Shown here: piece by piece, positions 1 to 64,000 of the stretch
How positions within the stretch are numbered: the first letter of the stretch is position 1
Layout of the letters: each line of letters begins with the position of its first letter
IMG/VR virus record: IMGVR_UViG_3300005077_000004
Span: 1-64,000 of that record
Origin: a virus
Length of the DNA: 64,000 nucleotides
Strand: one strand, 5' to 3'
Notes under the pieces: generated by a model
Databases searched by the model: none
What the model was told of the DNA's origin: nothing
The model's input: the letters and a program-made list of their open reading frames with translations, nothing else
Translations under genes and position numbers: made by a program

Positions 1-46
1 GTACAGAAAAAGGTCAAAGAACATCTCAATAAAAGAAAGTAGAGAC

Positions 47-811
47 TTGCAACTCGATAAGAAGAAACTCCTATCCTTTCTTTATAAACCAGACAGCAAA
101 GACAAGATCATCCCCGGCTTCTGGAAAGATTCCCTGTTCGACGTTTACGCTTGCCTGGACTCGTATCAGGATGCCAGCGGGATATCCGGTAATCTTTGCG
201 AGATCGGAGTTTATTGCGGTCGATCTTTCCTTCCGCTTGCCAACTTCAAACGCGAGGGTGAGAAGGCTATCGGGATTGATCTCTTCCGTCGCTCACCACG
301 TAGCCGATATCGCAACATCGTCAATAGCTATGCCACATGTTCAACCCTCATTACAAACGCATTGGGGGAGGATCCTGATATTATCATCATGCGGAATAGT
401 TCGAAGAGTATTATCAAAGCGAAGACCCACCAGTCCTTTTCTCCTGTGCGTTTGTTTTCTATAGACGGGGATCATACGGTTCCGGGTACATCTCTGGATC
501 TCCGCATAGCGGTCGAGTCTGTGCATAAGCGGGGGATCATCTTCCTGGACGATTACGATAATCCCCATTTCCGTCCGTTTATCCTTGAGGCGGTTAACCT
601 CTTCTTGAAGCAGCGTAAGCATTGGAGAGTTCTCTGCTGTTCTACGGAGAAGATGTTCCTCTGTCGTCATAGTGAGATGGATGGTTATCTTTCTGGTTTG
701 GCAACTCTTCCTTCGAACTGGAAGTGTGAGGAGTTGGACTTCGGGGATAGGATAGGTAAGGTTCCTGATTTCGAAAACAAATTCGGGAAGAATGTCGGAC
801 TAGTCTCGTAA
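47..811 (+). CDS. class I SAM-dependent methyltransferase (Methyltransf_24/TylF-like)
   Basis: TTG start. Motif I-like CEIGVYCGRSF followed by acidic GIDLF, later FSIDGDH and IIFLDDYD, which is the typical Rossmann methyltransferase layout. Confidence 0.6.
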   Translation: MQLDKKKLLSFLYKPDSKDKIIPGFWKDSLFDVYACLDSYQDASGISGNLCEIGVYCGRSFLPLANFKREGEKAIGIDLFRRSPRSRYRNIVNSYATCSTLITNALGEDPDIIIMRNSSKSIIKAKTHQSFSPVRLFSIDGDHTVPGTSLDLRIAVESVHKRGIIFLDDYDNPHFRPFILEAVNLFLKQRKHWRVLCCSTEKMFLCRHSEMDGYLSGLATLPSNWKCEELDFGDRIGKVPDFENKFGKNVGLVS

Positions 812-830
812 ATACAATAAAGGTAGGAAT

Positions 831-2171
831 ATGGATATCAATGTTGCCATCGATAGATTTCAAAAACTCTTCAAAGAAGAACTGGTCGTTGAAGCATTCT
901 CCAGCTATACCTACACGATTCCCAAAGATAAAGAAGAGATGCTGTTTGATTTCTACATGAGTACATTGCTCAGTGATACAGGTTACGAGAACGCTGATTA
1001 TGCTTTGGAAGAAATGAAGAAGCTTCTTTATTCCACTCTCCGAGAAGAAATGCTTCTTGCTGTTGGATATGCTATTGCTTCGGAAATGGATCACTTTAGA
1101 ATAGATAACTGGGGAAAAATAGAAGCGGCAATACGGACGGAGAAAGATTTCGATTATATTTTCAAAGAGATCAAACAGAAGTATGGATTGAAATTCGCAT
1201 CAGCTATAGGAGATTTCCTAGAGCCGAGAAGATCAATTAAGAAAGCAAAATTATCTCAACCACAACTCAAGATTGTAAGTGGGGGAGGTAAAAGAAGCAG
1301 ACTCCCCTCCTATATCGATGCTATATCCGCTTTCAAACATCACGGTCTTACTTTTGCTGACTTCGTTGATGTCTCTGAATTTGTTTTCAGCTTTGACAAG
1401 AGATGGGAATTTGGATACGGTGGAAAAGCTTGGGAGAATATTGCCAAGGGTTGGAAGCGTTTGAACGAAGCCAAGACTCGTTCAGATACTATTGTTGCTA
1501 TAGATCACATCTATGATCTTCAACACAACAATGATACCGTCTTTGATAAAGTCCGGTCTTATTACAAGAAGGGTGATTTAGAATGGTTACAGAATGCCCT
1601 TGATTACAAAGCCAGGATCAAAGAACCTCATGAATTATACGATCACATCAGCCCCCAACTCAAGTCTCTGGCAGCATACATCATTAGAAAGAATTACGGA
1701 AAGACTCTGGAAGACTTCCTGAACGAAAAAGAAAGAAAATCAATTGAATTCAACCCGATGCCTGGGGATGTAATCCAAATAAACAAACGTGGAATGAAAT
1801 ATCTTGATGTTGAATTTGACGGAGGTATGAATCAAGAATTTGTTGTCTTAGCAAAATTTAATGAGTTAGATCGAGAGTCGTTTTCTGAGAAGCCAAATGA
1901 TACAAGTGAAAAGGAAGAAGGCTATTGGATTTTCCCAATTGAGAGTCTCAAGAAAGCTAAAATTCCACTAGAAGATATGCTTCAAATACCAGAATTTAGA
2001 AATCGTGTAATTATGGAGGTAAGATCAAGAATTCCAATCAAGACGATAATACCAAAACTCTATAAAGATTTCAAAAAACGTCTTATGAATACGATGCAAG
2101 AAAAGATGAAAGTTGACGGAGAAAAATTTAAGAGTATGATGTTTAAACCTTCGAAAGCAAAGAAAAAATAA
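831..2171 (+). CDS. hypothetical protein (446 aa)
   Basis: Long ORF with non-repetitive composition. A GGTAGGAA RBS-like sequence lies upstream. Contains FGYGGKAWENIAKGW and AIDHIYDLQHNND blocks that I cannot assign to a family. Confidence 0.6.
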   Translation: MDINVAIDRFQKLFKEELVVEAFSSYTYTIPKDKEEMLFDFYMSTLLSDTGYENADYALEEMKKLLYSTLREEMLLAVGYAIASEMDHFRIDNWGKIEAAIRTEKDFDYIFKEIKQKYGLKFASAIGDFLEPRRSIKKAKLSQPQLKIVSGGGKRSRLPSYIDAISAFKHHGLTFADFVDVSEFVFSFDKRWEFGYGGKAWENIAKGWKRLNEAKTRSDTIVAIDHIYDLQHNNDTVFDKVRSYYKKGDLEWLQNALDYKARIKEPHELYDHISPQLKSLAAYIIRKNYGKTLEDFLNEKERKSIEFNPMPGDVIQINKRGMKYLDVEFDGGMNQEFVVLAKFNELDRESFSEKPNDTSEKEEGYWIFPIESLKKAKIPLEDMLQIPEFRNRVIMEVRSRIPIKTIIPKLYKDFKKRLMNTMQEKMKVDGEKFKSMMFKPSKAKKK

Positions 2172-2179
2172 CTCCACGT

Positions 2180-2425
2180 TTACGAACGTTCAAACTCTTC
2201 GCAGAACTCCATTGCTTGTGTCAAACTAGACCAAAAGAGGTTTCTTTTTTCTGATGGGAGTAGTTCAGGATCACTCACAATACGAAACGGATGAAACCCA
2301 TGCTCGTGTGGAGTATCTATTTCTACAAGACGATGATAGAAGAAACTTCCGTCATCATGCCACCTACTAGGAGCCACTAGCATAACTTTATCGTTATCGT
2401 CGTATTCTACTTCCCACTTAAGCAT
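2180..2425 (-). CDS. hypothetical protein (81 aa)
   Basis: ORF overlaps the stop of the upstream minus-strand gene by 8 nt, consistent with coupling. Confidence 0.5.
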   Translation of the reverse strand: MLKWEVEYDDNDKVMLVAPSRWHDDGSFFYHRLVEIDTPHEHGFHPFRIVSDPELLPSEKRNLFWSSLTQAMEFCEEFERS

Positions 2426-2804
2426 TTTTCGATCCTTTCTTTTTCGTCTTCGATACCATCTTCAACCCCAAGATACCAAAAATCTTCTCGATTAAATACG
2501 CATTGAAGATAGCCCAATGTTCTTCTTCATAAGGTTCGTGGCTAATGTTGTAATAGGAAAGAATCTTTGTTGTCAAATGGTATATCTCATGGACGATGGT
2601 ATTCAACGATGTATCGGTTTTGAAGAACAATCCAAATGTTCCTTGGTTCCAACTACATATTCCCTCAGCAGAAGTGATTGAATGATTTTCGAAAATGTGA
2701 TTCATCTTTGTTCGGGATAATATAATATCCTCACTGACAATAATCCAAACACAAACATCATAGATAGGAACGGTGAATCTTCTTTTCATCGGTTTCAAAA
2801 TCAA
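2418..2804 (-). CDS. small HExxH zincin-like putative metallopeptidase
   Basis: HEIYH (HExxH) motif with downstream acidic residues (EPYEEEH). Confidence 0.45.
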   Translation of the reverse strand: MILKPMKRRFTVPIYDVCVWIIVSEDIILSRTKMNHIFENHSITSAEGICSWNQGTFGLFFKTDTSLNTIVHEIYHLTTKILSYYNISHEPYEEEHWAIFNAYLIEKIFGILGLKMVSKTKKKGSKNA

Positions 2805-3133
2805 AATCCTACTCCTGATTGATAATCGTGGGGGAAATTTTTTCTACGAGAATTGAATGTTTTACTACGAGAGTTGTTGGATCGACAAAATCCAAAGTTC
2901 CGGTATCCATTTCTTCGGGTTCATTGAATTCGAATAGACTTTCCTTAGAGTAAAGCTTCAAAAATATCTCGTGTCATATTCATAATATTTCCTTTCTCAA
3001 ATCACCTATTCAGAATCACAAGGAGGTTTCAAACACCTTCCGAGAAACATAAAAACAATCAGAGATAGTATTGTCATTACAGAAACAAAAACAATCAAAC
3101 AAATCATTTTCTTTTCCTCATAACCAGGAAGCT

Positions 3134-3328
3134 TTAACCTGAGCTATCTACCCTGTAGGTGTACCCGCACAATCGGCAAGTGTATTGATGCAAGCAGTTG
3201 CCAACCTGTCTATATTCAACCTCATGCTTCAATTCGTCCACACACTTCCTTACAATCTCGGGTGTTCCCTGTGTCCAACCGTTCATGTAACCTAGATCCT
3301 TTACAGGATTGGTATTCTCATTGCCCAT
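3134..3328 (-). CDS. hypothetical Cys-containing small protein
   Basis: Internal ATG (MGNENTN) preceded by AAGGAAAG. C-terminal Cx6CxxC cluster. The longer start at 3367 would overlap the upstream gene by 50 nt. Confidence 0.45.
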   Translation of the reverse strand: MGNENTNPVKDLGYMNGWTQGTPEIVRKCVDELKHEVEYRQVGNCLHQYTCRLCGYTYRVDSSG

Positions 3329-3692
3329 TGTTACTTTCCTTTTCAGCACGTACTTGACCAAGTTCAATCACAGAGATACCACTTGAAGACGATGATCCCT
3401 TTACAACCATGTATCTCTTCCCCGTCTTCTTATCAGTTACAGCATAGACGGAGATACTACTCCATGTATCTGCTTGATCCTTACTTATGACGAAATCCTT
3501 TTCATCTTCGACTTTCGGAGAGACAGTTGCAATCGTCTGTTTTTGCCCCTGTTCTTGTAGAGGTAGATTCGTATCATTATCCCGCATTGCGAGGGCAAAT
3601 ATACCCCATACAATTACAAGCACTAACAGATTGGCTATGATCAATGCCGTCTTAGCCCCAATTACCTCTTCAACAAACTCTAAAAATGTCAT
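3318..3692 (-). CDS. membrane-anchored hypothetical protein
   Basis: N-terminal hydrophobic helix (ALIIANLLVLVIVWGIFALA). Confidence 0.55.
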   Translation of the reverse strand: MTFLEFVEEVIGAKTALIIANLLVLVIVWGIFALAMRDNDTNLPLQEQGQKQTIATVSPKVEDEKDFVISKDQADTWSSISVYAVTDKKTGKRYMVVKGSSSSSGISVIELGQVRAEKESNNGQ

Positions 3693-3771
3693 TTCGTTTT
3701 CTCCTTTTAAGTGAAATTATATCTGAACTTATATGGTTTGTCAATACTAAATAAAAAGATTAGGAGAGAAA

Positions 3772-3948
3772 ATGTCAATCAATAAAATATACAATATCCC
3801 CCAGGAAGATATAAATCGGTTTGTCGAAATAGATTGTCGAGTTCGAGATGTTGCACAGAAGCATAGCAATCCTGTTGTTCATGATATGTTATGGCTTCTG
3901 CACTTCATAAAGAGACTTCTCGACGAAAGAAAGGATAAGAATGTCTAA
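3772..3948 (+). CDS. hypothetical small protein (58 aa, below the ORF-track cutoff)
   Basis: ATG preceded by AGGAGAGAAA. The stop overlaps the next start (ATGTCTAA). Translated by hand. Confidence 0.4.
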   Translation: MSINKIYNIPQEDINRFVEIDCRVRDVAQKHSNPVVHDMLWLLHFIKRLLDERKDKNV

Positions 3949-4219
3949 AGGTGAACTTAAAGTATCTCCAGCATTGGATACGTTTTTAGAAAATATGAAG
4001 GTCATGAAAGAATTCGCGGACGTCGAAGTCAATCGTGATGTACTGGTTGGTTGGGGTATATACATTCCAGAGAAAGAAGCTGTCATTATTCTCGGAGGAC
4101 CAGAGGATGAAGCAAAGGCTCGGAAGCTGGTCAAGATCCGAAATATGAAAGGACGCAAGGATCAATTGATCCCACTCTTCAAACCCCACGCAGGCATTCG
4201 TATACAGAGAGAGATCTAA
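3941..4219 (+). CDS. hypothetical protein (92 aa)
   Basis: Coupled to its neighbours on both sides, with a TAATG junction at 4217-4221. Confidence 0.5.
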   Translation: MSKGELKVSPALDTFLENMKVMKEFADVEVNRDVLVGWGIYIPEKEAVIILGGPEDEAKARKLVKIRNMKGRKDQLIPLFKPHAGIRIQREI

Positions 4220-6231
4220 TGTCATTCAAAAAACGAGGTTTCATCCGTAAACAATTCGTTGAAGAACAAGAGTCTTCTGGTCCTGATTATAATGAAATGA
4301 AAGCTCACTTCCTCAAACGAACCAACAGACATATTCAGATGGTTGGAGAATATCTCGACAAGGCTATCGAAGCATATCCGGAATATGAAGAAGACCTTTC
4401 TCTTCGAAAAGAAAAGCACGATGAAACCAAATTTGCTCCACCGGAATTCAAACCATATATTCATTTGACTTGGGAATACAAATGCAAAGATGATGGTGTC
4501 GATTACAAGATGGATGAAGACATGAAGCATATGTGTCACGATGCAACCTTCCATCACATCAAGAATAATAAACACCATCCGGAGTATTGGGATAACAGTC
4601 TGGATACGAATCCGGTTTCGTTTGAGAACAGGGATAAACCTTCCGGGATCCTGGTCAAAGCGGAGAGAATGGATAAGGTTAGTATTCTGGAGATGGTGTG
4701 TGATTGGTGCGCTATGGGACAAGAGCGAGGAACCTGTCCGATTGAATGGGCAAAAAACAATTTGGGAAATAGATGGAGATTTGATCAAGACCAGGAGAAG
4801 TTCATCTATGCTGCTCTGAATCGATTGCTCGGAAAGGATATTGAAGAATCTATCGAGTGGATCATCGACGAGACGTTTCCCGAAAGATTCCTTATGATAT
4901 GCGAAGAGTCGTTAGAAGATGGATTGGTCAAGCTTCGCCGCATGTTCCATACAGCTAACCCGAACGAGAAAAGAATCATCCAAAAATCAATTGATGCTCT
5001 TGAGAAAAAGATATCTCAACAAGAAAACCCCAAAGCAAACCAATCTGAAAAAATTATAGATGGGGTTCATTATATGCTCAATTATGGAGTCGATCAAAAG
5101 TATCAACCAAAGCGTGTACTCTCTGTGACCGATTCTATAACACCGGATGATTGGTATGAAGTATCAAAAGGTATAAATACATTTTTATATGATTCTAAAA
5201 AGAAAACGCTATATGCCGATAAAGCTTCGGTCAGTCACAGAAAGCTAATACTTCAATTGATTGAGATCGGAGTCTTCCCTCAGAAATGGTCTAAGAATCT
5301 AGAGCATGGTGTCGAGGGGTTTGATTTAGCCCATCCAGAAATGATCAGTGGAAGATCAGGTGTTTTTGAATACGAGAACAATCGAGGAAAGACTCTTTAC
5401 GGTATAGCACTATGGAATAAAGATGTTCCTCTCTCGACACTCCAAGAGCTTTTAGTGAAGTTGAAAGAGAAAACAAAGTTCAGGTTCGATTATGTATTCT
5501 TACCAGACAGAACCTTCTCAGCAATACATGAGGAAATGATGGATGAATCTATACATGACAAATACAAGTTCAAAGCTTTCTTCACCGCTGGAGGTCCAGG
5601 AAATGGAAAGTCTTTCATCGCGAAGCTTCTATTCAACCCTGATAAGATCACCATCATATCTTCCGATACGATTCTAGAATACATTCTGAAGAAGACGGGA
5701 TTATCAAAGAAGCTTGATCCACAACAAAAAGAAACCTTCGAGAAGCAGATGGCACTTCGAAATGTTGCGAAATCGAAATCAGTTCTTCAGATTGAAAATC
5801 TAATCAATGGAATGCTCCCGCTCGTCATTGATGGAACCGGAAAGTCTTATGACCGAATTAAAACGCAAAAGGACTGGTTGGAGAAGCACGGATACGATAC
5901 TCACATGGTTCTGGTCAACACCAACAAAGAGACTGCGGTTCGTCGTAATGAGAAGAGGGAGAGGAGTATCGCTAAAGATGCCGTGTTGAAAATGTGGTCC
6001 CAGGTGCAAGATAACATAGGAAAATTCCAGGAGTTGTTTGGTGATAAGTTTTTGATCATCGACAACAGCACGCAATTAGATAAGCAACAGATGCAGGAGA
6101 AGCAGAATAATCTTCTGAGGAAAGTACGACACATGCTTTCTGCTCCTATCGAGAATCATCTAGGAAAGGAAGCTATTCAGAGCTTGGAGAAGAGTGGTGG
6201 AAATACTCTCAAAGATCTTAAGGAGAACTAA
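4219..6231 (+). CDS. three-module protein: N-terminal His-rich HD-like domain (DUF5662-like), unknown middle region, C-terminal T4 Pnk-like polynucleotide 5'-kinase P-loop domain
   Basis: N-terminus: HDETKF...HDATFHHIKNNKHHPEYW. C-terminus: Walker A GGPGNGKS, SSDT, VIDGTGKS, and lid RRNEKRERSIAKDAVLKMW, which closely parallels T4 Pnk [20 protein letters not shown] (recalled from memory). Confidence 0.6.
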   Translation: MSFKKRGFIRKQFVEEQESSGPDYNEMKAHFLKRTNRHIQMVGEYLDKAIEAYPEYEEDLSLRKEKHDETKFAPPEFKPYIHLTWEYKCKDDGVDYKMDEDMKHMCHDATFHHIKNNKHHPEYWDNSLDTNPVSFENRDKPSGILVKAERMDKVSILEMVCDWCAMGQERGTCPIEWAKNNLGNRWRFDQDQEKFIYAALNRLLGKDIEESIEWIIDETFPERFLMICEESLEDGLVKLRRMFHTANPNEKRIIQKSIDALEKKISQQENPKANQSEKIIDGVHYMLNYGVDQKYQPKRVLSVTDSITPDDWYEVSKGINTFLYDSKKKTLYADKASVSHRKLILQLIEIGVFPQKWSKNLEHGVEGFDLAHPEMISGRSGVFEYENNRGKTLYGIALWNKDVPLSTLQELLVKLKEKTKFRFDYVFLPDRTFSAIHEEMMDESIHDKYKFKAFFTAGGPGNGKSFIAKLLFNPDKITIISSDTILEYILKKTGLSKKLDPQQKETFEKQMALRNVAKSKSVLQIENLINGMLPLVIDGTGKSYDRIKTQKDWLEKHGYDTHMVLVNTNKETAVRRNEKRERSIAKDAVLKMWSQVQDNIGKFQELFGDKFLIIDNSTQLDKQQMQEKQNNLLRKVRHMLSAPIENHLGKEAIQSLEKSGGNTLKDLKEN

Positions 6232-7034
6232 TGGGAAGGAAGAGAGGACGTCCAAGAATCAAACGGGCGGTCATTGTTGGTATTGATCGTTATCAACCAG
6301 AAGAAATAAACCTTAACGGTTGTACTGCTGATGCCCTCGACTTCTACCGGAACATAACCCGATGGTACGGATTCGCTCCCAGGTATTGCACACTTCTTCT
6401 CAACGAAGATGCAACCAAATCAAACATCATGCAAGCTCTCAGCGAAATGGTTTCTAAGACTCAAGCGAAACAGGAAGCCGTTTATTACCAGAGTGGACAT
6501 GGATCACAAATTGAGGATGGAAGTGGAGACGAGGCTGATCATTTGGATGAAGTTGTTATTCCGTATGATTTCAATTTCTCGAATGTCATCAGCGACGATG
6601 AATTGTATTTGTGCTTCAGTGACTTAGCTGAGGGTGGATTCTTGAGTATGATAATGGATACTTGCTTCTCGGGTGGTACGGCAAAAGGTATGGGAACAAA
6701 AACCATACAAACGATGAAAACCGATCCCCTACTTCCTCTGGTTCATTACGGTGTAAAGGATTCGAACCCTTCGACACAAAGACACGTACTCCTATCGGGG
6801 TGTCGAGAAGGTGAATACAGTGAGGAGTTCTATTCGGATAAGTATGGATATCGAGGGGTGTTGACTTTCTTTCTTGGTAAGATCTTGTATAACTATCGAA
6901 AGAGAAATCTGACTTGGCAGCAAACCTTGTCTATCATTTCTAATGGCATATCATCCCACTCTTTTTCCCAACACCCAACCCTATCAGGTAGACAAGATTT
7001 ACTTGTTCGGGGTGTCGTTGGTGGACGAAGGTAA
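6231..7034 (+). CDS. caspase-fold protease (Peptidase C14, orthocaspase/metacaspase-like) with an N-terminal AT-hook-like motif
   Basis: RAVIVGIDRY; catalytic His context YYQSGHGSQ; GDEADHLDEVVIPYD; catalytic Cys context MDTCFSGG. The N-terminus carries KRGRPR. TAATG coupling to the upstream gene. Confidence 0.75.
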   Translation: MGRKRGRPRIKRAVIVGIDRYQPEEINLNGCTADALDFYRNITRWYGFAPRYCTLLLNEDATKSNIMQALSEMVSKTQAKQEAVYYQSGHGSQIEDGSGDEADHLDEVVIPYDFNFSNVISDDELYLCFSDLAEGGFLSMIMDTCFSGGTAKGMGTKTIQTMKTDPLLPLVHYGVKDSNPSTQRHVLLSGCREGEYSEEFYSDKYGYRGVLTFFLGKILYNYRKRNLTWQQTLSIISNGISSHSFSQHPTLSGRQDLLVRGVVGGRR

Positions 7035-7169
7035 TTCACATACTACTGAGTTGTGAGATTCTTTTTGGATAATGCTCAAAGCTGTAGAGTATCCAGCTAT
7101 AAACATGAAGATCGAAAGAAACAAAGAAAACCACATCCACTCCACGGTTATCTTCCAGTGATTATTCAT
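6999..7169 (-). CDS. possible small membrane protein (56 aa, hand-translated)
   Basis: ATG lies within the stop region of the upstream minus-strand gene. One hydrophobic helix (WMWFSLFLSIFMFIAGY). Overlaps the 3' end of the convergent caspase gene by 36 nt. Confidence 0.25.
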   Translation of the reverse strand: MNNHWKITVEWMWFSLFLSIFMFIAGYSTALSIIQKESHNSVVCELPSSTNDTPNK

Positions 7170-7398
7170 TCGAATCCTTTTCTGTATTCTTAGACTCAGC
7201 GGGTTTCAACCATCTAAACTCTGCGCTGGTCTTTCCACGAGGAACATAATACTCCCCAACACAATTTTCGACAGCTTCTTTCCGCACAGAATTTATTCCG
7301 CTTTTTCTACTAAACTCAAATACAACAAGGAGGAACAAAATTATAATCAAAGCTAGACCACCTAGAACACAAGCACCAAAACCGTTTGGGTCAGTCAT
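7162..7398 (-). CDS. small membrane protein
   Basis: Internal start MTDPNGFG overlaps the PRTase stop by 8 nt (AATGACTGA). TM helix GGLALIIILFLLVVF. Confidence 0.5.
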   Translation of the reverse strand: MTDPNGFGACVLGGLALIIILFLLVVFEFSRKSGINSVRKEAVENCVGEYYVPRGKTSAEFRWLKPAESKNTEKDSNE

Positions 7399-7819
7399 TG
7401 CATTTCCTTTCTGATATAGGATCGTTAACATCAAACTCATACGGAAAAACTATCCACTCGTTTTCTTCCACAGTTGCCAATTTACAATTGAACCAATATG
7501 TCGGTCTCGTTTCTATACCTTTTTTAAGACAAATAGAAGCGGTGGCAAAAAGCTTTTGGAATCGCTGCATCGTTTTACCGGAATCAATAATATCGTCTAC
7601 GACGAGAATACTATGGTTTGAAATAGTATCATAATCAAGATGGGTTACAACCGGGATATTCAATCGGTGAGAAAGCATCACCGCAGGAATCAGACCACCC
7701 CTCGGGATCCCATAGATCATATCTATTCTACGCTTAGAATCTAGATCGATAAAGCTTGCGATCTGTTGAACAAGATAATCCAAGTCGTCCCAAGTAAGAC
7801 GACGAATCTTTTTCTCCAT
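7391..7819 (-). CDS. type I purine phosphoribosyltransferase (xanthine-guanine PRTase/Gpt-like)
   Basis: PRPP-binding motif ILVVDDIIDSGKTM. IPRGGLIP loop. N-terminal LTWDDL and C-terminal W-x-x-FPYE resemble E. coli Gpt architecture. Confidence 0.75.
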   Translation of the reverse strand: MEKKIRRLTWDDLDYLVQQIASFIDLDSKRRIDMIYGIPRGGLIPAVMLSHRLNIPVVTHLDYDTISNHSILVVDDIIDSGKTMQRFQKLFATASICLKKGIETRPTYWFNCKLATVEENEWIVFPYEFDVNDPISERKCND

Positions 7820-8160
7820 TACTTTACCTTTCGAAAAACAAAATCATTGATCTCTGAGTTCCACAGCACTTCCATCGAACCATCCTTCACCCCTTCGTTA
7901 CATACCCGCTCTACTAGATGAAGTATAATGTCATTCAAATAATTGAACAGAGTGTGAGCATCGACGATATACTCTCCATTCCACTCTCGTTTGAACTTCT
8001 TTTTAAAAGTCTCTATCTCCTCTTTCCACATCTCCGGTGGGAGATATACCTCACCAACCTCTTTGCCTAGATTCGACATATTGAGAAATCTCTGAACAAA
8101 TTTCTGAATTTCCGATTCGTAAACAAATGCCACATCATCATCATTCTTCATATGATTCAT
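7819..8160 (-). CDS. hypothetical protein
   Basis: Start placed at the internal MNHMK, because the longer ORF would overlap the upstream gene by about 190 nt. TAATG junction with the PRTase. Confidence 0.5.
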   Translation of the reverse strand: MNHMKNDDDVAFVYESEIQKFVQRFLNMSNLGKEVGEVYLPPEMWKEEIETFKKKFKREWNGEYIVDAHTLFNYLNDIILHLVERVCNEGVKDGSMEVLWNSEINDFVFRKVK

Positions 8161-8401
8161 CCTCCTCTTCGGTCTCATATATGTCGTCATCAGCCTCCAG
8201 GTAGAATGACAACCACTCACCAAAATCCTGCAAAAGGTTGGTATCGGGGTAATCATCCGGTCTATCAATATCAGCCCACGACTCCATCCATTGATCGGTG
8301 CTATAAACCTTCCAAATCTTTTCAACCTCATTTTGAGTTAAGTCGTATCCTGACTCTCTGATACTGTTGAAAATGATTTCGACTTGTTCATTGCGAGTCA
8401 T
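8141..8401 (-). CDS. acidic hypothetical protein (86 aa)
   Basis: ORF with a strongly acidic C-terminus (ETEEEDESYEE). Confidence 0.5.
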   Translation of the reverse strand: MTRNEQVEIIFNSIRESGYDLTQNEVEKIWKVYSTDQWMESWADIDRPDDYPDTNLLQDFGEWLSFYLEADDDIYETEEEDESYEE

Positions 8402-8413
8402 AGCTATCTCCTA

Positions 8414-9331
8414 TTAGATAGAATCTAAACGAGAAAAATCTGATTTCAGAATCTCTGATTCCCACAAAATAATTAATCGAAAATTATGTTTTCTGGCTAA
8501 GTCAGCTTTCTTTTTATCGTATTCTATTTTCTTCTTTTGTGTATCATTCAATAATCGTTTATTTGGAACCAATTCTTCCGAAAACAATTTTGGATTTCCA
8601 TGCCAATAATCACCATGAACCTCTATTAAAACTTTCTTATCTCTGATCCCAAAATCAAATTGCTTTCTACAGATAATAACGCTATATTCAAAGTTTAAAT
8701 TTCTTCTAAACAATTCCAACCCAACAAGAGTTTCGATTTTATTCATCTTTTGATATCGTTGGTTTTGATTTATATGTGACGCTCTTCCGGCTTTTTGACG
8801 AAGTTTTGAATATTTTTTGGGATCCTCTCTGAACATTCTTTTTTGTGAAAGAGATATCTTATCTTTTATCATCTCTAATTGTTCTATAGATGCGGATTCC
8901 CACCACTCCTTAGCCTTTTGAGACAGCTTCTCTACGGTTTCTTTTGTGTGCATTTTTTTGAAAAATGGATTCTTTTCTCCAACAAATCTCCCCTTTAACG
9001 AATTTGATATTTTTTTCTTAGTTTTTAAATTATGATTTTTATTATAGAATGGATTTCTATTTCCCATTCTACAACATGATCCGCATAGATACTCTTTTTT
9101 ATACAACTTAGACATCAAATTTGAAGAAAATATCAACTTTATTTTTTTAGAACACCGAGAACATTCAACATAAACTTCTTTATTTAAAATGTCTAATCTT
9201 AAAAGAGTTTGACCGTTATTCAATCTATAAAAAGTTTGTCTTCCTCGACCAATTTTTGGTCCAAATATTATATTTTGAATCCATCTATTTTCATCGATAA
9301 ACACTCTAAATTTAGGAATAAAGTGATCCAT
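8414..9331 (-). mobile_element. free-standing homing endonuclease-like gene (Zn-finger + 2 NUMOD3-like motifs + Vsr/PD-(D/E)XK-type nuclease domain)
   Basis: CSRCS...CGSCC. NKNHNLKTKKKISNSLKG and KKMHTKETVEKLSQKAKE (NUMOD3-like). C-terminal VLIEVHGDYWHGNP...LIILWESE resembles the Vsr/EDxHD nuclease core. Visibly more A/T- and Lys-rich than its neighbours. Confidence 0.6.
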
Positions 9332-9394
9332 AAAATTCTCCTTTATATAAAGTATTTATAGGAGTCGGACCACCTTGATAAGAAAATTCCAACA

Positions 9395-10366
9395 TTAATT
9401 ACAACAAATCATTGGTATACCGAAAATATCATTAATATCATCAACACCCGAATAAGATACAGATGATTTCAAACCTTCTTCTATCTGATCAATGAAAAAC
9501 TTCATATCACCCTTATATGAAATCATATGACATACACCTTCAACGTGATGGTTATTCTTTTTGGTTTTCTCACTCGCATTACCATAATACTCTTTATATG
9601 CTTTTCCATCAACTATTCTTATATCTCCGGCAGATTGTTCAAAACCAGAAAACATATTACCCAACATAACATATTTGGTATTCTCAGATGTGTTTAAAGC
9701 AATTGCTATATGACCAATCTCTTTGATAGAACCGTCTGCTATCATAGGTAAATTAGAAACTTTTCCGCAATCTTGAAGAGTTGTTACCATTCTACGGTTA
9801 AATCCCGTAACATTTTTCGTGCTGCAAACCGAACCGCAAGAGATTCCAACCTTTAACACATCAATACAAGACGACTCTTGAAGATACTCAACAGCTTCGG
9901 GTGTACAAATATTTCCAACAATAATCGTAGCATCGGGAAAAATAGACTTCGATTCCTCAGCCATATTCCTCGCAAATTCAGAGTATGCATTCGCGACATC
10001 AATTGTGATATACGATATCTTCAACCCACATCGTCGCATTTCTAACAAAAGATTTTTGTCGTGACTTTTCACACCAACCGAAATAGATGCAAACAGAGAA
10101 GATCCCATAAATTCTAAGAATTCAAAATATTCTCTCTGATCTAATGAAAATCTATGCATAATATAAAACATTCCGAGATCCGCAAGATAACGACATGTGT
10201 TATAATCAACAACAGATTGCATATTTGCTGGAATCACAGGATTTCTAAACTCTCTCGGACCTATCTTTACAGAAATCTTACACGCGGATCTACTTTCGAC
10301 AATACATCTTTGGGGAACCAAATATACATCTTCATAATTAAATTCTCTACGAATTATATCTTCCAC
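9395..10366 (-). CDS. guaC: GMP reductase (IMPDH/GMPR family, B. subtilis GuaC-like short form)
   Basis: FNYEDVYLVPQRCIVESRS...PVIPANMQSVVD, ITIDVANAYSE, catalytic-loop GISCGSVCSTKNVTGF, IADGSI. About 320 aa with no CBS insert. Confidence 0.8.
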   Translation of the reverse strand: MEDIIRREFNYEDVYLVPQRCIVESRSACKISVKIGPREFRNPVIPANMQSVVDYNTCRYLADLGMFYIMHRFSLDQREYFEFLEFMGSSLFASISVGVKSHDKNLLLEMRRCGLKISYITIDVANAYSEFARNMAEESKSIFPDATIIVGNICTPEAVEYLQESSCIDVLKVGISCGSVCSTKNVTGFNRRMVTTLQDCGKVSNLPMIADGSIKEIGHIAIALNTSENTKYVMLGNMFSGFEQSAGDIRIVDGKAYKEYYGNASEKTKKNNHHVEGVCHMISYKGDMKFFIDQIEEGLKSSVSYSGVDDINDIFGIPMICCN

Positions 10367-10462
10367 GAATATCTCCTTTCAGTAAATATTATACACAAAC
10401 AAAGGATAAAGTCAAGATCGAAGACCTAAATAATATATCAGTCACATCAATAAGGGGAATCA

Positions 10463-10852
10463 ATGTTCGGACGATATAAAAAGAATCAGAGAATTTTCGG
10501 TCACGCATCTCAGATTTACCATGAGATCAAAGGATCTCCCAAAGGAATCTTCATAAGAGAGCTTTGGGAAGACAATAAGAAGAAAGAAGAATCTCCAAAA
10601 AAGAACATGCACGAAGAACAAGCACAGGTAAAATATATTGAAGTCGCTGCCAAAGCGAACCAATCGATCCGAATGAAGTTAGAAAAAGCATTGAATAAAC
10701 TTCGCAAAGGAAGCAAAATCTTATCCTATCGTATTCGACCAACAGTCACGCTTCTAAAGGTTGATCCAAAAAATATCGATGATGTGGTTCAGATTCTAGA
10801 AAAGAATGGGTTCTCTGACTATGGGGTCTACGATAAGCCATTCGAGAAATAA
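10463..10852 (+). CDS. hypothetical protein (129 aa)
   Basis: ORF coupled to the next gene (TAATG at 10850-10854). Confidence 0.5.
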   Translation: MFGRYKKNQRIFGHASQIYHEIKGSPKGIFIRELWEDNKKKEESPKKNMHEEQAQVKYIEVAAKANQSIRMKLEKALNKLRKGSKILSYRIRPTVTLLKVDPKNIDDVVQILEKNGFSDYGVYDKPFEK

Positions 10853-11625
10853 TGTACGCAAAGAAAACCAGAGAAGTAAGACTATCTCAAAAAGAAATAA
10901 AGAAGAAGAGTCAATCCTCTTCGAAGGTTGAATTCCGCTTTATCGGTACACCACGGAGCGGGATGAACACCATTGCAAAGTGGATGTTATCCAACTTCAA
11001 GGGATATTCGTTTTACTCTACAAAACCTCTGGATACGATTCCAACAGATACGGAATTTTATACCAATCTAATCAAGAGAATCGTCACCAACAAAAAGAAT
11101 CTGATTGCACGAAATAAAGGTGATAGTGTCGGAGTCGGATTCTGCTGGGACGGATTCCCGATTCAGAAGTGCATCCGTACACCCTCTGTTCAACCAACCA
11201 GATTCAACGTCTTGGTTCTCCGAGATCCATTCAATCAATTTGCCAGCATTGAGAAGACAACCAACGTTTGGGAGAAGAGAAACTTAACCGCAAGAGAGTA
11301 TATAAAACTCCGAGAGTTGTGGATCTCCCACGCACAAGTATTCAAAAACAAAAACGAGATATGGGATGGAAAAGTCCTTCGCATACTCTTTGATCGTTGG
11401 GTTACAGATCCAGACTACCGAAAGGAAATTCTGAACGTAGCTAGTCCATTCCTCGGACCCATAACTCTAGACATTGATAAAAAGTATTCACCAACTCCGT
11501 TCGATAACATCTCAGTCATGAAACGCTTCGACGATATGATGAAGCACTCTCTAGTATGTCGAGCGATATATCAAGACACAACCATCAAAACATTCTGCAC
11601 CAAAATATTCGGATGGTCAAAATAA
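10852..11625 (+). CDS. sulfotransferase-like protein
   Basis: 5'-PSB-like FIGTPRSGMNTI and 3'-PB-like VLVLRDPFNQFAS motifs. Confidence 0.5.
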   Translation: MYAKKTREVRLSQKEIKKKSQSSSKVEFRFIGTPRSGMNTIAKWMLSNFKGYSFYSTKPLDTIPTDTEFYTNLIKRIVTNKKNLIARNKGDSVGVGFCWDGFPIQKCIRTPSVQPTRFNVLVLRDPFNQFASIEKTTNVWEKRNLTAREYIKLRELWISHAQVFKNKNEIWDGKVLRILFDRWVTDPDYRKEILNVASPFLGPITLDIDKKYSPTPFDNISVMKRFDDMMKHSLVCRAIYQDTTIKTFCTKIFGWSK

Positions 11626-11684
11626 TATCCCTACCACAACCTGGAGGACGAAGATAGAAGAGGATGGAAGTGGTAGGGATTCGT

Positions 11685-12062
11685 TTATCGACCTAGTATA
11701 TCTTTAGCTCTTTGAGTTCCCTTCTCAGTCAGACGATATCGAATCTCTCCGTTTTTATCAACAAGAGGTTCTATCTCACCCGACTTCATCAACGAGTTTA
11801 AGGAAAAGTCGATCAGATCTATTTGACAAGCTTCGACAAAATCCTCGAAATCAGAGATGGTTAACCAGTATTTATTTTCTTCATCACGATGATCTTTGAA
11901 GATCTCTTTCCACCGATTGATTTGGTTTTGAACAAACCGCTCTTCAACATAACCGTATCCTTCTTCAAGTGGTTCCAACAGAACCTCAACCACTTCTCGA
12001 AGGTTCTTTTCTTCTATAACATACATTTCCTTATCTTCATTCATCGGTCTCTCCTGTCTCAC
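11685..12062 (-). CDS. hypothetical protein (125 aa)
   Basis: ORF in the minus-strand gene train. Confidence 0.5.
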   Translation of the reverse strand: MRQERPMNEDKEMYVIEEKNLREVVEVLLEPLEEGYGYVEERFVQNQINRWKEIFKDHRDEENKYWLTISDFEDFVEACQIDLIDFSLNSLMKSGEIEPLVDKNGEIRYRLTEKGTQRAKDILGR

Positions 12063-12324
12063 CCGTCTCTTGCAAAATCCATCGCATCGTCGTCAGACTG
12101 AAAAGACACAACAGAGTTACAAAGTTTATTGTCATGACGATTGGTCCGCAAAAGAGAACAACCAAAAAACATCTCAGATATTTCTTCTTTTGATAGGCAA
12201 GCAAAAAACTGTTTTTGACGTCACTCCAAAGAATGGTCCCGATAATCGTCCACGCAATTAAGACAACATAACCCAAAATAAAATACATCGGACTCATATT
12301 TTCCCTTTCTTCAAACCTTGACAA
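12037..12324 (-). CDS. membrane protein (95 aa)
   Basis: Several hydrophobic helices (YFILGYVVLIAWTIIGTILW, FLVVLFCGPIVMTINFVTLLCLF). Confidence 0.45.
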   Translation of the reverse strand: MSRFEERENMSPMYFILGYVVLIAWTIIGTILWSDVKNSFLLAYQKKKYLRCFLVVLFCGPIVMTINFVTLLCLFSLTTMRWILQETGETGETDE

Positions 12325-13109
12325 TACTCAAAAATCTTTGTAGTTTCCCATTCCATAATTGGAATTTTATACCCATGAACTTTCTGCGTGTTGATGTGAA
12401 ATACTCCGAGATCCACATCGTCAAAATCTCCATACCCTTCGGTCTTTAGAATCCATCGATAAATATTCAGTTGTAGTGCGAAATGCCAGTAATTACAATT
12501 ATCCAAATGGTTTAAGAAGAGTAGACCCTTCTTTCCATAAGAATCAACTTTGCTGATTTCTTTGGAGGTTTTCCAATCAAAGACAGCAAAACAATCTCTT
12601 TCTTTATGCTTCATGATCAAGTCCACAGTTCCTGCGAGTAGGATCTTAGGGCTGAAAATAATCTTCTCCGCTTCAACAAAAGTGTAGTGCTTCTCTAACT
12701 CAAGAAGAAACGAATCCAGAACCTTTGACATCTTCTCCTGTCTAGATTCGGTAAATTGCATATCGAATGGAACACCTGACAGTTTGCATTCTGCGTATCG
12801 ATGTATCTGTGTTCCTAAATCACCAGCTTTGTTTTTATTGTCTTCCCACTCTTGGAGAACAATCATTTTCATCTTCATACATTTATTGACTGGTGCGTCT
12901 TCTGTGTTCGAAATACCTTCCTCTTTCATGACCCGCCGACGAGCAACCAGATAAGCCATTTTATCTTTTTCAAATTCGGGGAACAGACTGTGAATAATGT
13001 CTGTAGTAGATCTGTATACATTCCCTTTAGAGTCGAAGTATTTGTGGTTTTCTTCGGAAAACGATATTGATCTACCTTTTGGATTTTTAACTGTTATGAG
13101 GTTCGACAT
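12294..13109 (-). CDS. PD-(D/E)XK (RecB/Cas4-like) exonuclease
   Basis: GTQIHRYAE, GTVDLIM...FAVFDWKTSK (D...DxK) and QLNIYRWIL (QhxxY) motifs in the canonical order. No Cas4-type Cys cluster. Confidence 0.65.
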   Translation of the reverse strand: MSNLITVKNPKGRSISFSEENHKYFDSKGNVYRSTTDIIHSLFPEFEKDKMAYLVARRRVMKEEGISNTEDAPVNKCMKMKMIVLQEWEDNKNKAGDLGTQIHRYAECKLSGVPFDMQFTESRQEKMSKVLDSFLLELEKHYTFVEAEKIIFSPKILLAGTVDLIMKHKERDCFAVFDWKTSKEISKVDSYGKKGLLFLNHLDNCNYWHFALQLNIYRWILKTEGYGDFDDVDLGVFHINTQKVHGYKIPIMEWETTKIFEYCQGLKKGKI

Positions 13110-13407
13110 TTGAAATGTTTTTATCCTTCCACATCCTATACCGTGTTACGATTTGTGTTGCAATAGTTGGAGTCCAAAGAGGAATTATGATCATTAGACC
13201 AATCCAGAAATCAGCTAACATAATCACTATAGGGAAAACGACAATCATCCCAAAAACCAATAGACCGAATACTAGAGAAAGTAACCAATCGTGTACATCA
13301 TTCCTAGCTACACGTTCATAATCCTCAAAATCACCAACACCTTTGGCAATCCTCTCTTCCGACATTCTCAAACTTTGAGCTTTTATTCTTGCCGTATATG
13401 CATCCAT
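13087..13407 (-). CDS. membrane protein (106 aa)
   Basis: Two adjacent hydrophobic helices. Confidence 0.5.
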   Translation of the reverse strand: MDAYTARIKAQSLRMSEERIAKGVGDFEDYERVARNDVHDWLLSLVFGLLVFGMIVVFPIVIMLADFWIGLMIIIPLWTPTIATQIVTRYRMWKDKNISNVEPHNS

Positions 13408-13459
13408 TCTAATTCTCCTGTAGATCGTATTTTAACAGATAGAAATCATTTGTCAAGTG

Positions 13460-13807
13460 TTATCGCTTCTTTGGGAAGAAAGGAATCGGCTTCAATCCCC
13501 GAGACATTCGAAATTGATTTCCGGGATCCGAATAATAATATGGCAGCGAATTATAGTAACGGGTTACTGTCGGTGTCTGGTAAACCCTCGGAGGAAGAGG
13601 AGTCACCAGATATCGTCGCGGCTCATGATGCTTAGGGGGGATATAGACCGGAGGATAGTATCGATACGGCTGAGGACACGGCTTCACAATGGGTCGTGTT
13701 GGATGATAAATCGGACGATGGTGACAGGAATCATCACGCATAATCAAGACACTATCACAACCAGAAAGAACCAAGACTGAAACCAGAACCAGCAAAAACT
13801 TCTTCAT
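13460..13807 (-). CDS. Pro/Tyr-rich lipoprotein
   Basis: Signal peptide MKKFLLVLVSVLVLSGC with lipobox LSGC. Confidence 0.6.
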   Translation of the reverse strand: MKKFLLVLVSVLVLSGCDSVLIMRDDSCHHRPIYHPTRPIVKPCPQPYRYYPPVYIPPKHHEPRRYLVTPLPPRVYQTPTVTRYYNSLPYYYSDPGNQFRMSRGLKPIPFFPKKR

Positions 13808-13816
13808 CGTGTTCTC

Positions 13817-14473
13817 CTAAAGTTCAATCACAATTGGATTGTTCAACGGTTCATACTCTTCTGTACAAATAGAAGCATTGACGTACTGAACATTATTTCC
13901 ATTTTGAGATTCTGACTGACTCACCCCATAAGAATAATGAATATGACCGAAAATATGAACCTTCAATTGATGAAGATTCGAAATTCTTTCTCGGAGATCT
14001 TCACATCCAATTTTCTCCACTTCCTCAGTTCGATCCAGAATTCCCATCGGTGGACAATGGGTTATGAGAACATCTGTATCATTCGGGATCAAAGACCAAA
14101 CCCTTTGAAGTTCAGTTCCACGAGGAAGATTGAATGCCCAACTACAGAAAAATGGTTGCCATGGGGAACCATAAAACTTAATACCGTCGATCACAGATAC
14201 TTCATCTTGAAGATAAACTATATCAGTCATCAACTCCTCTCGACAATAAAAAGAATCTTGGTTTTGTAGACACCGATCATGGTTGCCTGCAACAAAAATC
14301 TTATGCTTGTGGGGAAGATTCTTAAACCATGCATAGAACGCTTCCAACTCTAAGAGATGTCCATACCCACAAGCATCTCCTGCGAAGATCAGGACGTCAC
14401 CCGAAGGGATATCAATCTTAGAGTGATTACCGTGAGTATCAGATAGACAGACGATTCGCATTCCATCCTCCAC
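13817..14473 (-). CDS. calcineurin-like metallophosphoesterase (MPPED/239FB-like)
   Basis: LSDTHGNH, FAGDA, AGNHD, ITHCPP, FGHIH motifs in order. Confidence 0.75.
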   Translation of the reverse strand: MEDGMRIVCLSDTHGNHSKIDIPSGDVLIFAGDACGYGHLLELEAFYAWFKNLPHKHKIFVAGNHDRCLQNQDSFYCREELMTDIVYLQDEVSVIDGIKFYGSPWQPFFCSWAFNLPRGTELQRVWSLIPNDTDVLITHCPPMGILDRTEEVEKIGCEDLRERISNLHQLKVHIFGHIHYSYGVSQSESQNGNNVQYVNASICTEEYEPLNNPIVIEL

Positions 14474-14477
14474 AAAA

Positions 14478-14630
14478 TTAATACTTAATAACCCAATAGA
14501 TCACATAGAACCAGGAACAGATGGCATGGAGAATCGCCCAACCAACACTATGATTGACCGACCAGCTACAAATAACAGCAATCACAGATCCAAGACCAAC
14601 TCCACTACTCGTTTGCGAAGAATTACTCAT
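14478..14630 (-). CDS. small membrane protein (50 aa, hand-translated, below the ORF-track cutoff)
   Basis: ATG preceded by AAGGGGA. Sequence MSNSSQTSSGVGLGSVIAVICSWSVNHSVGWAILHAICSWFYVIYWVIKY. Fills an otherwise empty gap. Confidence 0.45.
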   Translation of the reverse strand: MSNSSQTSSGVGLGSVIAVICSWSVNHSVGWAILHAICSWFYVIYWVIKY

Positions 14631-14651
14631 TTCTAGTTCCCCTTATTTTTA

Positions 14652-14834
14652 TTAAGAAGGTCTCTGACAAACACCATTCTCGATCAGAGCGGAAGCGTTT
14701 CGACCATACCATCCCTGAAGCTTCCAACACATTCCGGTATCGATCAGATACTGCCACGCGGCAATGATTTCCTCTTCCGTATGCTCCTCACCGTCGAACC
14801 CTTCCACAATCGCGCACGCATCATACAGTGTCAT
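14652..14834 (-). CDS. hypothetical protein (60 aa)
   Basis: ORF overlapping the upstream stop by 4 nt. Confidence 0.45.
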   Translation of the reverse strand: MTLYDACAIVEGFDGEEHTEEEIIAAWQYLIDTGMCWKLQGWYGRNASALIENGVCQRPS

Positions 14835-15067
14835 ACGATCTCCTTTGCCTTTTCAATGTGACTGCAACTCTTGCGATATTGAAACCCAGGACATTCACAC
14901 TCCCAACTCCCATCCGTATACTGAAATACTTTGTACGTTTTATTTGGATCTTTTCCGCTTGGGATGTTGAAAACTCTAGTCGATAGACGTTTGGGTTCGG
15001 ACATTCGTAAACTCCTTATCGACTGGAAGATCCCCTCTCTGTATGAGAGTCTTTCTTCGATCTTCAA
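14831..15067 (-). CDS. SWIM zinc-finger protein
   Basis: CECPGFQYRKSCSHI matches CxCx(n)CxH. Confidence 0.6.
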   Translation of the reverse strand: MKIEERLSYREGIFQSIRSLRMSEPKRLSTRVFNIPSGKDPNKTYKVFQYTDGSWECECPGFQYRKSCSHIEKAKEIV

Positions 15068-15127
15068 GAACGAGCTTCAAAGAAAGAGGTCTACGCTTCG
15101 CAACTTCTGCTTTGTCGAAATTCATCT

Positions 15128-15379
15128 TTACTCCTCCAGGAGTTCCGACATCATGGAATCCAGAGCGGTGTAGTCGAGATCCTCTTCCATCCACGGCACC
15201 CCGTCCGGAGTCTCGCCATCGTTCAACTCTAGAGACTGGATGAAGCTTCTGTACGCATCAGTCTCCTCGTCATAGTTCTGCATGAATTCGACTGCCGCAG
15301 TGTACAGTTCGTAATCGTTTCCGATCCACAGAGCACAGTTCCAGGTTTCGTAGTTCTTCCATCCGTTGTACATGATCAT
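15128..15379 (-). CDS. hypothetical acidic protein (83 aa)
   Basis: The NYETWNCALWIGND block has the feel of a recurrent phage small-protein family, but I cannot name the family. Confidence 0.5.
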   Translation of the reverse strand: MIMYNGWKNYETWNCALWIGNDYELYTAAVEFMQNYDEETDAYRSFIQSLELNDGETPDGVPWMEEDLDYTALDSMMSELLEE

Positions 15380-15573
15380 CCTTTCAAATTACGGGAACAA
15401 TCTCAACATCAACCCGACCAGGGACATTCGCGACAACAACTACTCGCTTTCCGAAGATTGCATCCAGGTTTCAAACAGACTTTATCAATGATCTCTTTCA
15501 CGATTTTGTCTTTCCTGCTTTATACAGAGAGATCACCTTCGCATCTCCACCCCGAGGTCCATCAATGATGTCT

Positions 15574-15915
15574 CTATTTGGGTTTGCCAGCAGCGGGGGC
15601 GAGGTCGAGGACATACCGACCCCGATACGGACAGTCCTTTGTATGTATCGCTGTCGGGTTCACCCTTGTTGGATGCACATAGATTCCACACGAACAGGTA
15701 TAGTCCTCCGGCATAGGAGTGCCTTTGTTCCATACAGGGTCAGGACCGGGGCTAAAAAAGGTATTCATTGGTTTTCCTTTTCCGAAGATTGCATCCAGGT
15801 TATCCAGAGCCGACTTCCGAGACTTGTAGTTCTGAAACAAGCGTCCATCAGAGAAGAGATTCCAGGGGCGAGAGGGGAACATCGGTCGAACTTCTTTTCG
15901 GATTGAGATCAGCAT
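15574..15915 (-). CDS. hypothetical protein (113 aa)
   Basis: Chosen over the equally long plus-strand ORF because of strand context and more protein-like composition. Confidence 0.45.
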   Translation of the reverse strand: MLISIRKEVRPMFPSRPWNLFSDGRLFQNYKSRKSALDNLDAIFGKGKPMNTFFSPGPDPVWNKGTPMPEDYTCSCGIYVHPTRVNPTAIHTKDCPYRGRYVLDLAPAAGKPK

Positions 15916-16217
15916 CTTTTCCCCTTTCGATCTTCATCCTCACAATTTAAGTATACATCATAAAACCCCTATGTCAAATCCTAAATTTTATTTTTATCAG
16001 GATATCAAATAAAGACTTATAAGAATTAAGGAGAATTTTCTTCCATCATCTCCGGTTCGTTCTGAGGAGTCAGATTGTTATATTCTCCAAATCCTCTACC
16101 CTCTGTTGTGGCAATATGAGCTAACGTAACTAACGTTAGAAATATGCCCCCAAGCAATAACAATCAAAACTTTGAGCATGAAATTTGACCCATTCTTCTG
16201 AGACATAGGATTCCTTT

Positions 16218-16364
16218 CTATTCAGTATCATCTTCTGTGTCTTCGCCCTGCCAATACTCTTGAGCATAAAAATTGTACTCTGGAAGAACCATGTCCTCTT
16301 CGTAAATCCAATCTTCAACATTTTGGAAGATCATATTCTCGGGAGGAAATTCGTCCTCATTCAT
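16218..16364 (-). CDS. small acidic protein (48 aa)
   Basis: Internal start MNEDEF overlaps the upstream stop by 8 nt. Confidence 0.35.
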   Translation of the reverse strand: MNEDEFPPENMIFQNVEDWIYEEDMVLPEYNFYAQEYWQGEDTEDDTE

Positions 16365-17001
16365 CTCGGTCTTCCTTATGATGATCAACAGGTTTGAAAG
16401 TCTTCTTCGACATTTCTTCTTTAACTTGGGAAAATGATATCGGAGTAAAGTTCCAGGCATCAACACCAACATCGAATGACCTGGAATGCGTTAGAAGTTC
16501 TCCCACCAATCCGCTGTACGAATGTAGGTCTTCGTTTTTTCCCAACGTGTTATGACTGTGACCGAACAAGTGAAACGAACCATGGTGCGATTTATGCCAT
16601 ACGACGAGGGCATAATGACACAAGATGATTGTCTGGTCTTGAAAACATTTTACGTTCAGAATATCATACACACCTTGCCAACCCAACGCTTTTGTTGTTC
16701 CACTGGAATCATGATTTCCAACAATCAAATACTTCATCCCATTCAACCTACTCAGCATCTGCTCGGTCTCTTTGATTTGTCTTCCGGTGTTCTTTTCTTG
16801 ATGAAACATGAAGTCACCGAGATGAAAGATAATATCCTTCGGTCGAACCACACGATTCCAATTGGATATAATCGTCTCGTTCATTTCAGTAATATCTTTG
16901 AATGGACGAAAACAATATCGGATGATGTTATGATGTGAGAAATGGGAATCAGATGTGAAGAACACATTCTGAGTTTCATTTCCAACTCTAATCTTCTGCA
17001 T
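16357..17001 (-). CDS. metallophosphoesterase (phage phosphatase family)
   Basis: FFTSDSHFSHHN, HLGDF, VGNHD, FGHSHN. Start placed at MQKIRV. Confidence 0.7.
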   Translation of the reverse strand: MQKIRVGNETQNVFFTSDSHFSHHNIIRYCFRPFKDITEMNETIISNWNRVVRPKDIIFHLGDFMFHQEKNTGRQIKETEQMLSRLNGMKYLIVGNHDSSGTTKALGWQGVYDILNVKCFQDQTIILCHYALVVWHKSHHGSFHLFGHSHNTLGKNEDLHSYSGLVGELLTHSRSFDVGVDAWNFTPISFSQVKEEMSKKTFKPVDHHKEDRDE

Positions 17002-17176
17002 TGCTACCGTATCTCCTAATCCATATCTGTGCAAACTTGGATGCTTCAATAAACTTACCAGCATCCATACACTCGTTAATCTTGTTATTCAATTCCTGTT
17101 TTGACATTTTGGATGCTTGTCTGAGAGTTTCGAGAAACAACATCTGATCATTCATCACCTGGGGAGATTCAACCAT
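16988..17176 (-). CDS. hypothetical protein (62 aa)
   Basis: ORF in the gene train. Confidence 0.45.
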   Translation of the reverse strand: MVESPQVMNDQMLFLETLRQASKMSKQELNNKINECMDAGKFIEASKFAQIWIRRYGSNAED

Positions 17177-17179
17177 GAC

Positions 17180-17401
17180 TTACCCTTTCATCTGCATAGG
17201 TTCCATCTTCGTATTCAAAAGCTCAACAATTCGCTTCTGCTCTTCTTCACTGTATCGTCCGTCGATTAACATCAAACACTGCGACTCTTCCGACTGAATC
17301 AGTGTCTTCTTTTCATCCTTGGTCATGTAGATAAGGATGGGAGTATCCGGTGTTGCAACTTGGAGACACCGACCTTTCTTATCTAGAAAGCGAACAATCA
17401 T
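17180..17401 (-). CDS. hypothetical protein (73 aa)
   Basis: ORF with a 4-nt overlap with the upstream gene. Confidence 0.5.
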   Translation of the reverse strand: MIVRFLDKKGRCLQVATPDTPILIYMTKDEKKTLIQSEESQCLMLIDGRYSEEEQKRIVELLNTKMEPMQMKG

Positions 17402-17796
17402 GCATCTCTCCTCTGGTCTCGATCAAGATAGATTTCCATACCCTTGAAGGTTCCAGAAGGAATGATGATCTTTCTCTCCATCTCTTCACGTTCCGTTTGT
17501 GGAGGAGGAACCTCTCCGTCTAACTCAATCATCTTATATTCGACGGGAACCTTCGCTTTGTAAGCATCTCTTCGCAGACGGTTGAGAGTTCTGATACATT
17601 CGTCTTCCTTCTCTTTGGGTGCTTGAAATAGAAGTGTAAAGGTTGATTCCCCCTCCCACTTCTGTAGAATGGCTAGATGCATATCACTTCTCCTTGTCTT
17701 TCCTTTTGGAATAGCATTGAGGACATACCGGACGATCCTTAATCCAGTCAATCTCTTTTGTGTTCCACATATTCTTTTTGCATTTATGACAGACAA
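17398..17796 (-). CDS. hypothetical protein (132 aa; start uncertain, alternative at 17682)
   Basis: ORF in the gene train. Confidence 0.45.
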   Translation of the reverse strand: MSVINAKRICGTQKRLTGLRIVRYVLNAIPKGKTRRSDMHLAILQKWEGESTFTLLFQAPKEKEDECIRTLNRLRRDAYKAKVPVEYKMIELDGEVPPPQTEREEMERKIIIPSGTFKGMEIYLDRDQRRDA

Positions 17797-18305
17797 CGAG
17801 GGTCATCTTTATAACTCCCAAAAGCTTTATCTAGAATCTTTCGATACACCCATCGGTTGGGCATATAGCGACCGTCTTGGAATATCCATTGATCGGACCC
17901 TCGACCATCTGCAACAACTTGCAGGGCAGCAGCAACTCCAGAACTTCTAGAGATCCCAGCGTTACAGTGAATAGCAAAGAAATCTACACAATGTCTGTAC
18001 TCGTTAAAAAACTCCAGAATCTCTTCCGCTTGCTCCCCGGTAAAAAGACCCGATTGACTATCCCGAACGGGCTTCCCGTTGACATAATAAAATGTCTCAC
18101 CGAAGTATTTACCACGTTGAATCGGATCAATGTCCCAAAAGAACAGAGGGAGAACAGCAAGACAGTTCCCCATCAAACTCTTATCCCTTATTTCTAGGAA
18201 TGGTTCGCGGACGGCAGTAGCATCAGAAATACTGATAAATGCATATGGATTGTTATTGTAAAACAGATCCGCTTGCGACCGACTCATAATTTTAAACTGC
18301 ATCAT
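17784..18305 (-). CDS. cysteine-based (CX5R) dual-specificity/tyrosine phosphatase superfamily protein
   Basis: Signature AIHCNAGISRSSG (HCX5R-S), with an upstream FWDIDP acid-loop candidate. Confidence 0.7.
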   Translation of the reverse strand: MMQFKIMSRSQADLFYNNNPYAFISISDATAVREPFLEIRDKSLMGNCLAVLPLFFWDIDPIQRGKYFGETFYYVNGKPVRDSQSGLFTGEQAEEILEFFNEYRHCVDFFAIHCNAGISRSSGVAAALQVVADGRGSDQWIFQDGRYMPNRWVYRKILDKAFGSYKDDPRCLS

Positions 18306-18531
18306 TTGTCACCCTTCTGTCATTCGGAATGAATCGTTTCCCATGAAGAAAATCGAACAGATCATCTTCATCAACATCCAGCATATCCGCAAGCAATTCG
18401 AATGCTTCCAAACCTGTTACCTCACTCGGGTTGTTCATAAGTGCGCTACCAACCTTGTCCAGTCGCGACGGAGTTTCCTCAAAACTAAACAGGTTATTCA
18501 TCGTTCGTCCCTTTCCCACTTCACTTTCCAT
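18292..18531 (-). CDS. hypothetical protein (79 aa)
   Basis: ORF in the gene train. Confidence 0.45.
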   Translation of the reverse strand: MESEVGKGRTMNNLFSFEETPSRLDKVGSALMNNPSEVTGLEAFELLADMLDVDEDDLFDFLHGKRFIPNDRRVTNDAV

Positions 18532-18562
18532 CTCAATTCTCCAATGTCAAATGTGTATCTTC

Positions 18563-18889
18563 TTATCCGACAATCTTTCCAGATTCCGTATCCCAATATC
18601 CGATAGGAACAATCATGTCATGGATGAATCGTCGAATATCAGGATACGACCAGAGCTTATCCGATTCGTTTCGGGCAGTAGCAATCGCCGAAGAGACATC
18701 TCCCTTCTTGAGATACGTGGCAATAGCCCGAACACAAGAAACACCCTGACCACCGTTCTTCGATTCCTGAAGCTTCATCAGGATCTTCGCGAGTGCCTTC
18801 AACTCACCCCTCTTCAAATTCGATTCGTCAAGCATGGTTCTCTTCTCCGCAATCATCATCATTATATCCTCCGGAAGGATCCTTGTCAA
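18563..18889 (-). CDS. hypothetical protein (108 aa)
   Basis: ORF in the gene train. Confidence 0.5.
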   Translation of the reverse strand: MTRILPEDIMMMIAEKRTMLDESNLKRGELKALAKILMKLQESKNGGQGVSCVRAIATYLKKGDVSSAIATARNESDKLWSYPDIRRFIHDMIVPIGYWDTESGKIVG

Positions 18890-18897
18890 GTTTTAAT

Positions 18898-19158
18898 TTA
18901 GATAAACGGACACTTGTAAAGATCAATCTTCTCCACAATCTCCGCAGACTTCTTGCAAGAATACTCATTTCGAAGATCGAAATCCCCTCGTTGGTGACGT
19001 TCAGCGCAATTACGGATCCAGGAAAAACAGAGATCGGTAAAGGTTTGCTGAAGAGTTCGATGCTCACGATTCATCTGAGAAATAAATTCATCCATGGGGC
19101 AAGTCATGTTGTTGACGAAATCAGACATTGCCAGAGCCATTTCCTTCGCATCCTTCAT
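18898..19158 (-). CDS. hypothetical protein (86 aa)
   Basis: ORF in the gene train. Confidence 0.5.
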   Translation of the reverse strand: MKDAKEMALAMSDFVNNMTCPMDEFISQMNREHRTLQQTFTDLCFSWIRNCAERHQRGDFDLRNEYSCKKSAEIVEKIDLYKCPFI

Positions 19159-19167
19159 TTGGTTCTC

Positions 19168-20460
19168 CTATTTGGTTGCCCGAACCCGAGTCAGTACAGT
19201 CTGCTTCCCGTATCCACGATCCTGCTGATTCTTGATCGTGGCATCCACAACCATCTCGCCGATAAGCTCGTTATCCTTGGTGTACAGCCAATCCGTATTT
19301 CCACTCATGAAGGTGACAAACTGGTTGTTGGTTCCCTTGAAGTAGCCGGAGACCATGAGGCTGTCACCCCACTGACCTTCGATAAGCTTGGTCTTGGTGA
19401 TTTCAAGTTCGACCTTCTTGATCTTCTCCCCCACCTTGCCGACATACTCGGAGAGCTTCGGATTCTTCTTTGCCTCACTCTCCCTCTTCTCTGCCATGGA
19501 GCGATGGATCTTATACCCGAAAGTTCCCAGGAAGAGCCGTGTGCGCTTGTGATCGATAAACCCGGAATTGATCAGGAGAGCGAAGCTATACTCAAAAGAA
19601 TCGTCAATCGTCTCAAGAGATTCAATCGGATACTTTGCACGATACTCCGCAATCCATTCAGAAGTATATTTCGCAATCGTCTCGTCAGATTCAATCGCCT
19701 TCCGCTTGTTCTTCAGTGCGATATCATCTCGGCTGTTTGCGTACAGGAGAATCGAAACTTTGTGCGTAGTCGGAGACCAATTGCAAAATTCATCCCAATA
19801 TTTCGCAGAGCGATAGGTCCAGTTATCTTCCATCATCACAGCAACAAGATACTTGGTGACGGTCTCGATATCCTTTCCGAATTCCCGGTGGGATCCCTTC
19901 TCCACCCATTCACCAATCTCGTCTTCACCCATAGCTTTTCCGAGATTGTAAGCGATATCGCAAAGAAACTGGAAGTGTGTCACATCGATTCCAAGGTATT
20001 CCTTGACACAGGTTCGACCAACAACCTTCCGCTCTCCATGGTCGTTTTCGACCACAACCACCATGCGGCGATAGCGGCGAACGTTGCAATGATCGCAGCG
20101 ACGAAGGTCAAGCTTCTTGTATTCTTCGATATCACGGATACCACCGTTGATGACGTTGTATCCACAATCGTATGCTTCGATGGTGGCAACTGGCTTCCAA
20201 CCACCAGAGAGCTTGACGATAGGATACGTGACCACAACCGTAACCGCAGGGAGCTTCAGAGTTTCAACCTTCCCATCCCGAAGACCTGGGAGAGGACGCT
20301 TGGTGTCATAGAGAAATTCCTTCCCCACCGTCATAGTGATAGCGGGAAGACCGTAGCGAACTGCCTTCTTGGAAATCTTCTGGACATGTTCCGAGATCTT
20401 TTCGACCACATCGACATGCACATCAACTTCAAGGGTTCTGAGTTCGGTTTCCATCTTCAT
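19168..20460 (-). CDS. hypothetical protein (430 aa) with a CxxC...C cluster
   Basis: Balanced composition. Contains RRCDHCNVRRY...GRTCVKEY. Preferred over the antisense 559-aa ORF. Confidence 0.6.
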   Translation of the reverse strand: MKMETELRTLEVDVHVDVVEKISEHVQKISKKAVRYGLPAITMTVGKEFLYDTKRPLPGLRDGKVETLKLPAVTVVVTYPIVKLSGGWKPVATIEAYDCGYNVINGGIRDIEEYKKLDLRRCDHCNVRRYRRMVVVVENDHGERKVVGRTCVKEYLGIDVTHFQFLCDIAYNLGKAMGEDEIGEWVEKGSHREFGKDIETVTKYLVAVMMEDNWTYRSAKYWDEFCNWSPTTHKVSILLYANSRDDIALKNKRKAIESDETIAKYTSEWIAEYRAKYPIESLETIDDSFEYSFALLINSGFIDHKRTRLFLGTFGYKIHRSMAEKRESEAKKNPKLSEYVGKVGEKIKKVELEITKTKLIEGQWGDSLMVSGYFKGTNNQFVTFMSGNTDWLYTKDNELIGEMVVDATIKNQQDRGYGKQTVLTRVRATK

Positions 20461-20575
20461 CCTCCACAGTAACTATACACCAGGGAATTCGTTTGTCAAA
20501 TCAGAAAGACGATTTTTTAAAAAATATAACCCCATAAAGAATATGGGGTTGAAAGGAGTGTAACATTATTTTACT

Positions 20576-21031
20576 CTAATAATCTCGTTGTTCTTCCCTC
20601 TGCCAGTGTTTTATCATGGTATCAATGATACATTGAATGTTATTCCCTTTGGCAATGGTAACAAGTTCTCCGTCCTCGCATTCATTTCCATCTTCGTCAT
20701 AAAAACCATTCATGAAGTCCAGAGTGAACTTATATCCCATCTTACAACGTTTAAATTTTGGATTGTAGATCAGACTGTAATACTTTTCTCTTCGGTTGAA
20801 TTTCTTCGGAGTGAAGTGAGCAGCGAGGTATCCGCTATTCTCAGAGACGATCCATGTCTTCGATTCGACTTCGGGTGATAGACTATAATTGAATTTTTTA
20901 TAGAACTCTTCCATCATGAGAGTTGTTTCGTCAAGAATAGCCGTTGGGTCTACATCAATCAAACAACTCTCCAAGTCTTGCATATATTCTTCCTCACTGT
21001 CAGACTCGTCATAATCCTCTTCCCAACCCAT
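20576..21031 (-). CDS. hypothetical protein (151 aa), acidic N-terminus
   Basis: ORF in the gene train. Confidence 0.5.
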   Translation of the reverse strand: MGWEEDYDESDSEEEYMQDLESCLIDVDPTAILDETTLMMEEFYKKFNYSLSPEVESKTWIVSENSGYLAAHFTPKKFNRREKYYSLIYNPKFKRCKMGYKFTLDFMNGFYDEDGNECEDGELVTIAKGNNIQCIIDTMIKHWQREEQRDY

Positions 21032-21040
21032 AAGATTCTC

Positions 21041-21247
21041 CTAGACGACTTTTGCTAAGATGTTAATTGCTTTCCCATTCGCAACCTCTTCGGCTGTTCC
21101 CCACCCGCTTTGTCTTGCTTCCTCAAGCGACAACTTCCTCACCGAGACTTTATTCGGGGAACGAATCACCGTCCCGTTTCTTTTCATGTTGGAGTGCTTC
21201 TTCAATTCTTTTTCGCGTTTCTTTTTCTTATCTTTTCTTCTAGACAT
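21041..21247 (-). CDS. small basic protein (68 aa)
   Basis: Internal start MSRRKDKKKKREKELKK. The longer form has a hydrophobic, unlikely-looking leader. Confidence 0.4.
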   Translation of the reverse strand: MSRRKDKKKKREKELKKHSNMKRNGTVIRSPNKVSVRKLSLEEARQSGWGTAEEVANGKAINILAKVV

Positions 21248-21334
21248 ATTTATCTCCTTGAAAGAAATAATTATACAGAAGAAAGGGGATTCTGTCAAGA
21301 GAATCCCCTTCGAACAAAGGAGGGATGTTTGCAC

Positions 21335-21850
21335 CTAGAACTGTGCGGCGGTATAGTCGAAGTATACTGAGTACGGCATGTCTTGAAGAAATTGAGAATC
21401 AGGTATTCTCACCATGTTGAAATCTTTTAGACCTTGGAACGGATCGACTACTCGATTGAATACGATAATGATCCAAAACAAACTTTCATCTCCATAGAAA
21501 TTTCTAGCTATCGTATGCCACTTTTCAAATTGGCGAACCGGATGATAGACCCACTTTCGTTCAAAAATATAATCATCAATGAGTTGATTTACCTTTTTAT
21601 CGTTGAGGATGTTAATAAAGATATTACAAACATCTTCGTTTGGGCTTCCAAAGCTTCTATCTGATACGGGATATTTGGTTGACCGGAAACGTTGGAGGAA
21701 TGAATCAGTCTTTCGGTTGTCGTATGGTCTATCGAAGATTGCTCGGTTTTTCAGATACCCTCGAATCGATAATGGATATTGTCTCAGATCATCATAGGCT
21801 CGGGATGTTTCTGTCGAAGAGCGAAGAGATGATAAAGATATGTTTGCCAT
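21335..21850 (-). CDS. putative virion/baseplate-associated protein (possible LysM-like segment)
   Basis: The segment EKWHTIARNFYGDESLFWIIIVFN resembles LysM-like tail protein X/gp53-type segments. This is a weak call. Confidence 0.35.
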   Translation of the reverse strand: MANISLSSLRSSTETSRAYDDLRQYPLSIRGYLKNRAIFDRPYDNRKTDSFLQRFRSTKYPVSDRSFGSPNEDVCNIFINILNDKKVNQLIDDYIFERKWVYHPVRQFEKWHTIARNFYGDESLFWIIIVFNRVVDPFQGLKDFNMVRIPDSQFLQDMPYSVYFDYTAAQF

Positions 21851-22701
21851 TATAATGATCCTCCAAATTGCATAGAAGACCTCAACCCTCTAAAGCCGTG
21901 TTTGAAGCTTAGATCAAGTTCTATGAGAGAAGGTTCACCATTATAAAACGGCGCGAAAAACGTGACATTTAATCCGGTGCAAACCATATCTTCCATCGTC
22001 GCAAGAACAGTATATCCTTCCTTATAAAACGTGACCACCTGAACCTTCCACCATTCCGGGTGATCGACCAATCCCGCTTGTACAGCCTTCGAACCATTTC
22101 CCAATCCATTGACGGCGTTTTGTGCGATATTGAGCATATTATTTCCGAGATCAAGTGCCGTATCAGATACTCGACTATTCGCTCCGACCGCACTACCACC
22201 GATCTTCTTCTGAAGATCAATAGCCAGAGATTTTACATTTGCAGCCATAGCAGATGCTCTTGCGGATCCAGGTGGTATCAAACCAGCATGAGTATCCATA
22301 CGAAACTTCTCAATGAGAGAAAGAAGCTCTCCAGATCCATTTGAAGAGAATAGCTTTGTCTTTACGTTGATTGTTGGTGGTGCTGAGTCCATGTATACAG
22401 CGCAAGCAGAGACGTGGACGCTACCACCTATTTTTCGCAAAGCAACTCTCGAAGTAGCATCAGCCAAAGAACTTGTTTGTGACAATGAGTTAATAACTCC
22501 CTTTGCGTAATTATCTGCTTCGTTCCATTCGTGAGAAAATACCCAATTAACCGTATCCTCGACAGGAAGAAAGATTTTTCGGTTGACTGGAAAAATGTGA
22601 CCCTGTTGTGTTCCTATCGGTGTTAAACAATAATAAGTTCCGTATTGAACAATCTGAGATGGATCGCTTGCACCATACGAAAAACTATGTGGAAGTGTCA
22701 T
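21850..22701 (-). CDS. putative virion structural protein (283 aa)
   Basis: Ser/Gly/Ala/Asn-rich composition. Overlaps the start of the downstream 171-aa gene by 1 nt (coupled). Confidence 0.45.
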   Translation of the reverse strand: MTLPHSFSYGASDPSQIVQYGTYYCLTPIGTQQGHIFPVNRKIFLPVEDTVNWVFSHEWNEADNYAKGVINSLSQTSSLADATSRVALRKIGGSVHVSACAVYMDSAPPTINVKTKLFSSNGSGELLSLIEKFRMDTHAGLIPPGSARASAMAANVKSLAIDLQKKIGGSAVGANSRVSDTALDLGNNMLNIAQNAVNGLGNGSKAVQAGLVDHPEWWKVQVVTFYKEGYTVLATMEDMVCTGLNVTFFAPFYNGEPSLIELDLSFKHGFRGLRSSMQFGGSL

Positions 22702-22711
22702 ACCGCTTCTC

Positions 22712-23617
22712 CTAAGATCTTATCGTTTCTGTTTGTGCAGATGCTTGTGGAGCACGAGACATAGTTGAATCTGGAACATTCATCGGTCCTGATGCCGCGA
22801 GTCTCGACAAACGTACACTTTGTTGAACGTCTTGCATTTTGTTGATCTCTTTGAATTGACCTGTTGATAGACTGATTAATGTTTTCTTCAAGTCTCTGAG
22901 TTCAACAAGAAGAGGATTATCTTGTGCAACAATGATTGGTTTTTCTGAAACCTTTTCGATTCTTTCGATAATGGTTTCTTTTGCTCCATCGGTTGGTTTA
23001 TTATCCTTTTCGATTCTTTCGATAATGGTTTCTTTTTCGCGATTGTCAGGTTTAGCATTCTCGATCAGAACTTTGACTTCTTGTTCTTTGTTTGTTTGCT
23101 CTTTGAGTTGTTGTTGAAGAGTCTTTAGTTTTTGTTCATCTTCTTTATCAAACCCTTTCACCAATCCTAAGCTCTCACCTAAATATCGAGATGCTCCTCC
23201 ACGTTCACTTGCTCTTTTTCGGAGATTGATTTGCGTAATCTCTGTTTCTAATCTGGATTTTTCTCTTTCGATAGAGAAGAGATCACGTTGATTTTTGTCG
23301 GCAATATCTTCCATGCTTTTTGCATATACTTGTGCCGATCTCATTTTTTCTTTAACAGCATCATGATCTTGTTTGTTTAGTTGAACAGTGGTATCATATG
23401 ATTCTTTAAGTGTCCAAATTGATGCCCCTAACGCACCAGCGGCACCGGCTAATCCTATTGCCCCCGTTAACACTCCCCCACCAAGAGCCGCACCGACACC
23501 AGCCAACGCTGAAGTGATTCCGGTGATGATCGGGGTTAGTTTAGAAAACAGTCCCATGAAAAGATCGAGAAGACCACCCTTACTTTCTTTTTTAGGTTCA
23601 ACCATCCCGAGATTCAA
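22712..23617 (-). CDS. Gly-rich membrane-like N-terminus + coiled-coil protein with an in-frame 18-aa duplication
   Basis: GITSALAGVGAALGGGVLTGAIGLAGAAGALG, then charged heptad-like sequence. KETIIERIEK occurs twice. Confidence 0.5.
   Translation of the reverse strand: MNLGMVEPKKESKGGLLDLFMGLFSKLTPIITGITSALAGVGAALGGGVLTGAIGLAGAAGALGASIWTLKESYDTTVQLNKQDHDAVKEKMRSAQVYAKSMEDIADKNQRDLFSIEREKSRLETEITQINLRKRASERGGASRYLGESLGLVKGFDKEDEQKLKTLQQQLKEQTNKEQEVKVLIENAKPDNREKETIIERIEKDNKPTDGAKETIIERIEKVSEKPIIVAQDNPLLVELRDLKKTLISLSTGQFKEINKMQDVQQSVRLSRLAASGPMNVPDSTMSRAPQASAQTETIRS
22951..23036. repeat. 32-nt exact direct repeat with a 54-nt period
   Basis: ccttttcgattctttcgataatggtttctttt occurs at 22951-22982 and 23005-23036. 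Confidence 0.9.
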
Positions 23618-23624
23618 TCCGGTC

Positions 23625-24515
23625 TTAATATCGGCAATTCTGACATTTCTCGGTATACGTATCTTCCGCTTCAGTCGGTTTTGTCGAACGGCTTTCTTTA
23701 GAAGAAAGAAGTCGAATCAAATCTTTTATACTTGACTCTTTGTCTCTCGAAGAGTCTCGACTAATAAACGATCTCTCCCATTTCGAAAATACACTTTCAA
23801 AGGTTTTCGACCACGTATCTTCAAACTGAGATAAAGCTTTCTCTTTATTCTCGGATGATTTGTTCTTCAATGAATCTTGAAGTTTTATTTGCTCTATACC
23901 TTTCATCTTCTTAAAGATTTGTTCCCTTTCTCTCGTTCGAGATTCAAGATCAGCAGTTAATTTTTTGTTCAAATCTCCTTGTAAATTACCGAAAAGTTGG
24001 AACGGGAGTCCTACTGTTTCGCGTAAACCACCCTTGATTTTATCTATAATCTTTCCGGTAAACGCTAGGGGGAACCCAACTGTTAGTGCTGCTAATAAAC
24101 CGTGACGGTTTTTTATATCAAAGACTCTCTGAACAATACTTCTTTTCTCTTCCTGCACATTTAAATTGTGTGCTAATTTCTGTAGGTCAATGGTTCGGTT
24201 TTCTAAATTTTCTTTGTGTCGTTTTTCTTCAATTGCTTTGTTTTCGTCTCTAAACTTTTTGGAATCATCAACTGATTTTATTTGTCGAATTTCTTCTCTG
24301 CGTTTAAAGTTTTTATCTCGATGATTTATTTCTTCTTGCCTGGACGAAATGTTTCGAATAAGCTTTATGAATTCTTTTGGATTTCCCTTTTCATCCGATA
24401 TCACGACTGGAAGCGGAACCCGAATGTTTAGATTCGCTCCCTGTTGATTCCCCTGGTTTGGGATTCGATGTACGTTTCCGGCTATGGTTTCTCTGTTGAT
24501 ATTATCTTCGGGCAT
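23625..24515 (-). CDS. coiled-coil hypothetical protein (296 aa)
   Basis: Highly charged K/E/R-rich ORF. First gene of the leftward arm of the divergent junction. Confidence 0.5.
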   Translation of the reverse strand: MPEDNINRETIAGNVHRIPNQGNQQGANLNIRVPLPVVISDEKGNPKEFIKLIRNISSRQEEINHRDKNFKRREEIRQIKSVDDSKKFRDENKAIEEKRHKENLENRTIDLQKLAHNLNVQEEKRSIVQRVFDIKNRHGLLAALTVGFPLAFTGKIIDKIKGGLRETVGLPFQLFGNLQGDLNKKLTADLESRTREREQIFKKMKGIEQIKLQDSLKNKSSENKEKALSQFEDTWSKTFESVFSKWERSFISRDSSRDKESSIKDLIRLLSSKESRSTKPTEAEDTYTEKCQNCRY

Positions 24516-24637
24516 CTATACTCCACGGAATACTTCGGAAGGGTGTTCATTATTATTTAGTATCGTCTCAAGTATTTATGTGGATTTTTCACATGAGATA
24601 TATAAATAAGATAAAGTTGCTTCGAGAAAGGAAAAGA

Positions 24638-25528
24638 ATGTCAAAATATTATTCTGAAGATATCAAGTTCAAAGCTCTTAAAATTCTTCAAGAAAGAGCG
24701 GGAGATGGGACTGGACCCGAAGGTAAAGGTCCGCGAACTGGAAGAGGTCTAGGGAATTGCAAGATCGAAGAAGCAGACGATGATGTTCCAGAGATCAAGA
24801 ATAAATCCAAGGATATGCAGATCATAAACGCTCTTTCTCCTGCGTTAAAGAAAGAGGCATATAGTGTTGCAGAAGGAAAGATGGATCTGTCCGAGGATCT
24901 GTACGCTGCCTTGTTCTATACAGATTTCATCGAGGGTATGCCCTACGGAACCATGAAAGCTAGATCCGGGGATCCGATGGAGTGGATTACCTACAAACTT
25001 CAGAAGCTACTCGCTAACGTCGAAAATACCGAAGATGTTGTGGATGATGACGAAGGAATCGGTGGTGGGGAATCCGGTGAAGGTGGTCAAACCGAGGAAG
25101 CAGATGAAGAAGAAGAAGTAGAGGCTGATGATGAAAATATTGAGGAGGGGGATGACGAAGATGAAAAGGATGCCGAAGATGAAGTCGAAAAACCTATGAA
25201 CGAGGTTGTAGGTGTGGCGGCTCTTGGAGCGGTTGGATTGAAAATCTGGCAGAATAGAAACAAACTTCTTCCTCTGATTGATAAGTTCCAACAGAAGGGA
25301 AAGCGTCTCGAAGCTCTTGGAGATCTCAAAAATATCATCATCACCAAAGATATTGACGCGGCAGCAAATGCATATCAGCGATATCTCAAAGATCAATTTG
25401 GAATCGATAAAGATGTGGAATTTGTTAAAACATTCCTCGTCAAAGCAGCAGTGTCTACCATCGAGAAAAAGATCAAAGCAATGGAGACGAAGGGGGAAGA
25501 ACCTCAGAGCGAAACGCCTAAGAAGTAG
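24638..25528 (+). CDS. acidic protein with a DUF5320-like Gly-rich motif
   Basis: Start MSKYY preceded by AAGGAAAAG. GDGTGPEGKGPRTGRGLGNC motif. EEADEEEEVEADDE tract. Confidence 0.5.
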   Translation: MSKYYSEDIKFKALKILQERAGDGTGPEGKGPRTGRGLGNCKIEEADDDVPEIKNKSKDMQIINALSPALKKEAYSVAEGKMDLSEDLYAALFYTDFIEGMPYGTMKARSGDPMEWITYKLQKLLANVENTEDVVDDDEGIGGGESGEGGQTEEADEEEEVEADDENIEEGDDEDEKDAEDEVEKPMNEVVGVAALGAVGLKIWQNRNKLLPLIDKFQQKGKRLEALGDLKNIIITKDIDAAANAYQRYLKDQFGIDKDVEFVKTFLVKAAVSTIEKKIKAMETKGEEPQSETPKK

Positions 25529-25556
25529 AACAAACAACATCAATAATCAATTTCAC

Positions 25557-25580
25557 CGGGGTCGTCATTGGGCGACCCCG
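25557..25580 (+). terminator. possible intrinsic terminator hairpin
   Basis: cggggtcg / cgaccccg 8-bp GC-rich stem with an 8-nt loop, followed only by a weak T run (aatcgttt). Confidence 0.35.
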
Positions 25581-25692
25581 AATCGTTTCCAATTAGAAAA
25601 GTCTAGGAAATTCTTTATCGATCCATCTAACAACCTAAATAATAAGAGATTAACTTATTTTCACATTTACCATTTTTTAACGGAGAATATCA

Positions 25693-25995
25693 ATGACACC
25701 AGAAGGAAAGTTTCTAAGCGAAGTTATCAGACCGATTGCAGAGAAGATGCGAGCATTGGATTATGAAATCCAGGCAGCACTTACAGAGTGGTGGGGTTCG
25801 AAGATGAACGAAGCAATCAAGAACGATGCGACAGCCTATGATGATGGAAGAGTTGATCAAGGTGTTGCCGCAGTCAGGGGTTCTGAAATCTCAAACATCA
25901 TAACTCAAATGGCAGAGTACAAAGCTCTTATGGACAGGGCTGGAGTCCGAGACACCATTCAAAAACCTTGTGTGAGACCTTTGAGGGTTGAGTAG
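25693..25995 (+). CDS. hypothetical protein (100 aa)
   Basis: ORF whose stop overlaps the GTG start of the next gene. Confidence 0.5.
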   Translation: MTPEGKFLSEVIRPIAEKMRALDYEIQAALTEWWGSKMNEAIKNDATAYDDGRVDQGVAAVRGSEISNIITQMAEYKALMDRAGVRDTIQKPCVRPLRVE

Positions 25996-27041
25996 TGGCT
26001 TTAACCGAACGCTATGTTTCATCCCTAGCTGTTGGTGGTGGTGATGGGTCTATTGGTAGTCCATGGACTCTCGCCGAAGCCGATGCCTCTGCGGTTGCTG
26101 GGGATCGGGTGAATATAAAAGCCGATGGGGTATACACACTGACCGAGGTATTTCAACCAGGATCATGCTCAAATACCGCACCCATTATTTTCCGGGGGTA
26201 TAAAAATGAGATCGGTGACGGGTATCTCGGTTGGACTCCGACCGGAAGTTTAATCACAACAAATATGCCGTCGATCAATTGTGGGACTGATTATTATCTA
26301 TATCTTTTGAGTAATGGAAATTTGATCGAAAGTCTGAATATCTATGGTAATCGAGTCGGTAGTTATCTAGTTGTTGGTGAGGGATATGGAACGGGGGTAT
26401 ATTGCTGCAAAATCGATAACTCTGGAGCGGGAACAATCAATTACAGCGGAGGTTCTCAGAGCGGGAACGTTTCATTTTGTGAATTACTAGGAGGAACATC
26501 TCTCGCAAAAGGAATCATAACAACAGTCTATGGTTGTAAATTTATAGGATCTGGTTCAGGAACTGCTATATTATCATCCGGATCGGTTTTTGTCTCTCAT
26601 TGTTTGATGTATGGTTGGGGTATGGGTGTCGCTCCAAGTCGCGGAATTGTTTCGTTTTGTACTATAGCGAATTGTGTCAATTATGGAGTGAGAATCACAA
26701 CCAATCGATACGGAAGTGTTATTGTTGGAAACATGATAACTGGATGTAATGTGGGAATTGGTGCAACAGGAGCAAACGTTGCATCGGTCATGTATGGAAA
26801 TCGATTCCGAGACAATAATACAGATATCGACGCAAATATGGGAATTTGTCCAGATTTCGAATCGATAACCCTTGATCTTGGTGACGACTCGACGGATTAT
26901 TTCAATTCCGTTATAAATGATTATAGGATGGTCAAAACGTCCCAAGGAAGATTACCAGACGCTTTTATGTGGAATGATGTTGGTGCAATGAGGGCTGATG
27001 ATGCGTTATCCTCTGGAACCGGAATAATCGGATTAAGTTAG
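25995..27041 (+). CDS. right-handed beta-helix protein, paralog 1 (tailspike/depolymerase-like)
   Basis: GTG start. N-terminus RYVSSLAVGGGDGSIGSPWTLAEA is typical of PbH1/pectate-lyase-fold proteins. Repetitive N/G/I/V-rich rungs. Conserved C-terminal FRDNNTD...DDY...GAMRA. Confidence 0.65.
   Translation: MALTERYVSSLAVGGGDGSIGSPWTLAEADASAVAGDRVNIKADGVYTLTEVFQPGSCSNTAPIIFRGYKNEIGDGYLGWTPTGSLITTNMPSINCGTDYYLYLLSNGNLIESLNIYGNRVGSYLVVGEGYGTGVYCCKIDNSGAGTINYSGGSQSGNVSFCELLGGTSLAKGIITTVYGCKFIGSGSGTAILSSGSVFVSHCLMYGWGMGVAPSRGIVSFCTIANCVNYGVRITTNRYGSVIVGNMITGCNVGIGATGANVASVMYGNRFRDNNTDIDANMGICPDFESITLDLGDDSTDYFNSVINDYRMVKTSQGRLPDAFMWNDVGAMRADDALSSGTGIIGLS
26019..26072. repeat. 54-nt block, 51/54 identical to 27072-27125
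   Basis: Hand alignment of the 5' ends of paralogs 1 and 2. Confidence 0.9.
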
Positions 27042-27047
27042 GAACCC

Positions 27048-28121
27048 ATGGCAGTATTTAACGAAAAATACGTTTCATCCTTAGCTGTTGGTGGTGGTGA
27101 TGGGTCTATTGGTAATCCGTGGACTTTCCAAGAAGCTTTTGGTGGTGGTGTGGTGAATGCGTATGATCGTGTTAACGTCAAAGCAGACGGAACTTATACT
27201 CTATTAGCGAGTCTTGTTCTTAGCGTTCTTGGTCGCCCATTTATATTCCGAGGATATAAGGACGTAATAGGAGATGGATTTCAGGGGTGGAGACCTAATG
27301 GAAGTTTGATTACAAGTCACATGCCAGTTATCAACACTGATACTTTTCAATTACGCATCACGGCAAATGGAATACGACATTTTTTTCAATCCTTGAATAT
27401 TACCGGGAATGTCTCGGCTGGAGTTTCTCGACCATCTCTTTTAGAAATTGGAACCAATATCAATAGTCAGGGTGGCATTGTACAATGCAAATTTTACAAC
27501 AGTGCAGCGGGTGGACAATGTATTAGTATAGACACCACCACAGGATATTATACCACAGTCGTTTGTTGTGAATGTTTGTCTGATGGAATAAACATTTTTA
27601 CCGATGGTCAATGGCCATGCGTTATAGGATGTTCACTACAATCGATATCGTCCAATGCAATCTATGCGGGGTTACATGTTGGAAATCTGATACATGACTG
27701 CGGAGCGAACGCAGTAGATTATCAATTCCATTCCGTAGCAAATTCAATTGTCAATTGCGCGGGAGGATATTTTATCGGATCAGCCAGAACCCACGCAGCA
27801 ATTATAGGAAACATTATAACCGGAACAGGAAGAGCGTTAAATCGCGGCGATGCAAGAGTTGGAACGAACCTATTCAGAAATAGAAAACGAGATAATACCT
27901 CCGCTGATAACATGTACGATTATCCTGACGTTCTGGAAGTGACGAAAGATTTGGGTGGTGACGAACAAGATTATGTTGATGCGACAAACGACGACTATCG
28001 ACCTATCCCAGGATCTCCAGCGGCAAGATCGGGTCCGTTCGATTGGTCTGATCTTGGTGCCTTGAGGTCTATGGATCTTTCAAACTCAGCCAAAGCATCT
28101 GCTGCTCCTGGAAAAGCATAA
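27048..28121 (+). CDS. right-handed beta-helix protein, paralog 2
   Basis: N-terminus KYVSSLAVGGGDGSIGNPWTFQEA. C-terminal NRKRDNTSAD...GGDEQDYVDATNDDYRP...DLGALRS. Confidence 0.65.
   Translation: MAVFNEKYVSSLAVGGGDGSIGNPWTFQEAFGGGVVNAYDRVNVKADGTYTLLASLVLSVLGRPFIFRGYKDVIGDGFQGWRPNGSLITSHMPVINTDTFQLRITANGIRHFFQSLNITGNVSAGVSRPSLLEIGTNINSQGGIVQCKFYNSAAGGQCISIDTTTGYYTTVVCCECLSDGINIFTDGQWPCVIGCSLQSISSNAIYAGLHVGNLIHDCGANAVDYQFHSVANSIVNCAGGYFIGSARTHAAIIGNIITGTGRALNRGDARVGTNLFRNRKRDNTSADNMYDYPDVLEVTKDLGGDEQDYVDATNDDYRPIPGSPAARSGPFDWSDLGALRSMDLSNSAKASAAPGKA
27072..27125. repeat. 54-nt block, 51/54 identical to 26019-26072
   Basis: Hand alignment. Confidence 0.9.
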
Positions 28122-28133
28122 AGGAAATAATCA

Positions 28134-30020
28134 ATGGCAATGACGACCAGATATGTTTCTCCAACTGGTGCTGGGCTTCATGACGGGTCCAGCGAAGCTA
28201 ATGCTTGGTCAGTCAACGAAATGATGGCTAATGCGGTTGCAGGAGATCATTGCTATTACAAAGGTTCGTACTCAAAGAATACTCACGGAGCAATCAACAG
28301 TCCAACTAATGCTGGATCTAGTTCTCAATTTATTATTTGGGAAGGTTACAATACTGTTCCTGGTGATGGCTTCCAAGGGTTTAAAGAAAATGGAGGTCTA
28401 GTAACAACAAACTTCCCAACAGTTAATCTCCAGAACTCTCAAATCAATATGGGAGCGGGAGACAACTATTGGGAATTCCGTTCTTTATATATCACAGGAA
28501 CAGGTTCAGCGAGTTATGAATTACTAGATCTGTCTGGAAATAATTATACCATTCTTAGATGGCTACGTATAGAAGCAACTGGATCAAACGCAAGGGGTGT
28601 TGGTATATACAATAGTTCAGCAATTATCGAATGTGAGATTTCTGCCGAGAATAGTGGGGCAGTTTATCTAACCTACGACGACTCTATAATTATTAATAGT
28701 CGTGTTACCGCTCCAAATGCGATAGGGATTTATATTTCAAGAAACAGTTTTGCGGTAAATTGCATAGTCGAAAATTGTAATTATGGGATTGTGTGTGCGG
28801 GAACACAATTGGTTATATTATTGAATAATACAATTGCGAATATAAACAATTCAGGAATCGGATATAATCAAGCCGCCGCATGTCCGATATGTATTGGAAA
28901 CTCGATAACAGGTTGTGGAGGACCAGCCTTTGATGGATATAATGCAACACCTGTAGGAGCAATTAAACATCGGAACAGAACCAGAGACAATGTAGCAGCA
29001 GATGTCGGGCAAGGTGATTACGAATATATCGAGCATGTAACAACCGACACCGGAGGAGACGAACAAGACTTCTCTGATGCTCTCAATGGAATATACAAAC
29101 CCATATTTACATCTCCACTCACAGGTAACGGTGGATTTGAATACAACGACATTGGAGCGTTGAAGGCTATCGTTCCAACACCGGCAAGCGGATCGATGGA
29201 TGTTGGAGAAACGGATCCAGCCTTGTCGCTTGGAGATACATCAACCCTCTTAGGTGGAATCTCCTGCGGTATATCTGAAACCATAGGTTTGAGTGTGGTA
29301 GTTCAGAAGTATGTTGCAGCGGTATGGACTACGCAATCAACAATCTATTCGAGTTCATTTGCTGTTGTTGCAAGTACGGAGTACACCTTTACTGCAATCA
29401 ATGGTGCTGTAGATATGACGTATACAGCGGGAAGCACAGGACAATATCGCTGGTTGATTACTATGACACACGAGAATGGAAATACAGAAACATGGTCCGC
29501 GTACTTTGAAATTCAAGCTCTTGCCGTATTTCCACTCGAAGATGAAGTGTTGCATCCGATTGAATACGGACCAAACGGAGATGATTATCTAGGAACAATA
29601 ACCCTACCAACCGAAGTTAACGTTCTTTACGATGTGGATTATGGTGCGAACGGGGTCGAGTTTACAGGAAGGTATGTACCTGTTGGTGGACCAGACGATG
29701 TGTGGGAAGGAACTTCGTATGGGGTGGATGGTGGAACCATGGGAAATATACACCTTCCCGATGCAGACGAACTTCTCCTCGGAGTCGTTGTCGGACCAGC
29801 CGGTACTGGTGGTGACTTGATTGTTGGAACAGCAATTGAAGAACAACATACGGATGATGAAGTTATCGATACGGCTTCTGTACCTGGAAATTTTGTTGTA
29901 TCCACATTATCAAACGATGTTATTCTCGTAAGCGTAACCAATTGGGGTCTCGGTGGAGCAGGAACGGTAGAACCTGGGGGTGGAAACCCTCTCAAGATAC
30001 ATTTAAAACCAGGAAAATAA
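28134..30020 (+). CDS. right-handed beta-helix protein, paralog 3, with a C-terminal extension
   Basis: RYVSPTGAGLHDGSSEANAWS. Clear PbH1-like rungs (GVGIYNSSAIIECEI / NAIGIYISRNSFAVNCIVENCNYGIV). NRTRDNVAAD...GGDEQDF...DIGALKA, followed by about 280 extra residues. Confidence 0.65.
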   Translation: MAMTTRYVSPTGAGLHDGSSEANAWSVNEMMANAVAGDHCYYKGSYSKNTHGAINSPTNAGSSSQFIIWEGYNTVPGDGFQGFKENGGLVTTNFPTVNLQNSQINMGAGDNYWEFRSLYITGTGSASYELLDLSGNNYTILRWLRIEATGSNARGVGIYNSSAIIECEISAENSGAVYLTYDDSIIINSRVTAPNAIGIYISRNSFAVNCIVENCNYGIVCAGTQLVILLNNTIANINNSGIGYNQAAACPICIGNSITGCGGPAFDGYNATPVGAIKHRNRTRDNVAADVGQGDYEYIEHVTTDTGGDEQDFSDALNGIYKPIFTSPLTGNGGFEYNDIGALKAIVPTPASGSMDVGETDPALSLGDTSTLLGGISCGISETIGLSVVVQKYVAAVWTTQSTIYSSSFAVVASTEYTFTAINGAVDMTYTAGSTGQYRWLITMTHENGNTETWSAYFEIQALAVFPLEDEVLHPIEYGPNGDDYLGTITLPTEVNVLYDVDYGANGVEFTGRYVPVGGPDDVWEGTSYGVDGGTMGNIHLPDADELLLGVVVGPAGTGGDLIVGTAIEEQHTDDEVIDTASVPGNFVVSTLSNDVILVSVTNWGLGGAGTVEPGGGNPLKIHLKPGK

Positions 30021-30021
30021 T

Positions 30022-31308
30022 ATGGCATTAGACGTCGATGTGAATATTGAGATTGGTGAAGTATCCGTCCTCAACGGAACTCTTGTTCTAGGATTAACTG
30101 CTGAGGTTGATATCTCAGCGGTTGTTCAGAGATATGAATCCTCGACTTGGGTTACTAAGTATAGTTTCGGTCCATTCACTGAAACACTGACGGGTACGAT
30201 TGTGACAGAGCTATCCGACATTGGAGACTTCAGTTTTACTCCCAGCGAGACCGGAGTATACCGCTGGGTTCTAACGGTTGATGTTCATGATGACGACGAT
30301 AATATCACATCAGAAGATTCATATGCTTACTTCGAAGTTGTCTCTGCGACAGGTCTAGCGCAACCTCTCCTCTCCGCTTCCGTATACACAGATGGAACAA
30401 GAAGAGTTAGTCTAATCATCACGGAGAGCGATTCCGAAGCAACCAACAGAATTTATATCCGAAGATCTGACGAAGAGTTCTCTGATACTCCAGACTTTAG
30501 TATTACCGGGGATGGATCCAAAATAGTTACCTTGGGAACCGGAAGTTATTTTGCCAAGGTTATTTCCGTCAAGGGTGCTATGTATGTGAACGGTAGAAAA
30601 GATCCGGTGGCGTTTACGATCTATTCGACTGTTACTGAGGAAGAGTCAGAGTCGTCTAGTGGCGAAACCAAAAACATTCAAAACGTCGAACTCCAGGGAA
30701 TAACCAATCCGTATTACGGAAACCAATTCATAGGTTACTTTATCAAGATTCCTCAAGTTGGATACTACCAAGATCCTGAAACTCGTGCTTTGAAATCATA
30801 TGTCGCGGATCGAATCAACGAAACGATTAGAAACATTTCCCTACCCGAAACAGCCATCCCGATGATTCCTATATCTTATTACGCACATCAGAACGAACAA
30901 TATATGGGTGTTGGTGATGGAGAACTCGGACAGATAACCATACGATTCGTGTTAGATAGATATCTTCACAACTACACATCGCTTCTCAATTGGAGTTATC
31001 TGAAGTACGACTGGACGTTTGGTGGAAAAAATCCAGACAACCAATTGTTAGACCGTAATCTTTTGGGAACGTTTGTCGTGGAGTTTCTTGATGCTGATGA
31101 AAAAAGATCAAGGAAGTTAGGATATAAAGTTATCATCGATTCTCTTCCGGGGATTTCTTTGGGTGTCGATACTCCGGATCAAATAGAATATGAAGCATTG
31201 TTCCGAGTTGTTGACATTGATACATCTCAATTTGTCATGGGGTCTCCTCTTCATGATAGAGTGGTTATTCATCAAAGTAATTCGGCGATAGTATCTCAAA
31301 TTACATAG
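30022..31308 (+). CDS. virion protein: N-terminal Ig-like module shared with paralog 3, C-terminal domain weakly reminiscent of T4 gp19/gp54 tube-family proteins
   Basis: The N-terminal about 110 aa align by eye with 29286-29519. The C-terminal SLPETAIPMIPISY...GQITIRFVLD pattern resembles the gp19-family LP..I..IP...T+.F..D layout (recalled from memory, weak). Confidence 0.5.
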   Translation: MALDVDVNIEIGEVSVLNGTLVLGLTAEVDISAVVQRYESSTWVTKYSFGPFTETLTGTIVTELSDIGDFSFTPSETGVYRWVLTVDVHDDDDNITSEDSYAYFEVVSATGLAQPLLSASVYTDGTRRVSLIITESDSEATNRIYIRRSDEEFSDTPDFSITGDGSKIVTLGTGSYFAKVISVKGAMYVNGRKDPVAFTIYSTVTEEESESSSGETKNIQNVELQGITNPYYGNQFIGYFIKIPQVGYYQDPETRALKSYVADRINETIRNISLPETAIPMIPISYYAHQNEQYMGVGDGELGQITIRFVLDRYLHNYTSLLNWSYLKYDWTFGGKNPDNQLLDRNLLGTFVVEFLDADEKRSRKLGYKVIIDSLPGISLGVDTPDQIEYEALFRVVDIDTSQFVMGSPLHDRVVIHQSNSAIVSQIT

Positions 31309-31316
31309 GAACACCA

Positions 31317-32093
31317 ATGAAAGAAAACGACACACAAAAACTACGCATCACCCAATCTATGGATGAATTGCTGGTCAAAACGATTGGAATCATGGAAACA
31401 CTTCCAGATCGTTTGACGAATCTAGAGAATCAATTACGATCTCTGGAAACCAAGTTTGCAAAACATGAGGGTGAACAAAAAGAAGGTATCGCCAAAACTG
31501 TTGAAGAACTCAAGAAGTCTTTTGAAGAGTGCAAGAAAACCAAGGTATCATCCAGCCTAAGCAAACAAATTGAAGACCTGGATACTCGTATAGCTGAGTT
31601 AGAAGAAAGTGTCAAACCTCTGATCGATGTATATCAAGAACGAGAAGAGACGAAAAAGACTATCACTCAGTACATCAAAGATGCTTTCAAAGCTGGTCTT
31701 GGTTATGCCATGCTTCCAATCACTATCATTATTCTCCTCTTCTTCGGATTGGATCCAAAGTATATTCCTTGGTATAAAGAACCAGAGCCGGTTGTTGTAA
31801 CACGAGCGGTTGATGCCATAAATGATTTCTGGCAGTGTGTCTACGAAAACGAAATCCAGGAGGATGATCTCAGGGATCTCATTTCAAAATACAAGGAATG
31901 TTTTATCGTTTCTTATTCTGACTCTTCGAATAAGCTCGACATAGAATATCAAGAGCGATTGTCTCGAACCAATCTCAAAAATCAAGAGCATATGTTTGTG
32001 TGGTTGCCGAAGCAATCACAGGATGGATTCGTTCAAGTCTATGATAAGAACGGAAGATGCGTTGGAGTCCGAATACGGGTTAGTAGGGGATAA
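31317..32093 (+). CDS. coiled-coil + single-TM protein (258 aa)
   Basis: Heptad-like N-terminus, then LGYAMLPITIIILLFFGL. Confidence 0.5.
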   Translation: MKENDTQKLRITQSMDELLVKTIGIMETLPDRLTNLENQLRSLETKFAKHEGEQKEGIAKTVEELKKSFEECKKTKVSSSLSKQIEDLDTRIAELEESVKPLIDVYQEREETKKTITQYIKDAFKAGLGYAMLPITIIILLFFGLDPKYIPWYKEPEPVVVTRAVDAINDFWQCVYENEIQEDDLRDLISKYKECFIVSYSDSSNKLDIEYQERLSRTNLKNQEHMFVWLPKQSQDGFVQVYDKNGRCVGVRIRVSRG

Positions 32094-32094
32094 T

Positions 32095-32697
32095 ATGTCA
32101 GATCTAAAAACAGAGAAGATTCATGATGCCACAACCAAGATATGGAAAATAATTGACGAGGATTCTTCCATAAAACATTGTCGCATAAATATTATCAATG
32201 GATTACAAGAAGTCTTTCATAAATACAAAGAGACTTTGGTTCATATAGAAAATGATAAATTAACCGTCAGGTTCTATAAAGACCATACACTTCTCTGTGC
32301 GGACCTGTTTGAAAAGAATGGATTCATGTCCACCGATTGGTTCAACTTTTATGTCTTCAATATCGGAAAGAATGGAAAATCTCTAGGTGAAGAAATAAAA
32401 GGTGTGGAACACGTAACTCGTGCTCTGACAAAGCGTTTTGATTCAAAGTATTATTCCACTCTGATCGTTTCAGCATTAGAGAAAAAAGACTTAGCGAAAG
32501 CTTTCGAAGAAGAAGTGGGGGAAGAGTGTCCGGTTGATAACTATAGATATCTTGGATACGATTTCGACGGTCTTATTATTCTAGATTACCTACAAAAAAT
32601 TCTACACACTCATAGCGCACAATTCTTATCAAGATGGCAATCAGCTATCATTCGGCTGGAAGAGTCTGAAAGAAAACTTTTAGCGTCAGCACAATAG
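32095..32697 (+). CDS. hypothetical protein (200 aa)
   Basis: Start MSDLKTEK lies 1 nt after the upstream stop. The longer annotated ORF overlaps the upstream gene by about 100 nt. Confidence 0.5.
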   Translation: MSDLKTEKIHDATTKIWKIIDEDSSIKHCRINIINGLQEVFHKYKETLVHIENDKLTVRFYKDHTLLCADLFEKNGFMSTDWFNFYVFNIGKNGKSLGEEIKGVEHVTRALTKRFDSKYYSTLIVSALEKKDLAKAFEEEVGEECPVDNYRYLGYDFDGLIILDYLQKILHTHSAQFLSRWQSAIIRLEESERKLLASAQ

Positions 32698-32707
32698 GGA
32701 GAATCGG

Positions 32708-34375
32708 ATGGGAATAACTTGGAGAGAGCTTTGGAATCGATACAACTTCTTTTCGGTGTCAGCACGACACTACGATCAAGAAGTAAAATCGATTACTCAG
32801 CCGATCAGTCAAGACGATCAAGCTGAATATGATATCAACTTCCAACAAGCCCTGGCAAAACTAGGATCAGATGAATCTATCGGAGGACCGGACTTCGGTT
32901 CCCTGAATTATATGAACTGGTTGTCGATGGCAGAAACCAGCAAAGAAACTCGAACACAGCAATATCGAGAAATGGAAAACAATGGATTCGTCAGTGCGGG
33001 AGTAGACGAGATTGTCTATAGCTCTCTGAATGCTGACGAGAAGGGTGAACAACTCTATCTGAAAATTAAGAACGAGGGATTTTCCGAAAACGAAAACATC
33101 AGAGAAAATCTTGTCAAAGAATTCAATTACATTCGTGACGATGTGATTGGTTATGCTAAGAATTTTGCTACCATGTTTCATGAATTCATTATGATGGGTG
33201 AATGTTGTCTGGAATTTCTCATACCACAAACAGACGTTCAACTTAGATCTCTCGGAATACTTGGAACCAAACTTCTTCTTTCTGAGCAGTACATGCCTTT
33301 CTACAACCCCGAGGGAAAGGTTCATGGGTTTGTTATTCGAAATCCGTGGGATGCGAACGTAAGAGTGTTGGGAGACCGAACCCAATTTGCATATGTTGAT
33401 TCTGGTAAATACGATTTCGTTGATGGTATCGGACCAGCCTGGGCGAAACAATATCTACCAAACCCGAGTCAAGGAAAGGTTCTAAGACTTGTACGGTCGT
33501 TCTTAGAGGAAGCACGTAAACCATATAAACAACTTGATGCTATCGAAGACAGCATTGTTATCTATCGATTCAGTAGAGCACCAGGACGATTGATTTTCAA
33601 TGTGGCAACTGGAAATCTACCTAAGAATAGAGCCGAACAATATTTACAGAAGATCATCAACAAGTATCGAAAAAAGGTAACATACAATTCAACAACAGGC
33701 GATATCGATCAAGCACAAAATACAAAAAACATCATGGAAGATTACTGGTTTGTGAAAGATGCAACCGGAAAAGGAACTGAGGTAACTACCCTTGAAAGCG
33801 GTGGAAACTTTGGAGACATCGAAGATCTAAACTACTTCCTCGCTAAACTCTACAGATCGATGAAGATTCCTATGACTCGAATGACTGGAGAAGCAGGATT
33901 CGATCAATCCCCACAAAAGAACACTGAACAAATCAAGTTTGAAAAATATATCTATGGTATCGTATGTCGGTTTGTGGATCTGATCAAACAAACATACATG
34001 CAACATCTTAAGATGAAAGGGGTTTGGGATCATTATAACATGAAACCAGAAGATATTGAAGTCGAAGCTGTGCCGCCAAGCTTCTTCACCTATATGAAGA
34101 ATGCAGAAGTTCTTGATGCACAATTCACAAGATTTGCAAACTTCTCGAATAATATCAACACCGAGACCCCTATCTTTGCAAAGCGAACTGCGTTGAAAGA
34201 AGGTATGGGTTGGTCTGATGAAAAGATTGCTCTCAACCAGAAGTGGCTCAAAGAGGAAGCGGCTGAGGGACAAGAGGAGGGTGGAGAATCTGAGGGTGGT
34301 GGAGAAACTCCGGAACCAAGTGGTGGTGAAGAAGAAGGGGAAGAAGCGGGTGGTGGTGGGGGCATTGAATTATAA
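32708..34375 (+). CDS. portal protein (T4 gp20-like)
   Basis: IEDSIVIYRFSRAPGRLIFNVATGNLPKNRAEQYLQKII...EDYWF...LESGGNFGDIEDLNYF matches the conserved portal core as I recall it. Size 555 aa. Gly/Glu-rich C-terminal tail. Confidence 0.7.
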   Translation: MGITWRELWNRYNFFSVSARHYDQEVKSITQPISQDDQAEYDINFQQALAKLGSDESIGGPDFGSLNYMNWLSMAETSKETRTQQYREMENNGFVSAGVDEIVYSSLNADEKGEQLYLKIKNEGFSENENIRENLVKEFNYIRDDVIGYAKNFATMFHEFIMMGECCLEFLIPQTDVQLRSLGILGTKLLLSEQYMPFYNPEGKVHGFVIRNPWDANVRVLGDRTQFAYVDSGKYDFVDGIGPAWAKQYLPNPSQGKVLRLVRSFLEEARKPYKQLDAIEDSIVIYRFSRAPGRLIFNVATGNLPKNRAEQYLQKIINKYRKKVTYNSTTGDIDQAQNTKNIMEDYWFVKDATGKGTEVTTLESGGNFGDIEDLNYFLAKLYRSMKIPMTRMTGEAGFDQSPQKNTEQIKFEKYIYGIVCRFVDLIKQTYMQHLKMKGVWDHYNMKPEDIEVEAVPPSFFTYMKNAEVLDAQFTRFANFSNNINTETPIFAKRTALKEGMGWSDEKIALNQKWLKEEAAEGQEEGGESEGGGETPEPSGGEEEGEEAGGGGGIEL

Positions 34376-34454
34376 TCCACAAATAAATTCTCTTTCTTAT
34401 ATACCCAAACACTAAATATGACAGATCCCTTTATTTTATCAAAGGATAGAAGAA

Positions 34455-35081
34455 ATGCCTAAACTGTTTTCGAAGGTGTTAAAAAAGATAGATTCGTTCC
34501 AAGAAGACTGTGCTGATTTGATTCTCGGGATGGAAATCCTTCTCGGTGAAAATGTTAGCATAGCCGACATCTCTGTCAACGCAACACCAAAAAAGAAGCT
34601 CAAAGAATCTGTTCTGATGGCAAAGGGTCGGGATGTAAAACGAATTGATTCTGAGGGGAACGTATCTACTGTCACACCGAAAGAAGTTAGAACAATTGAA
34701 ACGATGAAAAAGAAAGGTTATCAAACAAATGATTCGGATGGTGAAGAGAAAGACGATGAAGATTCAGAAGAGATCACTACTTCTGAGAAGGACAAAACCG
34801 GGGCATTGCGAGGAAAGATCATCAAGACAGAAAAAGAACTAGAGATAAACGATTCTCTTCGTGATTGGGTAAAAAACTACTTCCTCGCTCGACGACAGGG
34901 AAATTTCTCAGAAGCCGATATTTTGCGAGAAAGAATAGAATCGACGATATTCGAAAAGAATCTCGACAAAGAAACAGTTTATTATCGTGGTGAAGATGTG
35001 ATGAAAGACAAAGAAGAAAGAGAAAAGAAAGCTAGGGGTGATGAAGACGAAGAACCAGAAGATTTGGAATCAGAGGAATAA
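34455..35081 (+). CDS. acidic hypothetical protein (208 aa)
   Basis: ORF immediately after the portal gene, with D/E-rich tracts. Confidence 0.5.
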   Translation: MPKLFSKVLKKIDSFQEDCADLILGMEILLGENVSIADISVNATPKKKLKESVLMAKGRDVKRIDSEGNVSTVTPKEVRTIETMKKKGYQTNDSDGEEKDDEDSEEITTSEKDKTGALRGKIIKTEKELEINDSLRDWVKNYFLARRQGNFSEADILRERIESTIFEKNLDKETVYYRGEDVMKDKEEREKKARGDEDEEPEDLESEE

Positions 35082-35102
35082 CTTTATAGAGAGGAATTAC
35101 TC

Positions 35103-36263
35103 ATGTTGCACAACGTTCTAAAAAGACTCAAGAAACTCCAAGAAGAAGTTGAAGATATCCGAAAGGCACTCACTGAAACCATTCAAGAAGCCTTCGATCT
35201 CGAATCCATTAATGTCGAAGATCTTCTTAAGGAAGACGATGATGAAGAAGAGGATGGAGAGAAAGAGTCTAAAAAGAAAGATAAGAAAGTTCTCGATGAC
35301 GGATCGGTTGAGGGTGAAGCCGAGGGTGACGAGGAAGCCGGTGACGAGGAAGACGAGGTAGAAGAGGCAATGGAAACCGGAGAACCCGAACCCGAAGAGA
35401 AAGATGACGAAGAAGTCGAAGACGAACCCGAAGCAGAAATCGAAGCTGATGATGCTGAAGATGAAGACGTAAAAGCAGATTCTGAAAAGGAATCTGACGA
35501 AGAAGACGTTGAAGCTGAGGAAGAGGAAGATGGAGAGGAAGAAGGGGAAGAGGGGGATGAAGAGGAAGATAATGGTGAGATCGAAGAAGCCGATGGAGAT
35601 GAAGAGGGTGATGCTGCTCCTGAAGACGAAGAAGGATCTGGTGTAACTTCATTTGAATCTCTAGAGGTTGGTGATAAGTTCACCTTCGGATCTGAGTCTG
35701 GTGTGGATGGTGAGTTTGAGAAGATCAGCCCATCAGAATATACAGACGAAAACGGAAAGAAGTTCGCTGTTATCAATCCTCAAGGTCCGGTAGAGAAGGT
35801 TGAAGAACCAGAAGCTTCCGAAGCCGAACCAGAGGGAGAACCAGAAGAGGGTGGAGAGGAAGTCGCTGAACCTTCCGAAGGTGGAGAAGAGTCACCCGAA
35901 GCCGATGCTGGTGAAGTAGAGTCTGAACCAGAAGGAGAGGAAGAGGGTGGTGAGGCAGAACCAGAAGAAGAGCCGGAAGAAGAACCCGAAGAAAAGACAG
36001 AAGAGGATGAAGAGAACGAGGATGAAGCCGAAGACGAAGATGAAGTAGAAGAGGAAGAAAAGAAAACGAAGAAGGGTTCCGAGGATGAAGAAGAAATCGA
36101 GGAAGATAAGAGTCTTGACGATCTTATCGGAAAAATGATTTCCGAAGCTATTGGGGAAGAACCAAAACCAAAGAAGAACGGACAGAAAAAAGACAAGGTT
36201 TTGAAGGAAGATAAGAAAGAAAAAACAAAGAAGAAATCTAAGAAATCTTCCAAGAAGGCATAA
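35103..36263 (+). CDS. hyper-acidic low-complexity protein (scaffold-like or internal protein?) with a basic C-terminal tail
   Basis: Most of the 386 aa is E/D/G/A/P low complexity. The last about 40 aa are K-rich. The antisense Ser-rich ORFs are shadows of the GAA/GAG repeats. Confidence 0.55.
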   Translation: MLHNVLKRLKKLQEEVEDIRKALTETIQEAFDLESINVEDLLKEDDDEEEDGEKESKKKDKKVLDDGSVEGEAEGDEEAGDEEDEVEEAMETGEPEPEEKDDEEVEDEPEAEIEADDAEDEDVKADSEKESDEEDVEAEEEEDGEEEGEEGDEEEDNGEIEEADGDEEGDAAPEDEEGSGVTSFESLEVGDKFTFGSESGVDGEFEKISPSEYTDENGKKFAVINPQGPVEKVEEPEASEAEPEGEPEEGGEEVAEPSEGGEESPEADAGEVESEPEGEEEGGEAEPEEEPEEEPEEKTEEDEENEDEAEDEDEVEEEEKKTKKGSEDEEEIEEDKSLDDLIGKMISEAIGEEPKPKKNGQKKDKVLKEDKKEKTKKKSKKSSKKA

Positions 36264-36283
36264 TACAAACAAAAGGATGTCGT

Positions 36284-38767
36284 ATGTCCGAACTTAAGAA
36301 TAGCTCATATCAAGAATCGGTATCGAAAAAAGTCATCGAACCCCTCAATGATTTTTTGGGAGGGGTTCAACGTTCTAAAGGATTCAAGAAGCCCTTCGAT
36401 CCATATTTCCGAACCAGAGAGATCAGAACAACATCTCTATCAACTTCATTGAGAAATATTCAAGAAGAAAGAGGGGATGATCTTTTTGACGGTGAAGGGG
36501 GTGACGATGATGAATCTGGTGATGATACAGAAAAAACTCCAGAACAGGTGGCATCGTCCGGAGATTCTTCTGAAGGTGGAATCGATGTGGTAGATGGATT
36601 GTATCTTGGTCCAAACCAAAGATACTTTATGGGTGCATCGACAGAGCCTCCAATGGTTATTACAACCAAAGTCACACCCGAAAAAGTTCACTACTTCCTA
36701 TTTCCATACCGTCGCGAACAGATCTTGAAGAAGGAAATCGCAGCAGATCTCTTCAAAACAGGAAGTCAGACTTGGATGAAGGATCCGAAGAGTCGTCGTG
36801 ATGAAGACTTACGATCATCGATAAAAGCTGTTCTTTCGGGTGAACCAGGAGAGAAGGTTTCTCTAGACGATTACCAATACTCGAATATCCAGGTTCGCTA
36901 TACTGGTTCTAAAGAGGGAGACTTGGAACCCTGGAAAGATCTTGAATCCTCATTCGACGTAAAGGTTGATAGCGTTCTCACAAATAAACAAATCTATAAT
37001 CTACGTCTCAACAATAAAGATCTAGAAAAATTCACATCTGATATCAAGAGTGGTGAAGGTGATTTTAAGATCACTAAAGTCATTCGTGAAGAACGAGAAT
37101 ATATGATTGAGGCAGCAAAGAACCCCAGGTTGAAGGTGATTGAACAAGCAGTCGCCCCTTCTGAAAAACATGCTTGGGGTGAAATTATGAACTCTAACAT
37201 GTCGATGAATTACGCTGCCGACAACTATCAATCGGGTGAAGCGGTGTCATGGAAGAAGCAGGATTGGTTGATTGTTGATTTTGTTCCATCCGGTGAGGAT
37301 ATGACAGTTATTCTATTGTCACCAAACTTTGAAAAGATTGCTCAGTTTGTTCCGACAAAAGATCTCAAGAAGAGGGATCCTTTGGAAATGGGTCCGGATG
37401 ATGATCAAGTACCACACGAGTCAGAATCCAAGAACAAAAAGAAATCTGAAAAGCCTACAGGATTCTGCGGAAAGAAGGTCGAGGGTCTTCCGGTTGATAA
37501 GACACCCAAAGACAAAAAGCTAGACTTCCCGAAGTCTGGAGAAGATGGAGTCACTCAAGAACAAAAAGCTCTGAAGCAACCGAAAGAAATGAAAGAAGAG
37601 GATATCCCTGTTATCTCCGGAAAGGTTAAGCAATTAATCAACAGCATCAACAACGATCCGACACTCGGAGCAAAGGATGGAAGATTCAAAGTTATCGTTG
37701 AAAATCTTCTCCGAAAACAAAAAGAAGGTGTTTATGATAGCAAGCTTGCTGAAAAAGCATTTGAGGCTCTGGCTGATATGGGAGCAAAGAAATGCTCCAA
37801 GAATCCTGACGCAGAGTTCCCGAAATCGGTTCGACAAAAAACAGCAGCGGCTTTGAGAGACCAGTTTGAAAACAATGTCAAGTTGGGAAACTTCAAAGAG
37901 GACAAGTCGAGAGAAACGATTGTTGTCGAGCACATTGAGAAGCTAATCTCTGAAACGCAAGATATGGTTAACGAAGCGGTCGAGAAAGAAGCGGTTCCTT
38001 TCACTGAGAGAGAAAAAGAAGTTCTCAACAGGTTCGAAGGTGTAGACGTCTCTCTGAATAATGTTGCCACGTTTACTTGGAATTCTAGCGGAAAGAACTA
38101 CAAGCTAGAGATTACCAAGAAACCACGACCTCAGACGAATGATATCGTTTATGCAGCAACAACCACGTTCAATAATAACCAGCTTGATCGACAACGAACT
38201 CAGGATAGCGATCCGTTCAAAACCGAAGACGATCCAACCATTCTTGAAGCTTTCCTCACAAATCTTCAGATCAACGAGATGATCAAAGAAGAAAAGAAAA
38301 AGAAGCAGGGTGGGTGTCCCGATCTTACTGGCAAGGCAGATGAAAAAGGATTGAACGTAAAGGATGTTAATCCCGAAGAGCTTGCTATGGGAATCCGGGT
38401 TGAGAGGGAGCATACAAAAGACATCAAGGTCGCTAAACAGATTGCTCTCGATCATATAGCAGAAAACCCACGCTATTACTCTAAGCTTCTCATTCCAGCA
38501 GAAAAAGCCGCTGGTGTTAAGGAAGAGGACGCAGATAAAATTGTCCAAACAGATATCACTGCAATCGAAGAAGACAAGAAGAAATCCAAGTCGGATGAAA
38601 AGAGGACGAAGACGAAGTGGGTTAACGCTCTCCCAATAAAGGACGGTCGAAAAGTAAGAACAGAGATTACAGGTGATACCAAAATCGTTTATCGAACTTT
38701 CGAAGAGAAACGAAAGAAAGAAGAAAAACAAAAGAAAGAAAAGAAGACTAAGAAGAAGGGAGATTAG
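36284..38767 (+). CDS. large virion-module protein (827 aa) with a DUF5661-like helical motif
   Basis: EELAMGIRVEREHTKDIKVAKQIALDHIAENPRYYSKL near the C-terminus (family recalled from memory). Acidic N-terminal tract and K-rich C-terminus. Confidence 0.55.
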   Translation: MSELKNSSYQESVSKKVIEPLNDFLGGVQRSKGFKKPFDPYFRTREIRTTSLSTSLRNIQEERGDDLFDGEGGDDDESGDDTEKTPEQVASSGDSSEGGIDVVDGLYLGPNQRYFMGASTEPPMVITTKVTPEKVHYFLFPYRREQILKKEIAADLFKTGSQTWMKDPKSRRDEDLRSSIKAVLSGEPGEKVSLDDYQYSNIQVRYTGSKEGDLEPWKDLESSFDVKVDSVLTNKQIYNLRLNNKDLEKFTSDIKSGEGDFKITKVIREEREYMIEAAKNPRLKVIEQAVAPSEKHAWGEIMNSNMSMNYAADNYQSGEAVSWKKQDWLIVDFVPSGEDMTVILLSPNFEKIAQFVPTKDLKKRDPLEMGPDDDQVPHESESKNKKKSEKPTGFCGKKVEGLPVDKTPKDKKLDFPKSGEDGVTQEQKALKQPKEMKEEDIPVISGKVKQLINSINNDPTLGAKDGRFKVIVENLLRKQKEGVYDSKLAEKAFEALADMGAKKCSKNPDAEFPKSVRQKTAAALRDQFENNVKLGNFKEDKSRETIVVEHIEKLISETQDMVNEAVEKEAVPFTEREKEVLNRFEGVDVSLNNVATFTWNSSGKNYKLEITKKPRPQTNDIVYAATTTFNNNQLDRQRTQDSDPFKTEDDPTILEAFLTNLQINEMIKEEKKKKQGGCPDLTGKADEKGLNVKDVNPEELAMGIRVEREHTKDIKVAKQIALDHIAENPRYYSKLLIPAEKAAGVKEEDADKIVQTDITAIEEDKKKSKSDEKRTKTKWVNALPIKDGRKVRTEITGDTKIVYRTFEEKRKKEEKQKKEKKTKKKGD

Positions 38768-38769
38768 TT

Positions 38770-39408
38770 ATGGTCGTGTCTTTGCGTTATGTTGGAACCT
38801 ATCGTCGTCGAATCACATGGAATAGCATGGGGCAATGCTTCTGCTATGTTGTAAACCCAGGAGATATCATTGACGTTCCGGCAAGTCAAGCAAACAATGC
38901 GAAGGGTGCTGCCCCGCTCGTAGAAGCCAAACTACATGCAACAAAAGCCAAAAGAATCAAAAAGATTTTTGAAGCTGAATCCACTGAAGTAATCACTCCT
39001 TCAGATGAAGAGGTTTTCGAAAAGCAGGATAAGCTGGATCCCTTTGCGGGTTGCAAGAGTGATGGTCAGGAAGTTGTTATCGAAGAGGAAACCGAGGTAG
39101 TAGAGGATAAAAAGGAAGTGGTAGAAGCGGGAGAAGTTGTGGCTGAACAAGAACCAGAAATCACGGAGGATGTTCAAAAAGAGGTTGAGAACGAATTCGA
39201 AAATCTCGACAAAGCATTCCCCCAAGAATTTCTGGATAAGCTAGATAAGGATATTGTTCCAGACACAGATTTTGCCTCCAAGAACAAATCCGATCTAGCA
39301 GATTACATTATTGCCCACAGTCAAGAAGAACTCAAGAAATATGTTCTCCTCAAGGAAAAGAGAGACACCCTCATTAAGATGTGTGTGGACCTTGAATCGT
39401 CCCTTTAA
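38770..39408 (+). CDS. hypothetical protein (212 aa), acidic centre
   Basis: ATG preceded by AAGGGAGA. Followed by a strong terminator. Confidence 0.5.
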   Translation: MVVSLRYVGTYRRRITWNSMGQCFCYVVNPGDIIDVPASQANNAKGAAPLVEAKLHATKAKRIKKIFEAESTEVITPSDEEVFEKQDKLDPFAGCKSDGQEVVIEEETEVVEDKKEVVEAGEVVAEQEPEITEDVQKEVENEFENLDKAFPQEFLDKLDKDIVPDTDFASKNKSDLADYIIAHSQEELKKYVLLKEKRDTLIKMCVDLESSL

Positions 39409-39432
39409 GAACGTTGTGTTGTCTTGGAGTCG

Positions 39433-39465
39433 GATGGGTCTTTCGAAGAAAGACCCATCTTTGTT
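39433..39465 (+). terminator. rho-independent terminator
   Basis: gatgggtctttc-gaa-gaaagacccatc perfect 12-bp inverted repeat followed by tttgtt. Confidence 0.7.
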
Positions 39466-39517
39466 AGATAAAAATAAACACTCCTTCATAAATAATGATA
39501 GATAGTAGGAGATCTTA

Positions 39518-40255
39518 ATGTCTAAAATAACAAACCGAAACGAGCTAAAGCTTTACATTCATAAGAGGTTGGGTGCTCCATGCATCGCAACCAATGATCT
39601 CCACGAAGATCAACTCGACGATATTATCGATTATGCTATTGATCGATTCTACGAACACGCTATGGACTTCGCTCAAGAAGAAAGAATTCTTTATCTTCCC
39701 GTATCTGCGGGAGTCGGGTACGTGGACATAAGTAACGTCTCTCCACAACCAACAGCGGTCAATACTGTTCTAGGTGATTATGATTCGGACGTTTGGAGCA
39801 ATCTCAACACCCTCTTCACGGTAGAGAATATGATGTTGCACAGGTGGGGTTTTAATATCTATCAACCAGACGTTCTGACTTTCCAACTCATGTATGATTG
39901 GTTGGATTTCTTTAAAACACTGTATGGTCGTCAATACAGAGTTGAAATAAACGAGCACGGTAAGTTAGCTAAGATTCTTCCATTCCCCAATCATAGCGGT
40001 GGAATTTTCACCTGTGTTTGGGTGAAGAGACCGGAAGAAGAGCTTTATCGATTCTCTTGGATTCGAGATTATGTATTCGCCAAATGCCTAGTACAAATAG
40101 GAATGAACCGAGGAAAGTTCTCTGGTATCACTCTCCCAGGAGGAGGAACCCTAAACTCGGACATGTATCTCAATAAGGGTGAACAGATGATCGAGAAATT
40201 AGAAGAAGCTCTACTAACCGAATGGTCAACCCCACCAGATTTCTTTGTTGGATAG
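39518..40255 (+). CDS. neck/head-completion protein (T4 gp13-like)
   Basis: N-terminus NELKLYIHKRLGAPCIATNDLHEDQLDDIIDYAIDRFYEH and C-terminus LPGGGTLN...PPDFFVG parallel T4 gp13 ([32 protein letters not shown] ... LPGGVTIDG...DPPFGILVG, recalled from memory). Confidence 0.6.
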   Translation: MSKITNRNELKLYIHKRLGAPCIATNDLHEDQLDDIIDYAIDRFYEHAMDFAQEERILYLPVSAGVGYVDISNVSPQPTAVNTVLGDYDSDVWSNLNTLFTVENMMLHRWGFNIYQPDVLTFQLMYDWLDFFKTLYGRQYRVEINEHGKLAKILPFPNHSGGIFTCVWVKRPEEELYRFSWIRDYVFAKCLVQIGMNRGKFSGITLPGGGTLNSDMYLNKGEQMIEKLEEALLTEWSTPPDFFVG

Positions 40256-40263
40256 GAAACCGA

Positions 40264-41238
40264 ATGGCATTTATCTATCGTGACAAAAACATAAAAGATC
40301 GTCGTGTCAAAACTGCTATTGATACGATGTACAAAGCTATCACAAATCTATTAATTCTTGAAGATCAAGCGCAAGCATTGATAGACGAGACAGCCGAGAC
40401 TGCATGGATAGCAACCCACGCAACCAATCCTGGAGAATCTCTTCCTCTACTTCCGCTCGGGACGGAGAAGGTTTTGAATTGGAAGACATTGAATTTTGAT
40501 CTGACTTCTGAATCCAAGTTCATTCAGATGGTATTCAACAATCTTACAGCGGGTTATACTCGAAATCGTCTTGATGTTCTAGAACCAGACTATCAAACAA
40601 CCGGAGAAGTTCTACCGACAGGAACAAGTGCATTGACGACATCGAAGTTGAAAATTCGAGACGGAAAGATTATCCTAAAGAATCTCGAAGCATACGACTT
40701 TGATTTCGAAAGCTACGAACTTTTAAACGAAGTTGCGAGAGCATTGGTTATTTTCCTCGATTCCGTAGAAGCTTTTTATGCACAATTCTATCAACAGAGC
40801 GTATTCGATTTCATCGATCTTCCGTATAACACCTATGATGATTCGGCGGCAGATGATCGAGTCATCCTCGTCTATGACACAAGAGAAATGGATTATGAAA
40901 TATTCAACGTGGTAGATCCACTTGCCGATCAAATCATAGATCCTGTCAACAGAGAAGCGGTCAAAATGAAGTATCGAGAACTTAGGGATCGAATTAAATA
41001 CTTTGCTATGGAAGATGTGGTTCCTCGATTGGAATCTAGCATCAACGACCTCTTAATGGTAGTTAACGGAACTAAGACATATCGCATCAACCAACACATC
41101 GAACTACGTGAATTGGTTCTCATTCAAGATTCTTACGGATATACTCGTCGAACGCAGAAGGGGGAAGAAGTCTGGTTCCCATTTCATAATAAAGCAATTC
41201 TAGACTCATTCACTCAAGGTCTATCATCTATCTGGTAG
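40264..41238 (+). CDS. hypothetical virion protein (possible second neck protein)
   Basis: Start MAFIYRDKN lies 9 nt after the gp13-like stop. Function is suggested by position only. Confidence 0.4.
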   Translation: MAFIYRDKNIKDRRVKTAIDTMYKAITNLLILEDQAQALIDETAETAWIATHATNPGESLPLLPLGTEKVLNWKTLNFDLTSESKFIQMVFNNLTAGYTRNRLDVLEPDYQTTGEVLPTGTSALTTSKLKIRDGKIILKNLEAYDFDFESYELLNEVARALVIFLDSVEAFYAQFYQQSVFDFIDLPYNTYDDSAADDRVILVYDTREMDYEIFNVVDPLADQIIDPVNREAVKMKYRELRDRIKYFAMEDVVPRLESSINDLLMVVNGTKTYRINQHIELRELVLIQDSYGYTRRTQKGEEVWFPFHNKAILDSFTQGLSSIW

Positions 41239-41247
41239 GAGATACAT

Positions 41248-41949
41248 ATGGGTTGTTCTGGATGTGGAAAACGAAAGAATATCAATCTAAAGAAATTCGA
41301 TGCACCAATGATTGATGCAAGCGGAAAGGTTATATCCAATTCATTTCTTTCTTGGTCGGAAAAGAATCGAAAAGAGAGGAAGGGTGTTGGAAAGTCGGCA
41401 TCGAAGACAATGCTCGGCGGGATGGTTGACATAAACAAACCGAAAAACATTCAAACACTTCCTCGGGTTCCTGGACGAATCAACATCATGGAAAATTCCA
41501 AGAACGAGAAGGGTGTTTATATCATTGGTCATTTCAAAGGATGCAGTGCTTGCAAATACATGCACAGACTGATCGATAGAGCAATTACCCCAATGATGAA
41601 GCTAGATATCTCTTTCTACAGTATCGAAAAGAACGATGTGCAACCCAACGGTTTCGAATTCCGAAATAATCCGACAATTGTTTTTGTGGATCAAGGGAAG
41701 GTAGTCAAACAGATTTCTGGAATGAATCCGCAAATCGACCAGATCTTGGATCAATTCTACAATAACAAAAAAGAAAAGGCGACTAGCAAAAAGAAGCTTG
41801 AATACCGTCTATCTCCGGAACCAACACATATGGCAGCATATGAAAAGCTTTTCCGTGAGTTAGAACCCAAGCTGAAAGAAATCAAAAATATATCAACATC
41901 TCTAGATCAAAAGAACAATCTCTTAGTAGTTACCGTGATCTTCAAATAA
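41248..41949 (+). CDS. thioredoxin-fold protein
   Basis: GHFKGCSACKYM (CxxC) and, about 60 aa later, NNPTIVFVDQGKVV (cis-Pro loop + beta strand), the classic Trx layout. Confidence 0.5.
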   Translation: MGCSGCGKRKNINLKKFDAPMIDASGKVISNSFLSWSEKNRKERKGVGKSASKTMLGGMVDINKPKNIQTLPRVPGRINIMENSKNEKGVYIIGHFKGCSACKYMHRLIDRAITPMMKLDISFYSIEKNDVQPNGFEFRNNPTIVFVDQGKVVKQISGMNPQIDQILDQFYNNKKEKATSKKKLEYRLSPEPTHMAAYEKLFRELEPKLKEIKNISTSLDQKNNLLVVTVIFK

Positions 41950-41994
41950 ACCCCCACCAGACGCACAGAACTCGCTCAGGACGAATTCTTAATT

Positions 41995-42026
41995 AAGATG
42001 TAACGAAAGTTACATCTTGATTTTTT
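41995..42026 (+). terminator. rho-independent terminator between convergent genes
   Basis: aagatgtaac-gaaa-gttacatctt 10-bp stem with a GAAA tetraloop, then gatttttt. Confidence 0.65.
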
Positions 42027-42041
42027 GATTCATTTTAACTC

Positions 42042-42704
42042 TCAACATAACATATACTTAAGAATATATTTACTTCTTCGGTTTATTATAGACCACTGCT
42101 TATTCGTTTTTATTCCTAACACGTTTGCGTAGTTGGTGTTAGGAGGACCATACGCTCGATTCTGAATGTAAGCAAGTGAATGATCCCAAACGTTAATCCC
42201 TGAGAGAAAAGATATAATCAAAGAAGTGATTTCGACTGTAATCTCTTCTTCATCGGGTTTGTTGAATTCGATCTTAGCTCGATACTTTCCGAGAGCGGCA
42301 TGAGTCAATTCGTGTAGAAATGTTTTGTAGAAGTATTTGTTGATGTGAAATCGAGAAGGTTTCGGAACATGAACAAAATCTATCTCACCTTTAGATTTTG
42401 AGTGATAGACATATTCAGGTCCAACTCTTTCCGTGAACACGATGCTAACTGGAAAGATTTGATTAAGACGATCTGATATCCGAGTGATTGTTTTTTCAAG
42501 ACGAGGGATGGGTTTGAATCTAATCTTTTCAACACCCCATGGTATCCAAAACTCTTTTGCTTTTCGTTTGATAACAATATCTTGAATAGAGTCTACCGCA
42601 GCATCCACAATCGAATCAAGTTGATATGTTTCAACCGAAAAGGGATCCACACCCCTAACGATGCTTTTCTTCTTGACCCTAGTTATAAGATCAGATGTCC
42701 GCAT
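42042..42704 (-). CDS. ArdC-like zincin metallopeptidase-domain protein
   Basis: FYKTFLHELTHAALG...DEEEITVEITSLIISFLSG parallels the ArdC C-terminal pattern (LHELxHxTGH...EELVAELGAAFL, recalled from memory). Confidence 0.45.
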   Translation of the reverse strand: MRTSDLITRVKKKSIVRGVDPFSVETYQLDSIVDAAVDSIQDIVIKRKAKEFWIPWGVEKIRFKPIPRLEKTITRISDRLNQIFPVSIVFTERVGPEYVYHSKSKGEIDFVHVPKPSRFHINKYFYKTFLHELTHAALGKYRAKIEFNKPDEEEITVEITSLIISFLSGINVWDHSLAYIQNRAYGPPNTNYANVLGIKTNKQWSIINRRSKYILKYMLC

Positions 42705-42761
42705 AGAAGCCCTCGAAAAACAAGGGGAGACCGAAGTCCCCCCAAAGCACGATACGACTGT

Positions 42762-43208
42762 TTAGGACTTCTCCGGTTCTTTCTTTTCTTCCTTTACTTC
42801 CTTCACTTCTTTCTCAGCATCTTTCATAAGCTGATCAACGTTGATCCCGGCAAGCTTCGCTATTTCTTCCTCAATGAAAGCCTCCATAGACAAACGAATC
42901 CGAGAAGTATCCAGACTCGCCTTTTGTTGTCTCTTGGTCGAAGTCGGATTGCTCTGTCTAAATTCCTTGATGACTGTTGCCGGATACTGAGAAAAGATAA
43001 CCGTCAGAAGCTTCATTACGTCCGGACGTTTTTGGAATTCGGCAAGCAATCTCTTTTGATATGGATTCAGAGAAGCTTGAGAAACAGGAGTTGGGGAAGG
43101 TGCCATCTGCCGTTGTGGTTGATTACCGGATAGATTTACTTGATCCTCAAGACCACCAACCTCGCTCTTGAGTGGAAGTGTAACATTGTCTCGCATTGGT
43201 TCTCGCAT
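42762..43208 (-). CDS. hypothetical protein (148 aa)
   Basis: ORF with a K/E-rich C-terminus. Confidence 0.5.
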   Translation of the reverse strand: MREPMRDNVTLPLKSEVGGLEDQVNLSGNQPQRQMAPSPTPVSQASLNPYQKRLLAEFQKRPDVMKLLTVIFSQYPATVIKEFRQSNPTSTKRQQKASLDTSRIRLSMEAFIEEEIAKLAGINVDQLMKDAEKEVKEVKEEKKEPEKS

Positions 43209-43271
43209 GATATTCTCCTTTTAAAGATGTAAATAATTATAACAAAAAGATAAAAAATGTCAAGATATATT

Positions 43272-44231
43272 TTAAAGACCTAATTGTTTCTTAGCATCGT
43301 TTTTGAGATTGGATATCATACTATGGAATGATGATACAAAACCTTTTTGGTCTGTCTTATATTCTCCTTTCCAAGCATGATAATGAAGACTTTTGTTTTC
43401 TTGAAACGAGATATCCCCATTTAACATAGTATAACCTTTATACTTCCCCGTACTTAACATTTCATAATCATCAAACAATTGTATTTTGAGAGATGTTTTC
43501 AGATGCGGAAACCTCTCAAAAACACTTCCAATCCAGTACACATCACCCCGAGGAAGGTTCCAATAATATTGACATAGGTGTGGTTTATAAATCGTATTGT
43601 ACAATTCCATATTGAATGTGACCAACCCAACGTTCATTTGCTTCTTCATTTCGTTGTAAAGGATAGTCCAACAAAATGAATCAGGATTACGAGAAACATT
43701 GTTCATAATATACTGACAACACGGTTGAATTGATATTGTATCCGTGTCTACGATAATTCCATATTTTGTCGTAACATAATCCAAACCATGATACTTGGTT
43801 CTGTAACCTATACCCAAATTGAATGGATGGGAATTAACGGAATGAAAATGTCGAATCAAATTTACATATTGTGATTCGAGATAGAATAGCTTAGTATAAT
43901 CAGATTCGAAAATCTCTTTATCAGATAAACCAAACAATCTCATAATCAAAATTGGATAATTCTCTTCCCGCTCAGGTTTCTCCCTTTCTAACGAAAAAGG
44001 AAGCGGAGAATCCCACCCAATAACTATCTTAGGAATTACTGGTTCCGTAATGATAACGCTAGAAGCCATCAATATAGCATGAATTTGAAGATCCAAAAAC
44101 CCATGACCTTTTCCTCGCATGAACCCGCAAGTCCAAGTCAGATCTGAGTGAATGGGTTTATTTGTGATCTTTGAGGCTAAGGACCATAACTCGAAAGCTT
44201 CCGAAGCAAACTCGTCATATATTAATCCCAT
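43272..44231 (-). CDS. hypothetical protein, possible glycosyltransferase (start uncertain: 44231 or 44288)
   Basis: IIVDTDTISI DxD-like motif. The assignment rests mainly on location in the glycan island. Confidence 0.35.
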   Translation of the reverse strand: MGLIYDEFASEAFELWSLASKITNKPIHSDLTWTCGFMRGKGHGFLDLQIHAILMASSVIITEPVIPKIVIGWDSPLPFSLEREKPEREENYPILIMRLFGLSDKEIFESDYTKLFYLESQYVNLIRHFHSVNSHPFNLGIGYRTKYHGLDYVTTKYGIIVDTDTISIQPCCQYIMNNVSRNPDSFCWTILYNEMKKQMNVGLVTFNMELYNTIYKPHLCQYYWNLPRGDVYWIGSVFERFPHLKTSLKIQLFDDYEMLSTGKYKGYTMLNGDISFQENKSLHYHAWKGEYKTDQKGFVSSFHSMISNLKNDAKKQLGL

Positions 44232-44907
44232 AATTTTCCTTTGTGTGCGAACAAAAAAACTTTTTAAACTCGTTTTTAGGGTTTTCAATAATGTCTTTAT
44301 TAATTCTCTTCGAAAAAATATTCAAATCTTCGTGACTAGGAGAATGAATTTCACAATGATAGTAACGAAGTCGATCCCACATTTGAAATTCAGAAAAGAC
44401 TCTATACTCAGATCCCTCAATGTCAATCTTAATTATATCAACATTTAATATCTGATTTAGATCAAAAAAACTATCCAACGTCATCGCTTGAACCGGAATG
44501 TTTCCATCTGTTTCGGACACACGAGATGCTCCTGAATTTCTCCTAATCGTTCGATCCATCAAATACCTATATCCACTTCCAATACACAAGCGGAACGAAT
44601 GAATGGTGTTTTGTAATTCATACAACTCAATATTCTTTTGAAGACACTCGAAAACACTTGGATGTGGTTCGATTGAATAAATTCTTAGATTTTCGCTTTT
44701 CAGAAGAAGAGACAACAAAATAGAAACAACACCAATGTTTGCTCCTAAATCGATAACCGTAGAAATACCTATTCTACGTTTTTGAACAAAATCGATAATC
44801 TGTCTGGACGTTCTTAGTCCCGTTCGAAGACAAACATCTCGTTCGCATTGTTGAGGAACGAAGAAAGTATAAAATTGATCGTTGAGTTTGATTTCTTTTT
44901 TATGCAT
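44215..44907 (-). CDS. FkbM-family SAM-dependent methyltransferase
   Basis: VIDLGANIGVVS and IKIDIEGSEYRVF signatures. Confidence 0.7.
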   Translation of the reverse strand: MHKKEIKLNDQFYTFFVPQQCERDVCLRTGLRTSRQIIDFVQKRRIGISTVIDLGANIGVVSILLSLLLKSENLRIYSIEPHPSVFECLQKNIELYELQNTIHSFRLCIGSGYRYLMDRTIRRNSGASRVSETDGNIPVQAMTLDSFFDLNQILNVDIIKIDIEGSEYRVFSEFQMWDRLRYYHCEIHSPSHEDLNIFSKRINKDIIENPKNEFKKFFCSHTKENYGINI

Positions 44908-46391
44908 TAGTAAAGTCTCAATATTGGTTTATTATCCAAATATCTCTGATAAGCCTCCGACCAAGATTTCGATATGACCGCTTCGTTTGTTCTCTCTTGA
45001 CAATCGGTAGGGCTATGACCGCAATACTTACAGAGAACCTTTATCTGCTCGAAGAGTGACCGGTAATCGACCAGATTAAGTTTCTTTATACCAATATCGA
45101 ATCCGAAAACTCTTGCCAACGAAGCACCAGCACCACAAGGAAAATATCCATAACGAGAGAGACCGATTCCACATCTCCATGGAATATCACAGAAGGGAGT
45201 TATTAGATGTCCAAAATCGCACGGTGCTTTGTTATAGGAAGTAAATACCAAAGACTCTTTCTTGTCCTTAGATGAATTTCTAATCTTTACCCATTTCGGA
45301 ATTCGATTGATTACTTCATTGGTAAGCTTTCCAACCCCATTTGTTGAAAAGCGAATTCGACATTCCGAAACAACATCTTTGTATTCTTTTATGATTTCAA
45401 AGATAGAATCGATCTCAGGGTGCAATGTAGGTTCCCCACCAATAAGATCGATGCGAACCCACTTTCGATTCTCTGACAAAGATTCATCAACGAATTGATG
45501 GATCTGTTGAACCGACATATGTTCTTGAGAACGGGCATTCCCACATGATCTATCACAGTTCTTACATCTCATATTACAGTCGGTTGTCAATTCGAGTTGA
45601 ACTTTGTTTAACAGATTTTGTTTGTACCCATACCCATGTTTACGAGATAAATAAATTTGCTTCTTGGTGTTAAGGAATGATCCGTCGAATGCAAAAATCG
45701 GAGTAACTGATTGAATGAGTCTTCGATATTTCGATCCGATACACACACCCTTCTTTTTCAGATTAGAGGATGCCCAAGTGCGGTGGGGAAGACGCTCTGC
45801 CATATACCAAAGAAAGGTATCGTGACTAGGTATCGGAAGTCGTTGACCGGCAAGATACGCGCACTCGTCAACAAAGTCTTTGTTATGAAGACACATAAAC
45901 GATATTATACGCTTGCATCCTATAGCTGGTTTATTCCAATCGAAATCAGGTCTATACGGTTCACCAGAAAGATTCTTCAAATCAGACCACTCGTTCAATT
46001 CTCTTATCCACGTTGCCGGTTTAGTATACCCCCAGCGATGCGAAAATAAGTCATATTTGAAATCATCTTCAGAGAAAACATTTTCTTCAGAAATGAAATG
46101 ACATTCTGAGTCCAATTTAACCCAATGAGGGGTCTCGACATATTTTCCAGTTCCAAGAACAAATGCCGAGAATATCTGTTCTCTCTTTGGTATATCCGCA
46201 TTCATATTCCAATCAATCACTCTAACATTTTTTCCAAGATCTTTGAAATGCTTTTCTGGTCTTTTGTATCCATGTGTAAACAGAAGTATCGGGGAAATCC
46301 GAAACTGTTCTTTCAATCTCCAGGTTGGAAGACAAAGACGAAGTTTCTTTTCGTAGTCAGGTGTGGTTGCAGTGACTATAGTAAATTCCAT
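44907..46391 (-). CDS. fusion protein: N-terminal GT-A-like domain + C-terminal radical SAM domain with an extra Cys cluster (SPASM-like)
   Basis: N-terminus: FTIVTATTPDY...KLDSECHF. C-terminus: LELTTDCNMRCKNCDRSCG (CX3CX2C), IDLIGGEPTLHPE, then CDF...CDIPWRCG...FPCGAG...CKYCGHSPTDC. Confidence 0.7.
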   Translation of the reverse strand: MEFTIVTATTPDYEKKLRLCLPTWRLKEQFRISPILLFTHGYKRPEKHFKDLGKNVRVIDWNMNADIPKREQIFSAFVLGTGKYVETPHWVKLDSECHFISEENVFSEDDFKYDLFSHRWGYTKPATWIRELNEWSDLKNLSGEPYRPDFDWNKPAIGCKRIISFMCLHNKDFVDECAYLAGQRLPIPSHDTFLWYMAERLPHRTWASSNLKKKGVCIGSKYRRLIQSVTPIFAFDGSFLNTKKQIYLSRKHGYGYKQNLLNKVQLELTTDCNMRCKNCDRSCGNARSQEHMSVQQIHQFVDESLSENRKWVRIDLIGGEPTLHPEIDSIFEIIKEYKDVVSECRIRFSTNGVGKLTNEVINRIPKWVKIRNSSKDKKESLVFTSYNKAPCDFGHLITPFCDIPWRCGIGLSRYGYFPCGAGASLARVFGFDIGIKKLNLVDYRSLFEQIKVLCKYCGHSPTDCQERTNEAVISKSWSEAYQRYLDNKPILRLY

Positions 46392-46398
46392 CTATCCA

Positions 46399-47145
46399 CT
46401 AATTTAATCCCATCTTGGATGCGGTATCGAAAAAGAATCTCTTGGACCTCGAACCTCCATAATGAATAGCCATCCCAGGTATTCGGACTTTTCTTGTTTG
46501 GATATATCTAACCCCAAGAACCGAAGCACGATTTTCGTAGAATCGTAATACGTTCAAAAGAATCGGTTGATCAATGTATTTTCTCTGTGTCCTCAAGATC
46601 AAATTCGGTTTAACCTCTGATATGAAAAAATCAGATAGTTTCGGAGTGTAGGCTACGAATCCCGCACACATCTGATCATTCGAATCGAGACAAGCTAAGG
46701 GAGTTGTTTCTAGAGGGTCTCGACGTCCGCTCGAAATCAAAATACGATTCCCGATTTCTTTTCCGATATACTCAAACAATTCGTTTCCTCTAGTAAAAAT
46801 TATGTCACTATCAGCCCAACATACAACGTTATAGTTGAAATAGTCTTTATATTCGGGGAGAATGTATTTGGTGTACCGACCGTAAAATCTATCATTACCT
46901 CCGGATATTGTAAACATCGAATGACTTTTTGGAAGAATCCATTGCTTAACTCTCGGATTCTTCGTTAGGATATTTGTTTTTTGATCACGTATCACTAAAC
47001 AATCAACATCACAACCAGTTAAACTATTCATCATAATACTCGTCCACTTGTTATATCGAAGTCCGGTTTTCGGATCCCTAATTAAACCAGTAGATTCATC
47101 TGCTGTATTTCCAAAACATGATGTGTAAACGAGGATACGTTTCAT
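46399..47145 (-). CDS. putative glycosyltransferase (DUF616-like N-terminus, DxD)
   Basis: ILVYTSCFGN and VVCWADSDIIF. Confidence 0.4.
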   Translation of the reverse strand: MKRILVYTSCFGNTADESTGLIRDPKTGLRYNKWTSIMMNSLTGCDVDCLVIRDQKTNILTKNPRVKQWILPKSHSMFTISGGNDRFYGRYTKYILPEYKDYFNYNVVCWADSDIIFTRGNELFEYIGKEIGNRILISSGRRDPLETTPLACLDSNDQMCAGFVAYTPKLSDFFISEVKPNLILRTQRKYIDQPILLNVLRFYENRASVLGVRYIQTRKVRIPGMAIHYGGSRSKRFFFDTASKMGLN

Positions 47146-48032
47146 GATTTAGTTTTGACTATATCGAAAATATTGTTCTTATGTTTTCTATACATCTTAT
47201 CATCGTAATCATTCTCCAGGACATTCATCCCCACTTTATCAAAGACCCCCTGGATTAGACACTGTTCGAAATAATACAACCATATAAGGGAGTGATGGAG
47301 CGGAAACCCTTCATCTGAGAACCGACAATGTTTTTTTCCGTGGAAATGAACTACTACCGGATAAGCGGGATCATCGATCTTATCATCGTACTTACATGAA
47401 CAGTTGAATGCGGACTCTAGAAGTTTATGTGGATATTTCGGAAGGAGAAGCTGCATACACGTTTCGTCAGCTATAAACGATTCTCTCCCCACCACAGCAC
47501 GATCATACCACACCTTCATTATCTGAGAATCTTTGCGGAAGCCGAAGCATCCACAATTAATTGCGCTTCCGTAGTCGAGAGCAGGACCAACAAGATTTGG
47601 ATGATGTTGATTCCAATACTTAATTCTTTTCGAAACAACCCCACCCTGCGTTCCCCAATTAGCGAAGTGAGCGATACTGAATTCGTGTTCCTTTGCTGTA
47701 GCTATGAACTCAATTATTCGTGGAGACAAAACAACGGTATCAGAATCCAATGAGACTGAGACGTCGAACGGAGTAACAGTATGATATTTCGTTCGTTCTA
47801 GAAACACAAGATTCTTTCCAGGAGGAACGTCAAGATCTAAAACTTGAATACCGCAATCAAAATGCTCTGCTATTCTTTCGCAAGTTTTGATAGCAAACGT
47901 CTGAACATTAACATCTCGCTTCGGATAATACAATAGAATATCTCCGTCATATACTTGACGAAGAGAAAACATCGACACCACCATTCGAATTAAACAAGAC
48001 ATTCCTGAGTTGTAGTAAACGATCCCGTTCAT
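47142..48032 (-). CDS. putative GT8-like glycosyltransferase
   Basis: GIVYYNSG...SLRQ, SLDSDTVVL (DxD), AINCGCFGFRKD. Confidence 0.5.
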   Translation of the reverse strand: MNGIVYYNSGMSCLIRMVVSMFSLRQVYDGDILLYYPKRDVNVQTFAIKTCERIAEHFDCGIQVLDLDVPPGKNLVFLERTKYHTVTPFDVSVSLDSDTVVLSPRIIEFIATAKEHEFSIAHFANWGTQGGVVSKRIKYWNQHHPNLVGPALDYGSAINCGCFGFRKDSQIMKVWYDRAVVGRESFIADETCMQLLLPKYPHKLLESAFNCSCKYDDKIDDPAYPVVVHFHGKKHCRFSDEGFPLHHSLIWLYYFEQCLIQGVFDKVGMNVLENDYDDKMYRKHKNNIFDIVKTKS

Positions 48033-49180
48033 TTCTTCTTTCCCTTCTTCTCCTTGTCCTCTCTATCATAGAGACCTTCTGTTCTTTCATTCTCAGTATC
48101 AGGCATGAGAGCGGTCGCTGCTTCTATTGCTTCATTGAAAGCTACCTTTGGAAATACCTCTAGGTGTGAATTCCGATTGCAATTGAAAATGTGATAATGA
48201 TATTTTTCAAATATAGGTTTCAGTTCCTCAAATCTCTTGGTTAACATCTTATAGGTTGAATTGTTTCCATTGACAGATCCTTCAGATCTATCCTGTTCGA
48301 AGTTGTAGTTTTGTTTGCCATATTCCATCTTGAAGTCGCAACCGAGAAGGAAAACATTTCTTACTCCCAAATAAAATAAAATGCGGAGTGCGGCAAGAAG
48401 TACACTTCTCGATCCAAATTCTCTGCTCCCACACTTCGGACAGACCTTGATATCAATTCCGTCCTTTTTCTTATCCGGTCTCCAATAACCACAATGGCAG
48501 AGATTACTATGGTTCCCCCAATTGATGGTATCTTCAAAAAGGAACTGGCTGGCAACAAAATGTTCGTTCCGTCGATAATAGAAAACACTTGGAGCATCAC
48601 CAACAACCATGCTCATTTCTTTCCATGCTTCATTATCGAAGATATTCTTCTCTGCCGCAGATGTTGGGGCAAATTTGATTATGGTGGGATCTAACCAAAT
48701 TGATTTGATGAAGTGAGCGGGTTTATCAACACAAACCCAAAGATTCGGACGAAATGTTTTGGCAGAGTTATTCACACCCATCGTTAGAATTCCGGGTGTG
48801 CGAAGGGCATCTAAATTAAGCTCAAGTAAGCTCGGACCACCGAGAATTAGAAATGCTGCCGCCCCTCGGTACATATCACCTATAAAAACACTATGCCCAT
48901 CTCTGGTAAACAAGAGAGGAGGAGTTTGAATATAGTGACCTATACGAAAACCTTCATATCGATCCCGACCGTCCCACAAAAGACCTCGGTCGTTCTTATC
49001 CTCCACGGTTGATCTACTTCTTGGAGGAGTCTGAACCTTCTCGGTAGGTGATCTCTTTTCAGGTTCAACCTCTTCTGGTTCCTCGTTTTTGGTTATTTCT
49101 TTCTCAACATTTTGAACGATTGCTTGTTCTTTTATTCTCTTCCATTCATCCAGCGTCCACTTTTTGACGCTTTCGGACAT
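48029..49180 (-). CDS. DUF115/Maf-like (MptE-like fold) putative glycosyltransferase with an inserted Zn ribbon
   Basis: AAFLILGGPSL...ILTMGVNN...VCVDKP...YLGVRNVFLLGCDF. Insert CHCGYW...VCPKCGS. Confidence 0.5.
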   Translation of the reverse strand: MSESVKKWTLDEWKRIKEQAIVQNVEKEITKNEEPEEVEPEKRSPTEKVQTPPRSRSTVEDKNDRGLLWDGRDRYEGFRIGHYIQTPPLLFTRDGHSVFIGDMYRGAAAFLILGGPSLLELNLDALRTPGILTMGVNNSAKTFRPNLWVCVDKPAHFIKSIWLDPTIIKFAPTSAAEKNIFDNEAWKEMSMVVGDAPSVFYYRRNEHFVASQFLFEDTINWGNHSNLCHCGYWRPDKKKDGIDIKVCPKCGSREFGSRSVLLAALRILFYLGVRNVFLLGCDFKMEYGKQNYNFEQDRSEGSVNGNNSTYKMLTKRFEELKPIFEKYHYHIFNCNRNSHLEVFPKVAFNEAIEAATALMPDTENERTEGLYDREDKEKKGKKK

Positions 49181-49192
49181 TCTTGACTCCTA

Positions 49193-50326
49193 TTATTCGT
49201 AATCTCGTACAATCAAACCAACCGGAAACCGAGGAATCCCATCATCCGTCAATTCGAAATATCTAACTGTCATCATTTTTCCGATGTACTGGTTCCCATT
49301 CTCAAACCAGTCTTTTCGTTCCCCTTCGGTTCCCCTCGGTCGAACACTGAATTCTTTTCCACTTTTAGTCTTACATTTCCAAATCACAGTACCCTTAGCT
49401 CTACCCTCACCTTCGGTAAATCCGACAATTTCAAACTCGTCATCTTTGAAGTTCTTATACTTCTGGAGATCTTTTGATCTCTTATTGACAGAATAAACCC
49501 CATCCATATTTCGGAGTATCAGCCCTTCATAACCTTCTGAAACAAAGAAGTCGTGATACTTCTTAATATCGTCCTCATTTTTAATCAGAACGTTTTCGGT
49601 AAGTTTGATCGACTTACAATTGACACTTTCAAGAAGACCACGAAGATGTTGATAACGGGTTATAAAAGGAACCTTTGGATTGTCTGGAAAAATAGAATCA
49701 TACAAACGATAGCATATCTTTCGCATATCGTTTGTATCTTCTTCTGCGAGAGTTTCTTTCTTGACCAACCCAACTGTTCTTTGAAATGTGAGGTCGTCTG
49801 AATAAAGTTCACCATCAAAGATTATTTGACCGCTACAAAGCTTTTTGAGTTGGAGGATAGGTTCGAACAAATGTTCCAGATGCGGAAAAATCTTTCCTTT
49901 CCTCGACATAAGAACGACATTGTTATTTCCTAAAACGAACGCAAGGCAACGAACCCCGTCAAACTTTCTTTGCCCTATACAAGGAAACTTCATATCCTTT
50001 CCACGCTTATCGTAAGAATGGGCAAGCATAGGAAGATAAACAACAGTATCTACGTTGTCCAGAGACTCAACATATCCCTTATCTTTTTGCTTCTTCCACT
50101 TCGACTCTGCTTCGCTCCTAGCTTGATCGAACGGGGTGGTTTCGTTTTCTTTCCCGATATTTTTACCCTTCGTTATCTCTTTGACGTCTACTTGCTTTTT
50201 TCCGTCCTGGTATCCATGAACGATAGTAATTATCCCCTTATCAGCACAATCACCATCAACCTTAATCTCCCATTCGGAGATTTTTCCGGTAGACGACTTC
50301 TTATAGAGAATCGGAAAAGATATCAT
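49193..50326 (-). CDS. ATP-dependent DNA ligase
   Basis: Motif I GQRKFDGVRC (KxDG), III IFDGELY, IV YEGLILR, V LQKYKNFKDDEFEIVG, OB-domain tail GIPRFPV. Start MISFPILYKK preceded by AGGGAGAAACA. Confidence 0.85.
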   Translation of the reverse strand: MISFPILYKKSSTGKISEWEIKVDGDCADKGIITIVHGYQDGKKQVDVKEITKGKNIGKENETTPFDQARSEAESKWKKQKDKGYVESLDNVDTVVYLPMLAHSYDKRGKDMKFPCIGQRKFDGVRCLAFVLGNNNVVLMSRKGKIFPHLEHLFEPILQLKKLCSGQIIFDGELYSDDLTFQRTVGLVKKETLAEEDTNDMRKICYRLYDSIFPDNPKVPFITRYQHLRGLLESVNCKSIKLTENVLIKNEDDIKKYHDFFVSEGYEGLILRNMDGVYSVNKRSKDLQKYKNFKDDEFEIVGFTEGEGRAKGTVIWKCKTKSGKEFSVRPRGTEGERKDWFENGNQYIGKMMTVRYFELTDDGIPRFPVGLIVRDYE

Positions 50327-50336
50327 TGTTTCTCCC

Positions 50337-50897
50337 TTAGAGTAGAAGACCAATAGGTTGATCTCGATCAACCTCTTCAACAACCGAAATCAACTCTTTC
50401 AAATTATCCAAAAGATTTTCAAGATCACTAGAATCGCAAACCTGAACCGCTACCTCGTAAACCTCAAGAAGTCGATCATATTCCTCTTCTGAAGCAACGT
50501 AGTTTTTATGATTGTCTGACGAATTCTCGTCGTCCTCTTCGTCTTCTTCGTCGTCCTCTTCGTCTTTGTTTTTTCGGTTAGCGTGGAGAAGTTCATTGAT
50601 CTCGTCAATATAAGCATTAACTTCTCCTGGATTAAGATTACAAGGGTGATATATAGTAACCTTTTTTCCATTATATAACTTTCCTTGGGTCGCTGAATAA
50701 TCCGCATTAACAAACAACCCGTTCGGATTCATTCCATCTTCTTGAATAGCTTCTCGGACCTCATCGACCGAGACCTTTGAATTCGGAAGATACGTCAGGA
50801 TCTTCTTCCAAATTTCATAGGTTGTGAACAATCTCTTCATAACCATCTTCTGTGAAATTTCTTTCTTAACGATATCTTGTAGAATTTCTTTTTCCAT
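50337..50897 (-). CDS. hypothetical protein with an acidic tract (186 aa)
   Basis: ORF between the PARP and ligase genes. Contains DEEDDEEDEEDDE. Confidence 0.5.
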   Translation of the reverse strand: MEKEILQDIVKKEISQKMVMKRLFTTYEIWKKILTYLPNSKVSVDEVREAIQEDGMNPNGLFVNADYSATQGKLYNGKKVTIYHPCNLNPGEVNAYIDEINELLHANRKNKDEEDDEEDEEDDENSSDNHKNYVASEEEYDRLLEVYEVAVQVCDSSDLENLLDNLKELISVVEEVDRDQPIGLLL

Positions 50898-50940
50898 GAT
50901 TTTCTCCTTTTGTTAAATTGTACCAGATTTTGATTCAGAG

Positions 50941-52251
50941 TCAATTAAATTCTATTAGGTATTTTGGATTGCATTGATGAATTTTGTAGACAATCATTTC
51001 GTTGTTTAGTACACCAGAAACCCCGGCTTTAGCGAAGCAGGAATCATATCCATCGGGAAGTTTTCTAAACCCACGATTAGTCGGAGTGTATTCTTTTCCC
51101 ATCGCGACATCAAACAGAAACATGAAGCAATGACTGCTTCTGGATCCTGACCAATATCCATAAGAATAATTAAGACTCTTCGTAGATTGGTCGCTGAAAT
51201 AAGCACCATCACCAAACATTCTTCCGGTACAATAGGATGCCGAAGATGGGGGAATGTACAACCCCTTCGCTAGAATCGAAAGAATGTTTCCTATCCTGGT
51301 TCCATGCCAAAGTTCTCGCACGTTCCCAATCTTAAGACCTTGATGTTTGTATTCCTCATTCATCTTCTTATGGTGAACAGTGTACACTTTTTTCATTGAT
51401 AGGTTACGACACGAATGTCTATCGTTCTTCGTATTCAAAAAGAACTTTAGAAGTCGATCAAACTCTTTCTTGTCTTCGAGAAGACCGACCCGAACACCAA
51501 AATCCAACTCCTCTTTCTTCTCGTCTTTGGAATCTTTTGGAGCATTCAAAACGTCAAGACTCGCTTGAAGTGAATCAAGAATCGAAGAAATCTGATCAAA
51601 CTTATTCAGATCATGGCAGAGAGTTTTCAAGGTTGGTCTTTGACGTCCAATATCTTGAGGGATCAACATCATGAATTCTTCTGCCAATCGGTCTCCGCTT
51701 TTGTTGTTGAATTGATTCTTTTCAACAAAAGGTTTGATATTGCTCAAAACAAGTCTTGCTTGATCGATACTGTTTTGACCGACGACACCTAGAGGGGTCG
51801 AAAACAATCCTGTCGTTTCATCATACTTAAGTGTGGTATTACTTGTAATGTTGTGAATGTTCTCTCGATCAAGAAGGGAGATTAGGTTTTCTACTTCCTT
51901 GTTTCCATCTCCTATCTTTTTCCATACGTCTTTCCCAAGTGACTTCTTCGAAGGCATAGAGACATGATCCACTGTTCCAACGATATCAACTTCCTTGTAG
52001 CAAGAATCCCTCTTACCACCTTTTGCTTTCCCACGTTCTTTTTTCTTAATCAACTTCTCAGCTTCTTTCAACGCTGCATCGGAAGATCCAAAATTCTTAG
52101 TAGTTGATGCTCCGGAATCTCCAACCCGACCATATTCAGTTTCAAGCGTACCATCATCGTACACCTTGATACTCCAAAACTTATTATGACCGGCTGTTCC
52201 GAATTCAGAGTCAGTGCAAATGAATTTCTTGCTCAGAACAAGATTAGACAT
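50941..52251 (-). CDS. poly/mono(ADP-ribose) polymerase, eukaryote-type WGR + helical regulatory + ART catalytic domains
   Basis: WGR: HNKFWSIKVYDDGTLETEYGRVG. Helical domain: FMMLIPQDIGRQRPTLKTL (compare PARP1 FYTLIPHDFGMKKPPLL). ART: LWHGTR (H), GAYFSDQSTKSLNY (Y), NNEMIVYKIHQCNPKYLIEF (E; compare PARP1 [20 protein letters not shown]). Confidence 0.8.
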   Translation of the reverse strand: MSNLVLSKKFICTDSEFGTAGHNKFWSIKVYDDGTLETEYGRVGDSGASTTKNFGSSDAALKEAEKLIKKKERGKAKGGKRDSCYKEVDIVGTVDHVSMPSKKSLGKDVWKKIGDGNKEVENLISLLDRENIHNITSNTTLKYDETTGLFSTPLGVVGQNSIDQARLVLSNIKPFVEKNQFNNKSGDRLAEEFMMLIPQDIGRQRPTLKTLCHDLNKFDQISSILDSLQASLDVLNAPKDSKDEKKEELDFGVRVGLLEDKKEFDRLLKFFLNTKNDRHSCRNLSMKKVYTVHHKKMNEEYKHQGLKIGNVRELWHGTRIGNILSILAKGLYIPPSSASYCTGRMFGDGAYFSDQSTKSLNYSYGYWSGSRSSHCFMFLFDVAMGKEYTPTNRGFRKLPDGYDSCFAKAGVSGVLNNEMIVYKIHQCNPKYLIEFN

Positions 52252-52255
52252 AAGT

Positions 52256-52609
52256 TCATCCTTGGAATGGAGGAGGCATAGCACCTGGAACAATAATCTT
52301 GCTTCGTTCTCTCTCTTGATGTTCTTGTGCTTGCTTCTTCATCTCTTCAATCATTTCTTTGGCAATCTGAGGAACCTTCTCCTGCTTTGTAAGTTCGAAC
52401 TTTTCGAAAGCTTCCTCTATTGTTTCAGCCTCAATGTCAAATCCAACAGGTCTTTCTATCTCTCCCATAGGTGTATGAAACCCTACCACAGCATGACCTT
52501 GAAAATCTATCTTGACACCCTCCGACATTGCTTTCGGAGTCGGAACATAAGCTGTGATTTTTGCTCCACTTTCATCATCGATGTAGTTATAAACGATCCG
52601 TATAGACAT
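52256..52609 (-). CDS. hypothetical protein (117 aa)
   Basis: Start MSIRIVYNY forms a TAATG junction with the upstream SEC-C gene. Confidence 0.5.
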   Translation of the reverse strand: MSIRIVYNYIDDESGAKITAYVPTPKAMSEGVKIDFQGHAVVGFHTPMGEIERPVGFDIEAETIEEAFEKFELTKQEKVPQIAKEMIEEMKKQAQEHQERERSKIIVPGAMPPPFQG

Positions 52610-52980
52610 TACAATCCCCTTCCACAACAACGCTTAAACTTTTTCACCTGTCCCTTCTTCGGACCATCCTCATACTTCGATCCACACGGACACGGTTTAT
52701 TCGGTTTCGGCATCTTGAGAGGTCCAACCGCATGAGGTTTTACACCCCACTCTTTGTATTTCGCCTCACATCTCTTGATATAATCATCTTGTTCTTCGTT
52801 GGATGCTTGTTTTGGAAGATCGTAAACCTTGAATTGACCCCTTCTCGGTTTCTTCCCCATCTTCAAAAACGCTTGATACTCTTGATGGGTTCGAAGACTC
52901 TTAAACGGATCCTTCGTTGGTTCTTTGACTTTCTCAACAACCTCGGGTGGTTGGAATTGATTTTCCTGTTCTTCTTGCAT
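52609..52980 (-). CDS. SEC-C motif protein
   Basis: PCPCGSKYEDGPKKGQVKKFKRCCG, a split CPCGS...KCCG metal-binding motif. Confidence 0.6.
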   Translation of the reverse strand: MQEEQENQFQPPEVVEKVKEPTKDPFKSLRTHQEYQAFLKMGKKPRRGQFKVYDLPKQASNEEQDDYIKRCEAKYKEWGVKPHAVGPLKMPKPNKPCPCGSKYEDGPKKGQVKKFKRCCGRGL

Positions 52981-52992
52981 TTTTACGCTCTC

Positions 52993-54024
52993 CTAAAATG
53001 TTCCATCTATAATATTCAGGAACCGATCTCGAATAAATGTGGATACTACCATATTGATTCTTTTGTTTATCGTCTTGTTCTGACTGACGTCGAACTTTGA
53101 GAATTTTTCTTCGTGGTCTTTCCGTAAATCGCTAATGACGTCCTGTGAAAACATTCCGAGAAGCTTGCCAAACATTTTATCGGTCACTTGACCAACCTTG
53201 GACAAAACGCTTCGAAGTCTATTCTCATTGATATATGAATCAACCAGATCGAGAATCTCTTGCTCTTCGGGTGATAGAGCAGAAGCAACCTTTGTTTGCT
53301 TCAACGATGTTTTATCCTTAGAAAGATTCTCGGAGAACTTTTCATTCTTGTTTTTAAGAATGACTCGCGACCCGCACGGAAAAATTCTATCGATGACAGG
53401 TTTGATCACCACACCTTCACATATATTATTTTCAATTGGAGGAAGACCTAACACGTTTGGAATCGTGGTCGGAAATTCATTCGGATAAGCGATTGAGTCT
53501 TGGAAGAATCCTCGATAGAGAGCTTTCGCATATAAGAAACCAAGTTCTTTCATGCAACCTTCGAAGATATCATAATTGACAAATCGACCTTGAACCTTCA
53601 GATCGAACGCATAAAAATCATTCTTCGGAGAGTAATAAACACCTTTCTGAACGGTCGTAGACTTGGTATCTCTCTCTATTGAAGGGTGGGGATAGTTGCC
53701 ACCAAAAATTTCACCGAAAAGAGCTATTTCATAACTCTCTATTTTTAGATTGAAGACTTCTCCAACCGCTATATAGAGTTGCTTCAGACGATCATAATAA
53801 AGATCGGCAACTCTTTCCCAACCATAGAAGTTATCGTCTTCTCTCAAGAAGGTAGTTCGTTTGGCATATCGAATACCTTCTCGATTCATCCAGAAGGAAA
53901 AATTAGATCCGTGGACCTTTTCGGTCACGACCCATTCCCCATACGACAAACCGTATTGGATTATATCATTGATAGTCTTTATTCGATAAGAATTTTCTAT
54001 CGAAGGATATTCTTTGAATTCCAT
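52993..54024 (-). CDS. RNA ligase, Rnl2 (T4 RnlB)-like
   Basis: Motif I VTEKVHGSNF, III LFGEIFGG, IV CEGVVIKP, V VILKNKNEKF, plus a C-terminal helical domain. About 340 aa. Confidence 0.75.
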   Translation of the reverse strand: MEFKEYPSIENSYRIKTINDIIQYGLSYGEWVVTEKVHGSNFSFWMNREGIRYAKRTTFLREDDNFYGWERVADLYYDRLKQLYIAVGEVFNLKIESYEIALFGEIFGGNYPHPSIERDTKSTTVQKGVYYSPKNDFYAFDLKVQGRFVNYDIFEGCMKELGFLYAKALYRGFFQDSIAYPNEFPTTIPNVLGLPPIENNICEGVVIKPVIDRIFPCGSRVILKNKNEKFSENLSKDKTSLKQTKVASALSPEEQEILDLVDSYINENRLRSVLSKVGQVTDKMFGKLLGMFSQDVISDLRKDHEEKFSKFDVSQNKTINKRINMVVSTFIRDRFLNIIDGTF

Positions 54025-54275
54025 TCTTCTTTCCTTTTGGATAAATCAGAACGACAGAGATCTTCCATAGCTATCCAGTATTGAGAACACACCACAGTCT
54101 TCGGAAAGTCTTCTCGTAGAAGACGGTCAAACCACCCCTCCCGATAACCAGAACATTGTCCGGTTGTATAACCGTAGCGGAACACCAAACCAAACAACAC
54201 GAGAAGCACCATCACAAATAATGGTGTCAATGTTAACCAGAATCGATAACAACGAAATTGCATATAAACCCTCAA
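53997..54275 (-). CDS. possible membrane protein (92 aa)
   Basis: Hydrophobic helix LTLTPLFVMVLLVLFGLVF. Confidence 0.35.
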   Translation of the reverse strand: MRVYMQFRCYRFWLTLTPLFVMVLLVLFGLVFRYGYTTGQCSGYREGWFDRLLREDFPKTVVCSQYWIAMEDLCRSDLSKRKEEWNSKNILR

Positions 54276-54345
54276 TATATGTGAAGGATTATAGCATACT
54301 ACAGAAAAATTGTCAAGTTATTTTTTGTGATTCTGGAATGGTTTT

Positions 54346-54927
54346 CTACTGTCCTTTGAAAAATTCATCCTTCGAACTGTGTCCGGTCAGATTGTAACCC
54401 AACTTATTCAATCTTTTCAAAACCCTATTATGTATTTCTTTGTTCAAAGATTTTACTTTATACCAATGCCACTCGCAGTATATTTTTTTCACGTATCCTG
54501 GCAGGAGATGTGCATCGAGAAGTGCTTCGAAGAGGTCGTATTCTTTTCCCTCAACATCCACTTTCAACGTGATTTCGTCACCTGAAATAAACGTGTTACG
54601 AAAGAAATGTCGAATATCCATACAAGTAACTTCTATTTCTGTTTGGCGGGTCATCTTCTTATCTTTGCAGAGAGAAGATCCCATGGTATTTTTGGGATCG
54701 AAATAAAATGTGGTTTTGATTTGTCGAGTATCGTCTTTCAGTTTATCAAGAGCAAGAGGAATGATTGTGTAGGTTTCTTTACGATCCTTCAGTAGAGCTT
54801 TTATCTTATCAGTCATTTCTGGAATAGGCTCAACCCCAATATACCAATCAAACGGTGGAAGCTCTTCCATAGCTTTAAGAAGAGTCTGCCCACGATGCGC
54901 TCCGATGTCCAAGAAAATCTTACGCAT
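54346..54927 (-). CDS. FkbM-family methyltransferase
   Basis: IFLDIGAHRGQT and LKVDVEGKEYDLF. Confidence 0.65.
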   Translation of the reverse strand: MRKIFLDIGAHRGQTLLKAMEELPPFDWYIGVEPIPEMTDKIKALLKDRKETYTIIPLALDKLKDDTRQIKTTFYFDPKNTMGSSLCKDKKMTRQTEIEVTCMDIRHFFRNTFISGDEITLKVDVEGKEYDLFEALLDAHLLPGYVKKIYCEWHWYKVKSLNKEIHNRVLKRLNKLGYNLTGHSSKDEFFKGQ

Positions 54928-54936
54928 ATTCTCTCC

Positions 54937-55593
54937 CTACAATTCTAATGTGTAATTGAATGCTTTCAAATCTCTACCCCAATGAGTCTCTACCAAACGC
55001 TTCGCTCCCGGATTCTGTCTGTAATGCTCCCGCCAATCTACGCCGCGAGATGCTTGTGATGTATTCTGTTTCAATAGAGTGATTGGTTTCACACCAATAC
55101 ACTCGCAAACAGTATCGAAATCAGATTGAAGATTTTCAAACCTACCAACAAAGTCTACCATCACCTTTCCCTTCGCATTACAAATGAAGGAATGCTGGGA
55201 TCGGATAGGAGAACATTCATCGTACCTTCGTCCTACATCGGTTCGATAATATGAAACAACCTCTTCGAAATTATCCATCGTCATAATTCCATTTGCTGGC
55301 ATTTGACTTCTTTTAACCTTGACCCAAAAGAAAAATGAGGATACCACCCACGAAAACGGATTCCGAACGAACGTGAACTTAAAACATTTATTCCACAGAT
55401 CTGATCCGATAACTCTCTTAATGTGTCGTGCTGGCATATGCTTATCATATAAACGCCAATCACCCTTATTCAACTTCGCGGGTTCAAAGTGCGTCATATC
55501 GGGAATAGTTAATAGTGCTGCTCGAATTGAACCTGTTGCGTTCCTTCCACCAGAAACGTAAACGTATTTGTGACTCTTAGAGACCATTGACAT
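54937..55593 (-). CDS. sulfotransferase (Sulfotransfer_2-like)
   Basis: YVYVSGGRNATGSIR (degenerate 5'-PSB) and FTFVRNPFSWVVS (3'-PB). Start at the internal MSMVSK. Confidence 0.55.
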   Translation of the reverse strand: MSMVSKSHKYVYVSGGRNATGSIRAALLTIPDMTHFEPAKLNKGDWRLYDKHMPARHIKRVIGSDLWNKCFKFTFVRNPFSWVVSSFFFWVKVKRSQMPANGIMTMDNFEEVVSYYRTDVGRRYDECSPIRSQHSFICNAKGKVMVDFVGRFENLQSDFDTVCECIGVKPITLLKQNTSQASRGVDWREHYRQNPGAKRLVETHWGRDLKAFNYTLEL

Positions 55594-56539
55594 TTGTTTT
55601 CTCCACCTGTATTCCAACCTCTGATAAATCAATCTTGGTTACAAGATCCCGTCCTTCTTGATATTTGGCAGCGGTTCCATACTTTCCGTTGTTATGATAA
55701 ACTCTTAACCAATCTCTAGGGTTTCGAGCTATACCTTTATATTTTGGGAAGACTGCAATGCTTTCGTTTTCTAAGATGTATTGGTTGATCTTCTCCGGAT
55801 TTTCTTTCAAGATGCCAACATTAGCATATCTCTCTGCTTTCATTTTTGTGTATGGATCAGAACGATACATTTCCGTTCTCTGGCAAAGCTCTGAGATTAT
55901 GTCGGAGTGCCATCGAATATGTCTGATGGGAATTATTTTCTGAAGAGGTTCAAACTCAACCATATCCCTAATCTTAATATTGTGATAGGATCCTCGTTCA
56001 CGCTTGACGATAAACTTTGAAAGCGGAACCTTTTCTATTTTCACACCCAACAAATCTTGCGAAAGAAGAGTTGGAATCGAAAACTTCTCTATCAGGTTAT
56101 CGCCATCTTCAACCACATCAAAAACACCAGCAGACGAAACCATATCCACTAAGAAAGAAACAACATAATCAACCTTCTTTTCGATTAACGAATCGATGAA
56201 ATCTCTCATAGAAAGATTTTTTGGAGGAACAAAAAATTCGTCCGAATCAACAGTCAGAACCCAATCCTCACTCGTCAATTGATTCCCGATATGATTGTTG
56301 ATTAATCGAATATATGCGTTTCTTTCGTTCGAATGATAAGTTCCTATCCAAGGGTAAAAGAAGAAGTTGACCTGGGATTGCGTTAAGAAATCACAAAAAG
56401 TTTGAATATCCGAATCGGATCCATTGAGAATGAGGTAGAAAAAATCAACACCCAATGCTTTATAATATTCAATAAACTTCTGAGCAAAAAGCTTTACGCG
56501 ATTTTGAACGTTAACTACAGATATCAAACTCAGATTCAT
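55577..56539 (-). CDS. GT-A glycosyltransferase (GT2/GT92-like)
   Basis: ISVVNVQN...YYKALGVD and WVLTVDSDEFF (DxD). Confidence 0.55.
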   Translation of the reverse strand: MNLSLISVVNVQNRVKLFAQKFIEYYKALGVDFFYLILNGSDSDIQTFCDFLTQSQVNFFFYPWIGTYHSNERNAYIRLINNHIGNQLTSEDWVLTVDSDEFFVPPKNLSMRDFIDSLIEKKVDYVVSFLVDMVSSAGVFDVVEDGDNLIEKFSIPTLLSQDLLGVKIEKVPLSKFIVKRERGSYHNIKIRDMVEFEPLQKIIPIRHIRWHSDIISELCQRTEMYRSDPYTKMKAERYANVGILKENPEKINQYILENESIAVFPKYKGIARNPRDWLRVYHNNGKYGTAAKYQEGRDLVTKIDLSEVGIQVEKTNVNGL

Positions 56540-56547
56540 ATCATCCC

Positions 56548-57159
56548 CTAGAATAAATTATCTGTATTTCTCTTATATCGTTCAGAGAATACTATTTCGT
56601 TCTGAGGAATCCCAACAAAATTGTCAAACATCTTGAGAGCAATAAATTCCAATAGCTTTGAATTTCGACGATTAACAATCTGTTTCAGACAGAGATGATA
56701 GCTGTTCATCGAACAAAACGCTTCCGGGAAATTCTCTTTGTAGTGGTAAGGGCAATGTCCAATCCAATAACCGTCTAGAGGAATTGAATGCACCATCACT
56801 CCTGTAGATTTCAACATCTTGTCGATATTACGAAATGCCTCTTTTTGATTTTCCACATGCTCGGTTGTTCCGTAATTCGTCACCATGTCAAACTGCGAGA
56901 CAAATTTCTTTGGGAGGGATTTGCAAAGGTCCAGCTTGACTGCACCGTCTAGAGCATTCAAATCAAAACTCACATGTTTCGCCCCCTTTGATTTGAACCA
57001 TTCTTTGGCAACGCATTTCTTGTATTCCTTTCCGTTCGGTCCAACAGCAAGAATCTTTTGGTTTCCAAGTTCTGCAACAGATAATCCGGATAAGGAATCT
57101 CGTTCCAGAAAAGAAACCGCTTTATCAATCAATTTAAGATTGTTTTGGTTAATGGACAT
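56548..57159 (-). CDS. class I SAM-dependent methyltransferase
   Basis: VAELGNQ (motif I variant) and FDMVTNYGTTEHV. Start MSINQNN preceded by GGAG. Confidence 0.5.
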   Translation of the reverse strand: MSINQNNLKLIDKAVSFLERDSLSGLSVAELGNQKILAVGPNGKEYKKCVAKEWFKSKGAKHVSFDLNALDGAVKLDLCKSLPKKFVSQFDMVTNYGTTEHVENQKEAFRNIDKMLKSTGVMVHSIPLDGYWIGHCPYHYKENFPEAFCSMNSYHLCLKQIVNRRNSKLLEFIALKMFDNFVGIPQNEIVFSERYKRNTDNLF

Positions 57160-57733
57160 TGTAATTGAGTCTCCTAAAATCTTCTTCATACAGTTTAGCA
57201 ACAATCTTTTTCATTTCCGGATCATACGATTTCGTCCACGGTTTGTGGTGAGTCTTTTTCCTCGATGGTAGATTTATCATTGGGAACGAATGTTTTCTGA
57301 GAAATTTTTTCCAATCATGATCAAGCGATTCAAATCGGATTAAATCAGTATACAATCTTTTCTCTCCGTTGAATAGCCAGCGGCAAGCCGGATGGAAAAA
57401 CTGATTGCGTTCGTATATCCGATGTATATCCATACAAAAATCTCGAAATGATGGATAATCAAAAATGTACTTTAAACTCGAATTCTTTTTGTCTTGTTTA
57501 CATTGAATGATATAGTTGTATGCGCTAAAGAGTCTACCGAAAGGGTTACGAACAGATGCTACAATAATAGGATTCTCTGGAAGCTTTCTATAATATTCAT
57601 TTATTATGGCAGTCGTTTTTGCATGACCATGCCGATTCATTTTAATTCTCTTCTTATCTCGTAAGGTTAACAAACCAGTTTCGATTGATGTGGAAGCTGT
57701 CTTTGGAATCCGAATCTGTATCACTCGTTGCAT
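57149..57733 (-). CDS. sulfotransferase (Sulfotransfer_2-like)
   Basis: IRIPKTASTSIE (5'-PSB) and VASVRNPFGRLFSAY (3'-PB). Confidence 0.65.
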   Translation of the reverse strand: MQRVIQIRIPKTASTSIETGLLTLRDKKRIKMNRHGHAKTTAIINEYYRKLPENPIIVASVRNPFGRLFSAYNYIIQCKQDKKNSSLKYIFDYPSFRDFCMDIHRIYERNQFFHPACRWLFNGEKRLYTDLIRFESLDHDWKKFLRKHSFPMINLPSRKKTHHKPWTKSYDPEMKKIVAKLYEEDFRRLNYNVH

Positions 57734-57842
57734 AACTAAGTCCTCGAACGACAAACAATAACAGAACGAATTCTGTTGAGACGAAGAGTTGCTTCGATTT
57801 CATAATCCTTAGAGATTGACGTTATGAGTTGTTTATATTCAT

Positions 57843-58343
57843 CTACGCTTGCCCAAAAATATCTCCCTTCCTCTGATTCAACCCCTTCTCTCCATGACTT
57901 GCATACCAACCCAAAAATAATCTACCTTCTGGTTTTAAACTTTCCATCCACACATAAACAGCTAGTTGTGGGTTATATGAATGATCGAGAGAGTTTGAAT
58001 AAACAAAATCAAAAGAAAATTCCCATTCGGGTTTGAGAATATGAAAATCATGTTTTTCGATTTTTTCAGTAGCAGCGGGGTCTGGATATAAATCGGTTCC
58101 GATAATTCGAACATCGGGAAGATGTTTTTTAAACTCGGTCATCTCCCATCCCGTCCTAACACCGTGACATATTCCAGATGAACACCCTATGATTTTTTTC
58201 TTGATAAACTTGGAGATCGTCTTAATCTCGTTTGCTTTTTCGATTGTTGGTCGTATAAATTTCGTTTGAGTAAGTTTCCCACGAGTGGTTTTGATTTGCG
58301 TGTTCTTATAGCTTTCGTAGGATTGAAACCTAAGCTGTCTCAT
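57843..58343 (-). CDS. putative SAM-dependent methyltransferase
   Basis: ICHGVRTGWE, IIGTDLYP and FDFVYSNSLDHSYNP layout. Confidence 0.45.
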   Translation of the reverse strand: MRQLRFQSYESYKNTQIKTTRGKLTQTKFIRPTIEKANEIKTISKFIKKKIIGCSSGICHGVRTGWEMTEFKKHLPDVRIIGTDLYPDPAATEKIEKHDFHILKPEWEFSFDFVYSNSLDHSYNPQLAVYVWMESLKPEGRLFLGWYASHGEKGLNQRKGDIFGQA

Positions 58344-59153
58344 TTATTGATCTTTCTGTAAAATCGTTCGGGTAACTTTCGTAATATAGCGACCGATAGA
58401 CTCCGGAGAAAAGTAATCTCTCCAGCAAACTTTCATCTTTTCGTGAATCTCAAGAAGCTTTTCATCGGTGATCGAATCGAGGATCCCGCCTAATTCATCC
58501 CAATTATTTACATAGAACGCTGGACAATTTTTAAAAGCTCTTGCTTTCATCGGATGTGGGCAAGCAACGATTGCACTCGCACACTTTACCGCTTCTGAAA
58601 ATCTAAGACACTCACACCGCACCATCCCCTTTGGACTCAAAACAATCTTAGCTTCTTGCATATACTGAGAATACTTTTTGATGTTCATTCCACCCTTAGT
58701 ACCCATGAACCTCTGTCCAGAATCAAAAATAAAACAGTTCTTTGAAGGGTTTCTATCTCTCCATCTCAACGCATTGTCCCACATGTCTTTTCTTTTTGGA
58801 GTTCGACCGATGAATACAACATCGTATTTTCTTTCGAGTATCGGAATCGAATCATCTCCGGTAAACCCACCAACATAAGGAAGAGGAATATGGTAGACGT
58901 TTCCAATGGAGTTATCATTCAAATGATGTTTAAAAACCAACCCCACTTTGTCTTTGTAGACTGGAGGAACCCCTCTCTCGTCGCCTGCGGTCAAAATCGC
59001 GATAACGTTTTTCCCATACTTCGGAAGCTCTTTGTAATTGAACGAAGCAATGACGGTCTTGTCTTTGAAAACCTCTTCATCAAAATATTTGTACATAATG
59101 TTGAAGTATTCGTGTTCAATATAATGATCCGGAAGCAAATTTATCAGTTCCAT
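58344..59153 (-). CDS. GT-B-type glycosyltransferase (exostosin/GT1 C-terminal-like)
   Basis: YDVVFIGR...IVLSPKGMVRCECLRFSEAVKCASAIV resembles the donor-binding half of GT-B enzymes. Confidence 0.5.
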   Translation of the reverse strand: MELINLLPDHYIEHEYFNIMYKYFDEEVFKDKTVIASFNYKELPKYGKNVIAILTAGDERGVPPVYKDKVGLVFKHHLNDNSIGNVYHIPLPYVGGFTGDDSIPILERKYDVVFIGRTPKRKDMWDNALRWRDRNPSKNCFIFDSGQRFMGTKGGMNIKKYSQYMQEAKIVLSPKGMVRCECLRFSEAVKCASAIVACPHPMKARAFKNCPAFYVNNWDELGGILDSITDEKLLEIHEKMKVCWRDYFSPESIGRYITKVTRTILQKDQ

Positions 59154-59162
59154 TTTCTCTCC

Positions 59163-59903
59163 CTACTTATGCTTAATATAGGTTCCAGGTTCCCACTTCT
59201 TGGTTCGGAATGGATTATTGAGAGGGTATCCAGAAAAGACTTTGCAACCCATCTCTTCCACACAAAGGTTGAATACGGGCATGTTGGCATTAAATTTCTC
59301 TGGTATCCGGCTGAACTTATCTATCATGCGCTCAAACAACTCAAGCATCTTTTCTCTCGACCCACCAACAATTCCGGCATTGTATATCGTTTCTCCAGGT
59401 GTATACTTGTTTTTAATGAGGGGTAGCTTCATCTCACGACACTTTCGCACCATCCACTTCGAACTATATTTGCTCATTTTTTCATCACCGATAAACAAAT
59501 CGTATTCCGGTTTTTGCTCTATCAATTGAAATGGATTTCCAAGAAGAATCACATCAAAGAGATCTGTACAAAAAACATGTGAAACCTCTGGATGTTTCAA
59601 AAGATATTTTCTGTAAGCGTAAAATCGTTCATCATTATAAGATGGTCGGTGAGATTTTCCCCATTCACAGAAAGAAATACATGTGTTTGAATGGTCTGTA
59701 ATAAATTTTTGAGAACACTCATTATGAAATATAACAGATCCAAACTCCGGTTCGAGTCTGGAATACTTTAGATTCGTTTCTACCCACCCACTAATCAAAG
59801 GATAGTTGTCGGGTTTGGCTCCACCTTTACCATTGTTTGAACTATCGTGTTGATGGAATCCGATATTCTTGGTGAAGTAGGGTGCGAAGATTAGTTTAGC
59901 CAA
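59163..59903 (-). CDS. possible nucleotide-diphospho-sugar transferase
   Basis: VFCTDLFDVILL and IYNAGIVGGSREKMLELF patterns. Weak call. Confidence 0.35.
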   Translation of the reverse strand: MAKLIFAPYFTKNIGFHQHDSSNNGKGGAKPDNYPLISGWVETNLKYSRLEPEFGSVIFHNECSQKFITDHSNTCISFCEWGKSHRPSYNDERFYAYRKYLLKHPEVSHVFCTDLFDVILLGNPFQLIEQKPEYDLFIGDEKMSKYSSKWMVRKCREMKLPLIKNKYTPGETIYNAGIVGGSREKMLELFERMIDKFSRIPEKFNANMPVFNLCVEEMGCKVFSGYPLNNPFRTKKWEPGTYIKHK

Positions 59904-60565
59904 TTAATTTTTCCTTGCATAATAGCTTTTCGAACTACAACATCGTTATGTTTTCGATTGTTAAAGTTTCTCTGAGGATGATTAATATGCATGAGAGGAA
60001 ACATATTCGAAACAACAAACGGAATCTTTCCATAAATCTTTGCTCTTCTAGCCCAATCGTCATCTTCTCTACTCCAGTTCACACAATTTTCATTAAACCC
60101 TCCAGTGTCATACCAATATTTTGACTGCAAAGAATTCCAACAACCATTGGACGCTTCTTTTGGAAACTTCATCATGAAATCCCAATCCATCAAATTATAT
60201 TCTTCTGGAAGTTTTGGAAAACCAGCAACCTTTTCAATGGTAATTCGTCGATGATTAACGTGAAAACAATGTCGTTCACTCATAGAAATTTCATAAGATT
60301 CGTCTATAATTTTTGGAGGGACAATCAAATCGATATCTGTTTGAATTAAAACCTCATAACCCATATTAACAAGTTTTTTGATACCCTTATTCAGAATTTT
60401 TGATTTGTTGAAATGGTTAATTTTTTGTGTTTTATCTTTTGATCTCAAAATATGGATATCAAAACTCACAGATGGTTTTGATTGCTCGATACATCGAATA
60501 AATCTATCCACAATATTCTGAGGAATAAATTGAGCAACAACCATAATTCCTACATTTTTAGACAT
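59891..60565 (-). CDS. GT-A glycosyltransferase, tandem paralog A (beta4GalT/GT7C-like C-terminal motif)
   Basis: VLIQTDIDLIVPP, CWNSL...WYDTGGFNENCVNWSREDDDWARRAK, MHINHPQR. Confidence 0.55.
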   Translation of the reverse strand: MSKNVGIMVVAQFIPQNIVDRFIRCIEQSKPSVSFDIHILRSKDKTQKINHFNKSKILNKGIKKLVNMGYEVLIQTDIDLIVPPKIIDESYEISMSERHCFHVNHRRITIEKVAGFPKLPEEYNLMDWDFMMKFPKEASNGCWNSLQSKYWYDTGGFNENCVNWSREDDDWARRAKIYGKIPFVVSNMFPLMHINHPQRNFNNRKHNDVVVRKAIMQGKINWLN

Positions 60566-60736
60566 AATAATCTCTCTTTCGAAGATTATCTTCTTTCTAT
60601 AAGGGTTGAAGATTTTTCAGAGACCAACACTTCCTAAACTCTGGATCATCTTCGGTAGTAAACAAAAATAAAGATGAAGATCTTGGAAATAGCGAATATG
60701 GTTTTTCTGTTTTACATTCGCAGCACAGTTTTGTTT

Positions 60737-61441
60737 CTACTGATTGCATGGCGGTTCCTCCAGGTTTGATGTTTCCGGAAGAGGTTCTTTGAGAACGATA
60801 ACTTTTTTCAACCAATCAGTTTTATCGGAATAGAGTCGGCTCACTTCGAAATTTTCTTTTGATCGTTTCTTTTGTCGTCTAGGATGATTGACATGAACAA
60901 GAGCAAACGACCTATCATTTATCCAACGGATACCCTTCCGTCTTGCTCGATTGTAGAATTCGGTGTCTTCGGATCCCCACGCATACATCTCTTCGTTAAA
61001 TCCTCCGGTTTTCTCCCACGTTTGAGAACACATCCCATTCCAACAACCAGAACAGAATGTTGAAGAATAATTTAGCCATTGATGCCATGCGAAATCTTTA
61101 TACTTCTTCCCCTTGACTTCAGAAGCTTCAACATATCTCAAAAAATGATGAAAACAATTATTAGGTTGCTTCATCACCGCTTCAAACGTTCTATCTAGAA
61201 GTCCACGAGGAACTAACAAATCTATATCTGTTTGAATGATGACCTTGTACCGAGGAATCGCGGAACGAAGACATTGATTGATAATTCTCGTCTTATAGAA
61301 TTTCTCGTCTGCCCCACCGCTAACAATCACATCGTAGGAATACTTAGATCCTGAAATTTTGATAGTTGATCGGAATCTCGAAATAATTTTCGGAGAAATC
61401 CCTTGTGCTGCTGCGATGATGCATATATCTTTTTTCTTCAT
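60737..61441 (-). CDS. GT-A glycosyltransferase, tandem paralog B
   Basis: VIIQTDIDLLVPR, GCWNGM...WEKTGGFNEEMYAWGSEDTEFYNRARRKG, VHVNHPRR. Confidence 0.55.
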   Translation of the reverse strand: MKKKDICIIAAAQGISPKIISRFRSTIKISGSKYSYDVIVSGGADEKFYKTRIINQCLRSAIPRYKVIIQTDIDLLVPRGLLDRTFEAVMKQPNNCFHHFLRYVEASEVKGKKYKDFAWHQWLNYSSTFCSGCWNGMCSQTWEKTGGFNEEMYAWGSEDTEFYNRARRKGIRWINDRSFALVHVNHPRRQKKRSKENFEVSRLYSDKTDWLKKVIVLKEPLPETSNLEEPPCNQ

Positions 61442-61442
61442 A

Positions 61443-62186
61443 TTAAGTTCCGTATCTATAGATGTTGGATTTTGTTGGTCCTATTTCTTTATTCCTCTTC
61501 CGCAACCAGTTCGTGTCTGCCGGAAACTTTCTTGCCTCTGATAAATTCTTTTTCCCTTGTTTTGTTATCGCTCGTCTCGGATGATTTATATGAAGAAGCG
61601 GGTATTGATTGCTAATATACCAATGCATCCCATTCTTCTTAGACCTCAAATAAAACTCAGAATCGGGACCACCTAATCGTGTAATTGCTTCGCAGAAACC
61701 GCCAAACTCGTTCCACAAAAAGTTTCTCAACCCATTCCAACTCCCGGATGCATAATTCACGGTTCTGGAAGAAAATGATTTCCATGGGAGATTCTTGTAT
61801 TTCTTCCCATCTACTTCTTTTGGTTCCGCATACCGAAACGTACTATGGAAGCAACCTGGGACTCTTGAACAATGAGAATACGTTGCTCTTATCAAATTTG
61901 GAGGTATAAACATATCGATATCTGTTTGGACTATAACCTCGTACTTCTTAATGTTTTCTCGAATGATATCGTTCAAAATCGTAGTTTTGGAAAACGTCTT
62001 CTCTGGATTTCGATGCCTTCCAAGAATAACATCTACAGGAAATCCACTTCTAGAGCTATCGATACCCCATAAAAATCTTTTGACAATCAATGGATCCACA
62101 TTATCAGCAACAGCGATAATCGCTATTTTACCGATAGAGGTTCCATTTTCCGTATTCCCGGATAACTTGGGTTTGATATTCCCCAT
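61443..62186 (-). CDS. GT-A glycosyltransferase, tandem paralog C
   Basis: VIVQTDIDMFIPP, GSWNGL...WNEFGGFCEAITRLGGPDSEFYLRSKKNG, LHINHPRR. Confidence 0.55.
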   Translation of the reverse strand: MGNIKPKLSGNTENGTSIGKIAIIAVADNVDPLIVKRFLWGIDSSRSGFPVDVILGRHRNPEKTFSKTTILNDIIRENIKKYEVIVQTDIDMFIPPNLIRATYSHCSRVPGCFHSTFRYAEPKEVDGKKYKNLPWKSFSSRTVNYASGSWNGLRNFLWNEFGGFCEAITRLGGPDSEFYLRSKKNGMHWYISNQYPLLHINHPRRAITKQGKKNLSEARKFPADTNWLRKRNKEIGPTKSNIYRYGT

Positions 62187-62832
62187 GCTTTTTATCCCTA
62201 CTCTTTCGGTAAATCGATGTTGTTGTTAGTGCTGTTGGGCTGTCGTTCAACCAGAACGCTTTTCGAGGAATCAAGACAAACGGAATCCTCTGCTTCTGCC
62301 CCTCCAAAGCAAACCAAATGTCTGCCATATTCTTTTCTTTGAACGTCTCTCTTGAGAGTTTGATCGTGCTTGTGTGGAATGCCGCTGTTCCTGTTCCGAT
62401 TACATGTACGCTTCTAGGAGCATCTAATCTTGATCTGTAGTTGGTCAGATTTCTTGCTCGATAGTAGTTCCACATATTCTTCAGATTGAGAACACATCCA
62501 TGAACCCCAACCACGACCTTTTGTTTATACTGATCTATCAGACCAACCATTCTTTGAGTGTAGTCTGGAGGGTAGATAATATCATCATCTACAGTGAAGT
62601 AATAACCGTCTACCTTGTCTACAAAATGAAACTTTCCGATATCTCCACAATGACCGTGATCTTTACCCATAATCACCTTAATTTTCGGATGCTCAAGAAT
62701 CTTTGGAACATCTTCATACTCGTTCAAATATACGAATAGCTTCGTGCATTGCGGGACGATATTAGGAATGACCTCAAGAAGACACTTCTTCCTGGGTGGA
62801 TACGTTGCCATTCCGTAGTATATTTTTGCCAT
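62128..62832 (-). CDS. GT-A glycosyltransferase
   Basis: IYYGMATYPPR... and FTVDDDIIYPPDY (DxD). Confidence 0.5.
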   Translation of the reverse strand: MAKIYYGMATYPPRKKCLLEVIPNIVPQCTKLFVYLNEYEDVPKILEHPKIKVIMGKDHGHCGDIGKFHFVDKVDGYYFTVDDDIIYPPDYTQRMVGLIDQYKQKVVVGVHGCVLNLKNMWNYYRARNLTNYRSRLDAPRSVHVIGTGTAAFHTSTIKLSRETFKEKNMADIWFALEGQKQRIPFVLIPRKAFWLNDSPTALTTTSIYRKSRDKKHGEYQTQVIREYGKWNLYR

Positions 62833-63761
62833 TATCTTTTCAATCCATATCTAGAATCTGTAAGCGGCTTAGTTAACAAAGGATTTCTTTCTCGTTCTCC
62901 GGGATTCATCTTAGAGTCATGCTCGTCGTGAATCACCAATGATTGAGTTGTTAAATAGAGATTGTATCCCGCAGCATGTAATCGTGTGCTAATATCTCTA
63001 CCCACACCACTCGAAGAGAACGGGTTCACAAATCTAGCCTCATGTTGCTTGGAAATCCTGAATCGAAGAGCAGCGAAGAAGTTGATGTTCACAAAAAAAT
63101 CCATATCTACCCATTGGGAAAGATAAAGACTATTTCCACTATACGAGACGAGTTTAGGTTTAACTCCAGTCCAAACTATCTTCCCCTCTCGGCTGTCAAG
63201 ACGAAAGTTCAAACAGATCTTTTTTGGATCTCTGATCGATTCCCACAAATTTACACAACGAGAAAAGAAACCGTCAACCAATCGTCCGTCATCATCTAAT
63301 TTGATATAGTAGTCATAGTTCATATTATTTTTGATTTCGGATATTGCGTAGTTACAAAGTCGCCAGTATCCCTTCTTTCCGTGATTTTTTTCCATCTTGT
63401 GATATTCGATATTCAATTTTCCCGAAAACGATTCTATCATTTTATCATAACTCTTTGGGCTTGCATCATCAATAATCATCAGCTTTAGCGTGAAGCTCTC
63501 TTTATTTTTATAGATATCATTGAGAAGATTTTTGAGATCGGATGGACGATCATACGTATTGATCCAAACCAGAATACTTCTCTTTGGATCAGACTTTGAA
63601 AACACCTTCTCCGGGAGAAGGAGGATTGGTGGTTGCGACGGAGGAGGTTTCGGTCTACCCAACCTTACACGCTCCACTTCTAACGCTCTAGCATATCGAG
63701 AATTGATATGAACATTAACGTCTTTATCTTTGTTTAAACTTCTAATTCTTCTTCGACGCAT
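62832..63761 (-). CDS. GT2-family glycosyltransferase
   Basis: ILVWINTYDRPSDLKNLL, LMIIDDASP, IKLDDDG. Start placed at MRRRRIR. Confidence 0.6.
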   Translation of the reverse strand: MRRRRIRSLNKDKDVNVHINSRYARALEVERVRLGRPKPPPSQPPILLLPEKVFSKSDPKRSILVWINTYDRPSDLKNLLNDIYKNKESFTLKLMIIDDASPKSYDKMIESFSGKLNIEYHKMEKNHGKKGYWRLCNYAISEIKNNMNYDYYIKLDDDGRLVDGFFSRCVNLWESIRDPKKICLNFRLDSREGKIVWTGVKPKLVSYSGNSLYLSQWVDMDFFVNINFFAALRFRISKQHEARFVNPFSSSGVGRDISTRLHAAGYNLYLTTQSLVIHDEHDSKMNPGERERNPLLTKPLTDSRYGLKR

Positions 63762-64000
63762 GATCTTTAACCTTATACTTTCGAGACGCTTGAGTATGCA
63801 ACACCACAGGATCACCATCCAAAGGTTTGATTTTTGGTGCTAACGTTCTCAATGAATCATCAAACACAAAACAATATGAATACGGAAGCGGTTTGACTTT
63901 TATTTTGTGCCTCTCGTAACCACCAGCGGAAATCAATTCCCGCAAACAATGTTGATCCCCGAAACGAAAAACCGAACTTCGACAACCAAGATCCCAATCT
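63742..64000 (-). CDS. hypothetical protein, 5'-truncated by the window edge
   Basis: I checked by hand that the reading frame stays open to nt 64000. The M at 63945 in the ORF track is a TTG inside a longer frame. Confidence 0.4.
   Translation of the reverse strand, partial: DWDLGCRSSVFRFGDQHCLRELISAGGYERHKIKVKPLPYSYCFVFDDSLRTLAPKIKPLDGDPVVLHTQASRKYKVKDHASKKN

Follow-up and report, generated by a model that had tools for sequence, protein, structure and literature searches.

We identified a gene for a metacaspase-like cysteine protease (MEROPS C14B type) in the genome of a distant T4-like myovirus. The protein is real, belongs to a known family that is rarely phage-borne and, judging from its sequence and predicted structure, is probably active. 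Our preferred reading, to which we give a probability of about 0.4, is that it is a catalytically competent endopeptidase with Arg/Lys cleavage, encoded by an accessory phage gene and serving tag-directed host takeover or counter-defence.

Gene and domain organization

The gene is a complete, stand-alone open reading frame within the window (the whole 64-kb stretch of DNA analyzed). An initial annotation had placed a metacaspase-like protease at 6231-7034, and these coordinates are exact. The product is a single-domain protein of 30 kDa, predicted to be a monomer. The start codon (6231-6233) shares one nucleotide with the TAA (6229-6231) of the preceding gene, which suggests translational coupling, and the Shine-Dalgarno sequence ahead of it is rated strong. 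Without a prodomain, the chain runs from a p20-like half through a short flexible linker into a p10-like half. The features of the gene are:

6220..6225, + strand: Shine-Dalgarno sequence AAGGAG, 5 nt ahead of the ATG, read from the sequence
6231..7034, + strand: stand-alone metacaspase-like Peptidase_C14 cysteine protease gene, complete from ATG to TAA, 267 aa
6237..6266, + strand: basic peptide RKRGRPRIKR (residues 3-12) with an AT-hook-type RGRP core, specific to the phage clade
6261..6668, + strand: p20-like catalytic half (residues 11-146), with strands b1-b4, helices and S1-pocket residues
6498..6500, + strand: codon of catalytic His90 (in SGHG), equivalent to CgMCA-I His182 and TbMCA2 His158
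6516..6599, + strand: acidic metacaspase loop and hairpin (residues 96-123), containing D106, D122 and D123
6663..6665, + strand: codon of catalytic Cys145 (in DTCFSG), equivalent to Yca1 Cys276 and CgMCA-I Cys238
6669..6770, + strand: p20-p10 linker (residues 147-180), of low confidence in the AF2 model
6771..7013, + strand: p10-like half (residues 181-261), containing QRHVLLSGCREGEYS, aligned to the metacaspase p10 motif SGSKDNQTSAD
7020..7031, + strand: C-terminal GGRR, kept as GG(R/K)(R/Q) in the phage clade

Within the linker, pLDDT falls below 50 at residues 147-155 and 163-176, and the basic residues K152 and K157 are kept. The linker is a candidate loop for autoprocessing or regulation.

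Family and fold

Pfam Peptidase_C14 (PF00656) matches residues 11-252 (profile positions 2-224 of 233) with E=4.2e-18 and 66.3 bits, against a gathering cutoff of 21.4. A phmmer search of the PDB recovered yeast Yca1 (E=2.5e-17), and CgMCA-I, AtMC4/9, GSU0716 and TbMCA2 were also matched by sequence. The family assignment is far beyond chance. The initial annotation had proposed searching with both Peptidase_C14 and CHAT; the first scored well above threshold, but CHAT (PF12770), the different Pfam family to which the Craspase protease belongs, was not among the Pfam hits at E<=1.

The AF2 model (pLDDT 83, pTM 0.85) has eight core strands plus a b-hairpin. Foldseek matched it to 275 PDB entries at E<=1e-3, with metacaspases ranked first (E ~1e-16, TM 0.63-0.76), followed by MALT1 and then legumain. 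On this model the fold is caspase-hemoglobinase (clan CD), which is what the proposed structural comparison with metacaspases had anticipated. The structural alignments to metacaspases cover the entire chain, and residues 185-254 align with the p10 region of CgMCA-I as a second aligned stretch (7qp0). By both sequence and model, a p10-like C-terminal region of metacaspase type is present. The profile search with alignment of the dyad, and the fold prediction, had been named beforehand as decisive, and both came out in favor of a metacaspase-like protease.

The best sequence and structure matches are the fungal type I enzymes Yca1 of yeast (4f6o) and CgMCA-I of Candida glabrata (7qp0/7qp1). They share with the phage protein the His-Cys dyad, the acidic S1 pocket, the GDExDxxDE loop, three Ca2+-site Asp and the order of p20 then p10 with a short linker. 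However, identity is only ~20-30%, and the phage protein has a 10-residue basic tag instead of a Pro/Gln-rich prodomain. Three more specific class labels were considered and rejected. Type I in the eukaryotic sense does not apply: strand 1 begins after only ~10 residues, without a Pro/Gln-rich or zinc-finger prodomain. Type II would need a linker of ~100-150 aa rather than ~35 residues (147-180). Orthocaspases in the sense of Klemencic and Funk are reportedly prokaryotic p20-only homologues with no recognizable p10 and often with extra C-terminal domains; here a p10-like half was found and extra domains were not. Thus, of the combined label orthocaspase/metacaspase used previously, the second term stands, and the first is less apt because the p10-like half is there and the full chain aligns to metacaspases.

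Active site, S1 pocket and Ca2+ site

All four motifs quoted in the initial annotation are in the protein: KRGRPR (residues 4-9), SGHG (88-91), GDEADHLDEVVIPYD (99-113) and DTCFSG (143-148), the third fitting the pattern G-D-E-x-D-x-x-D-E-x-x-x-P-x-D. The His/Cys dyad reported there is intact, since H90 and C145 align with the catalytic residues of Yca1 and CgMCA-I; in the Yca1 C276A mutant chain (4f6p), Ala occupies the C145 column. Both residues are invariant among 41 aligned homologous sequences.

Residues of the S1 pocket were mapped using the CgMCA-I alignment together with published equivalences between the Cg and Tb enzymes (PMC9622860, PMC4357240). C31, D34, S88 and D143 correspond to C92, D95, S156 and D211 of TbMCA2 and are also invariant across the 41 homologues. 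The acidic pocket is intact, and cleavage after Arg/Lys is therefore predicted. Three of the four Ca2+-site Asp are present, with D106, D122 and D123 equivalent to the Ca2+/Sm3+ ligands D173, D189 and D190 of TbMCA2. The fourth ligand (Tb D220, Cg D245) is replaced by K152, seven residues past the catalytic Cys, at a position that is K/R in most relatives. Thus, control by Ca2+ may differ or be absent.

The dyad, the S1 pocket and D106/D122/D123 are all retained in the phage clade at 49-58% identity. There is almost no chance, in our view, that the protein is an inactive pseudo-protease serving only as a binding scaffold. Pseudo-orthocaspases do occur in bacteria, but the dyad, whole S1 pocket and acidic loop are invariant in the 41 homologues as well as in this divergent phage clade.

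Terminal additions

The first 12 residues carry a net charge of +7, seven of them being Arg or Lys, in contrast to the acidic protein core (pI 5.0). The segment GRKRGRPRIKR fits the AT-hook consensus TPKRPRGRPKK, in which an RGRP core (PMC11354804, PMC8476142) is flanked by Lys/Arg. The AT-hook-like motif noted earlier at the N-terminus is thus upheld by its matching core, and RG[RK]PR[IY]KR occurs in seven of seven phage-clade proteins. Codons of the tag differ synonymously between clade members, which indicates conservation at the protein level. Within the window, the protease is the only genuine ORF with RGRP. No such tag precedes strand 1 in the 148 other nearest representatives (of 1.84 billion proteins), several of which start with a hydrophobic or transmembrane N-terminus. 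The Pfam AT_hook model does not match the protease, as expected for so short a motif.

At the other end of the protein, relatives with transmembrane (TM) anchors finish in or near FGG/FGA, without the terminal basic pair seen here. Two other explanations for the N-terminus were rejected by inspection. A Tat signal would have a hydrophobic h-region after the Arg residues, where strand 1 comes next, and a T4 capsid-targeting sequence would have an L/I-x-E prohead-protease site, which is missing.

AT-hook proteins such as HMGA1 and bacterial WhiB7 and CarD, and the RGR loops of Lsr2 and Bv3F, have the same RGRP/RGR core with Lys/Arg flanks. In those proteins the hook joins DNA-binding or regulatory domains or is present in multiple copies, whereas here a single hook is found on a protease. 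We found no report in the literature of a single AT-hook fused to a protease. A single short AT-hook alone binds DNA weakly, and AT-hooks may also bind RNA or proteins (PMC11354804).

The terminal additions could instead provide zymogen control, which we regard as unlikely. The basic peptide and GGRR would then be pseudo-substrates or propeptides that gate the active site until Ca2+-triggered autoprocessing, much as TbMCA2 has an N-terminal region that passes over its active site, and the protease would act in the cytoplasm without nucleic-acid tethering. The predicted Arg/Lys specificity of the S1 pocket suits a terminus so rich in these residues, the additions on both termini are specific to the phage clade, and the model leaves the linker, with its conserved K152 and K157, disordered. 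Further, the TbMCA2 N-terminus covers the active site and CgMCA-I is cut at an N-terminal Arg (PMC4357240, PMC9622860). However, the tag extends only ~10 residues before strand 1, compared with ~70 in TbMCA2. A generic basic pseudo-substrate would have no need of an exact RGRP core, yet this core is invariant down to its Pro, and relatives hold localization-type elements (TM helices) at the same position. The preferred reading treats the peptide as a putative natural 10-residue localization tag.

Phage genome and operon

The contig is ~192 kb and represents a distant T4-like myovirus, presumably infecting a bacterium. The portal was identified (phrog_213, E=1.3e-77) and by tblastn it matches 2,570 T4-type phage records; genes for baseplate wedge gp53 and ligases are also encoded. 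The carrier looks like a lytic T4-type phage rather than a prophage. Its DNA is 60% A+T, and no tRNAs were identified in the window. The protease gene closes a compact operon of four genes on the + strand and lies outside the structural module. Upstream of it are:

3772..4219, + strand: two small overlapping ORFs (58 aa and 92 aa) at the start of the operon
4219..6231, + strand: coupled gene of 670 aa, with a DUF5662 domain, a middle region and a Zeta-toxin/AAA_33 (PNK-like) P-loop kinase

The kinase half of the 670-aa gene matches AAA_33, Zeta_toxin and the phrog_505 PNK. For DUF5662, neither the AF2 model (pLDDT 82; E<=1e-3) nor the sequence matched anything in the PDB, and our literature search returned no paper that mentions the domain. 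The gene was considered as an HD-Pnk end-healing enzyme, and this was rejected for the DUF5662 half, which has no Pfam HD match and no fold analogue in the PDB. Whole or split, the DUF5662-kinase gene lies upstream of the C14 gene in four of five independent phage-clade loci. We do not take this as functional linkage, because related phages have for the most part inherited this gene order, which is broken in locus L015. Other neighbors of the protease encode PRT, GMP reductase and a homing endonuclease. A related phage locus, L014, is without the protease gene, which is thus accessory.

Searches for regulatory signals gave no indication of expression timing. Sites resembling sigma-70 promoters or terminators do not rise above background, the T4 late-promoter motif TATAAATA shows no enrichment (3 sites compared with 2.5 expected), and the region past the stop codon folds no better than shuffled sequences (z=-0.17).

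Processing of the phage's own proteins, either virion and other phage proteins (head, internal) or the upstream DUF5662-kinase fusion, is a doubtful alternative role. A canonical T4-type prohead protease was not recognized beside the portal: the ORF that follows the portal has no Pfam or PHROG match, and neither it nor an 827-aa ORF resembles T4-type gp21/gp23 by BLASTP. In addition, the protease gene is coupled to a fusion whose parts are separate genes in L003 and L017, and for algal giant viruses a role of metacaspase activity in protein maturation has been proposed (PMC10583209). However, failure to find gp21 by BLASTP and PHROGs is weak evidence because the phage is so divergent. The protease gene sits ~25 kb from the portal, among nucleotide-metabolism genes, and its location away from that module of structural genes speaks mildly against a part in virion processing. 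It is also missing from L014, and L015 has the protease without the DUF5662/kinase gene.

By analogy with host defense, the protease might be a weapon that targets rival phages or mobile elements, an effector of the superinfection-exclusion or abortive-infection type, although the odds of this seem low to us. The gene is accessory, and the PADLOC 'caspase' model matches it (E=4e-14), but at the domain level only. Proteases of the same caspase-hemoglobinase fold reportedly act in phage-host conflict as the type IV Thoeris effector, as Craspase TPR-CHAT and as gasdermin activators. Those effectors are host-encoded and coupled to a sensor or signal partner, whereas this protease is phage-encoded, and no sensor, TIR, CHAT, gasdermin or STAND partner was identified near its gene. 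With no genetic coupling to TIR, Cas7-11, gasdermin or STAND, assignment as a defense-system effector was rejected. The apparently lytic, T4-type character of the carrier also speaks against such a weapon.

Relatives and rarity

Close relatives comprise six other proteins (five full-length and one fragment), all on short phage-like metagenome contigs. The sister group of this phage clade (100/100 bootstraps) consists of the TM-anchored proteins P0042, P0082 and P0120 (~305-312 aa; 35-37% identity), which have in common with it QRHVLLSGC and the FGG/FGA-type end. Where the phage clade has the basic tag, these proteins carry an N-terminal transmembrane helix. P0082, at least, has a cellular context (aconitase, chorismate synthase). 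Bacterial stand-alone caspase-family proteins of ~271 aa (for example P0018 of Spirochaetales and P0098 of Sulfurovum) and Geobacter GSU0716 (3bij) are of the same size, single-domain, and 28-35% identical, with all catalytic, S1 and acidic-loop residues in common. These are chromosomal, however, begin at strand 1 (MKRSLHIGIN) without the RGRP tag or the GGRR end, and form a separate branch of the tree.

The initial annotation called such a gene unusual in phage, and this is supported. Only one of 50,697 deposited phage records has any homologue, megablast of 20 kb against the same records returned no close relative, and no PHROG family matches the protease. When IMG/VR was scanned for patterns, the single protein turned up no relative, and the alignment led to just four distant loci. 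One belongs to a giant virus, and another codes for a secreted bacterial-type protein of 609 aa next to an HNH gene. The only other C14 copies found on phage or virus contigs are in LR745208 (a 485-kb uncultured jumbo phage) and IMG/VR contig L006. Both are single-domain, with intact SGHG and a D(S/C)CHSG Cys motif. Their low identity (25-27%), lack of the RGRP tag, other contexts and differing GC (55% and 32%) indicate that they are probably independent acquisitions.

A structural search of BFVD gave 24 significant matches, none to a phage protein; all viral matches are from viruses of eukaryotes. Among them are metacaspases of Nucleocytoviricota (Clandestinovirus, Fadolivirus, Yasminevirus, Heterosigma akashiwo virus, medusavirus; E=1e-18 to 1e-10), which are virus-encoded and have the same fold. 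They are larger (~250-420 aa), no AT-hook tag was seen in them, and their hosts are eukaryotes, whose own cell-death machinery uses metacaspases. Our literature search found no functional study of a phage-encoded metacaspase. It returned only reports on giant viruses, a virome preprint of 2026 with bulk KEGG annotation and a 2012 remark about phage-related operons in Clostridium botulinum.

The giant-virus parallel raises the prospect, to which we give little credence, that the phage enzyme manipulates host death or lysis by cutting envelope or cell-cycle proteins, thereby timing death and release. Infection by the coccolithovirus EhV requires host metacaspase activity for virus production (PMC10583209), and algal and amoebal giant viruses encode structurally similar metacaspases. 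Against this, no holin, endolysin or other lysis gene was identified in the neighborhood of the protease, and the phage-clade tag is nucleic-acid-like rather than membrane-directed, unlike the N-termini of the TM-anchored relatives.

Proposed role and significance

In the preferred reading, a small clade of distant T4-like myoviruses (genome ~190 kb) carries the protease as an accessory, non-structural gene that would be expressed during infection from the four-gene operon. The product would be an active, single-chain, stand-alone cysteine endopeptidase that cuts after Arg or Lys and is probably Ca2+-responsive. The RGRPRIKR tag occupies the place of the membrane anchor in related proteins, and the enzyme would cleave DNA-associated host proteins or proteins of competitors, so that its role is probably in host takeover or counter-defense. 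That the enzyme is active, has this P1 specificity, depends on Ca2+ and binds nucleic acid is inferred, as is the nature of its substrates.

Bacterial xenogeneic silencers and nucleoid proteins of the H-NS, Lsr2, Bv3F and MvaT types bind through Arg-rich AT-hook-like loops. A tethered protease would share binding sites with such silencers. A narrower proposal, decidedly speculative and with a small chance of being correct, is that the protease is tethered to nucleic acid and strips silencers or DNA-bound defense proteins off the phage genome by proteolysis. If true, this would be a new anti-silencing or anti-defense mechanism and the first function assigned to a phage metacaspase.

The metacaspases of eukaryotes are known above all for regulating cell death, and bacterial proteases with the caspase fold are increasingly recognized as anti-phage immune effectors. 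A copy on the phage side that is conserved and apparently active would reverse this picture, making the virus the user of the protease. The protein is small and single-domain, and its natural 10-residue tag is unlike the anchors of its relatives, so it is convenient for studies of tag-directed compartment targeting. It also gives bacterial viruses a counterpart to the metacaspases of giant viruses, themselves unexplained, and identification of its substrates could reveal a way of taking over the host or evading immunity through proteolysis.

The C14 gene and its protein family

We identified an ORF of 267 codons with an ATG start at 6231..7034 (+). It is preceded by a Shine-Dalgarno sequence (AAGGAG, 6220-6225), and its start codon shares one base with the TAA of the 670-codon ORF upstream. 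The four motifs quoted for this ORF in the initial annotation are all present.

Motifs of the C14 protein (residue positions)
4-9, KRGRPR
88-91, SGHG
99-113, GDEADHLDEVVIPYD
143-148, DTCFSG

The check proposed there, an HMM search, matched Peptidase_C14 over residues 11-252 (hmmscan, Pfam; E=4.2e-18, 66.3 bits vs a gathering score of 21.4); CHAT is absent among the Pfam matches. Matches to PDB sequences (phmmer) include yeast Yca1 (2.5e-17), Candida glabrata MCA1, Arabidopsis MC4 and MC9, Geobacter GSU0716 and Trypanosoma MCA2. An AlphaFold2 model made from a 41-sequence alignment has a mean pLDDT of 83 and a pTM of 0.85, with pLDDT <50 only within segment 147-176. Metacaspases top the Foldseek PDB list for this model (E about 1e-16 to 1e-13, TM 0.63-0.76), followed by the paracaspase MALT1 and then legumain, which is the order expected of a C14B enzyme and fits the caspase-hemoglobinase fold whose absence would have refuted the initial annotation.

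Of the original description, "orthocaspase/metacaspase-like", only the second half is retained. The protein is metacaspase-like and not a p20-only orthocaspase, because its C-terminal half matches the p10 region of metacaspases (the second aligned stretch in phmmer) and extra strands are present in the model. It has neither a type I prodomain nor the long linker of type II. The feature is genuine and was correctly identified, and the protein is a further member of a known family, the C14B metacaspase-like proteases, and its carrier is an uncommon one.

Predicted catalytic and metal-binding residues

Against Yca1 and CgMCA-I (Candida glabrata), SGHG aligns with SGHG and DTCFSG with DSCHSG, placing the proposed His and Cys on the catalytic dyad of both enzymes. 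Ala occupies the C145 column in the Yca1 C276A mutant chain 4f6p. Using CgMCA-I numbering counted from catalytic His182 and checked against nine residues named in PMC9622860, H90 corresponds to H182 of CgMCA-I and H158 of TbMCA2 (Trypanosoma), and C145 to C238 and C213, respectively. The S1 pocket of TbMCA2 consists of C92, D95, S156 and D211 (PMC4357240), with C31, D34, S88 and D143 as the equivalents here. The acidic loop noted as a calcium site is present, with D106, D122 and D123 at the positions of the TbMCA2 Ca2+/Sm3+ ligands D173, D189 and D190, but the fourth ligand (D220, catalytic Cys +7) is replaced by K152. Dyad, S1-pocket and the three Ca2+-site residues are invariant in 41 homologues, K152 being the exception. 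From these residues we infer that the endopeptidase is active and prefers Arg or Lys at P1; it may also be controlled by Ca2+. By sequence and model, this is very likely a genuine, probably active phage-encoded metacaspase-like protease, and a pseudo-enzyme is highly improbable.

Clade-specific termini

The N-terminal sequence GRKRGRPRIKR fits the AT-hook consensus TPKRPRGRPKK and its RGRP core (PMC11354804, PMC8476142), as had been noticed at first reading. The form RG[RK]PR[IY]KR is found in 7/7 members of the phage clade (this protein and six close relatives on metagenome contigs). Within the clade the codons of this tag differ synonymously (CGT/AGA, GGA/GGT/GGC, CCA/CCT), and therefore selection acts on the peptide. 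Among real ORFs of the window, RGRP occurs only in the tag, and such a motif ahead of strand 1 is absent from the 148 other top-ranking representatives in a set of 1.84 billion proteins. Some of these begin with TM helices (P0124, P0139, P0145), and others with hydrophobic, amphipathic-looking Cys-containing segments. Some of the nearest C14 relatives in the representative search (P0128, P0133-P0135, P0141, P0151, P0159; about 300-350 aa) have N-termini of the latter kind (MGFCSWIRDL, MCICNWIKSVIKWF, MGIFKWFCGLFKK), which look like membrane-association or lipidation signals.

The tag carries a charge of +7 and the core is acidic (pI 5.0). A C-terminal GG(R/K)(R/Q) is likewise clade-specific. 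Since the catalytic core stays the same while the N-terminal appendages are exchanged, the tag is probably a localisation element, with nucleic acid as the target suggested by its sequence. A short hook on its own binds DNA weakly and can also bind RNA. On a protease with Arg/Lys specificity, such an Arg-rich peptide might alternatively serve as a pseudo-substrate; that the termini are zymogen or pseudo-substrate elements is, in our estimate, unlikely. Any autoprocessing would be expected close to K152/K157 and perhaps inside the N-terminal tag.

The most likely reading, to which we give a probability of about 0.4 as a whole chain, is that the protease would be made during infection, would cleave with Arg/Lys specificity, possibly modulated by Ca2+, and would be put on nucleic acid by its AT-hook-type tag, where it would cut proteins of the host or of competitors in the service of takeover or counter-defence.

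Genomic context

The window is from a tailed phage. We identified a portal (phrog_213, E=1.3e-77), a phage polymerase family, baseplate wedge gp53, beta-helix fibre proteins and a head-tail adaptor; the T4 Rnl2-type RNA ligase and the ATP-dependent DNA ligase listed below also speak for a phage. The portal is distantly homologous to gp20 (26% identity) and has matches in 2,570 T4-type records; there are no nucleotide-level matches in phage records. In the protein database, the C14 protein is recorded on just one JGI contig, 191,782 bp long.

Features of the window
3716..3744, -, perfect 12/12 sigma-70 consensus promoter (TTGACA, 17 nt, TATAAT)
3772..3948, +, operon gene 1
3941..4219, +, operon gene 2
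4219..6231, +, operon gene 3
6231..7034, +, operon gene 4 (last), the C14 gene
7391..7819, -, XPRT/HGPRT-like phosphoribosyltransferase (purine salvage)
8414..9331, -, NUMOD3-containing homing-endonuclease-like ORF, 305 aa
9395..10366, -, GMP reductase (purine salvage; NCBIfam PRK05458, E=1e-90)
34455..38767, +, three ORFs after the T4-like portal (208, 386 and 827 aa)
42042..42704 and 44215..46391, both -, zincin-like MPTase-PolyVal metallopeptidase, FkbM-type methyltransferase and 494-aa radical SAM protein, close together
49193..50383, -, ATP-dependent DNA ligase
52993..54024, -, T4 Rnl2-type RNA ligase (RNA_ligase + T4_Rnl2_C)

The C14 gene ends an operon of four tightly packed genes and is faced by a convergent block of the XPRT-like phosphoribosyltransferase, the NUMOD3 ORF and GMP reductase. 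The promoter precedes a divergent 124-aa ORF (3318..3692) with an N-terminal hydrophobic segment. The purine-salvage pair is kept beside the C14 gene in related phages. The NUMOD3 ORF, between GMP reductase and the phosphoribosyltransferase block, has no counterpart in the syntenic locus L001 and so may be a mobile insertion. L001 also has a split RtcB instead of the two ligases.

As the portal lies about 25 kb away, the C14 gene falls outside the structural module, in an auxiliary/metabolic region. Processing of phage proteins by the protease, raised at first reading for virion proteins, seems rather improbable, and we would give similarly long odds to its controlling the timing of lysis or death. 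The three ORFs after the portal have no PHROG matches, and their sole Pfam match is DUF5661, on the 827-aa ORF. BLASTP similarity of the 208-aa and 827-aa ORFs to T4-type gp21 and gp23 was not found; thus, the head-assembly genes are probably very divergent or otherwise arranged.

In the 670-aa protein upstream, DUF5662 (E=5.5e-26) is joined to a Zeta-toxin/AAA_33 PNK-like kinase. DUF5662, which is not mentioned in any paper found, has invariant H38, H67-D68, H112/113, H119/120 and D162. These H, HD, HH and D residues, together with the Rnl2 ligase elsewhere in the window, led us to consider the HD-Pnk end-healing architecture (PMC6097658). This is unsupported, as the all-alpha DUF5662 model (pLDDT 82) has no PDB structural match at E<=1e-3. 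The two halves are separate genes in related phages, and the kinase is fused to a PAP2 phosphatase in distant relatives. A DUF5662/P-loop-kinase gene, fused or split, lies upstream of the C14 gene in 4/5 independent loci (locus L015 is the exception), which is weak evidence of functional coupling because the phages are related. The upstream partner provides no functional clue.

Relatives and distribution

Among 5.8 billion clustered proteins, close relatives number only six (49-58% identity), and each lies on a short metagenome contig. The readable contigs share synteny with the window across many genes (35-58% amino-acid identity) and therefore derive from related phages. In one related IMG/VR contig the pair of GMP reductase and phosphoribosyltransferase is present (47%) and the C14 gene is missing; the gene is thus accessory. 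A phage-carried exclusion or abortive effector would be a further role for such a gene, although we consider it a doubtful one.

The wider family is very large, with 58,873 representatives at E<=1e-3 and, in a separate set, 3,641 of 8,000 candidates at E<=1e-5. Stand-alone bacterial proteins about 271 aa long predominate in it. The most phage-like of these is P0008 (31% identity), encoded at 10001..10816 of locus L005 next to genes for eCIS_core, Endonuclea_NS_2 and sigma-54 activator proteins, possibly a contractile-injection-system neighbourhood. Neighbour-joining recovers the phage clade as monophyletic (100/100) and groups it (100/100) with three proteins, about 305-312 aa long, that have an N-terminal TM helix; one of the three is in a cellular and one in a phage-like context.

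A tblastn search of 50,697 phage records gave one match, at 25% identity, in a 485-kb uncultured jumbo phage. No PHROG family matches the protein, and all 24 significant structural matches in BFVD are from Nucleocytoviricota or an ascovirus, with no phage proteins among them. Giant viruses carry metacaspases, with roles unknown (PMC10583209). A 2026 preprint labels five vOTUs with KEGG "metacaspase-1" in a bulk annotation, and eight Clostridium botulinum metacaspase operons were described in 2012 as phage-related in appearance (PMC3501461). No functional study of a phage-encoded metacaspase was found in the searchable literature. The view that the gene is unusual in a phage is supported, although there is nothing out of the ordinary about its family. 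Because large phages and giant viruses pick up cellular enzymes of many families, the finding is noteworthy to the specialist and not startling. The clade-specific tag provides a testable hypothesis for localisation of the protease.

Follow-up and report, generated by a model that had tools for sequence, protein, structure and literature searches.

A two-block locus for glycan assembly and decoration in an uncultured distant relative of phage T4

Some 20 genes for sugar-chain assembly and for methyl and sulfate decoration lie within the 64,000 nt analysed here (the window) from an uncultured phage distantly related to T4, and the best explanation overall, with a probability of roughly 0.45, is that soluble enzymes glycosylate virion surface proteins. 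The glycan genes are split into Block A (43.3-49.2 kb) and Block B (54.3 to >64 kb), and the enzymology assigned to this two-block set is very likely correct. Every long open reading frame (ORF) from 42,042 to 64,000 lies on the minus strand, where a first-pass annotation had proposed glycosyltransferases of several folds; seven are well supported, five are probable and two are motif-only. The same strand encodes two FkbM methyltransferases, one class I methyltransferase plus one weak candidate, and two Sulfotransfer_2 enzymes ("confirmed by Pfam" denotes a score above the curated cut-off). The earlier description of one continuous ~21 kb island fails at the ~5 kb between the blocks (49.2-54.3 kb; 49193-54275), which by Pfam hold a DNA ligase, a PARP, an Rnl2 RNA ligase and small ORFs. 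Block B does run beyond the window edge at 64,000, as had been proposed, and the truncated ORF there has an orthologue in relative L004.

The locus is phage-encoded, as first annotated, and the host is a bacterium, since the window encodes a T4-type portal, neck gp13 is annotated in the syntenic relative L006 on the orthologue of a window gene, DUF5661 is annotated both in L006 and on an 827-aa protein of the window, and sigma-70 promoters and AGGAG ribosome-binding sites are present.

Block A abuts the neck genes and consists of a four-gene core (Maf/GT42-like, GT8-like, GT-A-radical-SAM fusion and 312-aa partner), to which the window copy adds an FkbM methyltransferase:

48029-49180, minus strand: core gene 1, putative CMP-sugar transferase of DUF115/MptE-like type (Maf / GT42 sialyltransferase-like), carrying a zinc-ribbon insert (phrog_4603, 8e-8)
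47142-48032, minus strand: core gene 2, GT8/GT24-like retaining GT-A glycosyltransferase (AF2 and Foldseek)
46399-47145, minus strand: unassigned ORF with a DSD motif only (motif-only glycosyltransferase)
44907-46391, minus strand: core gene 3, GT-A domain (residues ~1-250) plus twitch/SPASM-type radical-SAM domain (Pfam, AF2, Foldseek)
44215-44907, minus strand: FkbM-family SAM methyltransferase (Pfam Methyltransf_21, 4.3e-16, 59.9 bits)
43272-44231, minus strand: core gene 4, conserved ~312-aa partner of the fusion (orthologue position; motif-only glycosyltransferase)

Core gene 1 is probably a DUF115/Maf-like glycosyltransferase. Its homologues number 1464 cluster representatives at E<1e-3, and PF01973, the family of Maf flagellin glycosyltransferases, is matched by 20 of 36 family members, some of them fused to GT8, GT2, GT9 or Methyltransf_24 domains; the window's own protein falls below Pfam significance by itself. 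Searched against PDB, the family profile gave weak matches (E~0.1) to GT42 Cst-I/II and otherwise only low-complexity huntingtin matches. The anticipated GT8-like enzyme is borne out by core gene 2 (AF2 pLDDT 94.7; DSD and HxHGKKH invariant in 13 homologues), whose Foldseek matches include UGGT (catalytic domain, 7e-11), glycogenin, WbbM, GlyE and XXYLT1; proteins or glycoproteins are the substrates of UGGT, glycogenin, GlyE and XXYLT1.

The glycosyltransferase/radical-SAM fusion proposed at first pass is likewise upheld in core gene 3, with Pfam Radical_SAM above cut-off in the C-terminal half (residues 267-353), more than 160 full-length homologues, and C272/C276/C279 invariant in the family together with C-terminal cysteines. 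By Foldseek, its AF2 model (pLDDT 94.5) resembles the GT-A enzymes K4CP, GlyE and B3GNT2 in its N-terminal half and BtrN (4m7t) and SpeY in its C-terminal half, confirming at the level of the model that the GT-A domain shares a chain with a twitch radical-SAM dehydrogenase like BtrN and SpeY. Core gene 4 likely starts at M20 of the listed ORF 43272-44288; in L006, L008 and L010 its orthologue (31-48% identity) immediately follows the fusion gene. It has no Pfam, PHROG or NCBIfam match; an invariant DxD and YH(A/G)WK suggest that it is possibly GT8-like, and hhalign against the GT8-like family gave only 13% probability. The ORF at 46399-47145 had no family match in Pfam, PHROG or NCBIfam and no homologue in any fetched locus.

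Block B, with ~9 glycosyltransferases, two PAPS sulfotransferases and 2-3 methyltransferases, is a variable arm whose glycosyltransferase paralogues, sulfotransferases and methyltransferases are specific to the window's clade; in one relative it includes a pyruvyl transferase. The window carries:

54346-54927, minus strand: FkbM-family methyltransferase (Pfam Methyltransf_21, 7.7e-11, 42.8 bits)
54937-55593 (within ORF 54937-55632), minus strand: sulfotransferase 1, Sulfotransfer_2 (Pfam 3.7e-12, 47.4 bits)
55577-56539, minus strand: GT-A glycosyltransferase, Glyco_tranf_2_4 / GT92-like (Pfam 9.4e-11 and 9.6e-8)
56548-57189 (within ORF 56548-57204), minus strand: class I SAM methyltransferase (Pfam Methyltransf_11, 23.5 bits vs cut-off 21.2)
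57149-57733 (within ORF 57149-57754), minus strand: sulfotransferase 2, Sulfotransfer_2 (Pfam 1.8e-10, 41.8 bits)
57843-58343, minus strand: possible class I methyltransferase, weak (Pfam Methyltransf_11/12, E~0.006, below cut-off)
58344-59153, minus strand: RXYLT1_C-like (exostosin-type) putative glycosyltransferase (Pfam 2.5e-6, 27.5 bits vs cut-off 27, borderline)
59163-59903, minus strand: probable glycosyltransferase (phrog_1579 glycosyltransferase, 3.5e-15; no Pfam match)
59891-60565, minus strand: probable GT-A paralogue 1 of a GT7C-type trio (blastp 1.7e-35 to 60737-61441)
60597-60815, minus strand: probable HNH homing endonuclease remnant (C-terminal motif; no Pfam match)
60737-61441, minus strand: GT-A glycosyltransferase, Glyco_transf_7C-type (Pfam 2e-9, 37.4 bits vs cut-off 23)
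61443-62186, minus strand: probable GT-A paralogue 2 of the trio (blastp 1.4e-51 to 60737-61441)
62128-62832, minus strand: probable GT2-like glycosyltransferase (Pfam Glycos_transf_2, E 1.4e-3, 19.1 bits, sub-threshold)
62832-63818, minus strand: GT2 glycosyltransferase (Pfam Glycos_transf_2, 26.7 bits vs cut-off 23.3)
63742-64000, minus strand: 3' gene end at the window edge, probable GT77-type nucleotide-diphospho-sugar transferase (L004 orthologue)

Both FkbM methyltransferases and both island sulfotransferases of the first-pass annotation thus exceed their Pfam cut-offs. In alignments, sulfotransferase 1 has an intact 3'-PB motif (RNP...S) and a variant 5'-PSB (GGRNATGS), and sulfotransferase 2 has canonical PKTASTS (5'-PSB) and RNPxxRxxS (3'-PB). 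PAPS sulfotransferases are the sole PDB matches to the sulfotransferase 1 profile; its sole GenBank phage homologue is the DLP6 'sulfotransferase', and sulfotransferase 2 has none. Two class I methyltransferases had been expected: the one at 56548-57189 holds, with orthologues in L003 and L006, and that at 57843-58343 is weak, as is the profile match of its L003 orthologue. The proposed GT-B/exostosin-like enzyme corresponds to the borderline RXYLT1_C-like protein, which has a 78% identical orthologue in L003/L004. Paralogue 1 of the trio scores 18.9 bits against Glyco_transf_7C, sub-threshold; the GT2-like enzyme at 62128-62832 has 72% identical orthologues in L004 and L005; and the truncated gene is 64% identical to L004:9321-9929, which matches Pfam Nucleotid_trans (27 bits vs cut-off 22). 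CWSLKNLQPL in the HNH remnant resembles CWSLDNLQPL at the C terminus of an intact 222-aa ORF, L003:13141-13809. Far from the island, a methyltransferase (2-811) is supported by Pfam Methyltransf_24, and the 'sulfotransferase' called at 10852-11625 found no profile support, having PRSG... and RDPF...S motifs only.

The interrupting genes and the promoters around them are:

49193-50326, minus strand: ATP-dependent DNA ligase, non-glycan (Pfam DNA_ligase_A_M 2.7e-21 and DNA_ligase_OB_2)
50941-52251, minus strand: eukaryote-type poly(ADP-ribose) polymerase, WGR + PARP_reg + PARP, non-glycan (Pfam)
52993-54024, minus strand: T4 Rnl2-type RNA ligase, non-glycan (Pfam RNA_ligase 1.3e-24, T4_Rnl2_C 3.1e-20)
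43236-43263, minus strand: sigma-70-type promoter, TTGACA-N16-TATAAT, at the downstream end of the locus, heading 42762-43208
50917-50944, minus strand: sigma-70-type promoter with extended -10, heading 50337-50897, the ligase and the core block
54288-54316, minus strand: perfect sigma-70 consensus promoter (12/12, with TG), upstream of 53997-54275 and Rnl2

The PARP has orthologues in L003 (about 64-67% identity) and L006 (57%) and a homologue in 16 GenBank phage records. The first two promoters have counterparts in L003 (at 18300 and 11313), and the third, conserved in L003, L004 and L006, delimits the variable arm on its downstream side. All eight strict sigma-70-type (early-like) promoters in the window clade lie on the locus's own strand, and the locus is co-transcribed with DNA ligase, Rnl2 and PARP; in relatives it sits downstream of RNR and UvsW.

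The suggested check for conservation in related metagenomic phages was positive, as L003-L006 carry the locus. The four-gene core recurs in >100 metagenomic phage lineages, with identical gene order in L006, L008, L010 and L011, and is more conserved than the portal (36-46% vs 28% identity, window vs L008). Two core and two arm genes gave no tblastn match in 50,697 GenBank phage records; the core set is widespread in uncultured phages and was undetected in sequenced phage genomes. It usually adjoins virion or fibre genes: a BclA_C-like 903-aa protein and a collagen-repeat protein in L008, 628-712-aa proteins in L011, Laminin_G_3 proteins in L012 and L014, and a collagen protein and a 1694-aa protein in L013. 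In L008/L009 the core and GT2, FkbM, Methyltransf_24 and cupin genes are co-directional inside the structural module, between the T4 neck protein and Portal_T4/Peptidase_S77/T4_CASP, in a stretch with TATAAATA late motifs and without a sigma-70 promoter.

These assignments of class and fold, together with conservation, gene neighbourhoods and promoters, are the basis on which we infer the donors and acceptor of a possible pathway and the order and chemistry of its steps. An oligosaccharide would be built and decorated from host nucleotide sugars, SAM and PAPS; as first annotated, a Pfam scan of 60 window ORFs turned up no gene for nucleotide-sugar synthesis. Core gene 1 would transfer a CMP-sugar, the radical-SAM half of core gene 3 may oxidise a sugar hydroxyl to a ketone, and Block B would extend the glycan and render it methylated and anionic, which makes a glycan bearing methyl and sulfate groups a reasonable prediction for the product. 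The island enzymes are most likely soluble and cytoplasmic, since none has a convincing transmembrane segment and no flippase, polymerase or polyprenyl-phosphate glycosyltransferase was found in the island by Pfam scan.

The first-pass annotation left the acceptor open among virion, envelope and DNA. We tentatively favour one or more virion surface proteins (neck, fibre or capsid decoration), at somewhat less than even odds, which would yield a virion glycan coat, because the core adjoins structural or fibre genes in L008, L009 and L011-L014 and neck genes in the window, and because the enzymes that core gene 2 most resembles in structure modify proteins or glycoproteins and PF01973 is the Maf flagellin family. 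Against this stand the early-like promoter strand shared with ligase, Rnl2 and PARP, which is not virion-gene territory, and the failure to find a Ser/Thr-rich or collagen-like candidate acceptor in the window. Remodelling of the host envelope is a strong rival to the virion context: pyruvyl transferases, FkbM methyltransferases and Sulfotransfer_2 proteins are the kind of enzymes that typically modify the surface polysaccharides of bacteria, and published interpretations of comparable cyanophage clusters favour such remodelling. DNA is an unlikely acceptor, as the gene contexts point away from it.

T4-like cyanophages and giant viruses are known to carry large glycan clusters, and to place this locus far beyond typical phages was an overstatement: P-SSM2 has 24 putative LPS genes (PMC1079782), S-SCSM2R has 13 glycosyltransferases of at least 7 families (PMC12801897), and Iyer et al. 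described jumbo-phage clusters with glycosyltransferases from at least 8 families (PMC7824862). The suggested novelty of a phage sulfated glycan does not extend to the genes, since sulfotransferase genes were noted in OM43 phage genomes and S-SRM01 (PMC10580990) and in phage DLP6; a sulfated product has yet to be demonstrated. The Megavirinae fibril glycogene clusters, in which glycosyltransferases occur with methyl- and pyruvyltransferases and sulfate-metabolism genes (PMC9614988), resemble the window locus in their clade-specific combination of glycosyltransferases and tailoring enzymes, an analogy in favour of the virion reading. The proposed virion glycan coat would have counterparts in the glycosylated fibrils of giant viruses and in glycosylated mycobacteriophage capsids.

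From position 42,042 to the end of the window, all long ORFs lie on the minus strand, and the locus of glycan genes found there (43272-64000) has a G+C content of 37-41%, close to that of the rest of the window. Pfam calls in the locus were judged against curated cut-offs and, together with PHROG matches and paralogy, gave the following features:

44215-44907, minus strand: FkbM methyltransferase (Pfam, above cut-off)
44907-46391, minus strand: radical-SAM domain in the C-terminal half (Pfam Radical_SAM, above cut-off; Fer4_12 also matched)
48029-49180, minus strand: Maf-like gene (phrog_4603 'sialyltransferase', 8e-8)
49193-54275, minus strand: ATP-dependent DNA ligase, WGR+PARP_reg+PARP protein, T4 Rnl2-type RNA ligase and small ORFs (Pfam)
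54346-54927, minus strand: FkbM methyltransferase (Pfam, above cut-off)
54937-55632, minus strand: Sulfotransfer_2 enzyme (Pfam, above cut-off)
55577-56539, minus strand: glycosyltransferase, Glyco_tranf_2_4/GT92 (Pfam, above cut-off)
56548-57204, minus strand: class I methyltransferase (Pfam, above cut-off)
57149-57754, minus strand: Sulfotransfer_2 enzyme (Pfam, above cut-off)
58344-59153, minus strand: glycosyltransferase, RXYLT1_C (Pfam, borderline)
59163-59903, minus strand: glycosyltransferase (PHROG glycosyltransferase family match)
59891-60565, minus strand: GT7C paralogue (paralogy to 60737-61441)
60737-61441, minus strand: glycosyltransferase, Glyco_transf_7C (Pfam, above cut-off)
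61443-62186, minus strand: GT7C paralogue (paralogy to 60737-61441)
62832-63818, minus strand: GT2 glycosyltransferase (Pfam, above cut-off)

The locus, carried in a T4-like phage genome, holds seven firm, five probable and two motif-only glycosyltransferases (GTs) of several families, and very probably encodes phage glycan assembly and tailoring enzymes. The first-pass annotation had described a single 21-kb island; its observation is confirmed in part, and its interpretation is likewise supported in part. The glycan genes stand but their continuity does not, because 49193-54275 encodes the DNA ligase, PARP, Rnl2 RNA ligase and small ORFs, so that the glycan genes form two blocks, Block A (43.3-49.2 kb) and Block B, a variable arm running from 54.3 kb to beyond 64 kb. 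Pfam recovered both FkbM methyltransferases, both Sulfotransfer_2 enzymes, the radical-SAM (rSAM) domain and several of the GTs that had been named, with one of the two proposed class I methyltransferases above cut-off. No nucleotide-sugar synthesis genes had been recognised at first, and no sugar-nucleotide or epimerase Pfam family was found in the 60 window ORFs scanned. Single-sequence phmmer searches against the PDB were uninformative for the unannotated ORFs of the window, and NCBIfam returned generic rSAM matches only, far under cut-offs.

Conservation in related metagenomic phages was found as synteny with three IMG/VR contigs and one ENA contig (L003/L004, L005 and L006) at 40-78% protein identity, which establishes the ORFs of the window as real genes. 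For ~2 kb past the equivalent of position 64,000, the arm runs on in L004 and L005, first with a Nucleotid_trans GT77-type gene, orthologous to the truncated ORF 63742-64000, and next with two more GT2-like genes; there follow a 3D-domain protein, a class II RNR, another MptE-like gene and UvsW. The arm is headed by a sigma-70 promoter at L004:6783. Gene content differs among the relatives, with L003 having a polysaccharide pyruvyl transferase (PS_pyruv_trans, 1e-10), an additional FkbM gene and an intact HNH gene, and lacking the GT92-like gene and 46399-47145. A short window ORF (60597-60815, minus strand), ending CWSLKNLQPL, resembles a decayed copy of the intact 222-aa HNH-like gene L003:13141-13809, and since the two copies sit at different positions, homing-endonuclease traffic within the locus is suggested. 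Elsewhere in the window, an IMPDH/GMP-reductase family gene adjoins a NUMOD3-containing, homing-endonuclease-like ORF (9395-10366 and 8414-9331, both minus strand).

The PARP between the two blocks (50941-52251, minus strand) is of eukaryote type, with WGR, PARP_reg and catalytic domains and with the residues of the H-Y-E triad present by eye (WHGT, GAYFSD, NNEMIVY), and is flanked by the DNA ligase (49193-50326) and Rnl2 (52993-54024). This trio stands under conserved sigma-70 promoters, is kept in L003 and L006, and is possibly a module for nick-sensing repair or for anti-defence. Full-length PARP homologues (32-35% identity) occur in only a few GenBank phages, namely XacN1, Xoo-sp13, Klebsiella FBKp34, Stenotrophomonas CM1 and RAS14. 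On the other side of the window, 4219-7034 (plus strand) encodes a 670-aa fusion of DUF5662 with a zeta-toxin/AAA_33 kinase, followed by a caspase-family (Peptidase_C14) protein.

The phage has a T4-type portal (32708-34375; phrog_213, 1e-77), which shares only ~26% identity with the portals of cultured T4-like phages, and the genes beside it match the T4 neck protein gp13 and a DUF5661 protein of a relative. When 40 kb of the window was compared by megablast with 50,697 GenBank phage records, no match emerged. Following the portal, protease and scaffold genes, in the slot of the major capsid gene in T4, lies an 827-aa protein that is very Lys/Glu-rich and carries a DUF5661 segment (36284-38767, plus strand); it had no PHROG, Pfam capsid or PDB match, and the window yielded no identifiable major capsid protein. 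Upstream of the portal, four tandem genes (25995-31308, plus strand), which may be multiple tailspikes or depolymerases, include one with a right-handed beta-helix domain; the first three have a ~340-aa N-terminal region in common, and similarity to the fourth is seen in the C-terminal part of the third. In the more distant phage locus L008, a Pel9A-like beta-helix protein occupies the equivalent position.

Consensus sigma-70 promoters and AGGAG ribosome-binding sites are present in the window, and the host is therefore bacterial. A lineage termed 'moraphage' (PMC12619734) is probably not that of the window, as its predicted hosts are Bacteroidota, against the strong Shine-Dalgarno sites seen here. 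A motif scan for strict sigma-70 promoters (TTGAC[AT]-N16-18-TA[TAC]AAT) found eight in the window, at 3744, 10415, 13456, 18889, 21298, 43263, 50944 and 54316, all eight on the minus strand; those at 54316, 50944 and 43263 fall inside the locus or on its edge and are conserved in relatives. TATAAATA, the T4 late promoter, shows no enrichment there. Across the window, CTAAATA[AT] is under-represented (7 found versus 15 expected) and stands directly upstream of the plus-strand genes 10463, 25693 and 34455 and of the minus-strand gene 24515; it may be a variant late promoter, which we offer as a lead only.

Block A holds a core of four genes, namely the Maf-like (DUF115/MptE-like) gene 48029-49180, a GT8-like gene (47142-48032), a fusion of a GT-A domain with an rSAM domain (44907-46391) and a gene for a 312-aa partner (43272-44231). 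The label 'GT8-like' given at first reading proved correct. The model of this protein (pLDDT 94.7, built with 13 homologues) has a GT-A fold whose nearest PDB structures are the UGGT catalytic domain (GT24, Foldseek 7e-11), glycogenin (GT8, 7e-8), WbbM, GlyE and XXYLT1; the invariant D96-S-D98 and H229xHGKKH correspond to the DxD and C-terminal HxxGxxK motifs, and the L006 orthologue has a weak Glyco_transf_8 match.

The GT/radical-SAM fusion, also proposed earlier, was borne out by its predicted structure (pLDDT 94.5, built with 61 homologues), Foldseek matches and invariant cysteines. Its N-terminal domain resembles the GT-A enzymes K4CP, GlyE, WrtF, B3GNT2 and B3GalT5, and residues ~255-494 best match the twitch rSAM dehydrogenases BtrN (6.7e-6) and SpeY (1.1e-5). 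An invariant CxxxCxxC (C272, C276, C279) is followed by C401, C407, C419, C454 and C457, C-terminal cysteines which could bind an auxiliary cluster. The fusion shares the fold and CxxxCxxC with BtrN and SpeY, whose substrates are sugar-like cyclitols; in the phages here, however, a GT-A domain is joined to it, and sequence similarity is confined to the cluster-binding region. Judged from this modelled fold, we infer that the rSAM domain would be a sugar-oxidising type of enzyme. A BFVD search found no full-length equivalent of the fusion (maximum TMq 0.33) and its PDB matches span one domain each, never both; across these structure searches, a GT fused to a radical-SAM enzyme is an architecture without a characterised example. 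In L003:16584-17825 the same GT-A N-terminal domain (44% identity) is joined to Methyltransf_23 instead of radical-SAM, and this exchange suggests a module for docking or transfer whose tailoring partners can be swapped.

At E<1e-3, the Maf-like family counts 1464 cluster representatives (clusters at 50% identity). Pfam gave no hit for the window protein itself; PF01973 was matched by 20 of 36 family members (best 2e-6), in all cases under the 34.6-bit cut-off where a score was shown, and other members are fused to GT8, GT2, GT9 or Methyltransf_24 domains. Against the PDB, the family profile matched the GT42 sialyltransferases Cst-I/II weakly (E~0.1), over an alignment that covers the motif LG...L.G.DF....NYAF, and otherwise low-complexity huntingtin only. 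By these sequence comparisons, the gene is probably a putative CMP-sugar transferase. No CMP-Pse/Leg/Neu/Kdo synthesis genes and no flagellin acceptor were found beside the core in the window or related loci. A role of the MptE-like protein as a pyrophosphokinase on hydroxymethyl-pyrimidine DNA was set aside because the family is fused to GT and methyltransferase domains and GT42 is the sole PDB enzyme family that it matched.

The core recurs far beyond the close relatives of the window. The fusion protein has >160 full-length homologues (37-52% identity), the longest of their contigs reaching 264 kb, and its gene follows an MptE-like gene in L006 and in the more distant phage loci L008/L009, L010, L011, L012, L013 and L014. 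In L006 and L008-L014 the GT8-like gene lies between the MptE-like and fusion genes or is fused to the former, the two making a single 540-570-aa protein in several lineages, and by tblastn a ~312-aa homologue of 43272-44231 lies directly downstream of the fusion gene in L006, L008 and L010. Compared with L008, the core proteins share 36-46% identity and the portal only 28%. Tblastn against the 50,697 GenBank phage records found no match for the fusion or Maf-like protein, nor for the GT7C-type or RXYLT1-like gene. The core with its GT-A-rSAM fusion appears new, abundant in metagenomes and undetected in sequenced phage genomes; its pairing with two carbohydrate-type sulfotransferases and several methyltransferases, and the complete absence of sugar-nucleotide genes in the window, also appear new. 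By hhalign, the 312-aa family and the GT8-like family were not significantly related (13% probability), although their motifs do align. A 97% hhalign match between the fusion and GT8-like families is probably an artefact of the alignment's longest row (P0013, 484 aa), because the matched columns fall past the end of the window protein.

Two side features of these distant loci concern the neighbours of the core. In L013, a DUF5662 protein and a zeta-toxin-like kinase lie just upstream of it. In L014 (11407-13995), the genes after it encode a GFO_IDH_MocA oxidoreductase, a hexapeptide acetyltransferase and a DegT aminotransferase, a trio resembling WbpB/D/E, which make diacetamido sugars; some lineages therefore carry sugar-nucleotide tailoring genes beside the core.

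The two sulfotransferases score 47.4 and 41.8 bits against a Sulfotransfer_2 cut-off of 22. The 3'-PB motif RNP...S is invariant in six sequences (both proteins and their orthologues), the 5'-PSB loop has the canonical form PKTASTS in 57149-57733 and the variant GGRNATGS in 54937-55593, and a joint profile of both matched only PAPS sulfotransferases in the PDB. The only GenBank phage homologue is an isolated gene in Stenotrophomonas phage DLP6; OM43 phage genomes and S-SRM01 are recorded as carrying sulfotransferases of other families, their function 'unclear' (PMC10580990). A third sulfotransferase proposed at 10852-11625 found no profile support, its motifs being suggestive.

What the glycan would be attached to is where the readings diverge, and we tentatively favour virion proteins as the acceptor. 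None of the island enzymes has a convincing transmembrane segment, and no priming GT, polyprenyl-phosphate GT, flippase, polymerase, ligase or exporter was found in the window or in 11 related loci; synthesis is therefore cytoplasmic. GT genes stand together with virion structural genes in L008/L009, L011, L012, L013 and L014. In L008/L009 the core, followed on the same strand by GT2, FkbM, Methyltransf_24 and cupin genes, lies inside the structural module, flanked by the T4 neck protein on one side and by the genes for portal, prohead protease and scaffold on the other, with tight gene spacing, with TATAAATA motifs before structural genes and with no sigma-70 promoter in the stretch. Directly upstream of the core, L008 encodes two proteins, one with collagen repeats and one of 903 aa that matches BclA_C below threshold; downstream of it in L013 lie a collagen protein and one of 1694 aa, Laminin_G_3 proteins lie by it in L012 and L014, and three proteins of 628-712 aa in L011. 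The window locus borders the neck genes but is convergent with them, lying on the strand of the early promoters. Counting against a virion acceptor in this clade, all 8 of the 8 strict sigma-70 promoters are on the minus strand, and the locus is co-directional with the ligase, Rnl2 and PARP genes and, in relatives, with RNR and UvsW. Neither Ser/Thr-rich tracts nor collagen repeats, as acceptor candidates, were found in window proteins.

A bolder reading, to which we give a probability of roughly one in four, is that the core represents a widespread and hitherto undescribed means by which uncultured large phages glycosylate their virions. The glycan installed would be acidic, containing an (ulosonic or nonulosonic) acid and a keto- or further-modified sugar, the latter made on the acceptor by an rSAM domain fused to its own GT, and in the window clade its extension, methylation and sulfation would follow.

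The promoters and transcription direction of the locus fit early expression and a cyanophage-type model in which the host envelope is remodelled, a strong alternative, although we consider it somewhat less likely than a virion acceptor. Here, the enzymes would act at the cytoplasmic face on lipid-linked or nascent LPS, capsule or EPS intermediates of the host, which would supply priming, flipping and export, and the altered surface would block superinfection or change recognition. FkbM and Sulfotransfer_2 enzymes are common tailoring enzymes of O-antigen and EPS, and they count for this model together with the PS_pyruv_trans of L003 and with the sigma-70 early-type promoters and early-region neighbours of the window clade. 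The missing transmembrane segments are compatible with it as well, because GTs that use undecaprenyl-linked acceptors are usually soluble or peripheral, and clusters of the same kind have been published for P-SSM2 (PMC1079782), by Iyer et al. (PMC7824862) and for S-SCSM2R (PMC12801897). However, the window and 11 related loci lack the priming GT, flippase, polymerase, ligase and exporter; the L008 core sits in a late structural operon, where remodelling the surface just before lysis makes little sense; the core is conserved above the portal across phages probably of different hosts, which is unexpected for enzymes acting on host-specific glycans; and tblastn found no cyanophage homologue of five genes (both sulfotransferases, GT7C, RXYLT1-like and Maf-like).

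A soluble, non-virion product or target is improbable. The product could be a glycosylated, sulfated small molecule of aminocyclitol or aminoglycoside type, in keeping with the nearness of the rSAM domain to BtrN and SpeY of butirosin and spectinomycin biosynthesis, yet no scaffold-forming enzyme (inosamine synthase, NRPS or PKS) was found in the locus by Pfam. Alternatively, glycosylation of host flagellin or pilin would shut down motility or receptor display; PF01973 enzymes glycosylate flagellins and the WbpB/D/E-like amino-sugar trio of L014 adjoins the core, but no flagellin-like gene or CMP-nonulosonate pathway lies nearby. Secondary-metabolite clusters have been predicted in cyanophages (Iyer et al., PMC7824862; PMC2938197), but a soluble target leaves the recurrent adjacency to virion and fibre genes unexplained.

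Least likely is DNA hypermodification, a modified oligosaccharide on hydroxymethylated pyrimidines that protects against restriction and CRISPR: the T4-like lineage, early-type promoters, DNA-metabolism neighbours (ligase in the window; class II RNR and UvsW in relatives) and known phage GT clusters that put mono- to trisaccharides on 5hmC with GTs resembling LPS and teichoic-acid enzymes (bioRxiv 10.1101/2023.12.21.572611) speak for it, but the 60 window ORFs (64 kb of a 191.8-kb contig) include no dCMP/dUMP hydroxymethylase, C5-methyltransferase, TET/JBP or 5-HMUDK, 12-14 GTs with sulfo- and pyruvyl-transferases far exceed any known DNA glycan, and the late-operon core of L008 is incompatible with replication-coupled modification.

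If the product coats virions, sugar shields on particles, so far known from mycobacteriophages and giant viruses, would be common among environmental large phages, with consequences for host recognition, for grazing and immune evasion, and for the adhesion of phages to mucus or particles; the virion-glycosylation reading, if true, would mean the first sulfated glycan on a bacteriophage particle. Should the host envelope be the target, the cyanophage 'LPS cluster' idea would extend to another phage lineage with new chemistry. The core cassette is a concrete, clonable four-gene target, and the locus offers a route to test the synthesis of sulfated glycans by phages.

Among known systems, the clusters for sugar hypermodification of DNA (T4 alpha/beta-GT; MT/5mYOX-dependent) likewise have LPS- or teichoic-acid-derived phage GTs and early expression, but they need a 5hmC-generating enzyme beside 1-3 GTs, of which there is none among the 60 window ORFs, and the tailoring repertoire of the window is far larger. 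In mycobacteriophages, GTs encoded by the phage act on subunits of the capsid and tail tube, the modification shielding the particle (summarised in PMC12619734). The proposed logic, cytoplasmic glycosylation of virion proteins, is the same as for the window locus; however, these actinobacteriophage siphoviruses have few GT genes (two in Maravista, PMC11256854) and no reported sulfo-, methyl- or rSAM tailoring, and the window locus, unlike their systems, lies outside the late structural operon.

The glycogene clusters of Megavirinae combine GTs, methyl- and pyruvyl-transferases and sulfate-metabolism genes, and glycosylate fibrils (PMC9614988). The resemblance lies in clade-specific clusters of 6-33 genes with single- and multi-domain GTs, methyl- and pyruvyl-transferases and sulfate-related enzymes, in DNA/RNA-metabolism genes that are sometimes interspersed, and in virion surface proteins as the giant-virus acceptors (PMC9614988). 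GT92, GT7C, RXYLT1, GT77 and Sulfotransfer_2 are otherwise mainly eukaryotic or giant-virus Pfam families, and BFVD structural neighbours were mostly giant-virus GTs. Giant viruses differ in having eukaryotic hosts, rare sugar nucleotides of their own and sulfate-activation enzymes in place of the Sulfotransfer_2 pair, and no orthology was detectable between their glycogene clusters and the window locus.

The scale of the locus had been put far beyond that of typical phage cassettes, which is overstated because large GT-rich clusters of T4-like phages and of Megavirinae are already published: the 'LPS' cluster of the T4-like cyanophage P-SSM2 has 24 genes (PMC1079782), S-SCSM2R has 13 GTs of at least 7 families (PMC12801897), and the jumbo-phage clusters of Iyer et al. 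have GTs of at least 8 families (PMC7824862). The cyanophage clusters (P-SSM2, S-SCSM1, S-SCSM2R) are alike in belonging to T4-like phages, in having a dozen or more GTs of many families, and in being accessory regions that vary among relatives. Sulfotransferases are unmentioned in PMC7824862 and PMC12801897, and tblastn with six island genes (both sulfotransferases, GT7C, RXYLT1-like, rSAM fusion and Maf-like) found no homologue in cyanophage records. Whereas the cyanophage clusters carry NDP-sugar epimerases, kinases, nucleotidyltransferases and Kds enzymes, of which the window locus has none, the latter is set apart by its Sulfotransfer_2 enzymes, FkbM methyltransferases, GT-A-rSAM fusion and Maf-like core.

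Follow-up and report, generated by a model that had tools for sequence, protein, structure and literature searches.

The DNA analyzed here (the window, 64,000 nucleotides) derives from an uncultured T4-like phage of ~192 kb, whose own contig measures 191,782 bp. Its T4-like background is indicated by a Portal_T4 match (1.1e-74), by the similarity of the portal to those of T4-like phages, and by the presence of a gp53-like baseplate protein. On the minus strand, between positions 49193 and 54024, we confirmed six co-directional and tightly spaced open reading frames (ORFs), which encode, from 5' to 3', an Rnl2-type RNA ligase, a protein with a SEC-C motif, an ORFan, a PARP with WGR, helical, and ART domains, a 186-aa protein, and an ATP-dependent DNA ligase. 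The gaps between these genes are -1, 4, 10, 12, and 43 nt, and the preliminary description of six consecutive, co-directional, and partly coupled genes was therefore correct. Its placement of the block in a glycan island was also borne out by the surrounding genes, which encode sulfotransferases, GT2, GT92, and GT7C glycosyltransferases, FkbM methyltransferases, and radical SAM enzymes.

Two features directly upstream of the six-gene row had been missed. The first is a seventh, conserved ORF for a small Cys-rich membrane protein (88 aa; 53997..54263, minus strand), which is the first gene of the row and overlaps the start of the RNA ligase gene by 28 nt. A homologue of 89 aa occupies the same position (5678-5947) in the related contig L003, with the shared motifs RCYRFW...GWFDR...C.QYW. 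The second is a perfect promoter of the sigma-70 type (TTGACA and TATAAT 17 nt apart, extended -10 TG; 54288..54316, minus strand), the sole 12/12 match in an 8-kb scan, located in a gap of 321 nt that follows the FkbM methyltransferase gene upstream. This site is likely the early promoter of the gene row. Additionally, a weaker promoter-like site with a 10/12 match (TTGACT-16 nt-TACAAT, TG abutting the -10 hexamer; 50917..50944, minus strand) overlaps the PARP stop codon and is followed by an AAGGAG ribosome-binding site. The gene for the 186-aa protein (orf186) may share a promoter with the DNA ligase gene, as this internal site precedes both.

The RNA ligase (343 aa; 52993..54024, minus strand) matched RNA_ligase (PF09414, 1.3e-24) and T4_Rnl2_C (PF18043, 3.1e-20) in Pfam and the RNA ligase family phrog_548 in PHROGs (4e-71). 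It combines a nucleotidyltransferase domain bearing the motif I lysine (K36-V-H-G-S-N, conforming to KxHGxN) with the Rnl2-specific C-terminal domain, as in T4 RNA ligase 2 (gp24.1), and contains the sequence motifs EKVHGSN, FGEIFGG, CEGVVIKP, and ILKNKNEKF. An enzyme of this type would seal nicks in duplex or structured RNA. The DNA ligase (377 aa; 49193..50326, minus strand) was initially called at 49193-50383, and its start was corrected to the ATG at 50326, with GGGAGA ahead of it. It comprises an N-terminal domain of ~95 aa, an adenylation domain with the KxDG motif I (RKFDG), and an OB domain, with matches to DNA_ligase_A_M (PF01068, 2.7e-21), DNA_ligase_OB_2 (PF14743, 2.5e-12), and phrog_114 (4.9e-82). 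Its best solved relatives were the ligases of ASFV (6imj, 8e-30), T4, and PBCV-1. The adenylation and OB domains are common to the ATP-dependent ligases of ASFV, T4, and Chlorella virus, and the match to 6imj takes in part of the ASFV N-terminal domain, whereas the small window enzyme lacks the helical DNA-binding domain seen in T4 and cellular ligases. It would serve as the ordinary ligase of the phage, joining Okazaki fragments and nicks. Both ligases and the PARP had thus been named correctly in the preliminary description, as judged by Pfam and PHROGs.

In T4, tRNA repair against PrrC depends on Rnl1 and the bifunctional kinase-phosphatase Pnk. A Pnk-like kinase had been proposed to complete end healing in the window, and this proposal was only partly confirmed. 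The gene concerned (4219-6231) encodes DUF5662 and an AAA_33/Zeta_toxin P-loop kinase domain with no detected phosphatase domain and lies 45 kb from the RNA ligase gene. No bifunctional polynucleotide kinase-phosphatase was found in the window, near the RNA ligase or together with it. The locus therefore differs from the T4 pathway in having an Rnl2-type ligase in place of Rnl1 and a sole, distant kinase candidate. Of the two metallophosphoesterases and the CX5R phosphatase invoked alongside this kinase, one metallophosphoesterase was confirmed, whereas the other was not, and the CX5R candidate matched no family.

The gene after the RNA ligase encodes a basic protein of 123 aa (52609..52980, minus strand) carrying a SEC-C-like zinc knuckle at its C terminus (CPCGS...11-aa insert...KRCCG). 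Its four cysteines (CxC...CC) are invariant in the homologues of L010 and L004, which carry the canonical CPCxSGxKxKxCC. However, the window copy is interrupted by an 11-residue insertion within the motif and scored 12.6 bits against Pfam SEC-C (PF02810; E 0.13), below the cut-off of 20.4. The protein is restricted to this clade, with no homologues beyond L010 and L004 among 5.8e9 proteins. The following ORFan (117 aa; 52256..52609, minus strand), kept only in the same two relatives, matched no Pfam, PHROG, or PADLOC family; its start was corrected from an earlier call (52256-52630) to the ATG at 52609, which overlaps the stop codon of the preceding gene as TAATG.

For the PARP gene (50941..52251, minus strand), the most likely start is the ATG at 52251 rather than 52293 (earlier call, 50941-52293), which gives a protein of 436 aa, the same length as database protein P0001. 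Pfam identified the WGR domain (PF05406, 8.7e-13), PARP_reg (PF02877, 33.5 bits; cut-off 26.8), and the PARP catalytic domain (PF00644, 2.5e-27), and the best solved relatives were the catalytic domain of PARP1 (1.6e-24) and WGR-CAT fragments from both PARP1 and PARP2, with the helical domain aligning to that of PARP1/PARP2. The H-Y-E triad (H316-Y351-E418, numbered from the ATG at 52251) is intact and occupies invariant columns in an alignment of 22 homologues, every one of which keeps both the WGR domain and the autoinhibitory helical domain. The WGR motif likewise has an invariant G and R, and in the window PARP it begins with Y (YGR), a variant that is common in bacterial PARPs (PMC5966428). 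With a WGR domain, a helical regulatory domain preceding the ART domain, and the H-Y-E triad, the protein belongs to the PARP1/2/3-like clade and has the full architecture of DNA-break-activated PARPs.

The same WGR-helical-ART architecture and triad are found in HaPARP of Herpetosiphon aurantiacus, CdPARP of Clostridioides difficile CD160, and human PARP2/PARP3 (PMC5966428). Bacterial WGR-PARPs are activated by DNA in vitro (PMC5966428, PMC4245714), and DNA-break stimulation and poly(ADP-ribose) formation are known for HaPARP and CdPARP (PMC5966428). By homology to the bacterial and human enzymes, we infer that the phage PARP is also dependent on DNA breaks. The genomes encoding HaPARP and CdPARP contain PARG (DUF2263), whereas no PAR eraser (Macro, PARG, ARH, or NUDIX) was detected among the ORFs of at least 110 aa in the window, which covers 64 kb of the ~192-kb genome. 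Full-length PARPs that are 31-35% identical occur in the cultured phages XacN1 (BBA65562; Xanthomonas), Xoo-sp13, FBKp34 (Klebsiella), CM1/RAS14 (Stenotrophomonas), phi4:1 (Cellulophaga), and Aeh1 (Aeromonas). PARPs of cultured phages have been noted in surveys (PMC4245714, PMC7824862, PMC9503650), and we found no experimental study of any phage PARP in the literature searched.

The product of orf186 (186 aa; 50337..50897, minus strand), encoded 43 nt after the PARP stop codon, matched no Pfam, PHROG, or PADLOC family. Nevertheless, its residues 1-114 matched a family HMM (E 1.4e-7 and 8.8e-8), and its N-terminal ~92 aa correspond to the winged-helix domain of a large, previously unannotated family with at least 452 cluster representatives, which we propose as a PARP-associated winged-helix family. 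The proposed signature is FTA[YF]D...H...Y.RT...VYHP within the N-terminal ~90 aa of a protein encoded directly after PARP; orf186, which has lost the invariant His, was assigned by HMM. In most members the winged helix is followed by a linker that is disordered and by two AbrB/swapped-hairpin-like repeats, but in orf186 an acidic D/E run and helices replace the usual AbrB-like C-terminal half. An AF2 model for the partner family (pLDDT 85.4) contained the winged helix and two beta-beta-alpha-beta-beta repeats, Foldseek matched it to the PhS018 swapped-hairpin barrel and to PadR/RTP/Fur winged helices, and the L008 member showed a weak MazE/AbrB match in Pfam. The modeled fold suggests that the partner binds DNA.

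We grouped the phage PARPs into 34 lineages at an arbitrary cut-off of 60% identity. The partner is found with PARP in 18 of them, in most cases as the next gene downstream, and also at 13 of 37 bacterial PARP loci, where it almost always follows PARP directly. It usually starts 0-800 nt past PARP, and at -13 to +32 nt in L028, L027, L006, L020, L016, and L010. A reverse search from the partner recovered a PARP upstream of P0121 and P0172, whereas the partner is not next to PARP in L096 and is replaced by an alternative downstream family in XacN1. No mention of such a dedicated partner was found for HaPARP or CdPARP. PARP and the orf186-family gene thus form the only evolutionarily conserved, putatively functional pairing in the row. 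AbrB/MazE-type folds are typical of antitoxins, and the pair resembles type II toxin-antitoxin and ADP-ribosyl transferase pairs (DarT-DarG; AbrB/MazE-fold antitoxins) in combining an ART-superfamily enzyme with a small protein of AbrB/MazE-like DNA-binding fold. However, the phage partner lacks a hydrolase domain of the macro or NADAR kind, and the PARP, as a regulated and autoinhibited enzyme, does not look like a simple toxin.

The linkage of PARP to ligases, which the preliminary description proposed to check in other phages, was mostly not conserved. The complete block was kept in only two relatives, both collinear (L003/L010 and L004/L005), whose PARPs are 67% and 58% identical to that of the window, and was missing from the next one (L006, 55%). 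In the two collinear relatives the flanking genes are also syntenic (a 383-aa neighbor, GT8, radical SAM, and glycan genes), and the block is thus kept together with unrelated neighbors, which reflects general collinearity. Unlike in the window, PARP adjoins no ligase within 8 kb on either side in the cultured phages XacN1 and FBKp34, and no homologue was recovered from the 37 bacterial loci of this PARP clade in BLAST searches whose only queries were the Rnl2 and DNA ligase of the window. Among the 34 lineages, with flanks of 7-10 kb covered and many contigs truncated, an ATP-dependent DNA ligase was found within ~10 kb of PARP in 5, an RNA ligase in 8, and a ligase of some kind within 10 kb in 11, representing three DNA-ligase subtypes and two RNA-ligase families. 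In an unbiased ranking of neighbors by lineage, the partner scored 14, DNA ligase and Rnl1 5 each, and topoisomerase II, dNMP kinase, thymidylate synthase, and the Rnl2 family 4 each. Ligases are therefore hardly more frequent near PARP than topoisomerase, thymidylate synthase, or dNMP kinase. Neither the 34 phage lineages nor the 37 bacterial loci revealed a conserved PARP-ligase linkage.

Two observations on these neighborhoods point the other way. Pooled polynucleotide ligases are the commonest annotated neighbor class after the partner, which counts against independence. In addition, Rnl1 lies directly upstream of PARP in L033, L034, L035, L038, and L048, and the distance is 0.3-1 kb in a second T4-like clade, which could mean a real but looser functional link.

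Taken together, these results favor, with a probability of roughly 0.6, a reading in which ordinary ligases stand beside a PARP-plus-partner cassette in a genuine, probably early gene row, the three enzymes most likely act independently, and PARP-orf186 is the sole conserved pairing. On this reading, the ligases would lie beside PARP owing to the tendency of PARP genes to reside where large phage genomes encode nucleic-acid metabolism, and not as components of one machine. Within this arrangement, the PARP would act as a DNA-dependent ADP-ribosyl transferase. Its WGR domain would bind a DNA break with a 5'-phosphate, binding would relieve the autoinhibition by the helical domain, and the H-Y-E ART domain would then move ADP-ribose, probably as chains, from NAD+ to PARP itself and to other acceptors. 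The DNA-bound partner might either position PARP or be its acceptor, a role that would suit its acidic or low-complexity linker. The targets and biological role given here to the PARP are those that we infer from this scheme.

The claim of a single break-sensing and sealing module, in which nicks in DNA or RNA would be sensed by PARP, which would then bring in or activate both ligases against anticodon nucleases and restriction or nicking systems, appears unlikely. Its gene identities and PARP architecture stood, and it can appeal to a single row behind a consensus promoter (with the weaker internal site ahead of orf186 and the ligase), to conservation of the row in three genomes, to ligases of several subtypes recurring near PARP, including the adjacent Rnl1 genes, and to a similar idea voiced for an NAD-dependent ligase and PARP in gut jumbo phages (PMC11662467). 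However, the linkage is lost in wider relatives, its conservation in close ones reaches unrelated glycan genes, and the ligase frequency is about that expected for a 20-kb interval in genomes of 150-400 kb. The constant companion of PARP across relatives is the predicted DNA-binding protein gene right after it, and a dedicated "sense-and-seal" machine is thus not supported. The invoked kinase and phosphoesterases, only partly confirmed, are 30-45 kb away.

In eukaryotes, the link between PARP1, XRCC1, and DNA ligase III relies on PAR-binding BRCT/PBZ readers and on PARG. The window resembles this axis in encoding a break-sensing PARP together with a nick-sealing ligase, but BRCT, PBZ, macro, and WWE domains are missing from both ligases (Pfam detected only nucleotidyltransferase, OB, and Rnl2_C domains), no scaffold with a reader was evident among the small ORFs of the block, which matched no family, or elsewhere in the window, and both an eraser in the window and a conserved gene linkage are lacking. 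A further, quite unlikely view is that PARP and its winged-helix/AbrB-like partner form a widespread, undescribed two-gene system for DNA-end-sensing ADP-ribosylation in phages and bacteria, which in T4-like lineages came to lie repeatedly beside ligases as a break-response locus. If true, it would be the counterpart in prokaryotic viruses of the PARP-ligase repair axis of eukaryotes, might even have preceded that axis, and would serve in conflicts of phages with their hosts or with one another.

It is still more doubtful that a partner-targeted PARP takes over the host by ADP-ribosylating, at an early stage of infection, host proteins of the nucleoid, of transcription, or of replication. The upstream sigma-70-type consensus suggests early expression, the partner folds are transcription-factor-like, and this role has been proposed for jumbo-phage PARPs in comparative surveys (PMC7824862, PMC9503650), but the retention of the WGR and autoinhibitory domains by all 22 aligned homologues argues for nucleic-acid-triggered rather than constitutive activity, and takeover would make no sense for the same cassette on bacterial chromosomes and megaplasmids. 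Least probable is a mobile conflict pair for superinfection exclusion or abortive infection, in which PARP would sense ends or breaks in incoming foreign DNA and spend NAD+ or mark this DNA or its proteins, restrained by the partner as a DNA-binding regulator or antitoxin-like protein: PADLOC-DB 2.0 matched neither of them, nor the ligases or small ORFs, and the window's partner does not have the AbrB half, against which stand the compact two-gene unit with its antitoxin-like fold, its patchy spread over phages and bacteria that are not related to one another (among them a 5.7-Mb chromosome contig and megaplasmids), and the presence of ADP-ribose-processing genes (ARH, NUDIX, NADAR, and NMNAT-like) near some loci.

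The gene row at 49193-54024 is best read as ordinary phage ligases juxtaposed with a cassette of PARP and its partner, a winged-helix protein family encoded after PARP. Evolution conserves this cassette and not the ligase neighbourhood, and the model of the preliminary description, in which the row forms an integrated system for break sensing and sealing, receives little comparative support. The locus contributes a clean full-length phage PARP, which together with a conserved, unannotated and predicted DNA-binding partner provides a concrete two-protein system for expression and testing. These results also advise caution in inferring function from adjacency, since a gene order peculiar to the lineage accounts for most of the picture of a PARP with a ligase on either side.

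Six minus-strand ORFs were identified in the row, in agreement with the preliminary description, and three of the six have secure identities in Pfam and PHROGs. These are an Rnl2-type RNA ligase (52993-54024; Pfam RNA_ligase 1.3e-24, T4_Rnl2_C 3.1e-20; phrog_548 4e-71), in which the motif I lysine is readable as K36-V-H-G-S-N, the PARP (50941-52293; Pfam WGR 8.7e-13, helical regulatory domain 33.5 bits with a cut-off of 26.8, catalytic domain 2.5e-27), and an ATP-dependent DNA ligase with RKFDG (49193-50383; Pfam adenylation domain 2.7e-21, OB domain 2.5e-12; phrog_114 4.9e-82). Neither the SEC-C-like protein nor the 117-aa ORF occurs outside the clade of the window, and a word-indexed protein search with the former gave no match besides itself. 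The true starts of the PARP, the DNA ligase, and the middle ORF are most likely internal ATGs: the start at 52251 gives a PARP of 436 aa identical to database protein P0001, that of the DNA ligase at 50326 is preceded by GGGAGA, and that of the middle ORF at 52609 overlaps the stop of the preceding gene as TAATG. The other intergenic gaps in the row are 4, 10, 12, and 43 nt, indicating operon-like packing.

Additionally, a promoter that matches the sigma-70 consensus perfectly and has an extended -10 element (TTGACA-17-TGnTATAAT; 54316-54288, minus strand) was found within the sole sizeable intergenic gap. On its 3' side lies a conserved Cys-rich membrane ORF of 88 aa (53997-54263, minus strand), which overlaps the Rnl2 start and has a homologue at the same position in the related locus L003; both features had been overlooked previously. 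A weaker promoter-like site (TTGACT-16 nt-TACAAT, its -10 hexamer directly preceded by TG; 50917-50944, minus strand) overlaps the PARP stop codon ahead of the partner gene and the DNA ligase, suggesting that these two genes may also be transcribed apart from PARP. No tRNA genes, Rfam families, or meaningful repeats were found in the region. The row is a real transcription unit, probably an early one.

The window belongs to a contig of 191,782 bp from an uncultured phage. This phage encodes a gp53-like baseplate protein and a T4-type portal (Portal_T4 1.1e-74) whose matches in T4-like phages show 26% identity. Megablast of the row against 50,697 phage records gave no DNA-level match, and thus no cultured close relative is available to supply annotation. 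The glycan-gene setting described previously was confirmed, with sulfotransferases, several glycosyltransferases, FkbM methyltransferases, and radical SAM enzymes flanking the row.

PARPs are central in eukaryotic DNA repair and are drug targets; to our knowledge, no role has been established for them in bacteria or phages. Across 22 aligned homologues, no variation was seen in the H-Y-E triad of the window PARP (H316, Y351, and E418) or in the G and R of the WGR motif, the first position of which is Y in the window, as is common among bacterial PARPs (PMC5966428). Among sequences of solved structures, the PARP1 catalytic domain comes closest (1.6e-24), together with PARP1 and PARP2 fragments that span WGR to the catalytic domain. 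DNA activates bacterial enzymes of this architecture in vitro (PMC5966428). The window PARP is very likely a nucleic-acid-activated ADP-ribosyl transferase, with break signalling on phage DNA, host takeover, or a NAD-consuming conflict system as candidate biological roles. More than 1,800 metagenomic homologues were found, and homologues at 31-35% identity are also encoded by cultured phages, among them XacN1, Xoo-sp13, FBKp34, CM1/RAS14, and Cellulophaga phages. Phage PARPs are already on record from annotation and surveys (PMC4245714, PMC7824862, PMC9503650), and a PARP with an NAD-dependent ligase has been the subject of speculation in gut jumbo phages (PMC11662467); experimental work on any phage PARP was not found in the literature searched. 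One viral locus (L024:12404-12589) carries a second PARP-like fragment of 63 residues, 62% identical to the window PARP, 1.1 kb downstream of its full PARP gene.

For comparison of gene neighbourhoods, we collected 45 viral loci around PARP homologues, six more from long metagenomic contigs, two from cultured phages, and 37 from bacterial genomes; 51 loci fell into 34 lineages at 60% PARP identity. The complete row was found again only in L003/L010 (PARP 67% identical) and L004/L005 (58%), where the unrelated flanking genes, namely a 383-aa neighbour, a GT8-like gene, and a 494-aa radical SAM gene, are collinear too, indicating that conservation of the row reflects overall synteny. In the next relative, L006 (PARP 55%), no ligase lies within 7 kb, and RecJ and thymidylate synthase are nearby. 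The complete row is restricted to these two collinear relatives and gone at 55% PARP identity, and the PARP-ligase linkage is for the most part not conserved. Likewise, XacN1 and FBKp34 (cultured Xanthomonas and Klebsiella phages) have no ligase in the 8 kb on either side of PARP, and BLAST with the Rnl2 and the DNA ligase of the window detected no relative of either within 8 kb in any of the 37 bacterial loci.

In the sampled flanks, an ATP-dependent DNA ligase occurs in five of the 34 lineages (with three different N-terminal architectures), an RNA ligase in eight, and any ligase in 11; two NAD-dependent ligases were counted near PARP by Pfam. Given that 20 kb amounts to about 5-13% of a 150-400-kb genome, 5/34 for a single-copy DNA ligase matches chance. 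As an internal control, all neighbour families were ranked by lineage count: the winged-helix partner led with 14 lineages, followed by the DNA ligase and Rnl1 with five each, and topoisomerase II, dNMP kinase, thymidylate synthase, and the Rnl2 family with four each. This ranking indicates that PARP tends to sit amid genes of DNA and nucleotide metabolism, among which the ligases are not clearly special. Five TnpB-like ORFs (OrfB_IS605 and a Cas12f-like TNB domain) also occur among ORFs within 10 kb of PARP in the viral loci.

The idea of functional coupling is kept alive by a second T4-like clade, in which PARP is preceded at a distance of 0.3-1 kb by an Rnl1-type RNA ligase (L033:8041-9288, L034:8207-9433, L035:7521-8942, L038:3192-4337, and L048:8046-9239), together with topoisomerase II, dNMP kinase, a non-specific endonuclease, and a NUDIX gene. 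Here PARP lies close to a different RNA ligase family, and does so independently of the Rnl2-PARP arrangement of the window; two such independent close juxtapositions are suggestive, although not significant on this sample. Confirmation of a looser PARP-ligase association in complete genomes would have implications for how the eukaryotic break-signalling pathway originated. A possible sharing, with the Rnl1 clade, of the small ORFs that separate Rnl2 from PARP was also considered, and was rejected because hhalign gave no relation.

The cassette of PARP and partner is more widespread. The family that most commonly neighbours PARP consists of proteins of about 200-240 aa, usually starting 0-800 nt after the PARP stop, with a gap of only -13 to +32 nt in L028, L027, L006, L020, L016, and L010. 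The partner profile matches the first ~110 residues of the window member, orf186 (50337-50897; 186 aa), with E values of 1.4e-7 and 8.8e-8, and also matches the equivalent genes in L010 and L004. By profile, the partner is present in 18 of the 34 viral lineages and in 13 of the 37 bacterial loci; in the latter it almost always follows PARP directly, and in one case it lies on a 5.7-Mb Blastocatellia contig. In the reverse search from the partner, PARP was again upstream for P0121 and P0172; near P0264 there is no PARP, and the neighbours are NADAR and an NMNAT-like nucleotidyltransferase (L096:2349-4287). The same PARP clade (L066:8001-9818, L067, L078, L086, L077, and others) was observed on chromosomes and megaplasmids of Armatimonadota, Blastocatellia, Pseudomonas, Paracoccus, and mycobacteria, and the gene after PARP is often a short partner reduced to its winged helix.

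No Pfam, PHROG, or PADLOC model matches the partner family. A word-indexed search with its profile recovered four proteins, and an exhaustive profile search was needed to reach at least 452 representatives at 50% clustering. The AlphaFold model of a typical partner (pLDDT 85.4 with a 64-sequence alignment; an unusable 38.7 with four sequences) predicts an N-terminal three-helix winged helix, a disordered linker, and two beta-beta-alpha-beta-beta repeats. Foldseek with this model returned the swapped-hairpin barrel PhS018 and PadR/RTP/Fur winged helices with high probabilities but weak E values (0.03-1), and one member has a weak MazE/AbrB Pfam match. In the window copy and its two relatives, only the winged helix is retained and the rest is replaced by an acidic run and helices, and a His invariant in the family is missing from orf186. 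In a distant PARP clade including XacN1, the post-PARP position is taken by a different small family with a C-terminal GxGTTVxYNKNWA motif (L001:10386-10772, L036:11241-11726, L039:11277-12227, L054:11337-12119, and L046/L047:11357-11785), sometimes fused to an acyl-carrier-like PP-binding domain.

No PAR-binding domain was found by Pfam on either ligase, and no Macro, PARG, ARH, or NUDIX genes were found among the scanned window ORFs of at least 110 aa; genes of these types do occur near PARP at other loci. Among solved structures, the DNA ligase best matches that of African swine fever virus, and the match extends into part of the N-terminal domain. The first ~95 residues of the window ligase (50042-50326, minus strand) align weakly in register with the WGR domain (W, G-K-K-Q, and a terminal KGY); a WGR assignment, which would favour a shared nick-sensor theme, is left as a lead (hhalign probability only 27%, P 6.7e-4; no Pfam match). 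The kinase at 4219-6231, previously called Pnk-like and counted among a full set of end-healing activities, combines DUF5662 with a P-loop kinase, lacks a phosphatase domain, and lies 45 kb from the row. One of two proposed metallophosphoesterases was confirmed (13817-14473); the second and the CX5R phosphatase candidate have no family match. The kinase (670 aa; AAA_33/Zeta_toxin, weak PADLOC VakA match) is immediately followed by a caspase-like Peptidase_C14 protein (4219-7034, plus strand), an arrangement that resembles a conflict pair more closely than it does a polynucleotide kinase. At other loci, an ADP-ribosylglycohydrolase and a Fic protein accompany PARP in L007 (14061-15002 and 9600-10196). 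Eukaryotic vault particles contain a PARP (PARP4), and a protein of 821 aa is encoded on a 207-kb phage contig, L009 (lineage of L011), at 9692-12157, 1.4 kb downstream of PARP; it has a major-vault-protein shoulder domain (PF11978) and matches Vault_3 weakly.
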